This document shows positions 1 through 64,000 of a stretch of DNA of 64,000 bases, piece by piece (the first letter of the stretch is position 1; each line of letters opens with the position of its first letter). Both the position numbers and the translations under genes were made by a program. The notes below the pieces were generated by a model. The model ran no database searches and had not been told where the DNA came from. It saw only the letters and a list, made by a program, of their open reading frames with translations. The DNA comes from Azolla caroliniana. Lineage: Eukaryota; Plantae; Polypodiophyta. The stretch spans positions 2,480,001 through 2,544,000 of the forward strand of contig JBHGNT010000009.1 in NCBI GenBank assembly GCA_043228905.1, given 5' to 3'.

Positions 1-321
1 TTGATAGGGTGTATAAGATAGATGATAGTCGTACACAATATGAGGGCTTGATCAAACCGATTAGATGGAGTTGTGAATTATAATAGATTATATAGATCTA
101 GGTAACTACGATTTAGACAAGAAAACTCAAGAAATTAAGATAAAAGGTAGGGAAGATGAGAAAGAGATAAGAATGTTATAATATTCTACTTCAAATCAAT
201 ACAAAGAGGATAAACTCCACAATGAACTTAAAAACCAAAGACCTTCTTACTACCCATCATTCCTAAGAACCATCTTCTTCCACTAAGATACCTCCTCCTA
301 ACACCCCTCCTCTATTAGGAT

Positions 322-1045
322 CATAGATTGACACATGCGTGATATTCGCCATATTCTCCATGCGTGATATTCTCAATATTCGAGAATACAAAATGGCCCT
401 AAGAATATTTAAAAACCATTCGTTTTGTAAAATAAATATACAAACAATTAATTAATTAATTAATTTAAAAATAAATAAATTTAATTCACTAAAAAAAAGA
501 ACAATTATTCATTAATAATTTATAAAAATATGATTAGTATAAACTCTCCTTTCTAGTGTCAAATAAAAAAAGAGGAGAGTTTATGAACCTTTATTTTATT
601 TAAATAATTGATTTTTTTATTTAAAAAAAACGAATATTTTTTTATTTACTATGAAAACATGATTAATGTGAAGTCTCAATTTTAATGTCACGTAAAAATA
701 TCCATAAATTTTGGGAAAAGAAAAGGTGAAGAATTAATGAACCTTTCTTTTATTTTATTTATTTATTAAAAATAAAGCGAAAATTTATTTTATTTTATTT
801 ATTTATTTGGTAAAGAATCAAGATCTCCAATGAAAATTTATTACTGTCAAGTCTCTCTCAACTCTCTATTTTATTATCCCCTTTTTATTGTCAAGTCCCC
901 CTTTTTTTCCTAAGAAACTAAAAGGAGGGAGTTCACCTCCTTTTTTTTACTTTTTTTTTTAAACGAATACTTGACCACACGAATGTATGCGTATTCGTTT
1001 GCATTCGAATGGAAAATCCCACGAATGCGAATATGTCAATCTATG
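322..1045. mobile_element. hAT-type MITE inserted in the 3' LTR of element H
   Basis: TIRs CATAGATTGACA (322-333) and TGTCAATCTATG (1034-1045); 8-bp TSD ATTAGGAT at 314-321 and 1046-1053; AT-rich non-coding interior. Confidence 0.92.
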
Positions 1046-1609
1046 ATTAGGATCCTCTTCTAAGACAATCACTTTCTCTTTTATAATTTTCTTCTTCTTC
1101 CTCGTTCACGCTATTTTTAGAAGCTTTTTATCTCCTATTTTAGCTAAGACCCAACGACCTTCTAATTTAGTGATTTAAAAAGATATAGATAGCTCTCTTT
1201 ACAAGCTTTCTAACCCATATTTAAACATAATATTTGGGTGAAAAACGAAGGAGTTATGACCATTCCTTTTTACTGATTTTTTTAATTCGCTTTTTCTCTT
1301 TTTAGTTTTCTCTTGGTCTCTTACTTTTACTTTTGACTTCTTCCTAAGGTCTTGGTTCGTGTTCTTAGCCTCCAAATGTGAATTATCCATACTTTATATT
1401 CTTCTAATGTTCAATGGCTTAGATTCTAAAAACACTTTCACATTTAGCCCTCCCCCTTGCTATGACGAAGCACTTAATGGTAGTACTTAACAAACGAAAA
1501 GCTCTCTCGCCAATCTCTTGGCTATAGACAATGAGAGAGATATAATAAAAAAGAAAATAAAAAGATGTGAGTAAAACCCCCGCTAATCGGTAGGAAAAAC
1601 CTCACACTT

Positions 1610-2845
1610 CTAAACACACACACACACACACACACATTGACAATTGCCATCACCATCTTTCTCCTTGTCAACACAAAGAAAGAGGTTACTACAGTTATTA
1701 TGTCTTTCTCCATACACAAGTAGGGCCATGGGATACATAACTCTTGATAGAAGTAAGCATGTCAACATATAAATGAATCTTTCAAGTGAGCAAACCTTTT
1801 GCACAAATACCTTCAAAGCTTCGAGACTTGTTGGAATGATCATCTTTTGAATTACGTTGATCTTTGAATTATCCACATCTTCTTGGCACAACACATTGTC
1901 CACACTACCTTGTTTTGTATAAATGACCATTTGATCTACAATCTCATCTCGGAAAGGAAGTGAAATTTGATCTCGTTTGGTCGAATCATTCAAGGGTTTG
2001 AAATTGATCTCATTCTTCTTTGGAACCAAAACTATAGGTGACACACACTTCAAATCTTCCATTTTATAATTGGAACTTTCTTGTAACCATGCGTTGAACT
2101 CTTGCATAAATTCTTCCTTTTGTTCAACACTCAGTTGCCGAAGATTTGGGGAAATTGATACACTTTCCTTCAAGTTGATGTGGTATTTGTTGCAAGCTTC
2201 TCCTCTTATCCCAAAACACTTGATGAACACATCCTTCACTATGCTTGTGCAATGCACCACTCCACTATCTACTACAACCACCCTTGCTGAAGATGACCTA
2301 CTAATAGGAATTCCCACTTTGTTTATTACAAATTCAGAAATCAAGCTTACCCTAGCACCACTATCAACCAAGACATCTTTGATGTGAAACCCTTTGATGG
2401 AGACCGGGATGGTTGGACGTATGTCCTTTCGATCTTCTACTCGTACGATCCCCACATAATGCACGGTCTTCCTACTTTGGCGGATACTTGCAAGCTTTCC
2501 CCACTCCTTTCGTAATGTGGGAGATAATTGGAGAAGTTGTGGCCATGTTATCCTTGGTTCACTCGATATCAATTCATGCTTCCGATTGAAAGCTTCTACA
2601 CCTTCTCCCATAGGAATATCCTCCATCTTTATCTTCCTTTTGGAGTGTCTCCTTCTCAATTTCTCCTCTTCCTCATTCTCCTTAGACTTCTTCTTTTGTC
2701 TCAAGGCACTAGATTCTCCATCAACTTCTTTCTCCTTTTGCGAGGCTCTTGTCATTTTCACAGGAGCTACTTCACAAGCATTATCGCTATCATCATTAAA
2801 ATTAAGAAGATTCACATTATGAGGAATTGTAGGAACCTGAGCCAT
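1610..2845 (-). pseudogene. pol: Gypsy gag tail, aspartic protease and collapsed RT remnant
   Basis: ITWPQLLQLSPTLRKEW pre-protease motif; protease VLVDSGARVSLIS; RT fragments SPIVLVPKK and KPLNDSTKRDQISLPFRDEIVDQM; no YxDD, RNase H or integrase. Confidence 0.75.
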
Positions 2846-2890
2846 AGGAAGTGTTATGGATTCGCCTCCTTCGACTCCATTGTTGATAGG

Positions 2891-3472
2891 TCATTGTCCA
2901 TTCCGTTGAACTTCATACATGCCTCTTTCCATACCTCTTTGTTGTCGATGAGGACATATTGTTGAGACGTGTCCCTCTTGACACGAATAACAAATTACAC
3001 CATGATGTCCTCTAGGGCCACCACCATCGGGAATAATGTTGTGAATTGCTTGGGATTGTCGCAAATGGGCCATCACTTCATCAAAGCGTTGATTCACCAA
3101 GGCCATAGTACCTTGTTCACTCTTTCCTTGCTCCACTTCTTGAAATATACTTGTTGGGTTTATTGTTGTGGTGGTGTACACATTTGGAAACACTTGTCCA
3201 CTATGCACAACTGAAGATGAGGTTTGAAGATTGGCACGAGCCATCGAATTTGCACCCAAAGCCATCATTTGGGGAAACCCCATTGAACTCATCATCTTCA
3301 CTTGTCGATCATAACCTTGACAAACTTGGAGAAGAGCTTGAAAAGTTGTTGGATCCTTCAAGCTTGCCTTAAATCTTGAACGGAAATGCATGTCAAGGCC
3401 CATCTTGAATCGTTCCACCTTAAACCACTCATCTTCAATGCCACCACGAAGACGAATCCACATCGTCCACAA
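2891..3472 (-). pseudogene. gag: Gypsy gag fragment
   Basis: Capsid-like KVERFKMGLDMHFR...DPTTFQALLQ and a degenerate zinc knuckle CYSCQEGHVSTIC. Confidence 0.7.
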
Positions 3473-4239
3473 ATCCTTGAAATTTCTTTCATACTGTATG
3501 AAACCAAAAGGTGATTACATCTTTAGTCGAAAAAGCTCATCCCTTACTTCCGTTGCACTTCACAGTGGAATGTATTTGGAAGCTTTTTATCTCCTATTTT
3601 AGCTAAGACCCAACGACCTTCTAATTTAGTGATTTAAAAAGATATAGATAGCTCTCTTTACAAGCTTTCTAACCCATATTTAAACATAATATTTGGGTGA
3701 AAAACGAAGGGGTTATGACTATTCCTTTTTTATTGTTTTTTATGATCCGCTTTTTCTCTTTTTAGTTTTCTCTTGGTCTCTTACTTTTACTTTTGACTTC
3801 TTCCTAAGGTCTTGGTCAATGTTGGGCAAACTTTTTAGCCCCTACCGGAAATTTTCCTGCTTCTCATGAACGTAACCGGAATTTTAAAATTTCAGCCGAT
3901 CACATTCCTACTAGCGACAATGTCAATCGGAACGTGTTGAATTTTTTTTTTGGCTGAATACCAAATAAAAAATCTAGCACAAATACCAAATCAAATCAAT
4001 CACAATTTTGGATCCCAAAAACTAAAGATATATATTTACCAAAAAAAAAATCTAACTTTGTAAACATAATTCACTTTTCAAACCTTTGTAAACTAGCATT
4101 AACAAAATATTCAATCAAATTAGATCTAATATATAGAAAGTTCCAAAACAAAATCGATCAAATTTACAAAGTTTCAATCTATATATTCTATGAAGTCCTC
4201 GATGTCATCATCATGCTCATGAGAAGTTCCTGTAAAAAT

Positions 4240-6192
4240 ATGACGATATGCCTTGCTTTCTCGCCACAACAAAATGCTGGCACTAAAGTCATGTTCTTCT
4301 AGATCAGGTCCTTCAATAGAGATTCAAATCAATGCATCAACCACATTGATTTTTAGCCTATTTCTATACTTATTTTTTATTAGATTTAGGTGACTAAAGC
4401 CTCTCTCACATGCTGTTGTAGAAGAACATTGAATTAACCCTATCAATAAAAGCTTTAGAAGTTCGGGTAGCTTTTCTTTCGACACATCATTACAATTTAT
4501 CATACCCCAAACATCTAAGAAATCTCTTCCAAGCCATAACGTGGTAGCTTGCCTTTTGAAAATTGCATATTTATCATACAATTTATCATTATCAATTATG
4601 GGAGAAAACACTTTCCCATCTATCATTTTTTGAATGCCATAAAAATTTCCAAGTGTTTTCAAGTCATTAAGACCCATAGTTTTTCGTGCTAAAATGCTTG
4701 TAGATCTGGTAGAAATGTTCATTGGTGATAACATTTTTAATGCGGAAAGAGTTACCGGATCTTGAAGCCTCTTTTTTATTGTCTCTATTAATGCCTTAGA
4801 AAATAAAGTTTGGAATCGTATGGCTTCAATTAAGTCCTCACCATCAATACATCTATCCATGAGGATGCTTTTATAGATATTACCTTTAATAACATCTCTT
4901 AAAACTGAAAGCATTCCTTTTTCTCTACAATATTCTGGAATAATTGGATAATTATAGCTATCCTTCTCAAAACCATTGAGATCCATCATAACATGATGTA
5001 AAAATTGTTCTTCTATCTTCCCAATGGCTATCATAGCCAAACCTCCAATGCATGTCACATCCACATTTTCCTTTTGGAATTCCATACTTAACGTAGACAT
5101 GATCTTAAGTACATCTGCAAGGAAGTGAAACATATGCACTACTTTGAAGTTTCTTAAACTTAAGAATACATTGTATGCATCACTTTGCGATTGCAAAGTC
5201 TTCATCGAGGGTTCATACACATCACATACCCTCATGATAGCACCATGTCGACTAAGCCATCTTGTCTTCACAATCCCAAGAATATGCAAATGTGTGTATT
5301 CTAATGCATCTTGCATCTTAGTTAATTCACCTTGGCGCATTGAGCTCCTCGAGAAATATGCAGCCACCCGATTCACAAGGGCATCTAACTGCTTGCATGT
5401 TTCTTTGACTTCAATGTTCTTTGAAGCCTCTTGCACACACAAGTTTGTTCGATGTGCACAACAATGTATAACAATGTAATGAAGTCACTTCCATCGCTTC
5501 CAAATCCCATCATTTTTTTAACATCTAAGTTCCACTTTTTTAACAATGTTAAAAAGCTTTTTGTTATTGTGTTTGATGTAACATCCTCTACATCAAGTAA
5601 CCCCAAATAAGAGGTTCGTACTTGTCTTCCTTCCACAAATGTAGCATAAAGGATCAAGTTCTTGGTTACGCTTACATCGGTAGCTTCATCTATCATAAGC
5701 CCAAACCAAGGACTTTTCCTCAACCTATCATATATCTCAGCTTCAAAAGCCTTCCTAATGTGCAATATAAAGCTTGCACAAGCTTTATTATCGTTATACA
5801 TTCGTGGAAGGCCATGCCAAAAACAGGTGGCCTAATGCATGTTCTTCTAATGCACCTGTTTTACCAAATGAAGACTTACAATGAGGATCACTCCTACAAT
5901 AACTACACCATTGAAGACCAGTTTCCAAATTCTCTTTAAGCCACTTAAATTTAGTAAGCCAATCTTCTTGAAATTTTAGTTTGGCCTTACTAATTCTATT
6001 CATCTCATGAAGTAACTCTTTAGAGTGTTGATGGTCCTTTATAGGCTCTTTTAGAGACACATCTTCATTGGAAGATGGCAAGTTTTTCCTAAAACCAGGC
6101 ATTGTAAAGAGGTTGATTTGCTTTCCTTTGCCTTTCGTATTTTTGTTGTGGGACATACTGTAACAATAATGTAGAGAGCATTGGACTAACAT
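4240..6192 (-). pseudogene. hAT transposase (ZNF862/DUF4371 type) with frameshifts and a premature stop
   Basis: TTF-type zinc finger (FQEDWLTKFKWL...WCSYC); DUF4371-like WFGLMIDEATDVS and GFGSDG; TRWLSR; dimerisation domain CSSTTACERGFSHLNLIKNKYRNRL. It is split over three ORFs and continues as ISIEGPDLEEHDF past the TGA at 4324-4326. Confidence 0.9.
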
Positions 6193-7914
6193 AATCTATG
6201 GATTCCATTTACAAGAAGGGAAAACATACATACACAATCCATGTTTTCCAAAGAGAAAAAACAAATTAAGATACATGGGATATTTGAAGATTACGAGGCA
6301 ATAAAGGATCAAGTTTCCACTATAGATTTTCCAATCTATCAAAAAATAAAGAAGAAATAGGATGGCTCACATTAGCTTAAACACACATGAAAATCCATGT
6401 ATGTAAATGTGAAAGACATTGAGGGAACAAATATATTACAAACAATATTGAAGGAAAAGATCAAGAGAAAAAAGGTAGTGTATATATTAAAACAAGAGGA
6501 CAATAGAAATGCAAGATAATAATGCTCGTCGAGTTTTCATGAACCCCTAAATAATTGAGTTTGAACTCATAAGATGTAATAAAACATAAAATTGATTGAA
6601 TATAATATGTTTACCAAGAAACAAACGATAAAAAATAACACTTTTTGGAGTTAAGAGATGTGTGCAAGTTGGGAAAGGAATCTTGGAGTTAAATTTACAA
6701 ATATGAAACGTTTCACCATTTAAATGATCTATAAAAGATAAATAAGGGTGTTAAACAACTAGATGTAATTATCCACATGCTAAGAGTCTTATTATGTGCC
6801 TTTATAAGGTTCAATCTCAACAATAATGATATCCCTTAGACGATTGTCTTGCAAAATTGTTTCATGTATAGAAAGTCGATTGTCAATAGCTCTACAACAT
6901 ATTGTCACTTCCCAATGAGATATAGCATTGGAGAGGGTTGTGGAGTACAACTTTAGAGAATTTCATGGGAAGTAAAAATGTTAAAAAGATAGAACAACAA
7001 ATATGTGAGTTCACATGGATGCAAGAAATACAAAAATGGTTTGGAAAATGGTATGCACCACATGTGAGAGCTTGAGAGTGATGTGGAGTTTCATCCTTTA
7101 CACATTCATTGGTGAAACTCTTGTGCCAAGAGCCACTAAGGAACTCTCCACATGCTAGGTGCAAATGTGGCACCTTGGTTCCATAAACCATACTTCATAT
7201 TATTAAAAGAAACTTTTCATATCAGTCTTAGAGAAGGTTTTGTCAAGTGGCATCAACATATATATTTGTTCCATTGAATTTCCATTACATTTAGAGTAGG
7301 TTAAATGTATGACCCTATAAAACGTTTTGGCAAGCCTTTTTGTGAATAACCCAATTTGGGAGTACATAGAAATTTCCTATGGTATTCAACATTAGTGAAG
7401 CTTCAAGACTTGCTAGGAGTGCAAGGAACCTGGTCATTTACCTTTTAGGCGCAATGAAATAAACATTTTGTCATGAACAATTGATCAATCAAACACTCTT
7501 GATATTGTCATTAAAAATAAATGTCCTCGCTACAAATTTTTGTGCCATGCAAATTTGTACATGTGTGATAAAATGTATAATTCAAGTGTTTTTTTCAACC
7601 ACAATGGATTACTACAAACTAGGAACTAAAGAAAAATGCACAAAACAGTGTACCTTTAGCAATACTATTGAATTTCAATGTGTTTCTTTTTGTCTTAAAA
7701 AAACCACATTCTCATTTTTTTGCCATATAGAAAAACAAAGAATGGAGAACATATTCAATGAAAGAGAAAAACAAAGAAAACAAATAAAAATAAGAGAGAA
7801 TTCATAAACAGAGAAACAAAAACAGAATTACTTCAAAGTGGTAGAGTGGTGAACGAAAAATGTCGTGCAATCAATCAGAAGCGATAGGGAGCAGCGAATA
7901 GTGAGCAAGCACGG

Positions 7915-8200
7915 ACGAGCAATGGGCAGCGAGCGAGCAAGGAGGAGCAATCAACAACAAGCGAGCAGGGATGAGCAATCGGCAACGAGCGAGCGGGGAG
8001 GAGCAATCGACAACGAGTAAGTAGGGAGGAGCAATCAACAACGAGGGAGCAGGGAGGAGCAATGGGCAACGAGCGAGTAGGGAGGAGTAATTGACAACGA
8101 GCGATCAAAGAGGAGCAATCAGCAACATACAGAGCAAGGAGGAGCAATCGGCAACGAGCAAGCAAGGAGGAGCAATCAACAACGAGCGAGCAAGGAACAA
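7915..8200 (+). repeat. Tandem minisatellite, unit about 28-30 bp (GGAGCAATCRRCAACGAGCGAGCAGGGA), about 10 copies, inside the hAT element
   Basis: Repeated GAGCAAT...CAACGAGC units are visible; the overlapping ORFs are repetitive and low complexity. Confidence 0.85.
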
Positions 8201-8443
8201 GGAAGGAGTAACAAAAATGGAACAACGTGATGCGAAGAAGAAAGAATGGAGCAACGCTACGCGAAGAATGCAATAGACAGGGAGCAACGAGCAACACGAA
8301 GAGGGAAAAACAGGGAAAGCAGTGATTTTTAAACAATACAAAAGAAGGAAGAACAACGAAAAAGAGGGGAAAAAGATAAATTTACATACATACACAAAAT
8401 CTATATAAATAGTCGGCTCATAAAATATGAGCCGGCTAGATTC

Positions 8444-11107
8444 TGTTACCGTACGAGACGTACGTGTGATGGATAAGTGTGATAAGTGAGGGTGAAAGAT
8501 GTAATGTGTTGATATGTATGTGTAATCTTATACGATTATGAGTGTGAGTGTGGTGGATACAAAGAGGTGTGAGTGAGTGACTAGGTGTGAATGCCCAAGG
8601 GGCTTACACCCTTGTGGATCTACTACCCCTTTGTACCTATTTAACCCCTTATAGGGAATGAATGAAGGGAACAATATAACCAATTTCTCTCTCTCTCTCT
8701 CTTTAACATATTTCTCTCTCTCTCTCTCCCCTTACGTTGAACCCCCTTGGGAGGGGGGTGGAGCCATTCTAGGCACCACCCCCCACCCCTCAATGCTTGT
8801 CTTGTTCTTCATGATCTCTCACCATCATCATCACACATACATTATCAATCTACCATGATTGTTAACCCTATTCCTATCTTTATCATTATCATCATAATTT
8901 AACCCTAACCCTAAAACCAATAACACTATTTGGCGACCACTAAGGCAACCTCCCTTTCGAGACGAAGTCGAAGAAGACTAATACGTGGTAGAGACAAATA
9001 CGACGAAATGTGTGATAATGATGACGATGATGTGCGAGAAATTGAATCGGTAATGTGCAGGAAATGGTGACCACAATGTGTTGGAAATGGCCATGATAAC
9101 GAAAAAAAGAAACAATCATAGCGACAACCGGAATGATGAAGAAATCGACAACAACGATGGCCGGACCGAAGATGAGCGGGACGACAACAACCGGACAACC
9201 GAAAAGACATGGCCGTTCGTGCCGAACAACAACAAAGATGGAGACGGCCGGACAACAGTTCGAGCGGTCAGATAGGCCGGAGAGTGACCGGACAGGAGCA
9301 ACCGGAGTGGTCGAAGTGGCCGGAGAGCGGTCGAAATGGCCAAACAACTGCTGAAGAGCAGCCAGACGATCGGACGGTGACGGAGACGGGCGGACCTCGG
9401 CCAAAACAGTGGCCGAACAGGGCCGACAAGGCCGGCGACAGAGACATCTAGAGATGGACCAGATAGACATGGCCGGATGGGCCAGACAACGGAAAGAGCG
9501 GCCAGTAGGGCCGGAAACTGGCTTGAATAGCTAGACAGTGGCTAGAGCGGCCGGAGAACCGGACGAGACGACCGGGACGATGGACCGAACGCACGGTCGG
9601 AAGAGGAGGACGACGACCGGACACCAACAGAGACGGAGGAGAGACCGGAGAGCGACCTAAGAGCGGTTGTAGTGGCCGAACGGAGGCGTCTGGACAAGGA
9701 CGACATCAGTGGTCGGAGATGGCCACGGCGGGAGATGGAGACGGACGAGCGGCCAAAGAGTGGCCGAGGATCTGCCGAAGCGGCAATAATAGCCGAACAG
9801 TGGCCGGAGTGGCCAAACGGGCTGGACAGATGACCAACCACAACAACCAAAACAAAGACAACACAGACAAGAAAGAGGCAGACATGCAGAAAATAAGAAG
9901 AAGAGAGAAGAGAAATGCAAGGAAGAAGAAGAACAATGAAGGAAGAAAAAGAAGATGTCATGGAAGAAGAGAAAGGCATGAACAGATAGACACGAAGTGG
10001 AAGAAACAGAGATAGAAGAAGAAAGAGAGAGGAGGAAAAGAAAGACAGGAAGAGGAGAAGAAGCAACGATTAACACCAAGAAGGAGGAAGAAGATGCAAA
10101 CAACACGCAGGAGAAAACGTAAGAAGAAAAACAATATAAAAAAAATGAGAGGGAAAAAGAGAAGAGAGGGGCATGCAAATAAATTTTAAAATGTTAAGGG
10201 TAGCAACCTAAAATTTCAGAAACTTGGGGGTATATAATAAAAATTTTCAAAACTCGAGGGTATATAATAAAAATTTGAAAAATCAAAGGGCACTTACGAA
10301 AATTTGAAAACTCATCAACCTAAAAGAAATGGACGTGATCAACACACAACTCACAAAATCAACAAAAGGAACACACATACATACAACGTTTTTTTTGACG
10401 ACCCAAATGATGTTACCAAAGTTCGTAAGTCGACAGAACGAGAATGTTCGTGTCGCAGAAGAGTCGTTGACTGACGGAGATGTTCGAGTCAAGCGCTCCG
10501 ATCGAGGGAGTTAATTGTTGAGAGGACTAATTGAAATTCCGGTCGAAGTAAAATTATGATCAAGGCATGTGGGATCGACGTGCAAGGCACTCTCCCACGG
10601 GCGTGCCATATTGTGTTACCGTACGAGACGTACGTGTGATGGATAAGTGTGATAAGTGAGGGTAAAAGATGTAATGTGTTGATATGTATGTGTAATCTTA
10701 TACGATTATGAGTGTGAGTGTGGTGGATACAAAGAGGTGTGAGTGAGTGACTAGGTGTGAATGCCCAAGGGGCTTACACCCTTGTGGATCTACTACCCCT
10801 TTGTACCTATTTAACCCCTTATGGAGAATGAATGAAGGGAACAATATAACCAATTTCTCTCTCTCTCTCTCTCTCTCTCTCTTTGACATATTTCTCTCTC
10901 TCTCTCTCTCTCCCCCCTTACGTTGAACCCCCTTGGGAGGGGGGTGGAGCCATTCTAGGCACCACCCTCCACCCCTCAATACTTGTCTTGTTCTTCATGA
11001 TCTCTCACCATCACCATCACACATACATTATCAATCTACCATGATTGTTAACCCTATTCCTATCTTTATCATTATCATCATTAACCCTAACCCTAAATCC
11101 TATAACA
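8444..11107 (+). mobile_element. Non-autonomous, non-coding LTR retrotransposon (element A) nested in the hAT element
   Basis: Near-identical LTRs 8444-8925 and 10614-11107 (TGTTACC...TAACA); 5-bp TSD GATTC at 8439-8443 and 11108-11112; PBS-like TGGCGACCAC at 8931-8940; 1.7-kb interior with no gag or pol motif. Confidence 0.93.
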
Positions 11108-11320
11108 GATTCCAGCCAGTAAGAAAACTTGGCCGGAATCAATTCCAGCTCTCTCTGATGGTGACCAGCAAAAGTCCTAATTCAACCGGAACCTTGACAC
11201 TATTCTTGGGACTTTGCCCAACACTGGTCTTGGTTCGTGTTCTTAGCCACCAAATGTGAAGTATCCATACGTTATATTCTTCTAATGTTCAATGGCTTAG
11301 ATTCTAAAAACACTTTCACA

Positions 11321-11698
11321 TTAATGATGTCACTTTTCGTCTTGATCTACCTTTGCAACTACGGTTACATCCGGTTTTTCATAGTTCTCTTCTCGAACCC
11401 TATCAAGACAACACTATTCCGAATCGTATTACACCACCTCCACCCCCCGACTGAGCTTGAAGCAGGACCGGAGAACGAAGTTGATGCCATCCTCGATTCC
11501 AAGATAGTTCGCAACAAGCTTGACTATTTGGTCGATTGGCTAGGCTATAGTCCAAGAGAGCATACTTGGGAACCAGTCGAGAATGTCGCAAATGCTCGAG
11601 CTCTTATTGAGGACTTTCATCGACAATATTCCGAGAAACCAGGTCCTCCATCTAAGACGCCTTGTAACAATCATTGTCTTAAGAGGACGGGGGGGTAG
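11321..11698 (+). pseudogene. pol: Chromovirus integrase C-terminus and chromodomain fragment (host of element H)
   Basis: NDVTFRLDLP then ENEVDAILDSKIVRNKLDYLVDWLGYSPREHTWEPVENV, matching the C-terminus of the intact Pol at 50434; purine tract at 11681-11698. Confidence 0.88.
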
Positions 11699-12010
11699 TG
11701 TCATGATGTAGCATGGTATGGCTTCAAATGAATTTGAACCCATGAACTTGTGTCACATAGGTTGATGCCCTACCATTAAGCTATATATTGTAATACAAAG
11801 AATATTATTTCCATTTATTATTTCACTTAGGAAATCCATGTATATTCTAGATTTATGGGGAACATTCTAGAAATGTCAAGAGTACTCCTAAGCATACTAT
11901 AAAAAGAGGCACCCGGCATTATTGAGAACCAATTCGATTCAACGTCAAGCTTAAGCCTTCTAGCTATTCTTGTATATTCTCTTCATATAATATAATATAT
12001 CTTTGTTATC

Positions 12011-12054
<44 letters not shown>

Positions 12055-12138
12055 AGAATTCTACATCTTCTTTTCCTCTTAGTACTAATCCTCATCTCTA
12101 GTACTAATTCCCTCTTTGCCTTAGTACTATTCTTGACA
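11699..12138 (+). mobile_element. 3' LTR of a Tcn1-like chromovirus
   Basis: TGTCATG...CTTGACA directly after the PPT; TATA box near 11898; same layout as the LTRs at 49980 and 55231. Confidence 0.85.
11721..11790 (-). promoter_or_regulatory. tRNA-like Pol III A-box/B-box module in LTR U3
   Basis: A box TAGCTTAATGG (11783-11773) and B box GGTTCAAATTC (11740-11730); starts 43 nt apart. Confidence 0.7.
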
Positions 12139-12290
12139 TGAGGAAAATCAGGAGTTTGAAGAAGGCCCTGAGCAGGTCATTCTCGATGAAGGATATGGGT
12201 TCGGCAAAGCAAATCCTGGGGATGCACATTGTTCGGGATCGGACAAAGAATGTAATATGGTTGTCACAGGAGAAATACATGACAAAAATA
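12139..12290 (+). pseudogene. Ty1/copia RT fragment
   Basis: Translates to RKIRSLKKALSRSFSMKDMGSAKQILGMHIVRDRTKNVIWLSQEKY, similar to 26920-27060. Confidence 0.8.
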
Positions 12291-12384
12291 TAATATTTCC
12301 CTTTCAATTCTCCGTCTTTCTTTGTCTTAGCACTATACTTCTCTCTCTCTTGACACTATTCATCTAAAATATTGTGCATTGTCG

Positions 12385-13240
12385 CGATTGGGTTCTCACA
12401 TTGAAATCTTCTACAAGGAAGATTTCTTAGTGGGAAGAATATCGGATTATGTCATCCGATAAAGGTTCGTATGGAGAAAGCCCATGTGCACTCCTTCATC
12501 AACTAACCTCGCCTCTCCAACCATATTATAACGGGATCCTTTCGGGGGAAAGTAACAAATGGCAAAAAATACTGCTTGGTCCTTGTTAGTGAAGACTTTC
12601 ATGCACATAAAATGAGCATCTTCGTTTTTCCTTAGTATTTCTATCCTATTATGCAGCTCTCTCCGAAACAATATTGCAACACCTCCAGATCCTCTAGTAG
12701 TGCGTCAACGTGAGGTTTGTCTAAATACGAACTCCCAAATAAATCCTTCTACTCGTGGGAATTTTCTAGTTGGGCTTTGGTGTGTTTCTACCAAGAAAAG
12801 TATATATGATACCATTAATATCTCCTCTCGGCAGTCGGGGTGTGTCTAGAGTGTTTTCTGTCACATGGGCCGGACACCATCAATTAGTAGTGTGATCATT
12901 TATTATCCCTCTTCCGTCCCAATAAAAAGCACGATGTCCTTCTTTACGAGCTTGTCTGACTCATGTCATACAACTTTTGCAGTGCTCAATTTGCATCTTA
13001 GTGAGGTCTTTATCTAGATAGATAGGGTCCCACCTAATCCTCGAAGAATCGATTTCTTCTTAAAAAATGTGAATTGAGATTATAAGTCTTTAAACTGAAG
13101 TACTAAGGCTCTCTTCCTAGTTGTGTCACATGAGGGAGCGTGAGACAGAGAGCGTGAGAGAGTGGCATGAAGTGTTATGAGCTAAAGCTTCAACTTCTAT
13201 GACAATATTCCCAAAACCATTCACCTTTGTTCTCTTTGTC
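12385..13240 (-). mobile_element. LINE remnant (end of ORF1 and AP-endonuclease of ORF2)
   Basis: IYLDKDLT (ORF1 end); LVETH, GSGGVAILFRREL and AICYFPP endonuclease motifs; many stops. Confidence 0.65.
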
Positions 13241-13299
13241 CTCCTCAAATTCTTCCTATTGTTCTGATCACCGCCATCATCATGATGACTCTAATTCTG

Positions 13300-13410
13300 A
13301 TTCTGAGGATCACCATGGTCCATGACTATGATTCATCTGATTATGAAGATCACCATGGTTCATGACTATGATTCATCTGATTATGAGGATCACCATGACT
13401 ATGATTCATC
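13300..13410 (+). repeat. Tandem repeat of about 42 bp (GATCACCATGGTTCATGACTATGATTCATCTGATTATGAG), about 3 copies
   Basis: Direct repeats visible. Confidence 0.8.
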
Positions 13411-13955
13411 TTATTCTGGCATTTGATTCTCGTTGACATGGCGGATCAAGCTTCTACTCTTCTTGCTCATCACCATGGTGTTCTTGAGATTAATGTTAGC
13501 TTTGTGCACATCCCTAGATATGAGGAACTCCTCCCTCATCCTCTCCACGATCATGAACCACACCTACTACCTGGAGTTCCCCATAGATCCCCCATTATTA
13601 CTCTTCTGATTCATCCGCACATGCTTCTTCTTCATCTTCTCCTTCTGCGCCGCCTACTTCTTGGCGGTGTTATTATACAGAGGAGGCTGAGATGTAGCAG
13701 AAGCCTTGGAACATTGCATTCATGGCTTGGTGGAAGAATCGTGGTCAATAAGATTGACATAACCATAGTCATAGACCTTGTGGGAAGAGGTAGGATCAAG
13801 AAGCACAATAGAATGGCTAGAGAAATCATGGTTGCCACGATATGGTGCATGAATAACGTTATTGATCATGTTCTGATATGAAGAAGTAACAGCAGGAGAA
13901 GAAGAATCCATCACATCCCCACCATTCCTTCTATTCACATGTCATCACAATTCAT

Positions 13956-13993
<38 letters not shown>

Positions 13994-15025
13994 CTTGAAA
14001 TTAAAGTACAAAAAAGGAAAAAAAAGGGAACATGCATTTTTCCCTTTTCAAACATGTTTGTTTCCAAACGTTTGAATGCTTCCACGAACATATTTATTAT
14101 GTTTTATGATTATAACCTTCTCATGGATTTGGAAACATATATTTACTTTGCACCCCGAGTTCTTCGTGCACCTTTGAATACGCTTGGGAGGTACCATATA
14201 TGAAAACATTTTTGAAATGCTCAGGAGATTCAATATGAACCCTTGGCTCTCAAGCGACTTTCCTCCATTAATACTCAAATAATATCAAGGTGTTGAGGTG
14301 CAATGTAGTGTTTTCAAAAGCAAGTTTGTCCTTTAGATCTCTTACCATTTTTTCAGATCCATGCACATACCTTTGATATTTTATACATCGAACTAGTTTC
14401 GCCATAAGCGAGCCAACCAATAATTATTGTTTACATTATTTACATCTCCACCTTAATGTAAAGATTTCATCCAATTTGTACTCAGATCATAAGACATGCA
14501 AGTGTGAAGCTTCAACATGGTGGATCAAGTTTGATCATAAGTGGTATAATAGAAAGGTATAGAAATTTGGGCCTTTTAACCCAAGGCTTCGTATTAATAA
14601 GCTTACAACTTACCACTAGGGTAGGTGAGTGTGAGTGTGTGTACATGTTTAATTATCCACCTCTTTGTATTTAATTATGTGTGCATGTGAAAATTCGTAA
14701 ATGCACATTGATGTGCTTATGTGCCATTGTCATGAAGTTGAGGTTTCACGATATCAAAACAATGTTAAAATTTTTGGGAAAGACATTTTCAATCTGGAAC
14801 TTGCAATAAGGGGCATGTACGATTTTTTGGTTCGTAAATCGGAGTTTGGAAAGGAAGAATTTGTTTGCATAAAAGGCTGACTCTACCCATTTGTATCTCT
14901 GGTGTGAACACACAACCTAGTGAGGGCTTAACTATAGAAAGTCAAACTAAGTTGTTGTGTGTGAGAGAGAGAGAGAGAGAGAAAGAAAGAAAGAAAGAAA
15001 GAAAGATATATTAACGTCTTCTAAG

Positions 15026-15063
<38 letters not shown>

Positions 15064-16015
15064 GAGGGAATAGCAAGAGTTTGCTTTGAGCTTAACTAAG
15101 TGCAACTGCTCTTGATTCTTGTTTCTTGTCTATTGTGCACATATTTGCTCATCTAGTTTACTGTTTTGTTTGCTTGCCACTAACCTACAAGTCCTCATCT
15201 TCCGCAACATAACATTGTCCATATTCATCAGAATCAATGCTAGTTTCAAGATTACTGTAGACAAAAATATAATTATATCAAAAAGGGGAGTTCAAAATAA
15301 AATAAGAACCATTTTGTATTTTTGTAATTTGAATTTATAAAAAATTATTTAAGAAATAAAAAAGGAACCACTCATGTGAGGCGGTTTACAAACCGCCTCA
15401 AGGAGGGTGGGAAGGTGGTTGACCCCCTATAAAAGCCCCTCCCATGGTGCGTGAAGGAGGAGGAGAAAACGAGTGAAGAAGCTCGCGAGGGTAAAGAATG
15501 GGCGGGTTGTAGAGTTCAAATAAAGGTTGTGAGTTCAAGTTTTGCGAAGGCAAATTATTTTTTGTAAGCCAGTTTTGTAAAATAAAAATAGTAAATATAA
15601 AGTGAAAGAAAGTTGAATCAATAGAGAAATAGAAGGGTTGAAGTGGTTTACCTCATAACCCTCTCTTCCAAAAGAGGAGTTAAGTTTGAGTCTTGCCAAA
15701 TAACTTTTGGCAAACAAATATTTGTAAGTGGTCTTTTTTTTACAAATAAATTTCTTTCATGATAACGTCGCATCATCAACGAATACACCTTGTCATACCA
15801 ATCATCCCCGAGATTTGGCATGGAAAGAGCAAAAACTATCGGCTCGACACTACCGACAAACTGTAAGCTAAGTAATGACTGTTAGGATCAGAATCAGCCA
15901 CAACCAATTACTCGTACATGTGTTCGGGTGCAAAGATAGAGATAAATGACAGTGCACAGACAGAAAACAGAAAAACGAAAAACTCAGAAACGAGACACAG
16001 ATATTTAACGTGGAC

Positions 16016-18249
16016 TGTCGAAAATTTCCAGCCACATATGATTGAACATTTGCAACAAAATATGGCTGAAAATGAGCATGAAATCCAGCCCACGTATGAT
16101 GTACATATTGAAGATGTATTACATAATGAGCGCATGTCTATCAAGAGTGCACAAACTATGCCAAAGTGGCTGAAACAAACAAATTTGCAAGACAACAAAT
16201 TTAGTGCACCTTTACTTTGTAGAACAAGATCAAGCTCTCGCCATGCATCCAATACTTTTGTGGATTATTCTATTGTTGGAACAACATGTAACGAGGAGCC
16301 ACTTACTTTTGAAGATGCATGTGATGATCCACAATGGATGAGTGCTATGCAATCAGAAATGGATTCTATACATAAGAATGGTACATGGGAGTTATGTGAA
16401 TTGCCAAAAGGAAAGAATGTCATTGGTAGCATTCATCGCTACAAAGCTAGATTGGTTGCCAAAAGATATGCACAACAATACAACATTTATTATTTACTAC
16501 CATTCGTACCATGGTTGCATTAGCTACCCAAAAAGGTTGGCTAGTGCATCAGTTGGACATAAAAACAACTTTCTTAAATGGTGATTCGCAAGAAGAGGTT
16601 TATGTGAAGCAACCTCCTGGATTTGCGATGAAAGAGAAAGAGCATATGGTTTGTTGCCCGCATAAAAGCCTTGTATGGTCTCAAGCCAACTCCATGTGCA
16701 TAGTATGAAAAAATCCATAAGCACTTGATTTCTCTTGGCTTCACAGGTAGTCCGATTGAAAGCACACTTTATGTACGCAAAGATGGGGCTGATCTTATAG
16801 TGCTTGTTCTTTATGTTGATGACATACTCTTGAGTGGGTCATGTGATGCAAAACATGACATTCTTATGGCTGATTTGCAACATACTTTTGATGTCACTTA
16901 TCTTGGTCTTTTGAGCTACTACCTTGGCATCCAATTTGTATCTGTTGAGGGGGGGAATGGTTATGCATCAACGAATGTATGTTGAAAAACTACTTCAATG
17001 TTTTGACTTTGAGGATTGCAAGCCGGTTTCTACACCTGTGGAGACAGGATTTAGGTTCTCCGTTGAGGATTCTAGTGATGCATTTGATACTTCTCTTTAT
17101 CAACAAGTTGTGGGATGCCTTATATATGCGTGCAATACAAGGCCCGATATACAGTATGCAGTTTCCCAGTTGAGTCGATTCATGCATAGCCCTGGCACTA
17201 AGCATTGGCAAGTAGTGAAACTCGTGTTTAGATATCTCAGAGACACTTTGAGCTTGGGTCTCTTTTATGGCAAAGATACTCAGCCATGCTTGCATACTTT
17301 TACAGATAGTGATTGGGTTGGTTGTTACGATGCTCGCATGTCCACTATTGTATATCTTTGTAATTGCTTTTTCCATAGAAACTCATGCATATCTTGGTTA
17401 AGTAAAAAGCAACCTATAGTGGCGACATCGAGTTGTACAAATAGTGATTGGGTTGGTTGTTACGATGCTTGCATGTCCACTATTGTATATCTTTGTAATT
17501 GCTTTTTCCATAGAAACTCATGTATATCTTGGTTAAGTAAAAAGCAACCTACAGTGGCGACATCGAGTTGTGAAGCTGAGTACAGGGCAGTTTTCACAGC
17601 TATAGTGGAGTGTATATGGCTAAGACACCTTTTGATGGATCTTTGCATGGAGATTGATGTTGCTACACATATTCTCATAGATAGTCAGAGTGCATTGGTT
17701 GTTGCACGAAATCCTGTATTTCATGCATGACCCAAACATATTGAGTTGCGTTATCACTATGTGAGAGGGCACCTTCATGCAAGAGATATTGATTTGGTAT
17801 ATGTGCCTACTAAAGATAATGTGGCAGACATATTCACCATACCTCTTCCACGAGAAAAGTTTGAAGCTTTTCGCAAAGCTTTAGGCTTATTGCCTTGTGG
17901 GGGTTGATCTGTCACTCCCTGTATGTGTTCACATCATTCGCTCCACGGGGATTTGTTACACTTAATATGTGTTCCTCGAGTAGCTTTGATGTGAACCTTT
18001 TCCCTATACATGGGCACTTTTTACTCTAGTGCTGGGTAGAGGTTTTTTCCCTATGTTACCACATACATGATTCACTCATATGTGGTGGTACTTAGTACTT
18101 AGGGATATATATTTCAGCTCCTACTAGTTTTGTATCATTCATCACTAGAGAGAGCTATTCCAGCCATTGTCTTCTCTATGTGAGTGCTACATTTGTGCTT
18201 CTTGTGTATGCTTCTTGTGTGTGTCTCACTCTTCTACACACACCCAACA
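16016..18249 (+). mobile_element. 5'-truncated Ty1/copia (RT-RNase H pseudogene and probable 3' LTR at about 17954-18249)
   Basis: EEPLTFEDA, WMSAMQSEMDSIHKNGTWEL, HQLDIKTTFLNG, LYVDDI, TRPDI, SSCEAEY, NPVFH; frameshifts and stops; TG..CA-bounded segment downstream. Confidence 0.85.
17301..17570 (+). repeat. In-frame 135-bp tandem duplication within the copia RNase H
   Basis: Copies align at 17306 and 17441; the peptide SDWVGCYDA...LSKKQP.VATSSC occurs twice. Confidence 0.9.
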
Positions 18250-19100
18250 ACAAACAAGCTTGGAACAAGGAATTTAATTACATCTCAAGATTTAATTTAA
18301 TTAAATCTCACAATTACATATTTGGGAAGTCAACCAAGCCAATCACTAAGTCGAAACTAAAAATCGGATCTTTTCACAAGTGAAGGATATGTGACAATTC
18401 CTTCATAGTTGTCAAAAGAGAATAAGCCAAATTGGAGAATCAATCTCTTAACATTTTCATTGTATATCTAATATAAAACTCTGACATGCCCTCCACGAGA
18501 ATCGTGCTAGCCCCGCTTGTAATATCATGCAACTTTTGTAATGTCGTATCCTTCTCACATACAAAATTATATTACATATAATAATCGTTGAAAGATTGTA
18601 TGCACGCGGATTGCTCAAATGAAAACAATAAAAAATAGGTGAATCCGTTAAAATAGACAGTAATATTTTGTTAGATCTATATATCTAACCTTAAATCCAA
18701 TGCTCGATTTTGTCAAATCCAATTAATGCGGCTTAAAGGTTACAATTTACAAACAAGCTTGGATCAAATAACTAAATTAAATCTCACTATTACATATTTG
18801 GGAAATCGACAAAGCCAATCACTTAAGTCAAAACTCGAAACCAGATCTCTTAGCAAGTGAAGGATATGTAACAAATCCTTCATAGTTGTCGAACGCGAGT
18901 AAGTCAAATAGGAGAAACGATCTCTTAGCATTTAAATTGTATATCGGACCGATATAAAACTCCGACTTGCTCTCCACAAGAATCGTGGGAGCCCCCCTTG
19001 AAATGTTGTGCAACTTTTTTTTATGTCATGTCCTCCACACATAGGGAATTAGATTGCTTATAACAATGCTTGAAAGTTTTGTATACACATGGATTTTAGA
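18250..19100 (+). repeat. Diverged tandem duplication (period about 500 bp) upstream of the exostosin gene
   Basis: CAAACAAGCTTGG...ATTACATATTTGGGAA...CAAGTGAAGGATATGT...TCCTTCATAGTTGTC...TGCAACTTTT occurs from about 18251 and again from about 18750. Confidence 0.8.
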
Positions 19101-19273
19101 TGATATATTGGATGTATTGATCCATAAAAAGCTTCACTAAAGATAGCTGTGGATCTCAATTTTTATACATAGTGGAGACCCCCCCCCCCCCCCGGGTTGT
19201 TCATACTCTGGTAGCAGCTTTGTTATCTATGAGGCACTTCTTTGAATGATCTTCTCTCTAGTCCTTGGTAGCC

Positions 19274-20551
19274 ATGGTGATGCCTTGCAGTGCTCGACTC
19301 CACTTTCGCTACCACCACGCGATGATTGCTGCGACAATCATCTTGGTCACCATCTTATATTTAATTTCTTCCTCAATGCTGCTCTATTCAGGGTCCAGTA
19401 CAGGCCTTTCGTCGATATTGTATAGATATTCGGATGGATTGCATGACATGATGTCGGTGATCCGCGACAGCTACTGCGTTGGCGAATGGGCCCCGCCACG
19501 GCATTTCTGGCATGACATGGATGCCCATCCTCTCCCGGCCTGCACCATGGAAACCTGTTTCAACCGCTCGCGTTGCGATGCTTCCGACATTAACCAGCTC
19601 AAAGTCTATGTCTATAAGTATGAGGAATTGCACTACCTACGTTCCGAGGATACGGAGCTTCCCTTCTACTTCGGTGCTCTATCGGAGTCGCACTGGGTGA
19701 CCGATGATCCGGAGTCTGCATGCATTCTCCTTGTTCCACTCCTGCTCGAGCTCTCGGAAGAATGGCGACGCCCGTTTCGCTCTTTGCCGCATTGGAACGG
19801 GGGATTAAATCACGTGATCACATCCTTGGCCGACAAGTTGCACACAGATATCATTGCCAATCCTGCCTCCATTGGAATGGCCTCTATCGCCGCATCGTGT
19901 CTTGAGCTGACGTCGTTTCGCCCCGGATTCGACGTCGCCATCCCGTTGCCTGGCCTGTCTCACTTCCGGCATCTCGCACCGCTCCCACCCCGGGCGCGCA
20001 AATATTTCCTTACATTCCAAGGCACACGCTATATCGGAAACAAGGAAGGCAATTTCCGCGGCGATCCGTCGTTCCGCTCCTTACACAATGGGCGGGATGT
20101 GATAGTTGTGGTCTCGTGCAATCAGCCGACAAACAACAGGATTCGCATACGATGTCCGCATCTGAATGCCGGGTGCGATGATGATGAGGCCACATTCAGG
20201 AAGTACACGTACGAGGAGCTAATGAATTCGACCTTTGGCCTAGCACCAGCGGGGAGGTCGTCATCGTCCTATAGGATCATTGAGGTGATGAGCGCCGGAA
20301 CGATCCCAGTTATCGTGGCCGACAATTACGTGGAGCCATTGGGAAATGGCAAGTTGATGATCAAGTGGGGTCGGTGCGCGTTGAGGTTCGGGACGACGGA
20401 AATGAGCAGCATACTGCCGGCACTCCGGGCGATTTCCGAGGAAGAGTTGAAAAGCAGGCAAGCCTATTGTGTGCGAGTGTATGAGGAGTATTTGAAGGAT
20501 GACAATGCTCTCCTTGGGTCGGTCCTTAGGTCTCTCTTCCTACGCCTTTAA
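19274..20551 (+). CDS. Exostosin-family (GT47) glycosyltransferase, type II membrane protein, EXT1 N-domain-like, single exon
   Basis: Intact ORF of about 425 aa with an N-terminal signal anchor (IAATIILVTILYLISSSMLLY). Motifs CTMETCF, KVYVY, TDDPESAC, WNGGLNH, FRPGFDVAIPL, RKYFLTFQGTRY, STFGLAPAGR..SYRIIE, IPVIVAD. Confidence 0.92.
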   Translation: MVMPCSARLHFRYHHAMIAATIILVTILYLISSSMLLYSGSSTGLSSILYRYSDGLHDMMSVIRDSYCVGEWAPPRHFWHDMDAHPLPACTMETCFNRSRCDASDINQLKVYVYKYEELHYLRSEDTELPFYFGALSESHWVTDDPESACILLVPLLLELSEEWRRPFRSLPHWNGGLNHVITSLADKLHTDIIANPASIGMASIAASCLELTSFRPGFDVAIPLPGLSHFRHLAPLPPRARKYFLTFQGTRYIGNKEGNFRGDPSFRSLHNGRDVIVVVSCNQPTNNRIRIRCPHLNAGCDDDEATFRKYTYEELMNSTFGLAPAGRSSSSYRIIEVMSAGTIPVIVADNYVEPLGNGKLMIKWGRCALRFGTTEMSSILPALRAISEEELKSRQAYCVRVYEEYLKDDNALLGSVLRSLFLRL

Positions 20552-20989
20552 CTTGGATGAATACATTGAATCATAGAATTCAAACCCAATGTAACTGTTC
20601 GAAGTTCAAACAAATACTACATGGCATACTAACATGCACATAATTAACAATCCACTTACTTTTCAAAGCGTTTCTTCCGTTAAGAACTAACTAACTCAAA
20701 GGTGTTATTCTCCCTCAAAAAGAGTTAATTTCATCATGCATAACTTTTATCCAACTATCTTTATCTTTCTGGCCCTCCCCATTATTAAAAGTCAACTAAC
20801 ACAAAGATGCTATATTCATTCTCAAAGAGTTAATCTCATCATGCATAACTTTTATCCAGCTATCTTTATCTTTCTGGCCTTGCACAATATTAAAAGTCTA
20901 TAGATCTTCAATAATTAATATACAATCAAAACTAAAATACTTCATGGATGGTTGTCTGTTCTTGTGGTAGACCTTCTAGCTTGTTTATT

Positions 20990-22600
20990 AATCACCTCTT
21001 GTAATTATGTTCACTCCCCCTTGTTAACATGTATTTGTAATAAAACAATATTGTGATTAGCATTAACCTATCATGGCTCACTAACATCCTCATGTTCTTA
21101 CTCTTGTTGAGAAACATCTCCATCTGTAGCATTGTCAGTTGTAGGAATTTCTTTGACCTTGTCAATAATTTAAATGGTTTGATCCTCAACCTACATTATG
21201 ACTCCTAATAAGCTTATTTTTCATGACTCATAATACATATAAGTTTACAACCAAATTCTTCTTAGACCTTTCATCGTTATGTTCCTACACAAAAAAATTA
21301 CAACCAAGCACATGTAAATGACCATAAGAAACATCCTTACCATACCAAACTACAATGAAATAGTAGGAACATCACTGTATAGTGCAATAATAGGAAATAT
21401 ACCAATAACATATGTAATGGTATTCAAAGCCTCACTTGCAAAAGATTTGTGATGCAAAGTTCATACGAATGTGAGACAACCTTTTATTTCATTATTTTTA
21501 TATGCATGTACTTTCAATCACATTTACAAGATTTGTTGAAGTAGAGGCTTTCAAAAAATAGAAGATTTCTTATCATGAGCCACCAGCTAGGAACTTTGAA
21601 TGTACTTCCATTGACCCTCATTAAAGATATGCAAATGTACATTATCATCTAACTTACCTTTGGAGATAAAAGGTTACCTTATATTTGTACATACTTCAAC
21701 TCCTTGCGGATCAACTTGCTCTTGAGTTGGACTCCAAATAAACAATTATGGTATCTACTACCTTTGATTGTCCATCATTTACCTTCATGACTCCAAAGTG
21801 TCAAGTATAGGATGTGAAGAACTAACTCTTTTTTATCATTGATATGAAATTATCCATTATTGTCAACAACCCAATCAATTCCCTGGCAAGCAAAATTTAT
21901 CATGTTCTCATCATAAAAAACAAGCCACTCATTTAAAGAAGTTGCATTAACACAATGAGTTCTATCATCTTCACCCATTTGTTGATGATTACTACTGGAT
22001 TTGTGGTTTTAGATTTAGTTTTACATTAACATGATAAGCTCTATCATCTACACCCCGTCTATTCTTTATTACTATTGGATGCATGGTTCCATTGTGAGTA
22101 GCATTAGTCAACTTGACATGAGTCTAAACATTTCCCACAAAGTAGGAAGTATGTTAAGCAACCAAAGAGCAAGAATATTATCATCAAGTTTAACATGCAT
22201 GCCAAACAATTGATTCAATTGATCAGAAATGGAGTTAAACTCTTTGTAAGTCAAGTACGTGGTTTTCCTAAGCGAACACAACTTATTATTACATGTCTTA
22301 AAAGATGATCAAGTTTCAAGTTTATTCCATAATGTTTTAGCATTTGCTTTGTTTCCAATGCAATTGAAAACTTTTATTCCTACCGAGTTAAGAATATTAA
22401 AGCCACATATGTGTTAGTTCTAGAAAAACACTCATTGGTGGTTTTGCTTTTAGGTTTTTAGGTTTTTAGGTTTTGTTTTTGAGAAATTATTACATTTAAC
22501 CTCTACATTCATCATAAAAAAGTTTTCCTCCATTTGGTAATCAAACAAATGTTAAAACATGACGTGAACATCATGGCTTCACCTGGACTTGAACCATTAA
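20990..22600 (-). mobile_element. Highly degenerate Ty1/copia remnant
   Basis: Minus-strand PPT-like AAGGGGGAGTGA near 21011-21022 and scattered copia-like peptide fragments; no intact ORF. Confidence 0.45.
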
Positions 22601-22713
22601 GATAGCTTATTGTCATATAAAAATAATAAAAGCTACCTTTAATAATATATTGATCATTGTAAAAGTCTAGAACATTCTAGAATGTTCTAGAATATCCTAG
22701 AACATCTTAGAAT

Positions 22714-22823
22714 TGTCAAGAATAGTACTAAAGACATAGAGGGAATTCGTACTAGAGATAGAGGAGGAAAGTACTATGAGGATTAGTAATAAGAGGAAGG
22801 GAGTGTGTGGAACTCACGAGAGA

Positions 22824-22860
<37 letters not shown>

Positions 22861-23044
22861 ATGATGACACCAAGAAGTATATTATATGAAGAAAGATACA
22901 AGAACAACTAAGAAGCTTAAGACTAACAATGAAAATAATATTTTTTGTATTACAATGCATAGTTTAATGGTAGGGGTTCAACCCATGTAACATGAGGTCA
23001 TGGGTTGAAATCCTTTTGGAGCCATACCATGCCATATCATGACA
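22714..23044 (-). mobile_element. Solo LTR (relative of the LTR at 11699) inserted in a TCTAGA-rich LTR-like sequence
   Basis: TGTCAAG...CATGACA; 5-bp TSD AGAAT at 22709-22713 and 23045-23049; A box TAGTTTAATGG (22960) and B box GGTTGAAATCC (23003) on the + strand. Confidence 0.88.
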
Positions 23045-23248
23045 AGAATATTATAGGTCTAGAACATTCTAGAACATTACAAAAATATCTAGACTATTCT
23101 ATAGGAACCTTTAAATAGAGACATACAAGTATTCTCAAATAAACTCAAATCAAACTATCGGAATAGTGTAAAAGATAGAGTGATGGAAGAAGGATATAAA
23201 GAGAATAGAAGAAGAAAGGAACGAGATTATTAGAGAAGAATGGGTGTA

Positions 23249-25335
23249 TTAAGATAAGATGTGCACACAAGGACCTGGTTTGTCTGGAAATTGACGATGG
23301 AAATTTTCAAGAAGTGCTCGAGCATTGACCACATTCTCTATTGGTTCCCAAGTATGCTTGCTTAGACTATAGCCTAGCCAATAGACCAAATTGTAGAGCT
23401 TGTTGTGAACAATCTTGGAATCGAGGATGGCAGCAACCTCGTACTCATGTCCATCTTCAAATTCGATCGGGGGTGGAGGTGGTATAATACGATTGGGAAT
23501 AGTGTTGTCTTGATAGGGTTCTAGAAGAGAATATGAAATACCAGATGTATCCGTAGTTGCAGAGGTAGATCTAGGCAAAAAGTGACATCACTAATTTTTT
23601 CGTTAATACGGAAAGGGCCTAACCGTCGATAATCCAGTTTGTCACATGGTCGAGTAGTCTTGATGTGTCGTCATAATAGCCATACTCTATCTCCAATACC
23701 AAAATAGGATGGAAGCTAATGACGATCCGCATAATCCTTCAGTGTTTGTTGGGTGTGATGTAGGTGGGTAGATAGTTCTACCTGAATTCGTCGTAGCCAC
23801 CCCAAATGATCCTCTGCACTAGGATTTGTGGGGAACTCAGGAGTTTTGCACACCAACAAGGATGATAGCCTATATAAGCATAGAATGGTGTAACCCTAGT
23901 AGAGGAGTGGATAAAATTATTATAAGAAAATTCAACAAAGTGGAGAATATCTATTCAATCATCTTGTTGATAGCTTATGAAACACCGAAGATACTATTCC
24001 AGCATTTGATTGGTACATTCTGCTTGTGCATCTGTTTGGGGATGGTAGCCGAAGGAGAGATTGCAGGTGACCTTGAGCATTTTGAAGAGATGCTTCCAAA
24101 ATTTAGAGACGAATTGAGGTCCACGATCATTGATGATACTATTGGGAAGACCATGATGCCGAAATACTTCACGCATAACAATTCCTGTCGGGAAGACCAT
24201 GATTTCTTTAGTACAGGGCACGAAATGTGCCATCTTAGTATATCAATCTACCACTATTAAGATCGCATTAAAGCCCTTCGAATCTAGAAGATCTGTGATA
24301 AAATCCAGAGGAATAGATTGTCACGGTTTGCTTGGGATCGGTAATGGCTCCAACAAACCATGTGGATGATTCCTAGGCATCTTCGCTCTACAACATGTAT
24401 CACATGTCCGAACATAGTCTTCGACAAATCTTCGCATATAAGGCCACCAAAATGATCGTTATACTAAATCCAACGTTTTAGTACTACCAAAATGTCTGGT
24501 TGGGTATGTGTCATGACAATTTTGTACTATTCAAAGGCGACATGAACCATTGGGAACATACAAAAGTTTCTTAAATAAGAGTAATCCATCGTGACATTGG
24601 AATTGTCGACAATCTGTACCTGGTTGTGGTGACCATGAACAAGATGCCCAAGAGGGATCAATTTGATCTACAATAGCTTGAGCGAAAACATCTGACTTCA
24701 AATCTTCGTGTATGGTATCGATAATGCGGGAATCCAATTGAGTGTCAAAAACCCATGTTGCTTGAAGTTGTGTCGGTCCCAGGATTACTTGCTTTTGATT
24801 GTCGAAGGTCGGATCACCAGGATGACAAGCTAGATATGAGCGTCGTGATAATGCATCTACCTTCCCCCATTGCTTGCCCGGACGATATGTAATCTTGAAG
24901 TCGAAACGAGTGAGGAACGGGGCCCACCGAGCTTGTCGTCTATTTAATATGCAAGCATTCTGGAAGTAGGCAAGATTCTTATGATCACTAAATACAGTGA
25001 CTTGATGAGGATATCCTTCTAAAAAAAGCCTTCTCATCGTCGCCTTGATGTGACAAAATACTACCGAGGGCAAAATCTAACACGCTTGCCTCATTGATGA
25101 ATGGTTTTTGCGGATCAACATGAGTTAGAATAGGAGCCGATGTAAATGCTTTCTTGAGACCCTCAAAAGTCGTGTCCGCTTCCTTTGTCCAAACAAATTA
25201 TTGCCCCTTCTTTGTAAGTTGTGTGAGCGGCAAAATAAGCTTTGAGTAGTCCTATATAAACTTGCGATAGAAATTTGCGAATCCTAAAAAACATTGCACA
25301 TCTCGCAACGAACGTGGAATTTGCCACTCTAATAC
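23249..25335 (-). pseudogene. pol: Degenerate Tcn1-like chromovirus pol (RT end, RNase H, integrase, chromodomain)
   Basis: SDHKNLAYF, NRRQARWA, FRHHGLPNSIINDRGPQF, YHPQTD, EYEVAAILDSK; colinear with the intact Pol at 50434. Confidence 0.9.
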
Positions 25336-25347
25336 AACTAACAGGTA

Positions 25348-25965
25348 ATAGCTAATTAGTTAAGGCTACTTCGGCAAAGTGATAATGTCTAGTATCTAAC
25401 TAATTAAGAGAGGACATTTAGAAGCAAATTAGCTAGAATTGTTTCGAATAGTTTTTCATTAACTAATATACACATCTAGTAGCGAATTGACTAAGAAGGC
25501 TATCTTAGCCAACATATACACATCCTACAACTGATAGTTAATAGCTAATTAGTTAAGACTAGTTTGGCAAAGTATAATGTCTAGTATCTAATTAGTTAAG
25601 AGAGGACATTTAGTAGCAAATTAGCTAGAATTGTTTCGAATATTTTTTCATTAACTAATATACACATCTAGTAGCAAATTGACTAAGAAGGGTTTAACTC
25701 ATAAAATGCAATAGCTAATTAAGTGAGGCCACCAAACTTATTTTAGCGAGTTTTTGTTGTTATATTCATATAGCCAACGTTGTCACAACGTTATATGTGC
25801 ACAAAGGAAATGCGAGGAAGACTAGAGAGGACTTGAACCAGTTACGCAAGGCCACCAAACCTATTGTAGCGAGTTGTAATTGTTATACTCATATAGCCAA
25901 CGTTGTCGCGAAGTTATACATGCGCAAAGGAAATATGAGCCAGACGAGAGAGGACTTGAACCAGA
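25348..25965 (+). repeat. Two adjacent tandem duplications (periods about 193 bp and about 123 bp)
   Basis: ATAGCTAATTAGTTAAG...GACTAAGAAGG at about 25348 and 25541; AGGCCACCAAAC...GGACTTGAACCAG at about 25726 and 25849. Confidence 0.8.
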
Positions 25966-26344
25966 AAGGATGGGTCATGGATTTGTGAGTGTGGCTTTGT
26001 TTTAGTGGTTTTTGACTATGTATTAATTAGAAATTAAACACTCAATAGTAGTTACCCAATTGGTAAATACAATGCATTGTACTTAAATTAAAGGTGCAAG
26101 GGTCAAAATTTGCCTTCCACAAATACATCTTTGTGGCACATTTAGCCTACATTGTAGTAAGGGGAAGTCTCCAATCCTATTTGACAATGTTCGAGGAGGC
26201 TAAATAGATAGATATTTTTTGTGTCCATAGACAGGCCAATATTGACCCATGGAACCTAAGTACAAATTTTTTTTGGATGTATGTCTCCTTCCTAAGAAGA
26301 GATATTCATATTTCAAAGCACTGATTCTCGATGTTTAAATAAGG

Positions 26345-26600
26345 CATAGTTGTTAAAAACTTGTATTCTACGTTTAGAATACGTTTTAGAATACTTTGAA
26401 ATGTTCCACACGTATTCTACGTTTTAGGACTACCATTTTTCCAGATTTTCATGTATTCTATGTATTTTAAGAATGTGAGATATTCTACGTATTTAACAAG
26501 TATTTAAAATTTCAAAAACAAATATGGAATTTATTTATTTTTAAATTGAAAAAGATAATTAAAATTAAAGAAGTATTTAACATATTCTACACGTATTCTA
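26345..26600. mobile_element. Possible truncated hAT-like MITE end
   Basis: Begins CATAGTTGTTAAAA followed by several GTATTCTACG subterminal repeats; no partner TIR found. Confidence 0.4.
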
Positions 26601-29060
26601 TGAATCTGGAAATAGAGCAATTGGATGTCAAAATAGCACTCTGGCATGGGGAATTAGATGAAGAGATCTACATGCAGCAACCCAAAGGTTTTGAGGAGAA
26701 AGGAAAAGAGAATTTGGTGTGTCGACTGAAGAAAAGCTTGTATGGTCTGAAGCAAGCTTCACGCCAATGGTATAAGAAGTTCAAATCCTTCATGTTGGAA
26801 CATGGATTCCATAAAACATAAGTTGATCATTGTGTGTTTGTCAAAAGGTATAATGAAGGCGACTTCTTGATTCTCTTGCTATATGTGGATGACATGTTAG
26901 TGCTCGGACAAGACACCAAGAAGATTGCGAGCTTGAAGAAAGCACTAGGCAAGTCATTTTCCATGAAAGATCTTGGACCGACAAAGAAAATATTGGGGAT
27001 GCACATAGTTCAAGACAAAACTAAGAATGTGCTATGTTTGTCAAAGAGAAGTATGTGACAAAAGTTCTGGAAAGATTTAACATGTCGGAAGCAAAACTGG
27101 TCGTGTCTGCATTGCGGAAAAATTGCAAGTTGAATGCTAAGCAATGTTCGAAAAGTGAAAAGGACAAGGCCGAGATGAGGAAAGTACCATATGCCTCAAT
27201 CGTTGGCAGTTTGATGTATGATGTGGTCTATACGAGACCAGACATACCATTTGCGGTTGGAATAGTAAGCTGATATATAAGTAATCCAAGAAGAGAACAT
27301 TGGGTAGATGTGAAATGGATACTCAGATATTTGAAAGGCACCTCAAGGGTATGCCTTAGGTATGGTCTCGAAAAACCTATGGTGGAAGGTTTTATCGACT
27401 CAAACATGTTAGGGGATATAGACTCCAGTCGATCCACTTCAGGTTATGTGATGACCTATGCAGGGGGAACTATGTCATGGCAATCGAGATTGCAAAAAGT
27501 TGTGGCTTTGTCTACCACGAAGGCAGAATATATGGCTACGGTAGAGGCAGGGAAAGAGTTGATATGGATGAAGAATTTTCTCAATGAATTAGGAATGATA
27601 CAAGAAAAATTCCTACTCCACTATGATAAACAAAGTGCCATACATCTAGCCAAGAACGTTGCTTACCACACCCGGACCAAGCATATACAAAGAAGGTATC
27701 ATTGTTTACAAGAGAAAGTGGATGAGGAAGATTTACCCTTATGAAGATCCATACTGATGATAATGGCTCCGACATGCTCACGAAAACCCTCCCTATGGAC
27801 AGACTCAGAGTTTGTCAACATAAGACAAGATTGGCAAACTCTCCCTATAGGAGTGAAGTGGGAGTTTGTTAGGATTCTATCCCTCCTAATGGGAGAGGTC
27901 GGTGACCTCATGGGAGAAGTCGGCAACCGAAGGCTTGTCGGTTGGCCGAATCAATCAGCGAGTCGACTTGGTAGTCGACCATATTGGTTGGACGAACCAA
28001 GTGAGGGATAGGCTGACCGAATGGTCGATGACAAAGTCTGCTACTTGGACCGACTGGATAGTCGACATAGAAGTTGGCTAGTCGAATCGACTAGACTGTC
28101 CGACTTGTGGGTAAGACAGTCAAGTCGATCAGTCGGATGTAGTTCAGACAGTAGATTCGATTAGTCGGCTGATTAACGACTATTATTATTATTATTTGTT
28201 GAGCGAGGAAGCTCAACATGGGCCGGACCGACAGGTTAGACCGGAGTTGCTCCGGTTGGCTAGGTCTTATTTCCAGACCGAATGCTGGATCGGCTGAAGA
28301 AGCCGAACACAAAATCTGGATGACAAATCGAATGTCAGATCCGGATGACAGAGGAACGTCACTCGTGCTGATTAGACCTATTCTAGAAAATAGGCCTAAT
28401 ATAGGCAATTAGTGTGAAAGACTCTTTTAAGAGCATTGAAGTATTGGTCAATACTTCTGTCAGTCCTTTTGTGAACTTGTATAAATAGTGCTCACTGAGC
28501 ACATTGTATGTACTAAGCATTTTGTAATAGACTCGTTTCGTTGTCCACTCTCACTCAGTCTCTCTCTCTCCCCCCCCCCCACATTCTTCGTGTTTATCTA
28601 ATTGTAGTACTTCCGGATAACCAACCGTGTACTATTGTGTCTTCCGCATACGTTTCCGCACTTATCTTTTTACATTATCTAATAAGAACTTATTCCCATC
28701 TATAAATATATGGAGTTAGGGCATACTTTATGGAGATGAAGTAGCAGAATTGTGTAGATTGAGTATAGTCGAGCTACAGAGAGAAGGTAGCAAACAAGAG
28801 TGAAAGTGAGTGAGAGACGACAAAGTTTAGTGGAACTTGCCAAAACCATAAGTGGGTATTCTTTGTTTTTCAGAGACTTGTAACCTTTCTCTTGTACTTC
28901 CCTCTCTTCATAGTGAAAGTGTGCCGGTGTGTGGTTTTCCCTGTTTTAGGGTTTCCACGTAAATCTTGTGTACTATGTATTTTGCTATTTTCTATTTATC
29001 TTTGTTCTGTGTATCATCACAGCCTATTTTGCTTGTTGATTTACGGTCCACATCATAACA
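26600..29060 (+). mobile_element. 5'-truncated Ty1/copia (RT-RNase H pseudogene and 3' LTR at about 27867-29060)
   Basis: [67 protein letters not shown]; PPT GGAGTGAAGTGGGAG before TGTTAGG at 27867. Confidence 0.88.
28197..28674 (+). mobile_element. Solo LTR nested in the copia LTR; related to 39424-39839
   Basis: TGTTGAG...TTTTACA with flanks TTATT/TTATC; shares AAGCTCAACAT.GGCCGG, GTGCTCACTGAGCAC and TTCCGCAC with the reverse complement of 39424-39839. Confidence 0.75.
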
Positions 29061-29065
29061 TAACA

Positions 29066-31215
29066 GGATGTACAAGTGGGATCAATATGATCTAAGATGT
29101 CTTGAGCAAAGATATTGTTGTGAGATCATGACGGATAGTATCAACAATGGTTGAATCTAGTGGAGTGTCAAAGAGTGTAGTTGCTTGAAGCCGTGCAAGA
29201 CCAAGGATTACCTGTTTTTTATTATCGAAGTCCAGATCACCAGGACGAGGTGTAGATACAAACGTCATGATAATGCATCTACTTTCCTTTGTTGCTTGCT
29301 CGGACAAAATGTAATCTTAAAATTGAATTGAGTAAGAAATTGAGCCCATCAAGCTTGTCGTCTGTTTAGCATACTAGCACTCAAGAAATAGGTGACGTTT
29401 TTGTGGTCATTGAATACAATGACTTGATGAGGAGATCCTTCCAAAATATGTCGTGATTGTTCAAAGGAATCAACTATATCTAATAACTCATTGTCCTATA
29501 CCTCATAGTTTATCTCAATCGTGTCAAATTTGTGCGAATGGAAAGCCATTATATGTAGCTTCCTATCAATGTCACATTACAATGACAAAATATTACCAAG
29601 TGCAAAATATGATGCATCCGCGTCAATAATAAATGGTTTTTGCAGATCAACATGAGTTAGAATAGGAGCGGATGTAAATGCTTTCTTGAGATCCATCTTT
29701 GTGAGTTGTGTGAGAGACAAAATAAGTTTTTAGTAATCCTGTATAAACTTGCGATAGAAGTTTGTGAATCCTAGAAAACATTGCACATCTCGCACAAATC
29801 ATGAACTCTGTCACTCCAACACTATTTAGACTTTAGTTGGATCCATAAAGATTCCTTCAGGGGAGATGACATAGCCTAAGAATTCCACCTATTTGCAGTC
29901 AAAACTACACTTCTCTAGTTTTGCATAAAGGATATATAGTCGTAGACTTTTTAGTACTTGACGAACATGAGAATCATGCGCTTCTTGTGTTTTTTAGTAA
30001 ATCAATAGATCATCTAGACAAATTATTAGAAAGATGTCCAAAAGATCTTGAAAAATGTCATTTTCCATGTGCTGAAAAACTATTGGTGCATTTGTGAGAC
30101 AAAAAATGGCATAACTGTATATTCAAAGAGCCCATATCGGGTAAGGATTGTTGCCTTCCACTAATCTCCCACTCGAAACCGAACAAGGTTATATACACCT
30201 TGTAAATTGATCTTTGTAAATATTTTGCATCGTTAATCCATTCTAAAAAACTAAAGATCAAGGGAAGTGTGGACGTATTCCTGATAATAACTTTATTCGA
30301 ACCCTGATAATCAACAGCTAGACGAAGTGATCCATTTTTTCTCTTTACAAAGAAAATGGGTGCAGCAGCGGGAGATTTCGAGTGTTAAATGAATCTATTT
30401 GCCAAGTTTTCCTCTATGTAGGCTCAAAAAATCTCAAGCTCGATCGATGACAAATTGTAGATCGGTCTCCGTGGTAGCTCCTTTCATGGTTGCAAATCAG
30501 TGGGACAATCATGTGGTTGATCCTATGAAAGTGTATTCGCTTTTACCTTATCAAAACATCAACATAATCTTGATACTTCTTCAGAAGTTGAATTGTTGAG
30601 TTTTCCTCAATGATATTGGAAGGCTTCATTGATACTACAAATGAAAACATTACTTCCTTTCGTCCTTCCTTACATAATTGATGTAGCGAAATGGAAAAAA
30701 TCCTATGACTAAATGCTTGAGGTTTTATATTATCTTGTTGGTGATACTTGATTTCTCTCGTTCTACAGTCGATTTTGGGGTTATGCAATTCAAACCACGA
30801 CAACCCCTAGACAATTGGATGTTCAAGGCTGCTAATTATATTAAAAGATAACATTACACATGTCAAATTATCTTATACAACACGAACTGGCTTCGACTCT
30901 TCTATGATATTTCCAAAAGCAGTGAGGCGACCATCAATGACTACTACAAAAGCTGGGCAATGACGTTTTCTTAGAGATACCTGAGGATTTCGAGCAAAAT
31001 CTCTATCCAGAAAGCAAGTATTAGCCCCGATATCTAGGAGTGTTGGAACATGAACTGGATGGTTGCTCGTACTACTAACTTCCTCTTAAGCTAAGAACAC
31101 CTTGTTAACTTGCTTAGAAGAAATGGAACCTTAATGGTATGCACAGATCCAAGACTATGCAACCAAATGGCTCATATTTTGGCTAGTCTTGGAACTTCAA
31201 ATTTATTTGATAAAC
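29066..31215 (-). pseudogene. pol: Degenerate Tcn1-like chromovirus pol (protease, RT, RNase H)
   Basis: LLDIGANTCFLD protease, WFELHNPKID, and RT/RNase H fragments colinear with 52000-54000; many stops and frameshifts. Confidence 0.85.
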
Positions 31216-31678
31216 TTGGACTACTAAGATTCTTAGGTATGCCCAATGAAATAGGGTTAGTGTCTCAGGGGTGATCCTAACCAAATGTTGTCACATGTGA
31301 CACCATGCCCGTAAGACCAATAGTTCAGCTTCCTACTTATTTTGGATTGCACATGGGATAGTTGCACCCCTTTGGGGGATGTCCCTCCCCATCATAAACC
31401 CTAGGTACTTGAAGGTCGTCCCGTCTGGAACCCAGTCAAAATCAACGTGGGGTTGCCACCTTGGTTTCTCCTCCGCACAAGTCCAGAGGCCCTAGGTTTT
31501 ATTCTAGTTGACATTGGCTCCAAAGGTCTGGCAAAAGTCCTCAACTAGTTGTTTCGCCCACCACAAATTCTCCTTGTTGCCCTATAGGAATAGAATCGTA
31601 TCTTAAGCGTACTCCAATGTTAATCTTGGATCATAAGTTATAGTCGTGGTTCTTACTCTTGTTCTCTTATATTTGAAC

Positions 31679-32158
31679 TAGCAATGGGCACAATTTCGAC
31701 TCAAACCGAACCGAACCGTTAAGCCATGGTTTAACGATTTATTGGTTCCAAAAAAATGTAATGCTTTGGTTTGGTTCGATAAACGGTTCGGTTTGGTTCT
31801 AAAACTCAGGTTTATAGGTTTGGTTTAAAGGTTTATAAGTTTTTGGTTTACTTTTTTTTTATCTTAATGCTTTTTTATTGATTTAATTATTTTAACTTAA
31901 ATGTTTATTTTATTTATTTATTTTTTGTTTATTTATATGTTTAATTAATTTGATTTAAATGGTTAGGTTTAAATTTTTTATTAAATGGTTCGGTTTGGTT
32001 TCAACTTTTCCCTAAACGGTTTGGTTTAAAGTTTTTATTAAATGGTTTGGTTTGGTTTTAACTTATCCCTAAACGGTTTCGTTTGGTTTTTGTTTTATAC
32101 AAACGGTTCGGTTTCTTTGCCTTGAAACCGAACTGAAACTGAATCGTGCCCATTGCTA
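31679..32158. mobile_element. hAT-type MITE
   Basis: TIRs TAGCAATGGGCAC and GTGCCCATTGCTA; 8-bp TSD ATTTGAAC at 31671-31678 and 32159-32166; many AAACCG/CGGTTT subterminal repeats. Confidence 0.93.
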
Positions 32159-33852
32159 ATTTGAACCTAGGACCTCAAGGGAATTCTAGATTTCTTACAT
32201 AGTGCAAGCTCTTTTACTATTTTAAAGGATAAGCATGGGAAATCATACCAACTTCTATTTGTGGTTGTTAGCTCATGTGTTATTATATATACTTAGTTTT
32301 TTAAATAATGAATATGCACACACATCAAACAAAGTTAGTAACTATTTTGACATGATTATAGCATATAATATACATGCATCCTTTTGACAATGTGATTCCT
32401 ATTTTAAGTCATGATGTTCATGTATTTCGTTAAGACATTTAAATTGATGTAATTCTCTAATCTTGGATGGTAAATGTGATTTACAAGCAAAAGAACATTC
32501 TTACATGAGATAATATTGGACACCACAATATGATGGTTAACATTCTTTCTTAATGCATAATTAGGAATTCCACCAAATTTTGGTACTCCAACCTTCCCAC
32601 TCCAAACACTTTGGATTGGATGTATGTTCCTTCACCCCTTCAATGAGCAGACACCTCGTTGAAGAAGATGTGGTTGGTTAAATAATGCAACTAGAATTTT
32701 GATAGATAATAATCTAGAAGTATGATGTCATGAACGACAATTTAAACTATTGAATTGGCAAGGAAATATAACAAAGCATATATTCAATTGATTTCTGATG
32801 TGGGAAAGACTTGGAATTTCAAGAATACATGGACGATCTAGTGGATTTCATGCCATAACATGCATCTTCTCTTGATCCCTCCCATGCATTGAACCAAATG
32901 CAAACTTCTCATAATGTTTTGTCACTAACTATTGATCATTTTAAAGGAATAAGTACATTGTTTGCTTAAAGAAGAAACATTTAGTGGAAATGGAAGCAAT
33001 TCAACGGAACTATGTTGAATCTAGGATGGAAAGTAAGTGCCTTCATCATGACCAATTGATTGTTTTCCCGTTTCAAACTTGGTGTTTTCCTTTATTGATG
33101 ATATATCCCAAAATATTTTCATTGATGCCTTTCTTTAAACCTTCCCACAATTCAAACTATCTACATGCAGATGCCCTCTATGCCTATTCACACTAATCAC
33201 AACATGATATTGGTAGTCTTCTTCTCATATATTCAATGTGGGGTAATCTATGACGACGTGAATTCATGGTGGGTGTTAAGGAGATTGATGATCATATGCC
33301 ATTTTTTACTCTCGTCAATCCTTCTTTGAAAAAGTATATATCGGTTGCCTTAGATTTAACATCAAGTAATTTTGATAAGCAAAGAGAGAAAAAGAATGGC
33401 TAGAAATATGATAGCTTGTGTGTTCAAGATCGAATGAGAGAAAGTGAGATTGTGTATTTTTGATACACCAATGTGGCATTTACTTTAGGAAACGATGATA
33501 TGTGTATGGAAGTTGGAACTTAAACCCAAAGCCTTGTTGTCCTCATCCATTACGATTGTCGATTCTAGAACCCAAATAATTGTAAGGTTGTTTCTCAAAG
33601 ACAAATTGTAGGTCATGCACTCAAACTTGAGGTATTGGTGTCTAACAAAGTATTCCTAGACCATGAGATTTGATGCATGGGTTAATAAAAAGTTGGCTTA
33701 CTATTGGCGTGGGCAAAGAGACATGATATTTGTTATAATCCAATCAACCATGGAACCAAAACAAAACATCTAAGAGTTCAACTTGTCCCAAATCATTAAT
33801 GGATTATACATCAAGTTGTTGTGATCTTAGCTAATCTTGTAATAATATCTCT

Positions 33853-34175
33853 AGCAAATAGTTTGAGAGCATAACCGAAAGTACATGTTTCACTACTATG
33901 TGAAAAATGACACTTGATAAATTTTTCCAAAGTCATATTTGAGTGCCAAATGTTACATAAAGATGTTCCCGTGTGACAAAAGGAATTGTTGTTAAGCGAG
34001 ATGTCATCCTGAAAGCAAATAGTTTGAGAGCATAACCGAAAGTACATGTGTCACTAATATGTGAAAAATGACACTTGATAAATTTTTCCAAAGTCATATT
34101 TGAGTGTCAAATGTTACATAAAGATGTTCCCGTGTGACAGAAGGAATTGTTGTTAAGCGAGATGTCATCCTGAAG
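33853..34175 (+). repeat. Near-perfect 161-bp tandem duplication
   Basis: GCAAATAGTTTGAGAGCATAACCG...ATGTCATCCTGAA starts at 33854 and 34015. Confidence 0.9.
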
Positions 34176-35071
34176 CATGCCCCGTGCAATAACATGTCAC
34201 GTCTACTAAAGTGTTTTTGTTATCTGAACTCCTTTTCACATCATAAAATGTTTGAATAATAATACGTAAGAAAAGTATGTTAGTGTTCATGATGACAACA
34301 GGAGCTTGGGTCTAATGGAGATATTTTAGGGAATATTAGGGCCATATACATATAATAATGGTTAAAGGGACATTTTTGAGGTTTTTATAAAGAAGTTAGA
34401 CCCAATGTGATTGATTAGGACATGTGAAGGGCCATTAAGAGTTGAAAATTGAAACAATAAGCCTTATGGTGCTCAAGACGTGTAAATCTCTCTCTCTCTC
34501 TCTCTCACTCTCTCCTTCAAAGTAGTATAAAGATCCAAAACCTAAGCTTCCATTTGGATGACCACTCAAATTCCTATCACCCAAACACTAGCTATAGCAA
34601 AGCGAGACATCGGTGACATTGGGAGGAAACGGAACGGTGTGTGGTGTATCAACGATGCTTTGCCGACCAATATCATCCAAGTTTTGATCTCGATCTAATC
34701 CAAACGTAAGCTTGCTTCGATCTATGTGGTCTCTATCCAATTCTAAAGTAAGCTTAAGCTTAGATCTATGTGTGTAGTTCTTAAACGATGGTCTCAAAAT
34801 TAGGTTTGTGATTTCATTCATTACTCTTCTTCTTTGTCTAGTGTGTGTCATAGGAAGTAAACAAAATGGCTTTATGAATCTCAAAAGCTTTTAATGAGGT
34901 CCACCAGCATATCATAACGTCACGCAGAGAATCAAAGACCTTGGTATACATGCACACACAAACATATCTGTATATGTATGTGTATTATATCAAAAAATGT
35001 ATGTCTCTAATTTGTGCTAAATGTACAGGTGAGATTTCCTTCTTTGGGTACCTAAGGGAGGAGTTTCCGAG

Positions 35072-36244
35072 ATGGCGCCGCCCGGATGCAAAAGCTCCTC
35101 GGCTCGGCCGCCACTGCCGCGTTGTTCGGTGGGCTTCCTCCTCCTCCTCCTAAGCCTCTCTGCATTAGCATTGTCGAGTTCTTCCGTATTTCCGGTAGAA
35201 GCACACAGCGGCGCGGCCAGGAAATTGAAAGGCGAAGACCACAATGCCGGGGCAGCCACTGAGTACTACGACTCCTCGTCCTCGCAAACCGACCTAGACC
35301 TCGACCTCGACCTCGACCTCGGATGGATGTCCTCTTTCCTCCTCCATCTTTGGAGCACTACGCAGCACCCTCACCGTGTGCCGCCGCCACCCCACCGTAT
35401 ACCTCCTCCCCCGCATCGATTGCCACCACCAATTTTGCCATCTCCTCCACCGCCGCCATCTCCGCCACCACCTGACGCCAGCCCTCCGTCACCGCCGCCA
35501 TCTCCGCCCCCACCTGACGCCAGCCCTCCTCCTCCGCCGCCGCCATCTCCGCCGCCACCTGACGCCAGCCCTCCGCCGCCGCCGCCACCTGACGCCAGCC
35601 CTCCTCCGCCGCCGCCATCTCCGCCGCCACCTGACGCTAGCCCTCCTCCACCGCCACCATCTCCGCCACCACCTGACGCAAGCCCTCCTCCGCCGCCACC
35701 ATCTCCGCCGCCACCGTCCCCTCCCCCACCACCCTCTCCGCCTCCACCGCCACCCTCTCCTCCTCCACCTGACGCCAGCCCTCCACCGCCTCCGCCTCCA
35801 CCTTCGCCTCCACCGCCACCCTCCCCTCCTCCACCTGACGCCAGCCCCCCACCCCCCTCTCCACCTCCACCTCCTTCGCCTCCTCCGCCGCCGTCTCCGC
35901 CGCCACCTTCTCCTCCCCCTCCGCCGTCTCCGCCTCCACCATCTCCTCCGCCGCCGTCTCCGCCGCCACCTTCTCCTCCCCCTCCGCCGTCTCCGCCTCC
36001 ACCATCTCCTCCGCCGCCGTCTCCGCCACCACCTTCTCCTCCCCCGCCCTCTCCGCCGCCGCCTTCCCCTCCTCCTCCCTCTCCGCCACCACCTTCTCCT
36101 CCACCGCCCTCTCCGCCGCCACCTCCCTCTCCTCCCCCACCGTCTCCGCCTCCGCCTCCGCCTTCACCGCCACCACCCTCTCCGCCTCCACCTTCTCCAC
36201 CGCCGCCCGACTCAACCTCTTATTTCTCCTCCGCCAACATTTAA
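35072..36244 (+). CDS. Secreted proline-rich extensin-like hydroxyproline-rich glycoprotein
   Basis: Signal peptide (VGFLLLLLSLSALALSSSS..VEA), ARKL motif, HRxPPPP repeats, then about 260 aa of SP(3-7) and PDASPPPP repeats with varied Pro codons; single exon. Confidence 0.85.
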   Translation: MAPPGCKSSSARPPLPRCSVGFLLLLLSLSALALSSSSVFPVEAHSGAARKLKGEDHNAGAATEYYDSSSSQTDLDLDLDLDLGWMSSFLLHLWSTTQHPHRVPPPPHRIPPPPHRLPPPILPSPPPPPSPPPPDASPPSPPPSPPPPDASPPPPPPPSPPPPDASPPPPPPPDASPPPPPPSPPPPDASPPPPPPSPPPPDASPPPPPPSPPPPSPPPPPSPPPPPPSPPPPDASPPPPPPPPSPPPPPSPPPPDASPPPPSPPPPPSPPPPPSPPPPSPPPPPSPPPPSPPPPSPPPPSPPPPPSPPPPSPPPPSPPPPSPPPPSPPPPSPPPPSPPPPSPPPPSPPPPPSPPPPSPPPPPPSPPPPSPPPPSPPPPDSTSYFSSANI

Positions 36245-39200
36245 GAAGTCGTTCCCCATGACCCCATTGTTGTTGTTTACCTAGCTAGCTCTTCTTCTTC
36301 TTCTTCTTCTTCTTCTTCTACTTCTGTCTCAAATCATACGCCTTGGCGATGGCCATGGTGATGGCGATGGCGATGGCGATGTATCATCCATCCTCTGTGT
36401 CCTCCTCTGCGTGTCTGTGTGTGTGTAATGCTAAGATTAATAAGAATTATGGTAGCTCCCCCCCTCTTTCACATTTTCTGTACCAAAAAATCATGCGTTT
36501 CTTCTTCTTGTGCGTTTGAAAAAACTCAAAATCAACTGCAATTAGATCGACCAAACAAAACAAATTTATGGGGTGTGGTTGCCCATGGTCCTTGGATCTT
36601 CTCTCACAACCAAACACTTCTTCTTCTTCTACATGTATATCAGAGGCCTTTTCATATTTTCGGTGGGACAGGCATGGCGATGGCGATCCGATCGCTTTTA
36701 GATCGATCCATCCATCCATCATATCCATCAATGGGCACTTCTCTTCATCTTCATTTACGCATTTCAAAAACCTCCTGTCCAGCCGTCCATAGGACATTTC
36801 GATGTGGTCAGGCGGCCGGGCGGACATATCGAAGAATTCGCCCCCCATTCTGGAATTTTCATTGTTGTTGCTATAGACATTCTCGCACACTTCTCTTCTC
36901 CCCTCGTGTGCACACACATACATGATGCTCATTCGAAACCTCTCTCTCTTTTGTCTCTTGCAATTCGATCCCACACATTTGACTCATTACCAAACCAGTT
37001 TCGGAAATTAACACCACCCCTATATCAAAGGAATTAGCTCCCTTGCGGTGTGCATTACGAGATCCTCGGACTTATTGAAATCTTTAGACGATAATCCTTT
37101 GGGTTCCTTTTTAAGTCACTAAGACGAAAAATAGGGCCTCACGTTGCCCACATGTGTGCCATGTTGAAGTTACTACCTAATGATAACTTCTTCTAAAGTT
37201 CTACTAAACCCATAAGCCTTCACCTTAAATATAGTCAAATGTGATTAGAGGTTCCCATGAAACCCAAATAGGCTCATCAAATGCACACCATTAACTTGCT
37301 ACGTGTTGCATTCAACACACTCCCACCTAATTGCGTTAACTTATTGACTAGATGTCATAGCATTCAATGCACAAATCACCTCATTAAAATGAATCATAAA
37401 TATGCTATGTGTCAAACTAGTGTTCGATCCAACTCCCACTGTACATCGATTAATTATATCCAAAACTTTCAACGAATTCGCTTTGCTTGTAGTACGGAAC
37501 CTATAATATTATCTTTAGATTAACATGAATAAAATTTTGAAGAATGATTAACATAAGATAAGAGAAATAAATGGAGTGTAGATGTCATAGAAACTTGTTA
37601 TATTTAAGAATAGGGGAGGAGGAGCTTTGTTTCATTATACACAATATCTTACAAGGAGTCTTCATTGACAATTACAATCATCTTGTATCATTTATATTTA
37701 GTCTACAGAGTAAATGTGAAAATGTTTTTGATGGTACCTCTACAACGTATGGGATGTTAGCTTGTTGAAAAGAAATACCCAATGGCCTCCATCAAATGGA
37801 TGGAAAACAAAGCATACCTTTCATACTATGGCCTCAATCAAATTCAACTTTCTATGTTACAACTTGCTACCAATATCAAATCGACATCCTCTTTGATGGT
37901 TTACGATTGACATTTGCTATTTTCGAAAACCTCATGTTGTTATTGATTGATAGCTTGTCTTTCAATGTATTCATTTATCAACATTGCTTGAGGAATAACG
38001 AAAATTGAATTCATTAAACCATGCTAGAAGGAGAGATCACCAAATTTCATGTTGTTACATAAGAGAAAACATTGTTCAATTGTTGAAGGTAAATTTTGCA
38101 AACCCACAATATAAAAGAGAAACAATACTTTTGCATATAAATACTTGTACCAAGGTATGAAATATCTCAAAAGCCATGACCCGAAGGCCATAAACCTAGT
38201 GGATTATGGTGAGTTAACTTATGGCCATTATCAGAAATTGTAAATGATCTTAAATCCACCAGAATAAATGGATTATATATCCTATTTACATTGATGATGT
38301 GCTCAGTCATTTTTGTTGGGAACTTTTGTCCACAATCAAATATGATACAAGACAAACACAAGAGCGTTGGCACATAAGATTACACCAAACTCATCAAGTA
38401 TCCTAATCAAATAGAATTCTAAAAACTAAGTATGAAGTTAAGTTAAAGAGGACTTAAAAAGTATCATGGGTGGGGGTAACTTTTGTTCTTAAATTGGCCA
38501 TAAGAAAAAGGTGTACACAAGATTATCGTGTTGCATGGTAGATTGAATAAAACTATCATGTGTATGTAATAATATAGGACCCCCTTTTTATTATATGGAA
38601 AACTCAATGTGCATCCCTAGATTCTTTCCTTGACTTTAGCCATTATCATTATCAATTTGTGTAATCTTTATAATTAATTGATTCTCCCACATGCATATAT
38701 TTTAATGTATTTACACATCTTGATCCATTCTTGTGCTTTGGCAATATAATAAATGTCAATGAATATAAATAGGTAATTCATCTACAATTCAACTTTTCTT
38801 GAAAAAACTCAATGAATTAGGATGTCTTGTCTTTGAGCACCTTCCACAAGGTAAGATTTTTATTACAGCTAGCACAAGCATACATAAGCAATGGTAGTGA
38901 TGTTCCTTCGAGCACTCAACTTAAGGGATCAAAAGGAGTTGGATTTATTCTTGTAGGATGTGGTGAGCAAAATGTGTCCAATTGATTCTCGTGATGAGGT
39001 GAAGCAAATTTACAACTACTTCAACAAGAGGTGACAATGGCTTGTTGAATACCAAGGTTGCACGAGCAATTGATTCCAATTGTAACCATGATGAAGGTTT
39101 GAGAAAACCAAGTCAAGAAGGGGATTGATTCATCGATCATAGCAATTTTGACAAAAAACTTGGAGTTCAAAATCACTACTAGTCTTGGTTGAATGGAGTC

Positions 39201-39423
39201 AGGATCTTGCCGAAGATACACATGATAGTGAGTGTGGTGCAATTATTGTGTAGCCTTTAGGGTGCGTTGCATCAAGGACATGTCGTCATTTCAATCAGAG
39301 TTATCTCTCCTTGCCAAAATTGTAGTCTACATAAAACCGTCATATATCCTTTTGACGATGAGTTGGGCAAGAGTGGTTGTCAAGCACTCATGAGCTATTA
39401 ATTCACATATGCTTAGACTTAGG

Positions 39424-39839
39424 TGTAAAAGATTATGTGCGGAAGCAATAGAAAACCAAACACACAGAAAATACATAGGTTTAATGGAGAGCTTGAGTAT
39501 GCACAGTACGCGGGAGAGACAGAGAGAGAACACACAAGAAATTCAATTCAAAAAATACTAACTCTGTACATACATCGTGCTCAGTGAGCACCTTTTATAC
39601 AAACCCTGACAATGGGATGACACAAGTACTGACAGTACTTGACTGCTCATAAATGAGCCTCGACACTTACTCCCAAAACTATTCCTTACGAGGAATATCT
39701 CTCTAACGGCCTTTCGGTTTACGCACCAATACGGCCTCTCATTACGCACCGGTTTGCGTACCGGTTTACGCATTCGTTTTACGCACCGGTCCTCGGCTTG
39801 CTCAACCAATCCGGCCGATGTTGAGCTTGTCTCTTAACA
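39424..39839 (-). mobile_element. Solo LTR
   Basis: TGTAAAAG...CTTAACA; 5-bp TSD TTAGG at 39419-39423 and 39840-39844; TATA-like TATAAAAG on the minus strand. Confidence 0.88.
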
Positions 39840-40647
39840 TTAGGGAATTTTTCACCTTTAGTTTAGGTTTTCTAAACTACGAAACGTACTAATGCCTCAC
39901 AACTTAGGGCTTAAGCATTAACTTCCTAGGTACTTGACATGTAAGAACATTGCACATACATAAGTTAACCACAATTCAACTAATTTAGATATAAAGCATC
40001 ATATATGCAAGGACATTAGGGTTGGGCTTCAAATAAACATTTAGCACTAATGTCATGCAATGTATGACATAGGCAAATTTTATTAATCGTCTTCAAAGGC
40101 TAAATCTAAGCTAGGAGACCAAAAATATTACATTTCCCGCAATACATGTAAAAGTGACTAGGGACTCTCAATGTTTAAGAACTTTACCAATGAATGTTAC
40201 AATTGAGAGAGTACATTGTGATTATGAGAGAAATTCTTAGAAAGATTTGGTTCGGTCAAAGATGCGTGGAAAGCATCGTCGAATGTGATAAAAGATAGAG
40301 CCTTGTATCAAAGTGTGACACTCGGACTCCCAAACTTGTTTTGGGCAAAGTGTGTATAGTTGACTACACTCATCACTTGTGCCCCAATGTTGTGTCTCAC
40401 ATCGCAGTGCATGTGAGCTAGGTCACCTGGAAGCAATGGTTTAGATGGAAGACAATGAGATAGGCTCTTTCATGGAATTATCAAAGATAACATCAAGTCT
40501 ACCTTGGATGCCCTTACATGTGAGCTAGGTTAGCTTGGACTCGAGGGCTCGCTAGGGTCATGATTAGCTCGAACTTAAGGTCTTGTTGGAGTTTAGGTTA
40601 GCTTGAGCTCAGAGGCTCACAATCCTCAACGTTAGCGCGGACTCAAA

Positions 40648-41000
40648 TGTTGAGATTGGACCGTAGATCTATGAGAATGATAAACTGAAATGCACAAACG
40701 TGGAAACAAAAATAAAACAGCAAGTCAACAGAGAATACACAGTACACAGTATTTACGTGGAAACCCCAAAACAAGGGGAAAACACTCCCCATAATAAATT
40801 ATATGTGTTTTTAATATGGGGAAAGTACCAGGATACCCCTGGAAGTTCGCCTATTGACCAAAATGCCCCTGGAAGTTCCAAATTTACCAAACTACCCCTA
40901 TATCCAAAAAAATACACTTTATAAAGTAATTATACACTCAAATCTACAAGCCTTATTTACCAGAGTACCCTTAAACCTAAAATTTTTATTTTTTTCCAAA
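40648..41000. mobile_element. Copia LTR end fragment (about 40648-40805, minus) followed by a Mutator-like TIR fragment (about 40818-41000)
   Basis: TGTTGAG...ATTTACGTGGAAACCC resembles the reverse complement of the copia LTR tail at 28940-28970; GGGGAAAGTACC with repeated ACCCCT/GCCCCT units resembles MULE termini. Confidence 0.4.
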
Positions 41001-41169
41001 ATGAAGGTACTTTCCCATTAGTTAGGAAGGATTATTAGAAAGAGACTGTACAAGGAGGCTTAAACATAGATTGGGGAATCTCCCTCCGATCAAGTTCAAG
41101 AAAATGAGACTAGTTACATCACCTTTCGGATTGACTACTTAATGTAAGTACCTACAACTAAAACGGTGC

Positions 41170-42111
41170 CCTTTAGTGATGGCTAGTATGAGACAACTCT
41201 TGGGGTCGACAGCGAAGGGAGGGTGATAAGTGAGCCGGAAACAGCCAGCGTGGGGGCTGGTAGTTCCACCTCGGGCCACTTCCTCCTTGTGTCACCATAG
41301 GCGTGTTCCGCCATTTTTGCCAAAAGCGCAAACAGGCAGTGCCCACGTCAGTGGAATGGCTGCAAACCTCGTCCAATTTCCCTCGTAGGCAGCTAATAAG
41401 CGCAAACCATATGCCCATGATCACTTCCTCAGGGGGCCGCACCATATCCTGGAAGACCTTTAGGCAACGCGCTTTCCATACATACCAAAGGGTGAAGCCT
41501 GCGATCAGTATCCAAATGTCCGGGAACCTAGGGGATGCAGACTACAAGCCTCTCTCAAATCGAATCTTGGCGATTTTGCCTCTCATGCATACGTAACACC
41601 AACTATCCGCATTGAAGGTGTCCGTCCACCTATCAACTGAGTGATCAAGCCATGTCGTAGCACTTCACAATGATGTTCCTTCCACTTCACATGCCGCAAG
41701 GAGGCGAGTCACTCTATCCCATACCTTTTGAGCAAAAGTGGGCATCCTAAGAGGGCAATCCCACAGACAATGCCTTAGAGTCTCAATAGGTGAATGGCAA
41801 AGTGGGCAGTCTAACGAGCCACCATGTTTACCTAGCCATTCGCCAACGGGAACCACATTATGACCAATTTGCCACCAAAAAAACTTTATCTTTTCCAGCA
41901 AGTTGAGACGCCAGAGACCCTTCCAAAAGGTAACGAGCACCTCATCAGGGATGCCCAATGTACGCCAACCATTGCGTAAGGGGCCGTCTAGCTGCAATTG
42001 AAAAGTCTGACCCAATTTAGTGTTGTACTCGAAGAAATGACAAAGTTTGCCATCATGTTTCCACCTGAAATCCCCTGGGTCCCATTCTAGTTCGACGAGG
42101 GGACGACAACC
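41170..42111 (-). mobile_element. L1-type LINE, 3' end of ORF2 (zf-RVT)
   Basis: FWKGLWRL..KIKFFWWQIGH...CPLCHSPIETLRHCLWDCP..AQKVW and LWYVWKARC; in-frame stops. Confidence 0.88.
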
Positions 42112-42228
42112 TGTAAAGAATCGTGTATGATTCTTGTGCTGCGGAATAGATATGAGTTGTGTGTGTGTATGAGAGAGAGAGTGAGAGAGACAAGCAGTAA
42201 GACACAGAGAATATGCAAGGTAAAGTAT
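42112..42228 (-). mobile_element. Terminal fragment of a copia LTR (family of 56424-56810)
   Basis: Reverse complement matches about 56691-56810, ending GATTCTTTACA. Confidence 0.8.
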
Positions 42229-45200
42229 ACGCAAGCTGATGGAGCTGCTCAAATAGAAGTTGGAGATGGGCATCCTCGAACCGTTGAGAGCCCCATATTC
42301 GAATCGGTGGTTTACCGTGCCGAAGAAGAACGGCACACTGCGCTTCATACAGGACCTGTAGCCGATCAACAAGGTGACCATTCGAAACGCAAGTATCGGA
42401 CCGACCATCGATGAGTTTACGGAGGCCTTCGCAGGGAGGTCGATCTACTCGGTCGGGGACCTGTACTCAGGCTACGATCAGTTCCAGCTAGCCGTAGAGA
42501 GCAGGGATGTCACGACGATGCGGACTCCTCTTGGCCTAGTTCGGATGTGTACCCTGCCGCAAGGAGGAACGAACTCGGTGGTGCACATGGTGAATGCGAT
42601 GAACAAGGTGTTGAGGGACTGCATCCCGGACATCACCATGTCGTTTCTGGACGACATCCCGATCAAAGGATGTCCGGTGGAGGAAAAGGACGAGTCGGTC
42701 GGGCCCGACGGTTGCTAGAGGTTTGTGACGGATCACATCCGCGACTGCGAGAAGGTGCTACAAAGACTCGAGAGCGTGCGGCTCACCTTCTCCGGAGAAA
42801 AATCAGCCTTCGGACAGCCGAATATCCTGGTAGTCGGACACCTGTGCGGGCCTTACGGTCGGAAGCTGTCCCCAGCGGAGGTAGAAGCCATCTCCGCGAT
42901 GAAGGATGATTGCGGGTCGGTCACGGAGGTCCGAAGGATCCTTGGGGCGTGTGCGTTCTATCACATATGGATTCCGCACTATGCGCATGTCGCGGAGCCG
43001 CTCTACGGGTTATTAAAGAAAGGGCGCCGGTTCGAATGGAGGCCGGAGCACACGGAGTCGGTCCGGAGACTGAAGGAGGCACTCGCCGCGGCACCGGCTC
43101 TCCGAAAAGCAGTTTATAGCAAGGAAGTTCCCATTTACATGACGGTGGGCACGAGCCCCACTGGGATCGAGTGGGTGATCAATCAAGAAGATGAAGACAA
43201 CGTACGGTTCCCGATCCAGTTCGGGGCAAAGGTATTGAGCGAGCGGCAGTGAGGATACGCCCAAATCAAGCGCGACCTATGGGGTATCGTTTCTGCCGTC
43301 AAGGCCAACAAGGACTATCTGATCAGGACGGAAGTGATCATCGAGACGGACTGCCTACCGATTCTGGGTATGGTCTCCAGATGCGCGACCCCGGACCTGA
43401 CAATGCTCAGGTGGATCGTGTACATCAAGTCCCTGAACCCAGAGATACGGCACATCTCCGGAAAAGATAATGCCATTGTCGATATGCTTTCAAGGGCGCG
43501 GTTCAGCGACGAGGACGTCATGGTTTCGGATAATGAAGAAGTCGGCGAGGACTTCTTCGGGTCAGCTAACGTGACAACAAGAAAGGGGAGAACTCTAGCG
43601 CTTAACGAATTCGACGAGAGCAAGTACGACGGGGAGTGGCTCCAGATCGGCGGGTTCCTAAAGACATTGACACTGGACGCAGCATCGACGAAGGAAGAGA
43701 CCAACCGGATTCGGAAGAAAGCGTACCGATTCTTCCTACGGGACGGGAGCATATGGAAGCATCCGAAGAAGAGAAACGACATCCCGCTCCGAGTGGTGGC
43801 GGAGAAAGACGAACAGAAAGAATTGCTGAAGGCGTACCACGAGAGTCCCTGGGCCGGGCACCGCGGGACGTGGGCCACATTCGAGAAGCTAAATGAGAAG
43901 TACTAGTGGCCAGGGCTATATCGGGACGTGCATCGGTTCGTGATTACTTGCGAAAGTAGTCAGGTGCACTCCATAGTCTGACATTGGGATGAGCTCCACC
44001 CGACCTACCCTCTGACCGTCCACTTAAAGTGGATGGTGGATCTGGTGACGATGCCGATGGGGGTAGGGCAGATGCGGTATCTGGTGCTGGCTCGGGAAGA
44101 CCTGACAAACCAAGTGGAAGGCCGAGCGTTGCAGAACAAAATGACCGCAGTCGTGTGCTGATTTCTGATCGAAGAAGTGGTATGCCAGTACGGGTGTGTA
44201 GGTAAGATCGTGGCCGACCACGGGGAATTGGACGCGCAAGAGGCGGAAGAGTTGTTTGACCGGCTAGGGATTAAACTCTCGCTCACCACCGCATATAATC
44301 CGGAGGCTAACGGGAAGGTGGAGCGCGGGCACGGGCCGATCGTCAAAGCGTTGGTACGGGTGTGTGGAGGCCATGTCGGTAACTGGCCATGGCTCTTACC
44401 CTATGCGTTGTGGGCGGACCGAACCACGCACAGTTCAATAACTAGGTTCATGCCGGCAGAGCAAATGTACGGACAGAAGCCGATCATGCAGACAGAGCAG
44501 ACAATCTCCTCGTGGGCCACGGTGGACTGGAAAGACGAGATGAGCTGGGAGGAGTTGTTAGCGGCACGGATTCGGCAGCTAGAGCGAAGACCGGAGGACA
44601 TGGACCAAGCCGCGGAGAAGCTACGGGTGGCGAGGGTAAAGAACAAAGGACGGTTTGACCGGACTCACCGACTGAGACCGAAGAAGATCGAGGAAGGCGA
44701 ATGGGTTCTAGTATATGACAACAGCCTTGACAACCAGCACAGGGCAACGCGGAAGTTTGCAAGAAGGTGGTTCGGGCCGTATGTGGTGACAAGCGCCAAT
44801 GACAACGAGACCTACCATCTCGCGGAGCTCGGCGGGACAAGGATGGCGGTACCGGTGGTGGGGAAAAGGATCAAAGCATTCAAAAAGCGGCACGAGGCTG
44901 AACTGGACCCAGACGACCTGGATAGCGACAACGACTGGCTTAGAATGGATGCCGATCCGGAAGACGAAGGATAAGTGTGGGTCGGTCTTCTCCGGCAAGA
45001 GTCTAATTTTGGCGCATACCTGTGGATGCGCGGTTAGGTGGGGGCGGATGTCGTGGAGAAAACCGTCCCCAGGCGGAAACTAGGTATAACGTGCTTAAAC
45101 CGGCCCTTACACTTGGGCACAAGTTTTATTGTATAGTACGTAGGCAGGTACAAGTTGCCTGAGGCGAAATCCTAGGTAGCACGCATTCGGCCTCCTTGGG

Positions 45201-45629
45201 CTATAAAAGAGAAGGAGAAGTGAGAGCAAAAGGTATCGCGTTTTGCGGAGGACGAAGTGCTGCCAGATTGAAACCCTTTGTCGTCTCCATAATCGTTCTG
45301 TGTAGGTTTCGGGAGACTAACTCTGCTCCGCGGGACGCCCAAGTGCTTCCGGCAGAGTCTCCATCTCGCGTTGTGTGTGTGTGTGCAGGCGTCGAAGCCC
45401 ATCACTTGCCGGCTTGCCGGTTGTAACACCTTGATTTATACATACATAAACATTCGTTCTGTCTCCATCTCGCGTTCTTTAGTTAGTTGCAATTCCTGTG
45501 ATTTTGTGGGTTTGTGCGCGTGTGAATTACATCGTTAGTTTCCTTCCCCTCCCCTCATTCGGTTATTTCTCGGTCCGAGGCCCCCGTGGTCCCGCCTCCT
45601 TCTCCACGCACGCGCGTAACAACACAACA
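42229..45629 (+). mobile_element. 5'-truncated non-chromovirus Ty3/gypsy (element B): RT-RNase H-integrase pseudogene and 3' LTR 45049-45629
   Basis: PYSNRWFTVPKKNGTLRFIQDL, DLYSGYDQF, TLPQGGTNS, FLDDI, ETDCLPI, HESPWAGHRG, AYNPEANGKVERGH, WFGPY; premature stops; PPT-like GGTGGGGGCGGA then TGTCGTG...CAACA. Confidence 0.9.
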
Positions 45630-46487
45630 TCGTGCTTGCCATTCGAAGATAACGCAATATCTTCATCAAATCGGCTTCCGTATGTCAAAATCGGACAACT
45701 CCCTCTACATACGAAGCGATTCCGCAAGTCCGATCGTCCTACATCCTCAACGGCACTACATCCTCAACTTGCTATACAAGTTCGGGATGGCTGAATGCAA
45801 ATCCGCAACAACCCCGCTCGATCGCAATCTCAAACTGGATGCGAACTCTGGCACCAAAGCGTGTGAGCCGACTCAGTATTAGCAACTCATCGGGAGTCTC
45901 ATCTACCTCACGATCACTCGACCCGATCTCAGTTATCCAATCGATCTCCTTAGCCAATTCATGCAAACACCGCGTGATACTCACTTGGATTGCGTTAAGC
46001 GAGTTCTACGATACGTGAGCGGCACAATGGATTGCGGCATCCTCTACAAGACCGATGTCGTGATGTGGCATGTCTAGTGCGAGAAAAAGTCAAAAATTGA
46101 GGATCCACACGGTTTTAAACCCATGGTTTCCTGCATGTCACAAAGCAAAACTGTGTGCATAGAAACCATGGCTCCAAGCCCATGGTTTTGTGCATGGACA
46201 AACCTATAAAACCCCTAGTACGGCTTGTGTAAAGGGGGGGGGGGGGGGGCTCAATATGAGATGACCATCATCATCACCATCAATAATATAAGCTTCTATT
46301 TCTTCTTCTTCGCATCTATCTTGTAATTATTTATCTACTTCTAAAAGTGTACAATATTCAATCTTCTCAAGTGTAATAGGTCTTCCTCCAATCTTACATT
46401 CATATCGTCCTCTTCTCAATACCTTGACGGACATCCTCCTTGGTCCAAGACCCCGGTGGTCCCGCTCAAGCGAAGCACGCTCGCATG

Positions 46488-46958
46488 TGTCAAGACTAAG
46501 AGAGAGAAAGAGAGAGAAAAAGAGATAGAGAGATAATTGAAAGAGAATTATTATATTGAAGCGTAAAATGGATTACAAAGAGTAGGCTACAAAATGGCGT
46601 TGAACCAATTTAGGTTTGGGATGGGTGGTAGATCCCTATTTATAAGTAATAGAGAACTCTCTAGAATATTCTAGGTTATCCTAGAATGTAGAGTAATCTA
46701 GAAGATCTCTAGAGTATTCTAGAAGGTTCTAGTGGTATAGAACACTCTAGACTATTCTAGGTCATTCTAGAATGTAGAGTAATATAGAATATTCCTATGA
46801 TATTAGATTTCATATTCTAGAGACTATACATAAAAGAATATTAATACAATGGTTAAGGATTTGACATGTGTACAACAAGGTCGTGGGTTCAAATCCTTTC
46901 GAGTCATAATGTGAGTGTCATGATCCTTTCGATGCATGATGTGACTGTTATCATGACA
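46488..46958 (-). mobile_element. Solo LTR of a self-priming chromovirus family, nested in the 5' LTR of element C
   Basis: TGTCAAG...CATGACA; TSD GCATG at 46483-46487 and 46959-46963; minus-strand TATAAATA followed 33 nt later by AAATTGGTTCAAC; A/B boxes at 46842 and 46886 (+). Confidence 0.9.
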
Positions 46959-47016
46959 GCATGCGCATCTTCGCGACATTTTTTGGTGAACCCGACGTGA
47001 AGAGCGGTAGGGGAGG

Positions 47017-48804
47017 ATGAAGCTGGACGAGGAATATCTAATGAAGGCAATGTCAAAGATGATGATGGAGTTTTCAAGAGAAGGGAAAACACGACATGCG
47101 GCCCAACAAGCCGTCGAAAGCATGATCGAGCGAGTCGGGTTTTTCGATGGAGGCAAAGTCCAAAAATTTCTAAAGGCCTACAATGCCGAAATGGATTCAA
47201 GAGGAGTGGAGGAAGCAATGAGGCTGGAGTACTTTTGTCAAGTGGTGGCCGAACCGATCTTCGAAGAGATTAAAGAGATTCAAAAAACTCACGATTCGTG
47301 GGTGTCCTTCAAAGAAGCTTTACGAGAATCATATGGTTACGAACAGCAAAAGGGACGAGGTCTGTATGAGTTTCACGAATGGGTGTCATCGAGAAAGACC
47401 CACCAGAGTGCTATGCATGCATTCGTTGAGTTTGAGTATCGCTTTGCTCAACTCTCGGACTGGGATCGAAGATTGGTGGGGGTGAATAAAGTTCTGATGT
47501 TTGTAAAGTCAATCGATCGGAATGAAAGGAAGGCCATTGGAATCCAACTCGAGGATGACAATGGTGAAAATGGCCTCACTGAGGATTGGGCCAAAGTGGA
47601 AAGGGTATGCCGACAACACGATAAGAGGGAAATGAGACTCTCATCGACAACAACACGAGCCACAAGGGATGTTCAAAGGAGAATGGGATGTGGTAATAAA
47701 AACCCACTGAAGGAAGAAAGCTCGAAGAGGGAAGCTTCGAAAGAACTCAACATAGAAGCCTTGATGAGAGAGGCATTAATGAACTTAAAGGCACAAGTCG
47801 AGGTTGAAGAGAAGCTGAAAACAAAACCGAGGAAAATGGTGATCGACGAAGAGGAGACCTCCCGACAAATGCAGACTAATGGTGCGGCCAATGCGAAGGC
47901 CTAGGTTTGGTATGATGGTACCATGGGAGAAGGTGTGAAACAAGCCACCTTCTCGACTTATGGAGGAACGACGGTCAAGAGAAAGGCCGAAGACTCGAGA
48001 GCGGGAAATGCTACTTTAAGAGTGGACGAGCATTTTGGAACACATGTTGTGTCCGAAATATTGAGTAATGAAGGTGCAAGCATGAGGGAAGCTTGCGTGA
48101 TCAAGGGATGTAAAGAGTGCGAGGTCGACGTGATTGAGGTAGTAGCCACGAGGAACGACATCGAGTCGCAGATGGCTAAGGAAGAGTCCACGGCGAATGA
48201 CCATGTCGAGACTTTCCCAACACTTGATCTAGAGACTTGGGCAGTTGCGTCCGAGAGCCAACATGAGACCCAAGAGACGGAAAGTAGTGGGGAAGAAAAT
48301 ATTGAAGACAATGTGAATAACAACATTGAGCGAAAGATGGCTACGGATGAGAAGACGGTGACCGATGGTGTCGAGGTTCTCCCCACAATTGTTCCTGAGA
48401 CTTCGGCAGTTGTGCCCGAGTGTCAACGTGAGACCGGAGAGACGGAAGGTGGCGGCTGGAAATCGAAGGACCGAAACAATGATGAGGAGGATGGCCACAG
48501 ACGAAGGAATCCCTCCACACCGATTCTGGAGACTTCGGCAGTTGTGCCCGAGAGCGAACATAAGACCGGAGAGATGGAAGGTGGCGGCGAGGAGATGAGG
48601 GTCGACGCCAGCGCATACCGAGGAACGGTGGCCAACAAGGACGCCAAAAACAAAGCTACAATAGAGTTCGATGAAGAGCCAGATAGCGGCAAGAAAGGAA
48701 GAACCAGAATACAATCCGGATGGAAGATGACGCGGTTGGTATTCCGACCCGAACGAGAGTTGATCAAACGGGCCCGACCCAACCAAAAACCGGATGGAAA
48801 CTGA
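47017..48804 (+). pseudogene. gag: Gag-like ORF with acidic repetitive extension (in-frame TAG at 47902-47904)
   Basis: FDGGKVQKFLKAYNAEM...SWVSFKEALRESY...FVEFEYRFAQL capsid-like motifs; ORF 47923-48804 is in the same frame and carries ETSAVVPE..TGE.EGGG repeats. Confidence 0.7.
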
Positions 48805-49424
48805 CCCAGACGAAAGTCGATCGTCTGAGTCTGATTCGGCCGAATGTGAATCCAGAGGAAGGCCGACCAAGCCAGAAGCTGATTGGTTGAGACAGACAAA
48901 AGTTGAACCGGTCTAGGCGGAGGTCGAAGCAGATGAGTCGTGACACCCGGTTGAGGCTAGCGAGAATAAGGAAAGGCAAGCATGAGACGAGAAATGATGA
49001 TAAAGGAAAGTTAGGTGACCAAGGAGATGGTCGAGATGAAGGTGGCACATGCATGAGGCATGAAGCGTTATGCTCGGGAGGAGCAAAGGGAGCCATGACA
49101 ACTAGACATGGCAATAAAAAAGGTGAGTGAATGATATGGTGGATCGGATGGCAACGACAGTTTGAAGTAGACGACAAAAAGACGGTGCGAACGAGGCGCA
49201 AGAAAGGAGGAAATCAAACACCAACCACCTTTGACCCTTCCACATCACTCTTTTCTTCTTGGCACATACCGGAGGATGTGCGGTTTGGTGGGGGTGGATG
49301 TCGTGATGTGGCATGTCTAGTGCGAGAAAAAGTCAAAAATTGAGGATCCACAGACATTTCACGAATACTTGTAAAAATGAAAATAAATAAACCTAGGTCA
49401 CAATGGCATTGAGTGCATGTAGAG

Positions 49425-49497
49425 GGTTGCAAGTAGGATTTGAACCTTGCACCTCTAAGATAAGAGGCAATTACCTTACCACTAAAACTACTACTAA
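49425..49497 (-). promoter_or_regulatory. tRNA-like A-box/B-box module in the 3' LTR of element C
   Basis: A box TAGTTTTAGTGG (49490-49479) and B box GGTTCAAATCC (49446-49436); starts 44 nt apart. Confidence 0.7.
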
Positions 49498-50358
49498 GTG
49501 CTTTAGGTGTTCTATATTTCTTTCTCATATTCAGTATTCCGTAGGAAACAAACGAACAAAACCGTGTACACAAAACCACGGTTTTAAGCCCATGGTTTCC
49601 TGCATGTCACAAAGCAAAACTGTGTGCATAGAAACCATGGCTCCAAGCCCATGGTTTTGTGCATGGACAAACCTATAAAACCCCTAGTACGGCTTGTGTA
49701 AAGGGGGGGGCTCAATATGAGATGACCATCATCATCATCATCAATAATATAAGCTTCTATTTCTTCTTCTTCGCATCTATCTTGTAATTATTTATCTACT
49801 TCTGAAAGTGTACAATCTTCAATCTTCTCAAGTGTAATAGGTCTTCCTCCAATCTTACATTCATATCGTCCTCTTCTCAATACCTTGACGGACATCCTCC
49901 TTGGTCCAAGACCCCGGTGGTCCCGCTCAAGCGAAGCACGCTTGCACGCGCATCTTCGCGACACCGCAATGCCAATACGTGTCAGGAATAGTACTAAAAC
50001 AGAGATGGAATTAGTACTAAGAACAGCAGTACTATTAGTACTAAGAGGACGGGACCGCGTAAGATTCCCGAGAGAGGAAGTGAGAAGAGGAGAGAGAGAG
50101 ATATATAGCGAGAATGAGAGAGAGAGAGAGAGATGATGACAGCAGCTATATATTATGTGAAAAGATAAGTACAAGCGGCTAAGAGGCTTAAGACTGGTGT
50201 TGAACCAATTTGGTTCAAAACAATGCCTTGTGCCTCCTTTTATAGTGTTTTTAGGAATAATCCTGAAGCTTCTAGAATGTTCCAGAGAGATCTGGAATAT
50301 ACATCAATTTTCTATGATAAAGTATAAATGAAAATAATGTCCTACAAAATACAATTCA

Positions 50359-50412
50359 TAATCTAATGGTAAGAGCTCGACCCATGTAGCATAAAGTCAT
50401 GGGTTCGAGTCT
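50359..50412 (+). promoter_or_regulatory. tRNA-like A-box/B-box module in the 3' LTR of element D
   Basis: TAATCTAATGG (50359) and GGTTCGAGTCT (50402); starts 43 nt apart. Confidence 0.65.
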
Positions 50413-50433
50413 TGCCATGACACTATCTCCCCC

Positions 50434-53400
50434 TTAAAGACGACGAGTGGAACGAGTCGGCGCTAATTGCGGACCGGGTTTGTCCGGATACTTTCGGTGG
50501 AAATCAGCAAGAAGATCTTGTGCATTGGCAACATTCTCGACGGGTTCCCAAGTACGTTCGCTCGGACTATAACCTAGCCAATCGACCAAGTAATAAAGTT
50601 TGTTGCGAACAAGTTTGGAATCGAGGATGGCAGCAACTTCATACTCCGGGCCGGCGTCCAACTCCAGCGGGGGCGGCGGTGGTGTCACACGATCGGGAAT
50701 GGTGTTTGCTTTATAAGGTTCAAGAAGAGAACAATGGAAAACCGGATGTATCTGAAGCTGCGGAGGGAGATCCAGGCGGAAGGTGACATCATTAATCTTC
50801 CCCGTAATACGGAAAGGACCGAGTCGTCGATAATCCAACTTGTCGCACGGTCGAGTAGTCTTGATGTGACGACGTAAGAGCCATACTCGATCTCCGATGG
50901 CAAAAGAGGAGGGAATCCGATGACGATCCGCATAAGTTTTCTGTGTGTGTTGAGCATGACGAAGGTGAGTAGAGAGATCCATCTGGATCTTGCGTAGCCT
51001 CTCCAAATGGTCCTCGGCACGAGGGTTGGTAGGTAGCTCCGGAGTGTCGATCACCGACCAGCGAGGATGGAAACCGGTATAAGCGAGAAATGGGGAGACC
51101 CGAGTCGAGGAGTGAATAGCATTATTATACGCAAACTCCGCAAAGTGGAGAATCTCGGCCCAATCGTCCTGTTGATAACTCAGAAAACACCGGAGATATT
51201 GCTCCAACGTTTGGTTTGTTCGTTCCGCCTGTCCATCAGTTTGAGGATGGTAGCCGGAGGAGAGGATGCAGGAGACCTTGAGCATCCTGAAGAGATGCTG
51301 CCAAAATTTGGAGACAAATTGCGGGCCTCGGTCACTGATAATACTGTCTGGTAGGCCATGATGCCGAAATACCTCCCGCATAACAAGAGCGGCGGTTTCC
51401 TCGCTAGTGATGGCTTTAGTACATGGCACAAAATGTGCCATCTTCGTATATCGATCGACGACGGTTAGGATAGCATCGAACCCCTTCGAGACCGGCAGAT
51501 CTGTAATAAAATCAAGACAAGTAGACTGCCATGGCTTACTTGGAATTGGTAAAGGTTCCAACAAGCCATATGGATGGTGTCGTGGCATCTTTGCTCGGCA
51601 GCAAGCATCACAGGTCCGAACGTAGTCGTCGACAAAACGGCGCATGTGGGGCCACCAAAAAGATCGCTGCACTAACTCCAACGTCTTGGTACTACCGAAA
51701 TGTCCCGCCGTATGGGTGTCGTGACAATGTTGGACGATTTGAAGGCGACAGGAGCAATCGGGGACATATACGCGCTTTTTAAAGAATAACAAACCATCAT
51801 GATATTCGAATTGTCGGTAGTCAATACCTGGTTGTTGAGACTGAGAACAGGATGCCCGAGAAGTATCAATGTGCGCCAGGATGTCTTGAGCAAAACTATC
51901 CGTCTTCAAGGTTGCACGTATGTCATCGGTAATCCGTGAATCCATCGGGGTGTGAAAAATCCGCGTCGTGTGCAATCGTGTTGGTCCCAAGATTACTTGC
52001 TTTTGATTATCAAATGTTGCGTCACCAGGACGAGGTGCAAGATATGAACGCCGTGATAGTGCATCTGCTTTTCCTTGCTGCTTCCCCGGTCGATATGTGA
52101 TTTCGAAGTTGAAACGCGTGAGGAATTGCGCCCACCGAGCTTGCCGTCGATTTAGTACGCGAGCGTTCTGAAAATAAGCAAGATTTTTATGATCGCTAAA
52201 GATAATGACCTGATGTGGAGAGCCCTCTAAGAAATGCCGCCATTGTACAAATGAATCCACGATGGCTAATAACTCCTTGTCATGTATTTCGTAGTTGATT
52301 TCTGCGACATTGAATTTGCGCGAATGGAAAGCCACCGGATGCAACTCTTCTTTATCGCCTTGTTGAGAAAGGATGATACCGAGGGCGAAATCTGATGCGT
52401 CGGCCTCCATGATGAATGGTTTGCTTGTATCCACATGAGCTAGAATCGGTGCTGATGTAAAGGCTTTCTTAAGATGCCGAAAAGCCATATCTGCTTCGAT
52501 GGACCAAAGAAATGCTTGGCCCTTCTTCGTAAGTTGTGTGAGAGGTAAAATAATCTTCGAGTAATCCTGTATAAACTTACGGTAGAAGTTAGCAAAGCCT
52601 AGAAAACATTGTACATCTCGTACCGACCGTGGAATTTGCCACTCTAGTACAGTTTGGATTTTAGCTGGATCCATGGCGATGCCCTTTGAGGAGATGACGT
52701 AGCCTAGAAATTCCACTTGCTTGCAGTCAAAGCTACATTTCTCTAGCTTGGCATAAAGACCATTCTCGCGGAGTCGCTTTAGTACTAATAGTACATGAGA
52801 ATTGTGCTCTTCCTGGGTCTTCGAATAAATCAACAGATCATCCAGATAAATGATCAAACAGATATCCAAGAGGTCTCTGAATATATCATTTGCCATGTGT
52901 TGGAAGACTGCGGGTGCATTGGTTAGGCCAAACGGCATAACAGTATACTCGAAATGCCCATACCGCGTGCGAAAAGCGGTCTTCCACTCATCTCCCGGTC
53001 GGATCCGCACGAGATTATATGCTCCTCGTAGGTCGATTTTAGTAAAAAACTTGGCACCATTAACTTGCTCTAAAAGACTTGATATAAGAGGAAGTGCATA
53101 CCTATTCCGGATGGTGACTTTATTCAATCCGCGGTAATCAACGACAAGACGAAGTGAGCCATCTTTCTTCTTGACAAAGAAGATGGGTGCACCGGCCGGA
53201 GATTTCGAATGACGGATGAACCCGCTTGCCAAGTTCTCCTCTATGTAGGCTCGAAGGACTTCTAACTCGGTGGGTGACAAGTTGTAAATTGGTCCCCAGG
53301 GTGGCTCGGTTCCTGGTTGTAAATCGATGGGACAGTCATAGGGACGGTGATGAGGAAGGGTACCGGCTTTTACCTTGTCAAATACATCGGCATAAGGATG

Positions 53401-54006
53401 ATATTTTGCCGGAAGTTGTATTGAGGAGTCCTTCTTAATAGTGCTAGAAGGATGTACTGATATGGCAAATAGGAACATTGCCTCCTTGGGTCCTTCTTCG
53501 CGTAGTTGATGGAGTGAAATGGTCGAAACTCGGTGAGTTGATTCTTGGGGTGGTCGATATCGGACTTCTCTTGTTCTCCAATCTATGGCTGGATTATGTA
53601 ATTCAAGCCAAGGTAATCCTAGGACAATGGGATGCTCTGGACTACTAATTATATTAAATGATATTATACACACAAAACTACCTAGGACAACTTGAATGGG
53701 TTCTGATTCTTCTACAATATTCCCGGAAGCAATGGGACGACCATCAATGACCACTACAGATGCGGGACAAGGAAGTTTTCTTAAGGATATCTGAGAAGCT
53801 TGGGCAAAATTTCGATCCATGAAACAGGAATTAGCTCCGGAATCTAAAAGTGCTAGGACGGGTACTGGGGGAGTACTTTTAGTACTAACAATGACTTGGG
53901 CTAGGAACACATTGCTAACTTGCTTGGAAGGAATGGAACCACTAATGGGCTGTACAGATCTAGGGCTGCTGTCCAACCAAATGGCTCCTATTTTGGCTGG
54001 ACTCAA
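50434..54006 (-). CDS. pol: Pol polyprotein (protease, RT, RNase H, integrase, chromodomain), probably expressed by -1 frameshift
   Basis: Uninterrupted 1190 codons: LLDSGA, YLDD, DASD, HHCC zinc finger, SDRGPQF, GQAERTN, GPF, chromodomain EYEVAAILDSK..YLVDWLGY..TWEP. Confidence 0.96.
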   Translation of the reverse strand: MSPAKIGAIWLDSSPRSVQPISGSIPSKQVSNVFLAQVIVSTKSTPPVPVLALLDSGANSCFMDRNFAQASQISLRKLPCPASVVVIDGRPIASGNIVEESEPIQVVLGSFVCIISFNIISSPEHPIVLGLPWLELHNPAIDWRTREVRYRPPQESTHRVSTISLHQLREEGPKEAMFLFAISVHPSSTIKKDSSIQLPAKYHPYADVFDKVKAGTLPHHRPYDCPIDLQPGTEPPWGPIYNLSPTELEVLRAYIEENLASGFIRHSKSPAGAPIFFVKKKDGSLRLVVDYRGLNKVTIRNRYALPLISSLLEQVNGAKFFTKIDLRGAYNLVRIRPGDEWKTAFRTRYGHFEYTVMPFGLTNAPAVFQHMANDIFRDLLDICLIIYLDDLLIYSKTQEEHNSHVLLVLKRLRENGLYAKLEKCSFDCKQVEFLGYVISSKGIAMDPAKIQTVLEWQIPRSVRDVQCFLGFANFYRKFIQDYSKIILPLTQLTKKGQAFLWSIEADMAFRHLKKAFTSAPILAHVDTSKPFIMEADASDFALGIILSQQGDKEELHPVAFHSRKFNVAEINYEIHDKELLAIVDSFVQWRHFLEGSPHQVIIFSDHKNLAYFQNARVLNRRQARWAQFLTRFNFEITYRPGKQQGKADALSRRSYLAPRPGDATFDNQKQVILGPTRLHTTRIFHTPMDSRITDDIRATLKTDSFAQDILAHIDTSRASCSQSQQPGIDYRQFEYHDGLLFFKKRVYVPDCSCRLQIVQHCHDTHTAGHFGSTKTLELVQRSFWWPHMRRFVDDYVRTCDACCRAKMPRHHPYGLLEPLPIPSKPWQSTCLDFITDLPVSKGFDAILTVVDRYTKMAHFVPCTKAITSEETAALVMREVFRHHGLPDSIISDRGPQFVSKFWQHLFRMLKVSCILSSGYHPQTDGQAERTNQTLEQYLRCFLSYQQDDWAEILHFAEFAYNNAIHSSTRVSPFLAYTGFHPRWSVIDTPELPTNPRAEDHLERLRKIQMDLSTHLRHAQHTQKTYADRHRIPSSFAIGDRVWLLRRHIKTTRPCDKLDYRRLGPFRITGKINDVTFRLDLPPQLQIHPVFHCSLLEPYKANTIPDRVTPPPPPLELDAGPEYEVAAILDSKLVRNKLYYLVDWLGYSPSERTWEPVENVANAQDLLADFHRKYPDKPGPQLAPTRSTRRL

Positions 54007-55160
54007 TCGTTTAACTCTTCATCTAATTGACTAAGGATTTCAAATTTATTTGAGATACTTGGGCTATTAGTACTATGAATACTATCTGACACTCTATTAG
54101 TACTATTAATATTATCAGACACTCCGAAGGGAAGAATTGACTCGGGTTTAGTACAGGCGACGATTTGATTTACCTGTCTTCTTAGCCTATGGGGACAATT
54201 GATGGCGATATGTCCTGGTCCACCGCAATAAAGACATAATCGATTGGCACGTCGTCGTTGCTTTTCTTCTTCCGATAACGGGCCGCGTCGACGCATGGTA
54301 TCGATCTCCATCGGTGTCGAAGTATTTGCTTGAGGTATGTCTCGTGCAAACGGTTTAGCCGCGACTGCGGCGTAAGTGGGCTCTGGCCTAGAGCGTGGTA
54401 TCTGTAATTGACGTTCTGAACGCCGTTCAAAAAGGCGGTTGTCACATCGAACTGCTCGACTGATTGCCTCCGTAAGAGACTTTGGTTCTTCGGGGAAAGT
54501 TAGAAGTAGATCTTTGACATCGTTTCGCAAGCCATAGCGAAACTGCTCCATTAGTGCTTGATCATCCCAGGGTATATCTGAAGCAAGTAGGCGGAAATCC
54601 GCCGCGTAGGCAGAGGCTGGACGATCGCCTTGACGCAATCGCCGGATCTTGTTGATCGCCGTCCTGATGTTGTCGGTGTCTCCAAAGCAGGCTTTAAACT
54701 CACCAATAAAATCTTCAAAGTTATTAAGTAAGGGTGATTGTTTTTCTAGAAGCGGAGCAAACCATGCCAAGGCTGAGCCGCTAAGTAGCGTGCCTATTAG
54801 GCCGACTCGAGATGCATCTGTGGGATATCGGGAAGGATGCATCTGGATGACTAAGCGTACCTGATTAAGGAATCCCCGGAATTGCGAATGCGTTCCATCA
54901 AATTTCACAGGAAGTCCAATCTTGGGCTCTTTATGAAATCCTTGGGGACTGGATCCTTGTTGTTGCAACGCTGCTTCGAGTTGTTGTACCCGTAACGCTA
55001 ACTCCCCATGTTGTTGTTGCGTTTGTTGTTTTTCTAGAGCGATTTGTTGCAGATCCCCTATCAGCCGTTGGTTTTCTTGTTCCAGGGCAACAAACTTTTC
55101 TTTTAGGCACTGTAGCTCGGAGAAAACGGATTGGTATTCTTGGGCGCTAACAGTAGCCAT
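54003..55160 (-). CDS. gag: Gag (coiled coil, PEG10/RTL1-like capsid, CCHC knuckle)
   Basis: KEPKIGLPVKFDG..FRGFLNQ, LLSGSALAWF, LRQGDRPASAYAADF, PMEID, CLYCGGPGHIAINC. Confidence 0.95.
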   Translation of the reverse strand: MATVSAQEYQSVFSELQCLKEKFVALEQENQRLIGDLQQIALEKQQTQQQHGELALRVQQLEAALQQQGSSPQGFHKEPKIGLPVKFDGTHSQFRGFLNQVRLVIQMHPSRYPTDASRVGLIGTLLSGSALAWFAPLLEKQSPLLNNFEDFIGEFKACFGDTDNIRTAINKIRRLRQGDRPASAYAADFRLLASDIPWDDQALMEQFRYGLRNDVKDLLLTFPEEPKSLTEAISRAVRCDNRLFERRSERQLQIPRSRPEPTYAAVAAKPFARDIPQANTSTPMEIDTMRRRGPLSEEEKQRRRANRLCLYCGGPGHIAINCPHRLRRQVNQIVACTKPESILPFGVSDNINSTNRVSDSIHSTNSPSISNKFEILSQLDEELND

Positions 55161-55216
55161 AGTATAGGGAAAAGGGTAGGAGGATGAGGGAGAGTGACAA
55201 GTAAGCTAGAGGAAGC

Positions 55217-55228
55217 AAATTGGTTCAA
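55217..55228 (-). promoter_or_regulatory. Self-priming PBS of element D
   Basis: Minus-strand TTGAACCAATTT lies 2 nt after the 5' LTR and is complementary to AAATTGGTTCAA at the predicted transcript start (55458-55447); it is not a TGG-type tRNA PBS. Confidence 0.8.
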
Positions 55229-55605
55229 ACTGTCAGGAATAGTACTAAAACAGAGATGGAATTAGTACTAAGAACAGCAGTACTATTAGTACTAAGAGGA
55301 CGGGACCGCGTAAGATTCCCGAGAGAGGAAGTGAGAAGAGGAGAGAGAGAGAGATAGCGAGAATGAGAGAGAGAGAGAGATGATGACAGCAGCTATATAT
55401 TATGTGAAAAGATAAGTACAAGCGGCTAAGAGGCTTAAGACTAGCGTTGAACCAATTTGGTTCAAAACAATGCCTTGTGCCTCCTTTTATAGTGTTTTTA
55501 GGAATAATCCTGAAGCTTCTAGAATGTTCCAGAGAGATCTGGAATATACATCAATTTTCTATGATAAAGTATAAATGAAAATAATATCCTACAAAATACA
55601 ATTCA

Positions 55606-55659
55606 TAATCTAATGGTAAGAGCTTGACCCATGTAGCATAAAGTCATGGGTTCGAGTCT
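55606..55659 (+). promoter_or_regulatory. tRNA-like A-box/B-box module in the 5' LTR of element D
   Basis: TAATCTAATGG (55606) and GGTTCGAGTCT (55649). Confidence 0.65.
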
Positions 55660-56810
55660 TGCCATGACAATACGACTCCAGGGGTACACAGACGCCGATT
55701 AGGCCGGCTACAAAGCCAATAGAAGATCAACCTCCGCATTTGTTTTCTCCCTCGGCAGCGGAGCAATATCCTAGAGCAGCAAAAAACAACCGACCGTCGC
55801 TCTTTCGAGCTCAGAGGCGGAATATAGGGGCGCAACAATGGCCGCATGTGAAGCCATATGGCTCAAAAGGATACTCAAGGATCTGGGTGTACCCATCAAG
55901 GATCTGACATCCCTTTACTACGACAACATGAGCAATATCTATCTGGCTCAGAACCCGGTGTTCCACGCGTGGACAAAGCACATCGAAGTGTACTATCACT
56001 TCATCCGAGAGCGCGTTCTTGCTGGCGATGTCGACCTACAACACATTAACACAAATCTTCAAACAGCCGACATCTTCACTAAAGCCATAGGAGCCGACAA
56101 GTTGTGGCAATTCATGACCGATCTCGGATTGACGATCCCTGACCTGCCAAGCTTGAGGGGGAGTATTGAAGACATTACACAATAACACGTGGATTGCGCA
56201 ACCACGCAACGAAGCCACGAAGAGACGATCCACCGCGCAAAGCCGTGAAGAAAGACGCAAGCCGAAGCACAGACTTCACAACTACGCACAACGCAAGTTG
56301 GAGCATGGATTCCGCAACTCCGCATAAAGCGAGTCGACGCGAGTCAACGCAGACTCCGGAACGCGAGTCGAAGAGGATTTCGGATACCATCTGAAACCGA
56401 CCCGACTTGAGCTTGAGGGGGTGTGTTGATAATCAAGCTCATCTTGGTCTAGTGTGTGAACTCACCTTGAGAGTGAATAGACACTCCAACGGTCAAGAGT
56501 CCCCATTATGTCACCACTTTGTATTCTAGCATTTAGTATGAGTTATAGAATCATATTTTATGACACATAACTTATGAGCTTTCACATTCCCCATGCTCCA
56601 TGAGTCTTGTAGTTAATGAAGAGAGAGGGTGACTATATTTAGCACCCTCCTCCCACCTTGCATAATGTTGAGTCTTTCTCCTTTGTTAATATACTTTTAC
56701 CTTGCGTATTCTTTGTGTCTTATTCCTTGTCTTTCTCATTCTCTTTCTCTCATACACACACATAACTCACATCTCTTCCGCTTCACAAGAATCATATCCG
56801 ATTCTTTACA

Positions 56811-59422
56811 ATCGGCATACAACTTTCAGATGGGTGCTCGAGTTGAAGCCGGGTGGTTGTATCATGTGCACCTCCTCTTCTAATTCGCCTTGTAGAAAGG
56901 CGTTCTTGACGTCCATTTGATGGAGATGCCACCCTTTCGTCGCGGCAAGCGCAATTACGGTCCGTATTGTCGTCATCTTTGCCACCGGGGCAAAGGTCTC
57001 TTCGTAGTCAATGTCGTGCGTTTGTGCGTAGCCTTTCGCTACGAGCCGCGCTTTGTAGCGGTTGACGGAACCATCGGCGTTGTACTTCACTTTGTAAATC
57101 CATCTGCATCCGATCGCCTTTTTGTGTGGTGAGGTGGGAACGAGATCCCACGTCTCGTTCTTGCATAGTGCCTGCATCTCCTCGTTCATGGCTTCGATCC
57201 ATCGTGGATCCTTGGCTGCTTAGGAAAATGTTTCCGGCTCACGTACTGTCGCCACCTTCATCATAAAGGCATAGTGATATGCCATGTAGTCGTTGTAGCC
57301 GAATCGGTTGACCGGATTCTTTTCACGGGAGGAGCGACAGAGCTTTTCATTTGCAGAGATGAGGGCTTTGTTGGCTCCGATTGGTACATCGAAGCCGTCG
57401 AACTCATTGTCGAGTGAGTGAGTCGACTCATCGTCGTCGAAGCGATCGTCTTCGTATTCCGACATTTTCGCCTTGCCTTTGTCCATCTTCGGGCTAGGTC
57501 GTGATGTGCTTTGATCGCTCGGGGGCTCTTGTGGCCCACTTAGCCTTGTGGTAATCAGGCTATCTTCAAACATGTCTTCGAGGCGATCTCCACCTTCTCG
57601 CTCTTGTTTGGCCGGTTCCGCGTTGATCGGGGTCGAAGTCGGAATCTTCTCTAGTGCGTACCAGGATGTGGATTCGTCGAACACGACGTCTCCACTTACT
57701 CGAACTTTTCGGGTAGATGGGTTGTAGCATTTGTACCCCTTTTGTTCGAGTGAGTATCCTACAAGGATACATTTCTCCGACTTTGGATCTAGCTTTTGCC
57801 GCTTTTCGTCAAGTATGTGCACATATGCTATCGCACTGAATATCCGGTTGTGCGATAAGTCCAACTTCTTTCCGAAGTATTTTTCGTGCAGAGTGACCTC
57901 GTGCACGCCGGATGTTGTGCACCAGTTCATTAGGTAGAAGACCGTATTTGTAGCTTCAACCCAATATGACTTGGGCATATGCTTCTCGTTCATCATGGCC
58001 CGCGCTACTTCGAGGATGTGCCGATTTTTGCGCTCGGCCACTCCGTTTTGTTGCGGAGTGTGTCCGCAAGTGAATTCTCGCCGAATTCCTTCCTTTCGGA
58101 GATACACCGTGAAATCATTCGAGAAGTACTCCTTGCCGCCATCCGATCGAAGGCATCGTACATGACGACTAGTGGCTTTTTCGATTTCGTTTTTAAACCT
58201 TTGGAAGTGTCTGAACACTTCGCTCTTTTGCCGCATCGGATAGAGCTACGTGTGCCTGGAGAAGTCGTCGATGAAGAGCACGTAATATCGGCATCCGCCG
58301 AATGTAGCCGTCTGCACCAATCCCCATACGTCGGAATGGACTACGTCGAGTAGACCTTTGCTCACGTTCCGCTCTTTCAGGAATGGGTGTCAGTGTTGCT
58401 TGACGAATTGGCACGCTTCACATACACCTTCAATCTCCTTCTCTTTGAATGTCGGGAGTCCGATGACGACTCCTTTCGATTTCATTGCTTTGAGTTTGTT
58501 GAGATTGATGTGGCCGATTCCCTTGTGCCATAGCTCTATGTCGGAGTCGGCTTTCATGCTTTTTGCGAACATGGCAGAGTTCATCTCGTGTGAATCGAGA
58601 ATGAGCATTTAGCCCTCTCTTCTTCCGTGTGCGATGATTTGGCCCTCTTTTTCGATGAAGCACCCTTCTTGGTCGAATCGTACTTGCATCCCTTGCTCAA
58701 CCATTTGGCCGACGGAGACCAAATTCTTCGTGATGGTGGGAACATGCAAGACATTTTTAATGTATGTTTGCTTACCTCTTTCCCCGAGCAGAACATTGCC
58801 GATGTGCCGAATCGTGTGCGTAGTGTCATCTCCGGTTTCAACATAACCGGGTAGCTCCGGCTCTCTAAGTTCGAGAAACCATTCTTTATGAGATGTCATA
58901 TGGTTTGAGGCTCCGGAGTCAACAAACCATACGTCCTCCGGATTGAGGGCACTAGTTGAGGTAGAGGCCGACATAGAGTTTGCTCTATGTTTCATCATGA
59001 ACATTCTGCCACCGTCGGAGTTGTGTGCATACATTCCACCACGATCTTTGTAGTCAGAGTTGTGCTCGTACATTCCGCTATACTCTTCGTAGTCAAAATT
59101 GTGCGTGTAATTCGTGAGTTGTCGGCTTGTGGAAGCGGATTCACGCATCTTCTTTCGGCACTCTTCTTCGTGGTGGCTGAGCTTTCCGCAATATCCGCAT
59201 TCGGTTGCATTTTGACGGCTTGGGCCGGAGTGGAAGCTCACCCTTCTTGCGAAGGTTCCTTGTTGGCATCCGTTTTGCGGCCGAAATTGGAAGTTGTTGT
59301 TATAGGTCGGACTTCATCTGCCTTGTCCTTGGCCGAATCGGCCTCTCGCTCATCCGCGCCCTCTTCCTCCGTTCGAGTGCATGTAGAGCATGTGGCCTTC
59401 CGACTCATTGCTCCTTGTACTC
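56811..59422 (-). pseudogene. Ty1/copia polyprotein (element F): gag knuckle, protease, integrase, start of RT
   Basis: CGYCGKLSHHEEEC, WFVDSGASNHMT, LWHKGIGH..CEAC, LRSDGGKEY, TPQQNGVAERKNR, RYKARLVAKGY, HQMDVKNAFLQG; stops and frameshifts; cut by element E at 56810 and element G at 59423. Confidence 0.92.
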
Positions 59423-60145
59423 TGTTATGTACACATAACGTTGGTGAGGGTAGGTCACTAATATTTACAGTAGTGAAGGGTATGTTCACTATTATTAAAA
59501 AGGGGACTAATCATTGGATAGAATGAATGATATGTGCATGCACTATCATGATTTAGACAACCAATGAATAGAGATCCTTTTAGAAAGGCACATCTATTCA
59601 AGGGGCCTAGGAAAAGGTATAAATATGAGGCTTAGCTACCCTCATAAAGATCATCACGTCGGAAGGCTGCTGTCGTAGACACCGGTGGTGCGGGCTAGGC
59701 TTTCGTCTCGACGATCGTGTTTATCTCTTCCAAGGTATTAGTCATCCTAATATCCGGCGGTATGGGACGTCGGTGGTAGGTTGGCTATGTCTAGATCATA
59801 GCTCGGGGGTGGTCGGGTGGAACGGGTTCTTCTATCCAATCTATTTTCTTCCTTTTTACTTGATTTGGTCTATTGATTAGTAATAGACTCTTAACAGTGG
59901 TATCAGAGCTTTTACTAACAATTTTTTTGTTGTTTTGATGTTTTTTGCGTGTGAGCGAGGGGGATCTAACAAGGCTCATCATGCTCTTCTCAGGATCAAA
60001 ACAACACTCTAAACCCGGTATTCTTCTTTTTTGATCTCTTCTCTTTTTCTATTATGCGTTCTTTATGGTCGAATCAAATTGGTATTACGTTTTATTCTCT
60101 TTCTTTCTACCTCCTACTACGCTACGATTTTACTTATTATTATGC

Positions 60146-60667
60146 ATCGGGCCGAGCGTGTTTGCACTAATCGCACACGCTCAACTCATGGCCTTTTGCA
60201 TATTGCGATATATATCCCACTCTCTCCTCTCTTGAACTCTTACGATAATAATTATTCTTGTGCATTGGGTCGAGCGTGTTTGCTCTAATCGCACACGCTT
60301 ATCTCATGGCCGTTTTGCATATGATGTTGAGTATACCACTCTTCCCCTCTATTGAGCCATCACTTGGCCGATTCTAAGGGATGATGTGGCCTTGACGAGG
60401 TGTATGTTGCCTACCTATGCCACTCTACTCTCTATTAAGCCATCAATTGGCCGATTCTATGGGATGTTGTGGCCTTGACAAGGTATATGTAGCTTACATA
60501 TGCCACCTTCCTTTTTAATTAGCCATCAATTGGCCGATTCTATGGGATGTTGTGGCCTTGACAAGGTATATGTAGCTTACATATGCCACTTTCCTCTTTA
60601 ATTAGCCATTACTTGGCCGATTCTAGGGATATGTGGTGGTCTTGAGGAGGTGCATGTCAACTACCCT
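60146..60667 (+). repeat. Leader tandem repeats: 2 x about 120 bp and 4 x 83 bp
   Basis: CGAGCGTGTTTGC.CTAATCGCACACGCT occurs twice; units AGCCAT..TGGCCGATTCTA start at 60355, 60438, 60521 and 60604. Confidence 0.9.
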
Positions 60668-61652
60668 AGGGTTTCGTATCTTAGGGCATGTTTGATTCCA
60701 TACACCTAATTGTTGATTATTCTAATTAAATTTTAATTTCATAAGTATTGTTTCACTTATATGATTTTCTAGTAATTATTATTTACCCGCCCACAATTAA
60801 CTCTCCTTTTTCCACTTCCTTTTCATGTATAAAGTATTTTCATCGTTTATTTTTAATGTAACCTTTACGTGTAGACTATTTTTTTCGTATGGAGTGGCTT
60901 GTTGAACGATTTTTTTTTCAACGGGTCATCTAGGTTTAACTCTTATCATCAAGCCTTAGAAAACGAGTAAAACCATATGAGTTCCCTTATTGATGTTTTA
61001 CTCATGGATTTGAGTATTACATCTTTGCGCACAACACTGTCATCACTTGTATCAATTTGTGGCTTATGTCACAATTGTGCAAGTTATAACAATCATATTG
61101 GGATGTATATGTGCATACCTTGCACTTCCCATTTATTTGTGACATTGTTTTTTTCGTAGGTAACACATGGGTTCTTTTTTTTTTACCCTTGTTTTCGTCA
61201 CTACTTAACTCTTATGAGTAGTGCCTTATTTTATCATTTTATCATCACGTTTGCTTATTGCTCGCAAGACTAGAATATTACTTGTGAGTGCACTTGTTTT
61301 TTCACGTAATACACTTTCTCGACCATATAATACATGATGGGTTGGCATTAATATAAGGCTATCTAGGAAATTTCATTGATGTAAGAACCATGGTTGAGCC
61401 TCGGGGAGCCGCCATGATTACTCAAGATAGAGATCCGAGAAATACATCTTAGCTATGTTTTCCCCCATGGTTTTTAAAACACCATAGTGTTACCATAGTT
61501 ATCGGATCTCGAATCACATCTCATATGTCTAGAGGGGTAAAGACATGAGATACTTTCTTGGATAAAGTTCTTTCAATCAAAATTTCAAGCATTCATTTTG
61601 CTTGTGTATTTTCTGAACCTCCTTATTTTATTGCATACCCACAGCGTGCATC

Positions 61653-64000
61653 ATGGAACAAGTTTTGAACGCAGTTGGAACGATCTCTCCAAATGAGACC
61701 TCTCAACCCCAATCCGCATCTCGCACACAAGCTGAGATCACTATTGAGCAATTGCTCACTACTACCTTGAATCAATTGGCCGAAATGAGACAGGCCAATA
61801 TGGCATTGGAAAAGAAATTCCAAGAATTAACTATTGAGTCCAAGAAAGAAGGTGAACCTTCCTTCGTAGTCACGCCTTTCAAGGGAGATAAGAAAGAAAG
61901 AACCGAGGAGGCTATTAGCACTTGGCTTGGTCGTTGGGAGTCTCACTTTGAGCTTCATCCCAAGCCCGATGCAGTAAAAATTGGTTATGTCGGTCGTGAG
62001 TTAGGTGGCCGAGCTGCTGCTTGGTGGCGTGGCCTAAGGACCGCAAAAAACTTACCCACAACTTGGGAAGGTTTCGTTGATGTTTTTAAGAAACAATTCT
62101 TGCAGCCACCTTCTCACACCGAACAAGCGCAACACTTGCTCACATTGTCTAGTAAGCCATTTACCTCTCTCGAGGATTATGTGCATCACGCTCGGACCCA
62201 GATCCAAAAATCGGGACTTACGGGTGAGAAATGGTTTGTCGCTTGTTTTTTGAATGGTATTCCCAATGGGGATTATCATTGGATTGTCCATGACAAGGAC
62301 CCCACAACTTTCGAGGAAGCCGTCAACATTGTGCTGCGATACCATAGGACTTCCAAGAAAGACCACAATAAACCTGAGTTCGCCAAAACTCTGAATGTCA
62401 AGTTCATTGGGAAACGTAAGCAATCCAGTGACACTCTTGACCGCGACTCAAAGAAACCGAACCTCTTCTGTGCATATTGCAAGAAGCGGGGCCACACAAA
62501 GGATACCTGTCGTCGTCTTGAGAGGAAGTCAATGAACACCCCTCCTCAAGACAAATATACGAGTCACACAGGTGAGTCTTTTGATATTGTTGAAGTTCAT
62601 ACCAATCACTTAAGTTTATGTGAATGCACTTTTCCTTCACATTTACTTGGACCTAATGATTTACTCCGAGCAGTCGGATATATCAATGGAACACAAGCAC
62701 ATTTCTTGTTTGATTCCGGTAGTTCTCACAATTTTCTTAATGATCACTTTGTGCAGCAAATGGAGCTCCACATAAACGCAAGTGATCATATCTATCAAGT
62801 TCACATGGCAAATGGAAACGTTCAATACATCAGTGGCATTGTTTGTCAACTGCCAATTCAAATAGATACTTATTTGGAGAAGCTTGACTTTCATGTTATG
62901 AAATTACAATCCGCAGATGTCATTTTAGGATATCCTTGGTTTTTTAATAAAAACCCTTCTTTGTCCATTGATTGGGTTAATCACTCAATCACATTTGAAC
63001 TTAATAATTGTAAACATTTTATTCAATGTTCCAAACTTCCTTCTCATTCACTTGTGTCTTCTAAATCTTTAAGTGAGTATTCTAGTTCATTAATTTATTC
63101 GTGTGTAATTGATCCTGCGGTTCAATTTTATTATTTTAATATTGACGCCACACAATTACCACATTTTGAGCAACGATTACTCGACTCTATTTTAGAGGAT
63201 TTTCAAGATGTGTTTCCTACTGAATTACCGCTTACTTTACCACCTAAACGTAATGTGGACCATCAAATTGAACTCATCCCTGGGGCTGCTCCTGTGAGCA
63301 TTCCACCTTACCGACTTAGTCGATTAGAAGAGGATGAGATCGCTAAACAACTTAAGGAATACTTGAGTATGGGCCACATTAGGTATAGTAAATCACCTTG
63401 GGGTGCGCCAGTTCTATTAGTCAAGAAGAAGGAAGGTTCGTGGCGAATGTGTATCAATTATCACCGTTTGAATAAAATGACAATTAAGAATGCATATCCA
63501 TTACCTCGTGCCGATGATTTGATTGATCGTTTTCACGGGGCTCGATATTTTACAAAAATTGACTTACGAACTGGTTATCATCAGATTCGCATCGCCGAGG
63601 ATGATATTCCTAAAACCGCTTTTCGTACGCGCTATGGCCATTATGAGTTTTTAGTCATGCCATTTGGGTTGACTAATGCTCCAGCCACATTCCAACAAGC
63701 GATGAATGATGTTTTCCGAGATCAACTCGGTGATTTTGTTGTCGTCTTCTTGGATGATATTTTGATATATAGCCGTACCTTGCAAGATCATGTTCAACAT
63801 GTTCGATTTGTTTTGCGAAAGTTGCGTGACAACTCTTTCTATGCAAAACATTCAAAATGTGACTTCTTCCAAAAATCTATTGTGTACCTAGGTCATTTAA
63901 TTACAGAAAATGGCGTTGAAATTGAACCTTCTCGTATTGAAAAGGTTAAACTTTGGCCCATTCCTCGTAATATTCGTGAACTTAGATCATTCTTAGGGTT
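61653..64000 (+). CDS. Single gag-pol ORF of element G (partial, apparently open to the window end)
   Basis: ATG at 61653; LGGRAAAWW and PTTWEGF (gag), [52 protein letters not shown] and FLDDILIYS. Gag start and RT are in the same frame; the ORF's absence from the track suggests no stop is reached. Confidence 0.88.

What the first reader, a model, noticed from the sequence alone, without database searches (positions are those of the whole stretch)
11721..55659. Antisense tRNA-like Pol III promoter modules in the U3 of several LTR families, including an intact autonomous element
Seen: six LTRs carry an A box and a B box whose starts are 43-44 nt apart, as T8 and G52 are in a tRNA. They are 11783/11740 (-; TAGCTTAATGG/GGTTCAAATTC), 22960/23003 (+), 46842/46886 (+; B box GGTTCAAATCC), 49490/49446 (-; TAGTTTTAGTGG/GGTTCAAATCC), 50359/50402 (+) and 55606/55649 (+). 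In every case the module is antisense to the element and near the outer (5') edge of U3. The surrounding LTR sequence diverges, and hosts include self-priming chromoviruses and a tRNA-Trp-primed gypsy. A full cloverleaf is not retained, so these are not tRNA genes. Established: small-RNA-derived LTRs are known in non-autonomous TRIMs (5S in Cassandra, tRNA-like in Helenus), and TFIIIC-bound boxes can act as chromatin barriers. Inference: either a convergently acquired insulator protecting the Pol II LTR promoter in heterochromatin, or an outward-firing Pol III promoter. In element D the 3' LTR copy would transcribe antisense over the PPT and chromodomain to the first T4 near 50937.
Basis: partly seen in the sequence, partly recalled or inferred. 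Interest (0 to 1): 0.85.

Follow-up and report, generated by a model that had tools for sequence, protein, structure and literature searches.

The report
Retrotransposons carrying conserved backward tRNA promoter
A whole branch of self-copying jumping genes, probably from a fern, has kept the two signal boxes of a tRNA-type promoter, facing outward at the outer edge of its terminal repeats, while the DNA around them has drifted to background similarity; the boxes likely dock the RNA polymerase III machinery, which would shield the element's own promoter from silent chromatin (not tested).

Summary
Observation confirmed. The six sites are the only A/B-box pairs in the window with 2 or fewer mismatches to the consensus (shuffles give 0-1). 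Five belong to one clade of self-priming Tcn1-type chromoviruses, including intact element D (49980-55669). The 46842 site is a nested solo chromovirus LTR, not the Trp-primed LTR. Only 49490 belongs to an unrelated, gag-only element. Relatives were fetched by integrase/chromodomain, not by motif. All 13 clade loci with a visible 3' LTR carry the module, antisense, spaced 43-44 nt; a profile finds it in none of the 101 other loci. Fixed box positions are 80% identical between lineages, against 40% for four-fold codon sites and upstream U3. tRNA stems do not covary and no terminator or product is conserved. So selection acts on a DNA-level Pol III promoter, inherited once in chromoviruses and probably gained separately once. 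The best reading is a product-independent TFIIIC/TFIIIB boundary protecting the LTR promoter; occupancy, transcription and function are untested. It is not Helenus (sense, non-autonomous). An earlier scan note (e1-9852194) describes a decaying antisense tRNA relic in a probably fungal LTR.

The parts
49980..55669 (-). Element D: intact self-priming Tcn1-type chromovirus, TSD ATACG, LTRs 433/438 identical
55231..55669 (-). D 5' LTR: module at outer edge, AT-rich tract, TTCTAGAA repeats, Pol II TATA-like site at 55483-55491, putative self-primer at 55446-55459
55606..55659 (+). A box (55606) to B box (55649) module, antisense to D, facing out of the element
55216..55230 (-). Self-priming PBS, complementary to the sequence just downstream of the LTR TATA-like site
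   Evidence: sequence; self-priming predicted for Tcn1 in PMC6317226
54003..55205 (-). gag ORF (400 aa stop to stop), overlaps pol by 16 nt
50434..54018 (-). pol ORF (1194 aa): PR, RT, RNase H, IN, SH3, chromodomain; no internal stop
49980..50422 (-). D 3' LTR, preceded by the PPT at about 50423-50437
50359..50412 (+). A/B module of D's 3' LTR; most laid contig depth has the canonical G at 50361
11700..12138 (+). 3' LTR of a truncated relative of D, with chromodomain remnant and PPT upstream
11730..11783 (-). A/B module in that LTR
22714..23044 (-). Solo chromovirus LTR (TSD AGAAT) with an internal deletion of the TATA/enhancer region, nested in another LTR
22960..23013 (+). A/B module in that solo LTR; T4 directly after the B box
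22585..22604 (-). Collapsed module (A and B boxes abut, spacer deleted at AACC) in the host LTR of about 22550-23270, which resembles locus L002
46488..46958 (-). Solo chromovirus LTR (TSD GCATG) nested in the Trp-primed 5' LTR
46842..46896 (+). A/B module in that solo LTR
46056..49963 (+).
49436..49490 (-). A/B module in that element's 3' LTR, inside a 226-nt segment (49351-49576) that belongs to the family LTR and is deleted from this copy's 5' LTR

Best explanation
The outer U3 of this chromovirus clade, probably from a fern, holds an outward-facing tRNA-type A box/B box pair that has been conserved at the DNA level, and it likely recruits TFIIIC and TFIIIB to act as a built-in boundary that would keep the element's Pol II promoter open in silent chromatin. 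Shown: one inherited module, fixed orientation, spacing and position, box-specific conservation, no conserved tRNA fold, terminator or downstream sequence, an AT-rich tract on the inner side, and a divergent Pol II TATA 113-206 nt further in. Inferred: the module began as a captured tRNA or SINE head; TFIIIC binds it; the conserved A box positions TFIIIB on the AT-rich inner tract, back to back with the enhancer; the complex clears nucleosomes and blocks heterochromatin spread or read-through from the flank, which matters for an element whose chromodomain is expected to steer it into heterochromatin. Pol III may fire outward, but the RNA itself is probably incidental. An unrelated gag-only element probably gained a similar module separately.
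For: Unbiased sampling: loci were fetched by IN/chromodomain. 12 of 73 scorable loci have an antisense A/B pair with 3 or fewer mismatches within 300 nt of the chromodomain, 0 of 73 on the sense strand; all have spacing 43-44. L022 (4 mismatches) is the thirteenth. They form one clade with D: 17 rows, 14 with the module and 3 whose contig ends before the LTR. A profile from 10 lineages recovers 8 held-out members at E 4e-6 or better and nothing better than E 2.3 in the 101 other loci. Over 36 lineage pairs: protein 0.65, four-fold sites 0.40, upstream U3 0.40, spacer 0.50, fixed box positions 0.80. Over 45 pairs: fixed positions 0.79 (A) and 0.86 (B) against 0.51 and 0.47 at the N positions inside the same boxes; flanks near shuffled level. 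No stem pairs above column-shuffled expectation (p 0.08-0.72). The first T4 lies 0 to 1026 nt after the B box. Inner tract 77-93% AT in 16 of 16 chromovirus copies. The B-box CG survives in 6 of 10 lineages. Barrier, insulator, nucleosome-phasing and road-block roles of Pol III complexes are established in yeast (PMC4228148, passages).
Against: No occupancy, RNA or chromatin data: no whole genome is held and the runs laid were contigs. The box register was chosen by motif score, which inflates identity somewhat. Lineage pairs are not independent (20 of 45 spacer pairs still resemble each other). Single copies carry box mutations (L003, L009, L077, L007, L013). All 13 loci come from one assembly series by contig name, so host breadth is unknown. 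The same complex on the 3' LTR would lie in the path of the element's own Pol II transcript, a cost this model does not explain. Yeast tDNAs can also repress nearby Pol II promoters. The barrier evidence I read is from yeast, not plants. Other chromoviruses and the window's LTR pair 8444-8926/10614-11108 do without the module.
Confidence: 0.45

Rival explanations
1. The module is a working Pol III gene whose antisense RNA is the selected product: a short RNA over the LTR end, or a longer one over PPT and chromodomain from the 3' LTR, which tunes the element's expression, primes small RNAs or titrates silencing.
For: No T4 between the presumed start and the B box in 0 of 10 lineages against 3.8 expected (P 0.005), while A4 runs occur as expected (3 against 3.9). 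The A box is kept, as transcription requires. Foamy virus LTRs make Pol III RNAs from A/B boxes (PMC3993851, passages).
Against: The test was post hoc, and the untranscribed upstream tract is also short of T4 (3 against 5.8). Predicted length varies from about 75 to over 1000 nt, and downstream sequence is at shuffled level. T4 within 25 nt of the B box: 3 observed, 2.0 expected. No conserved fold.
Confidence: 0.2
2. The Pol III complex restrains or gates the neighbouring Pol II promoter (tRNA-gene-mediated silencing or a stress switch), keeping the element quiet until enhancer-bound factors override it.
For: Divergent geometry with 113-206 nt between A box and TATA. tgm silencing is established in yeast. 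Heat-shock-element-like TTCnnGAA arrays fill the gap in several lineages.
Against: A self-repressor needs selection at family level. The enhancer type differs among lineages while the module stays.
Confidence: 0.15
3. The module is a neutral tRNA/SINE relic carried along in U3.
For: Several single copies have damaged boxes, one window copy lost the spacer and another LTR lost the whole segment.
Against: Box positions are twice as conserved as four-fold sites and flanks, N positions inside the boxes vary like spacer, and spacing is fixed although the distance to the LTR end varies from 10 to 48 nt.
Confidence: 0.07
4. The conserved letters act in replication or integration rather than at the inserted promoter, for example the sense-strand B box pairing with the self-primer at the RNA 5' end, or TFIIIC/TFIIIB tethering cDNA to Pol III loci as for Ty3.
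For: The sense-strand B box resembles the PBS core (GAACC). Two window insertions sit about 110 and 490 nt upstream of another module (22714, 49980).
Against: 6 of 10 lineages keep TCGA, which mismatches the self-primer but fits a B box. The A box and spacing stay unexplained, and the Trp-type element does not self-prime. No module with 3 or fewer mismatches in 6 of 6 3' flanks examined, and no tRNA in 33 of 33 loci scanned.
Confidence: 0.1

Closest known systems
Helenus / TRIMp3 (Kojima 2024, PMC10886601; parts 1-5 of 6, passages and supplement passages read), with Cassandra and Ajax
   Same: tRNA-like sequence in an LTR; conservation concentrated on boxes A and B; no functional tRNA; a non-seed-plant member exists (Selaginella).
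   Different: Helenus are short non-autonomous TRIMs (311-1263 bp). The three LTR records I saw carry the tRNA part in sense orientation, where it is proposed to drive the genomic RNA. Here the hosts include a 5.7-kb autonomous element with its own Pol II TATA, and the module is antisense, so it cannot make the genomic RNA. The paper notes that 'not a few LTRs' in Repbase hold tRNA-like pieces but followed up only TRIMs.
Foamy virus LTR Pol III miRNA cassettes (PMC3993851, passages)
   Same: A/B-box Pol III promoters inside the LTR of an autonomous retroelement, overlapping the Pol II genomic transcript.
   Different: There a defined hairpin product with a terminator is the point. Here no product, fold or terminator is conserved.
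Yeast tDNA and ETC chromatin boundaries, tgm silencing and Pol II road-blocks (PMC4228148, passages)
   Same: Product-independent use of TFIIIC sites beside Pol II promoters: what this most likely works like.
   Different: Those are fixed host loci. Here the site travels as part of each LTR, keeps the A box as well as the B box, and has not been tested.
Tcn1 chromovirus clade (PMC6317226, PMC2864245, passages)
   Same: Chromodomain with aromatic cage residues, no tRNA PBS, self-priming, TG..CA LTRs of about 440 bp, 5-bp TSD.
   Different: The passages read describe Tcn1 from mosses, Selaginella and fungi, report no PCR clones from ferns, and mention no Pol III boxes in the LTR. None of the loci outside this sub-clade carries the module.

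Membership tests
TRIMp3 / Helenus | Short non-autonomous element (about 1.3 kb or less, no RT) | tested here: not met
   D is 5690 bp with open gag and pol; the gag-only element is 3.9 kb
TRIMp3 / Helenus | tRNA-like sequence in the LTR with conserved A and B boxes | tested here: met
TRIMp3 / Helenus | Small-RNA promoter oriented to make the element's template RNA | tested here: not met
   antisense in every bearer; sense in the three Helenus LTR records seen
tRNA gene | Cloverleaf with paired, covarying stems | tested here: not met
   ARAGORN and Rfam negative; stems at shuffled level
Type 2 Pol III promoter | A box and B box at tRNA spacing | tested here: met
   43-44 nt in all 18 aligned copies
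Type 2 Pol III promoter | TFIIIC/TFIIIB/Pol III occupancy and transcription | not testable with these tools
   only contig-level runs could be laid
tDNA/ETC-type chromatin boundary | Blocks heterochromatin spread or enhancer/read-through action in an assay | not testable with these tools
   needs reporter and mutant assays
Foamy-virus-type LTR Pol III small-RNA cassette | Conserved hairpin product with a terminator | tested here: not met
   first T4 at 0-1026 nt; downstream sequence at shuffled level
Independent SINE insertions into LTRs | Own TSD and tail, variable site and orientation | tested here: not met
   same site and strand across one clade; no free copy found in the window or 114 loci; a SINE origin of the ancestral capture was not tested
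Tcn1 chromovirus (element D) | Gypsy domain order with C-terminal chromodomain bearing aromatic cage residues | tested here: met
Tcn1 chromovirus (element D) | Self-priming PBS instead of a tRNA PBS | tested here: met
   PBS complementary to the LTR sequence 32-45 nt after the TATA-like site; the same arrangement in L007, L010 and L022
Tcn1 chromovirus (element D) | Clusters with reference Tcn1 sequences in an RT/IN tree | not tested
   no named Tcn1 reference was in my tree
Phygy-like non-chromovirus (49490 host) | pol phylogeny | not testable with these tools
   this copy has no pol; gag-like by Atlas features only; the NCGN-like 4-bp flank fits

The most novel reading that the evidence does not exclude
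Autonomous retrotransposons have domesticated a tRNA promoter, twice in one fern-like lineage, as a portable chromatin boundary: every new insertion arrives with its own TFIIIC/TFIIIB dock on the outer LTR edge, lets a heterochromatin-seeking chromovirus stay expressible where it lands, and seeds the genome with large numbers of Pol III-factor sites through solo LTRs.
Probability: 0.4. Interest if true: 0.85.

Novelty: new variant of a known kind. Interest (0 to 1): 0.68.

Why it matters
How elements that target heterochromatin stay transcribable there is an open question. A clade-wide, selected Pol III promoter at the LTR edge offers a specific answer that single B-box mutations can test. It also extends small-RNA-derived LTR promoters from short parasites that use them to make their RNA (TRIMp3) to autonomous elements that cannot use them that way. 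It would make a plant LTR family a large mobile source of TFIIIC sites, and would give a natural reporter for whether tRNA-type boundaries work in plants.

Tried and rejected
No whole genome is held for this window, so no genome-wide copy survey was possible. ARAGORN and Rfam found no tRNA in the window or in 33 loci. The single-protein search of viral contigs found no relative. Alignment searches of viral and prokaryote contigs gave 34 distant loci; 31 were scorable, one (L098) had a 3-mismatch pair with no profile support, and none carried the module. No RNA holder was listed among sequencing runs, which is no evidence on expression; run X20 proved to be probably DNA. tRNA-stem covariation: none. 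A conserved terminator: none. T4 avoidance inside the module looked significant but is weakened by the upstream control. Targeting upstream of Pol III modules: not supported by 6 flanks. B-box pairing with the self-primer: rejected. Weaker 3-mismatch pairs in the window (for example 8947/8904, which overlaps a PBS) are near the shuffled rate of 4-8. The source tRNA could not be assigned, since no tRNA reference set was on hand. The careful tree did not finish; the quick tree was used. A recalled remark about expanded tRNA counts in fern genomes was not found in the main text of PMC6786969 (passages; supplements not read). Look-ups of earlier findings by sequence and by place returned nothing.
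Full report
Setting. The window is repeat-rich plant DNA at 41.6% GC. A host GT47 gene (19262-20551) groups, on a long branch, in a 14-row clade whose 8 named members are all fern proteins (FastTree support 96), so the host is probably a fern. No genome is held.

Observation. The six A/B pairs are present as described. Against a generic, recalled tRNA consensus they are the only pairs in 64 kb with 2 or fewer mismatches, each with 1; six shuffles gave 0-1. ARAGORN and Rfam call no tRNA.

Anatomy. Element D (49980-55669, minus strand) has TSD ATACG, LTRs 433/438 identical, and open gag and pol with PR, RT, RNase H, IN, SH3 and chromodomain. Its PBS is complementary to the LTR sequence just after the TATA-like site, the self-priming arrangement predicted for Tcn1 (PMC6317226, passages). 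The LTRs at 11700-12138 and 22714-23044 are 71-85% identical to D's or to each other. Only 49490 belongs to that element (46056-49963), which has gag-like ORFs and no pol. Its module lies in a 226-nt segment missing from its 5' LTR. Contigs from four DNA runs bridge both edges of the segment, and none of the 15 joints shown (5 not shown) skips it, so the segment belongs to the family LTR and this 5' LTR has a deletion. Nearly all laid depth has G at 49487, which gives a canonical A box and removes the T4 seen in this copy. Likewise most depth has the canonical G at 50361 in D's family. A seventh LTR (about 22550-23270) keeps both boxes but has lost the spacer.

Relatives chosen without the motif. 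An alignment of the SH3-chromodomain region fetched the best 80 of 582 confirmed stretches from 11 of 64 parts of the metagenome collection. 73 of 80 had enough sequence after the chromodomain. 12 of 73 have an antisense pair with 3 or fewer mismatches and 0 of 73 a sense pair; all 12 have spacing 43-44 and lie at the start of the 3' LTR. L022 has the same layout with 4 mismatches. In a quick IQ-TREE tree of 80 rows (L073 left out as truncated; the careful search did not finish), D and these 13 loci form one clade (SH-aLRT 97) with 3 more loci whose contigs end too early. A profile of the 55-nt core from 10 lineages recovers 8 held-out copies at E 4e-6 or better, the Trp-type module only at E 0.21, and nothing better than E 2.3 in the 101 other loci, which include 34. 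All 13 bearers come from one assembly series, so the host range may be narrow. Runs under four organism codes hold related LTR pieces with A-box variants.

Selection on the boxes. Over 36 pairs of 9 lineages, protein identity is 0.65, four-fold degenerate sites 0.40, the 60 nt of U3 inward of the A box 0.40, the spacer 0.50 and the 14 fixed box positions 0.80. Over 45 pairs of 10 lineages, fixed positions are 0.79 (A) and 0.86 (B), N positions within the boxes 0.51 and 0.47, and both flanks are near shuffled level even with gaps allowed. A GGTC at the variable-loop position is also kept, and G10 is often T. The distance from B box to LTR end varies from 10 to 48 nt while the A-B distance varies by 1. 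Caveats: the register was set by motif score, pairs share ancestry, and some contigs are single decayed copies.

What is not conserved. No tRNA stem pairs more than column shuffles predict. The first T4 falls 0-1026 nt after the B box: inside the LTR or PPT in 6 of 10 lineages (counting L009), hundreds of bases on in D, L002 and L022. The module has no internal T4 in 10 of 10 lineages against 3.8 expected, a hint of real elongation, but the upstream tract is also short of T4 (3 against 5.8). The enhancer region differs: TTCnnGAA arrays in some lineages, other repeats in others.

Mechanism. Conserved boxes with no conserved product point to the bound complex rather than the RNA (inference). Keeping the A box and a fixed orientation suggests TFIIIB placement on the inner tract (77-93% AT), back to back with a Pol II TATA 113-206 nt away (inference). 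In yeast such complexes phase nucleosomes, act as barriers and insulators, block Pol II read-through, and can also repress neighbouring promoters (PMC4228148, passages). For an element with an aromatic-cage chromodomain, a boundary on the outer LTR edge is the reading I favour (0.45). Rivals: a functional antisense RNA (0.2), a repressor or switch (0.15), a replication or integration role (0.1), a neutral relic (0.07). That the boxes are under selection I put near 0.9. The cost of a road-block in the 3' LTR is unexplained.

Origins. One gain accounts for the chromoviruses. The Trp-type module shares only the boxes: its spacer resembles 1 of 10 chromovirus spacers at p 0.05 or less, against 20 of 45 pairs among chromoviruses, and its LTR has no BLAST match in the 80 loci. 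A second gain is likely but rests on one family. Summed contig depth rises several-fold over its B box, with divergent loose ends at the A box, hinting at further related repeats or host tRNA-like loci (depth is no copy number).

Known systems. Helenus/TRIMp3 (PMC10886601; parts 1-5 of 6, passages, supplement passages) share box-only conservation but are short, non-autonomous and, in the three records seen, sense. The paper says that other Repbase LTRs contain tRNA-like parts, so fragments like this have been glimpsed. Foamy virus LTRs use A/B boxes for miRNAs (PMC3993851, passages). Searches (listings only) showed no report of a conserved antisense A/B module in autonomous LTR retrotransposons; the library lacks most subscription papers, and Repbase reports were not searchable. 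An earlier scan note describes an antisense tRNA relic with one box, decaying, in a probably fungal LTR (e1-9852194; unchecked).

Verdict. A real, selected feature; a new variant of small-RNA-promoter-bearing LTRs; function inferred and directly testable. Interest 0.68.

Noticed in passing
window 22550-23270: An LTR like locus L002 whose A and B boxes are fused by deletion of the spacer at an AACC microhomology, with a module-bearing solo LTR inserted about 110 nt inward.
   Followed up: partly
window 49980-55669; L007, L010, L022: Tcn1-type self-priming chromoviruses in a probable fern host; PMC2864245 reported no Tcn1 clones from ferns. The putative start site sits in a conserved inverted repeat (GAACC..GGTTC) shared by the clade.
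   Followed up: partly
window 46640-46820, 22660-23105, 50255-50300: Arrays of TTCTAGAA (heat-shock-element-like; motif identity recalled) between module and TATA in several LTR lineages; other lineages (L006, L008, L010) have different repeated motifs there.
   Followed up: no
window 46056-49963: Gag-only LTR element with an NCGN-like 4-bp flank; its gag has relatives only among 12 unnamed proteins of 557-719 aa without Pfam hits.
   Followed up: partly
window 49430-49477: Summed contig depth several times that of the flanks, with recurrent alternative letters: other repeats or tRNA-like loci share this B-box region.
   Followed up: no
window 8444-11108: A third LTR family (LTRs 94% identical, tRNA-type PBS, short GA-rich interior) without the module.
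   Followed up: partly
P0034: A relative of D's pol that also carries PF00692 and PF22769 hits (PF00692 recalled as dUTPase).
   Followed up: no
window 35033-36925 and 19262-20551: Host genes among the repeats: a proline-rich, extensin-like repeat ORF and a single-ORF GT47 exostosin on a long branch.
   Followed up: partly
L085-L114: Thirty prokaryote genome records contain chromovirus-like integrase/chromodomain sequence, probably eukaryotic contamination of the assemblies.
   Followed up: no
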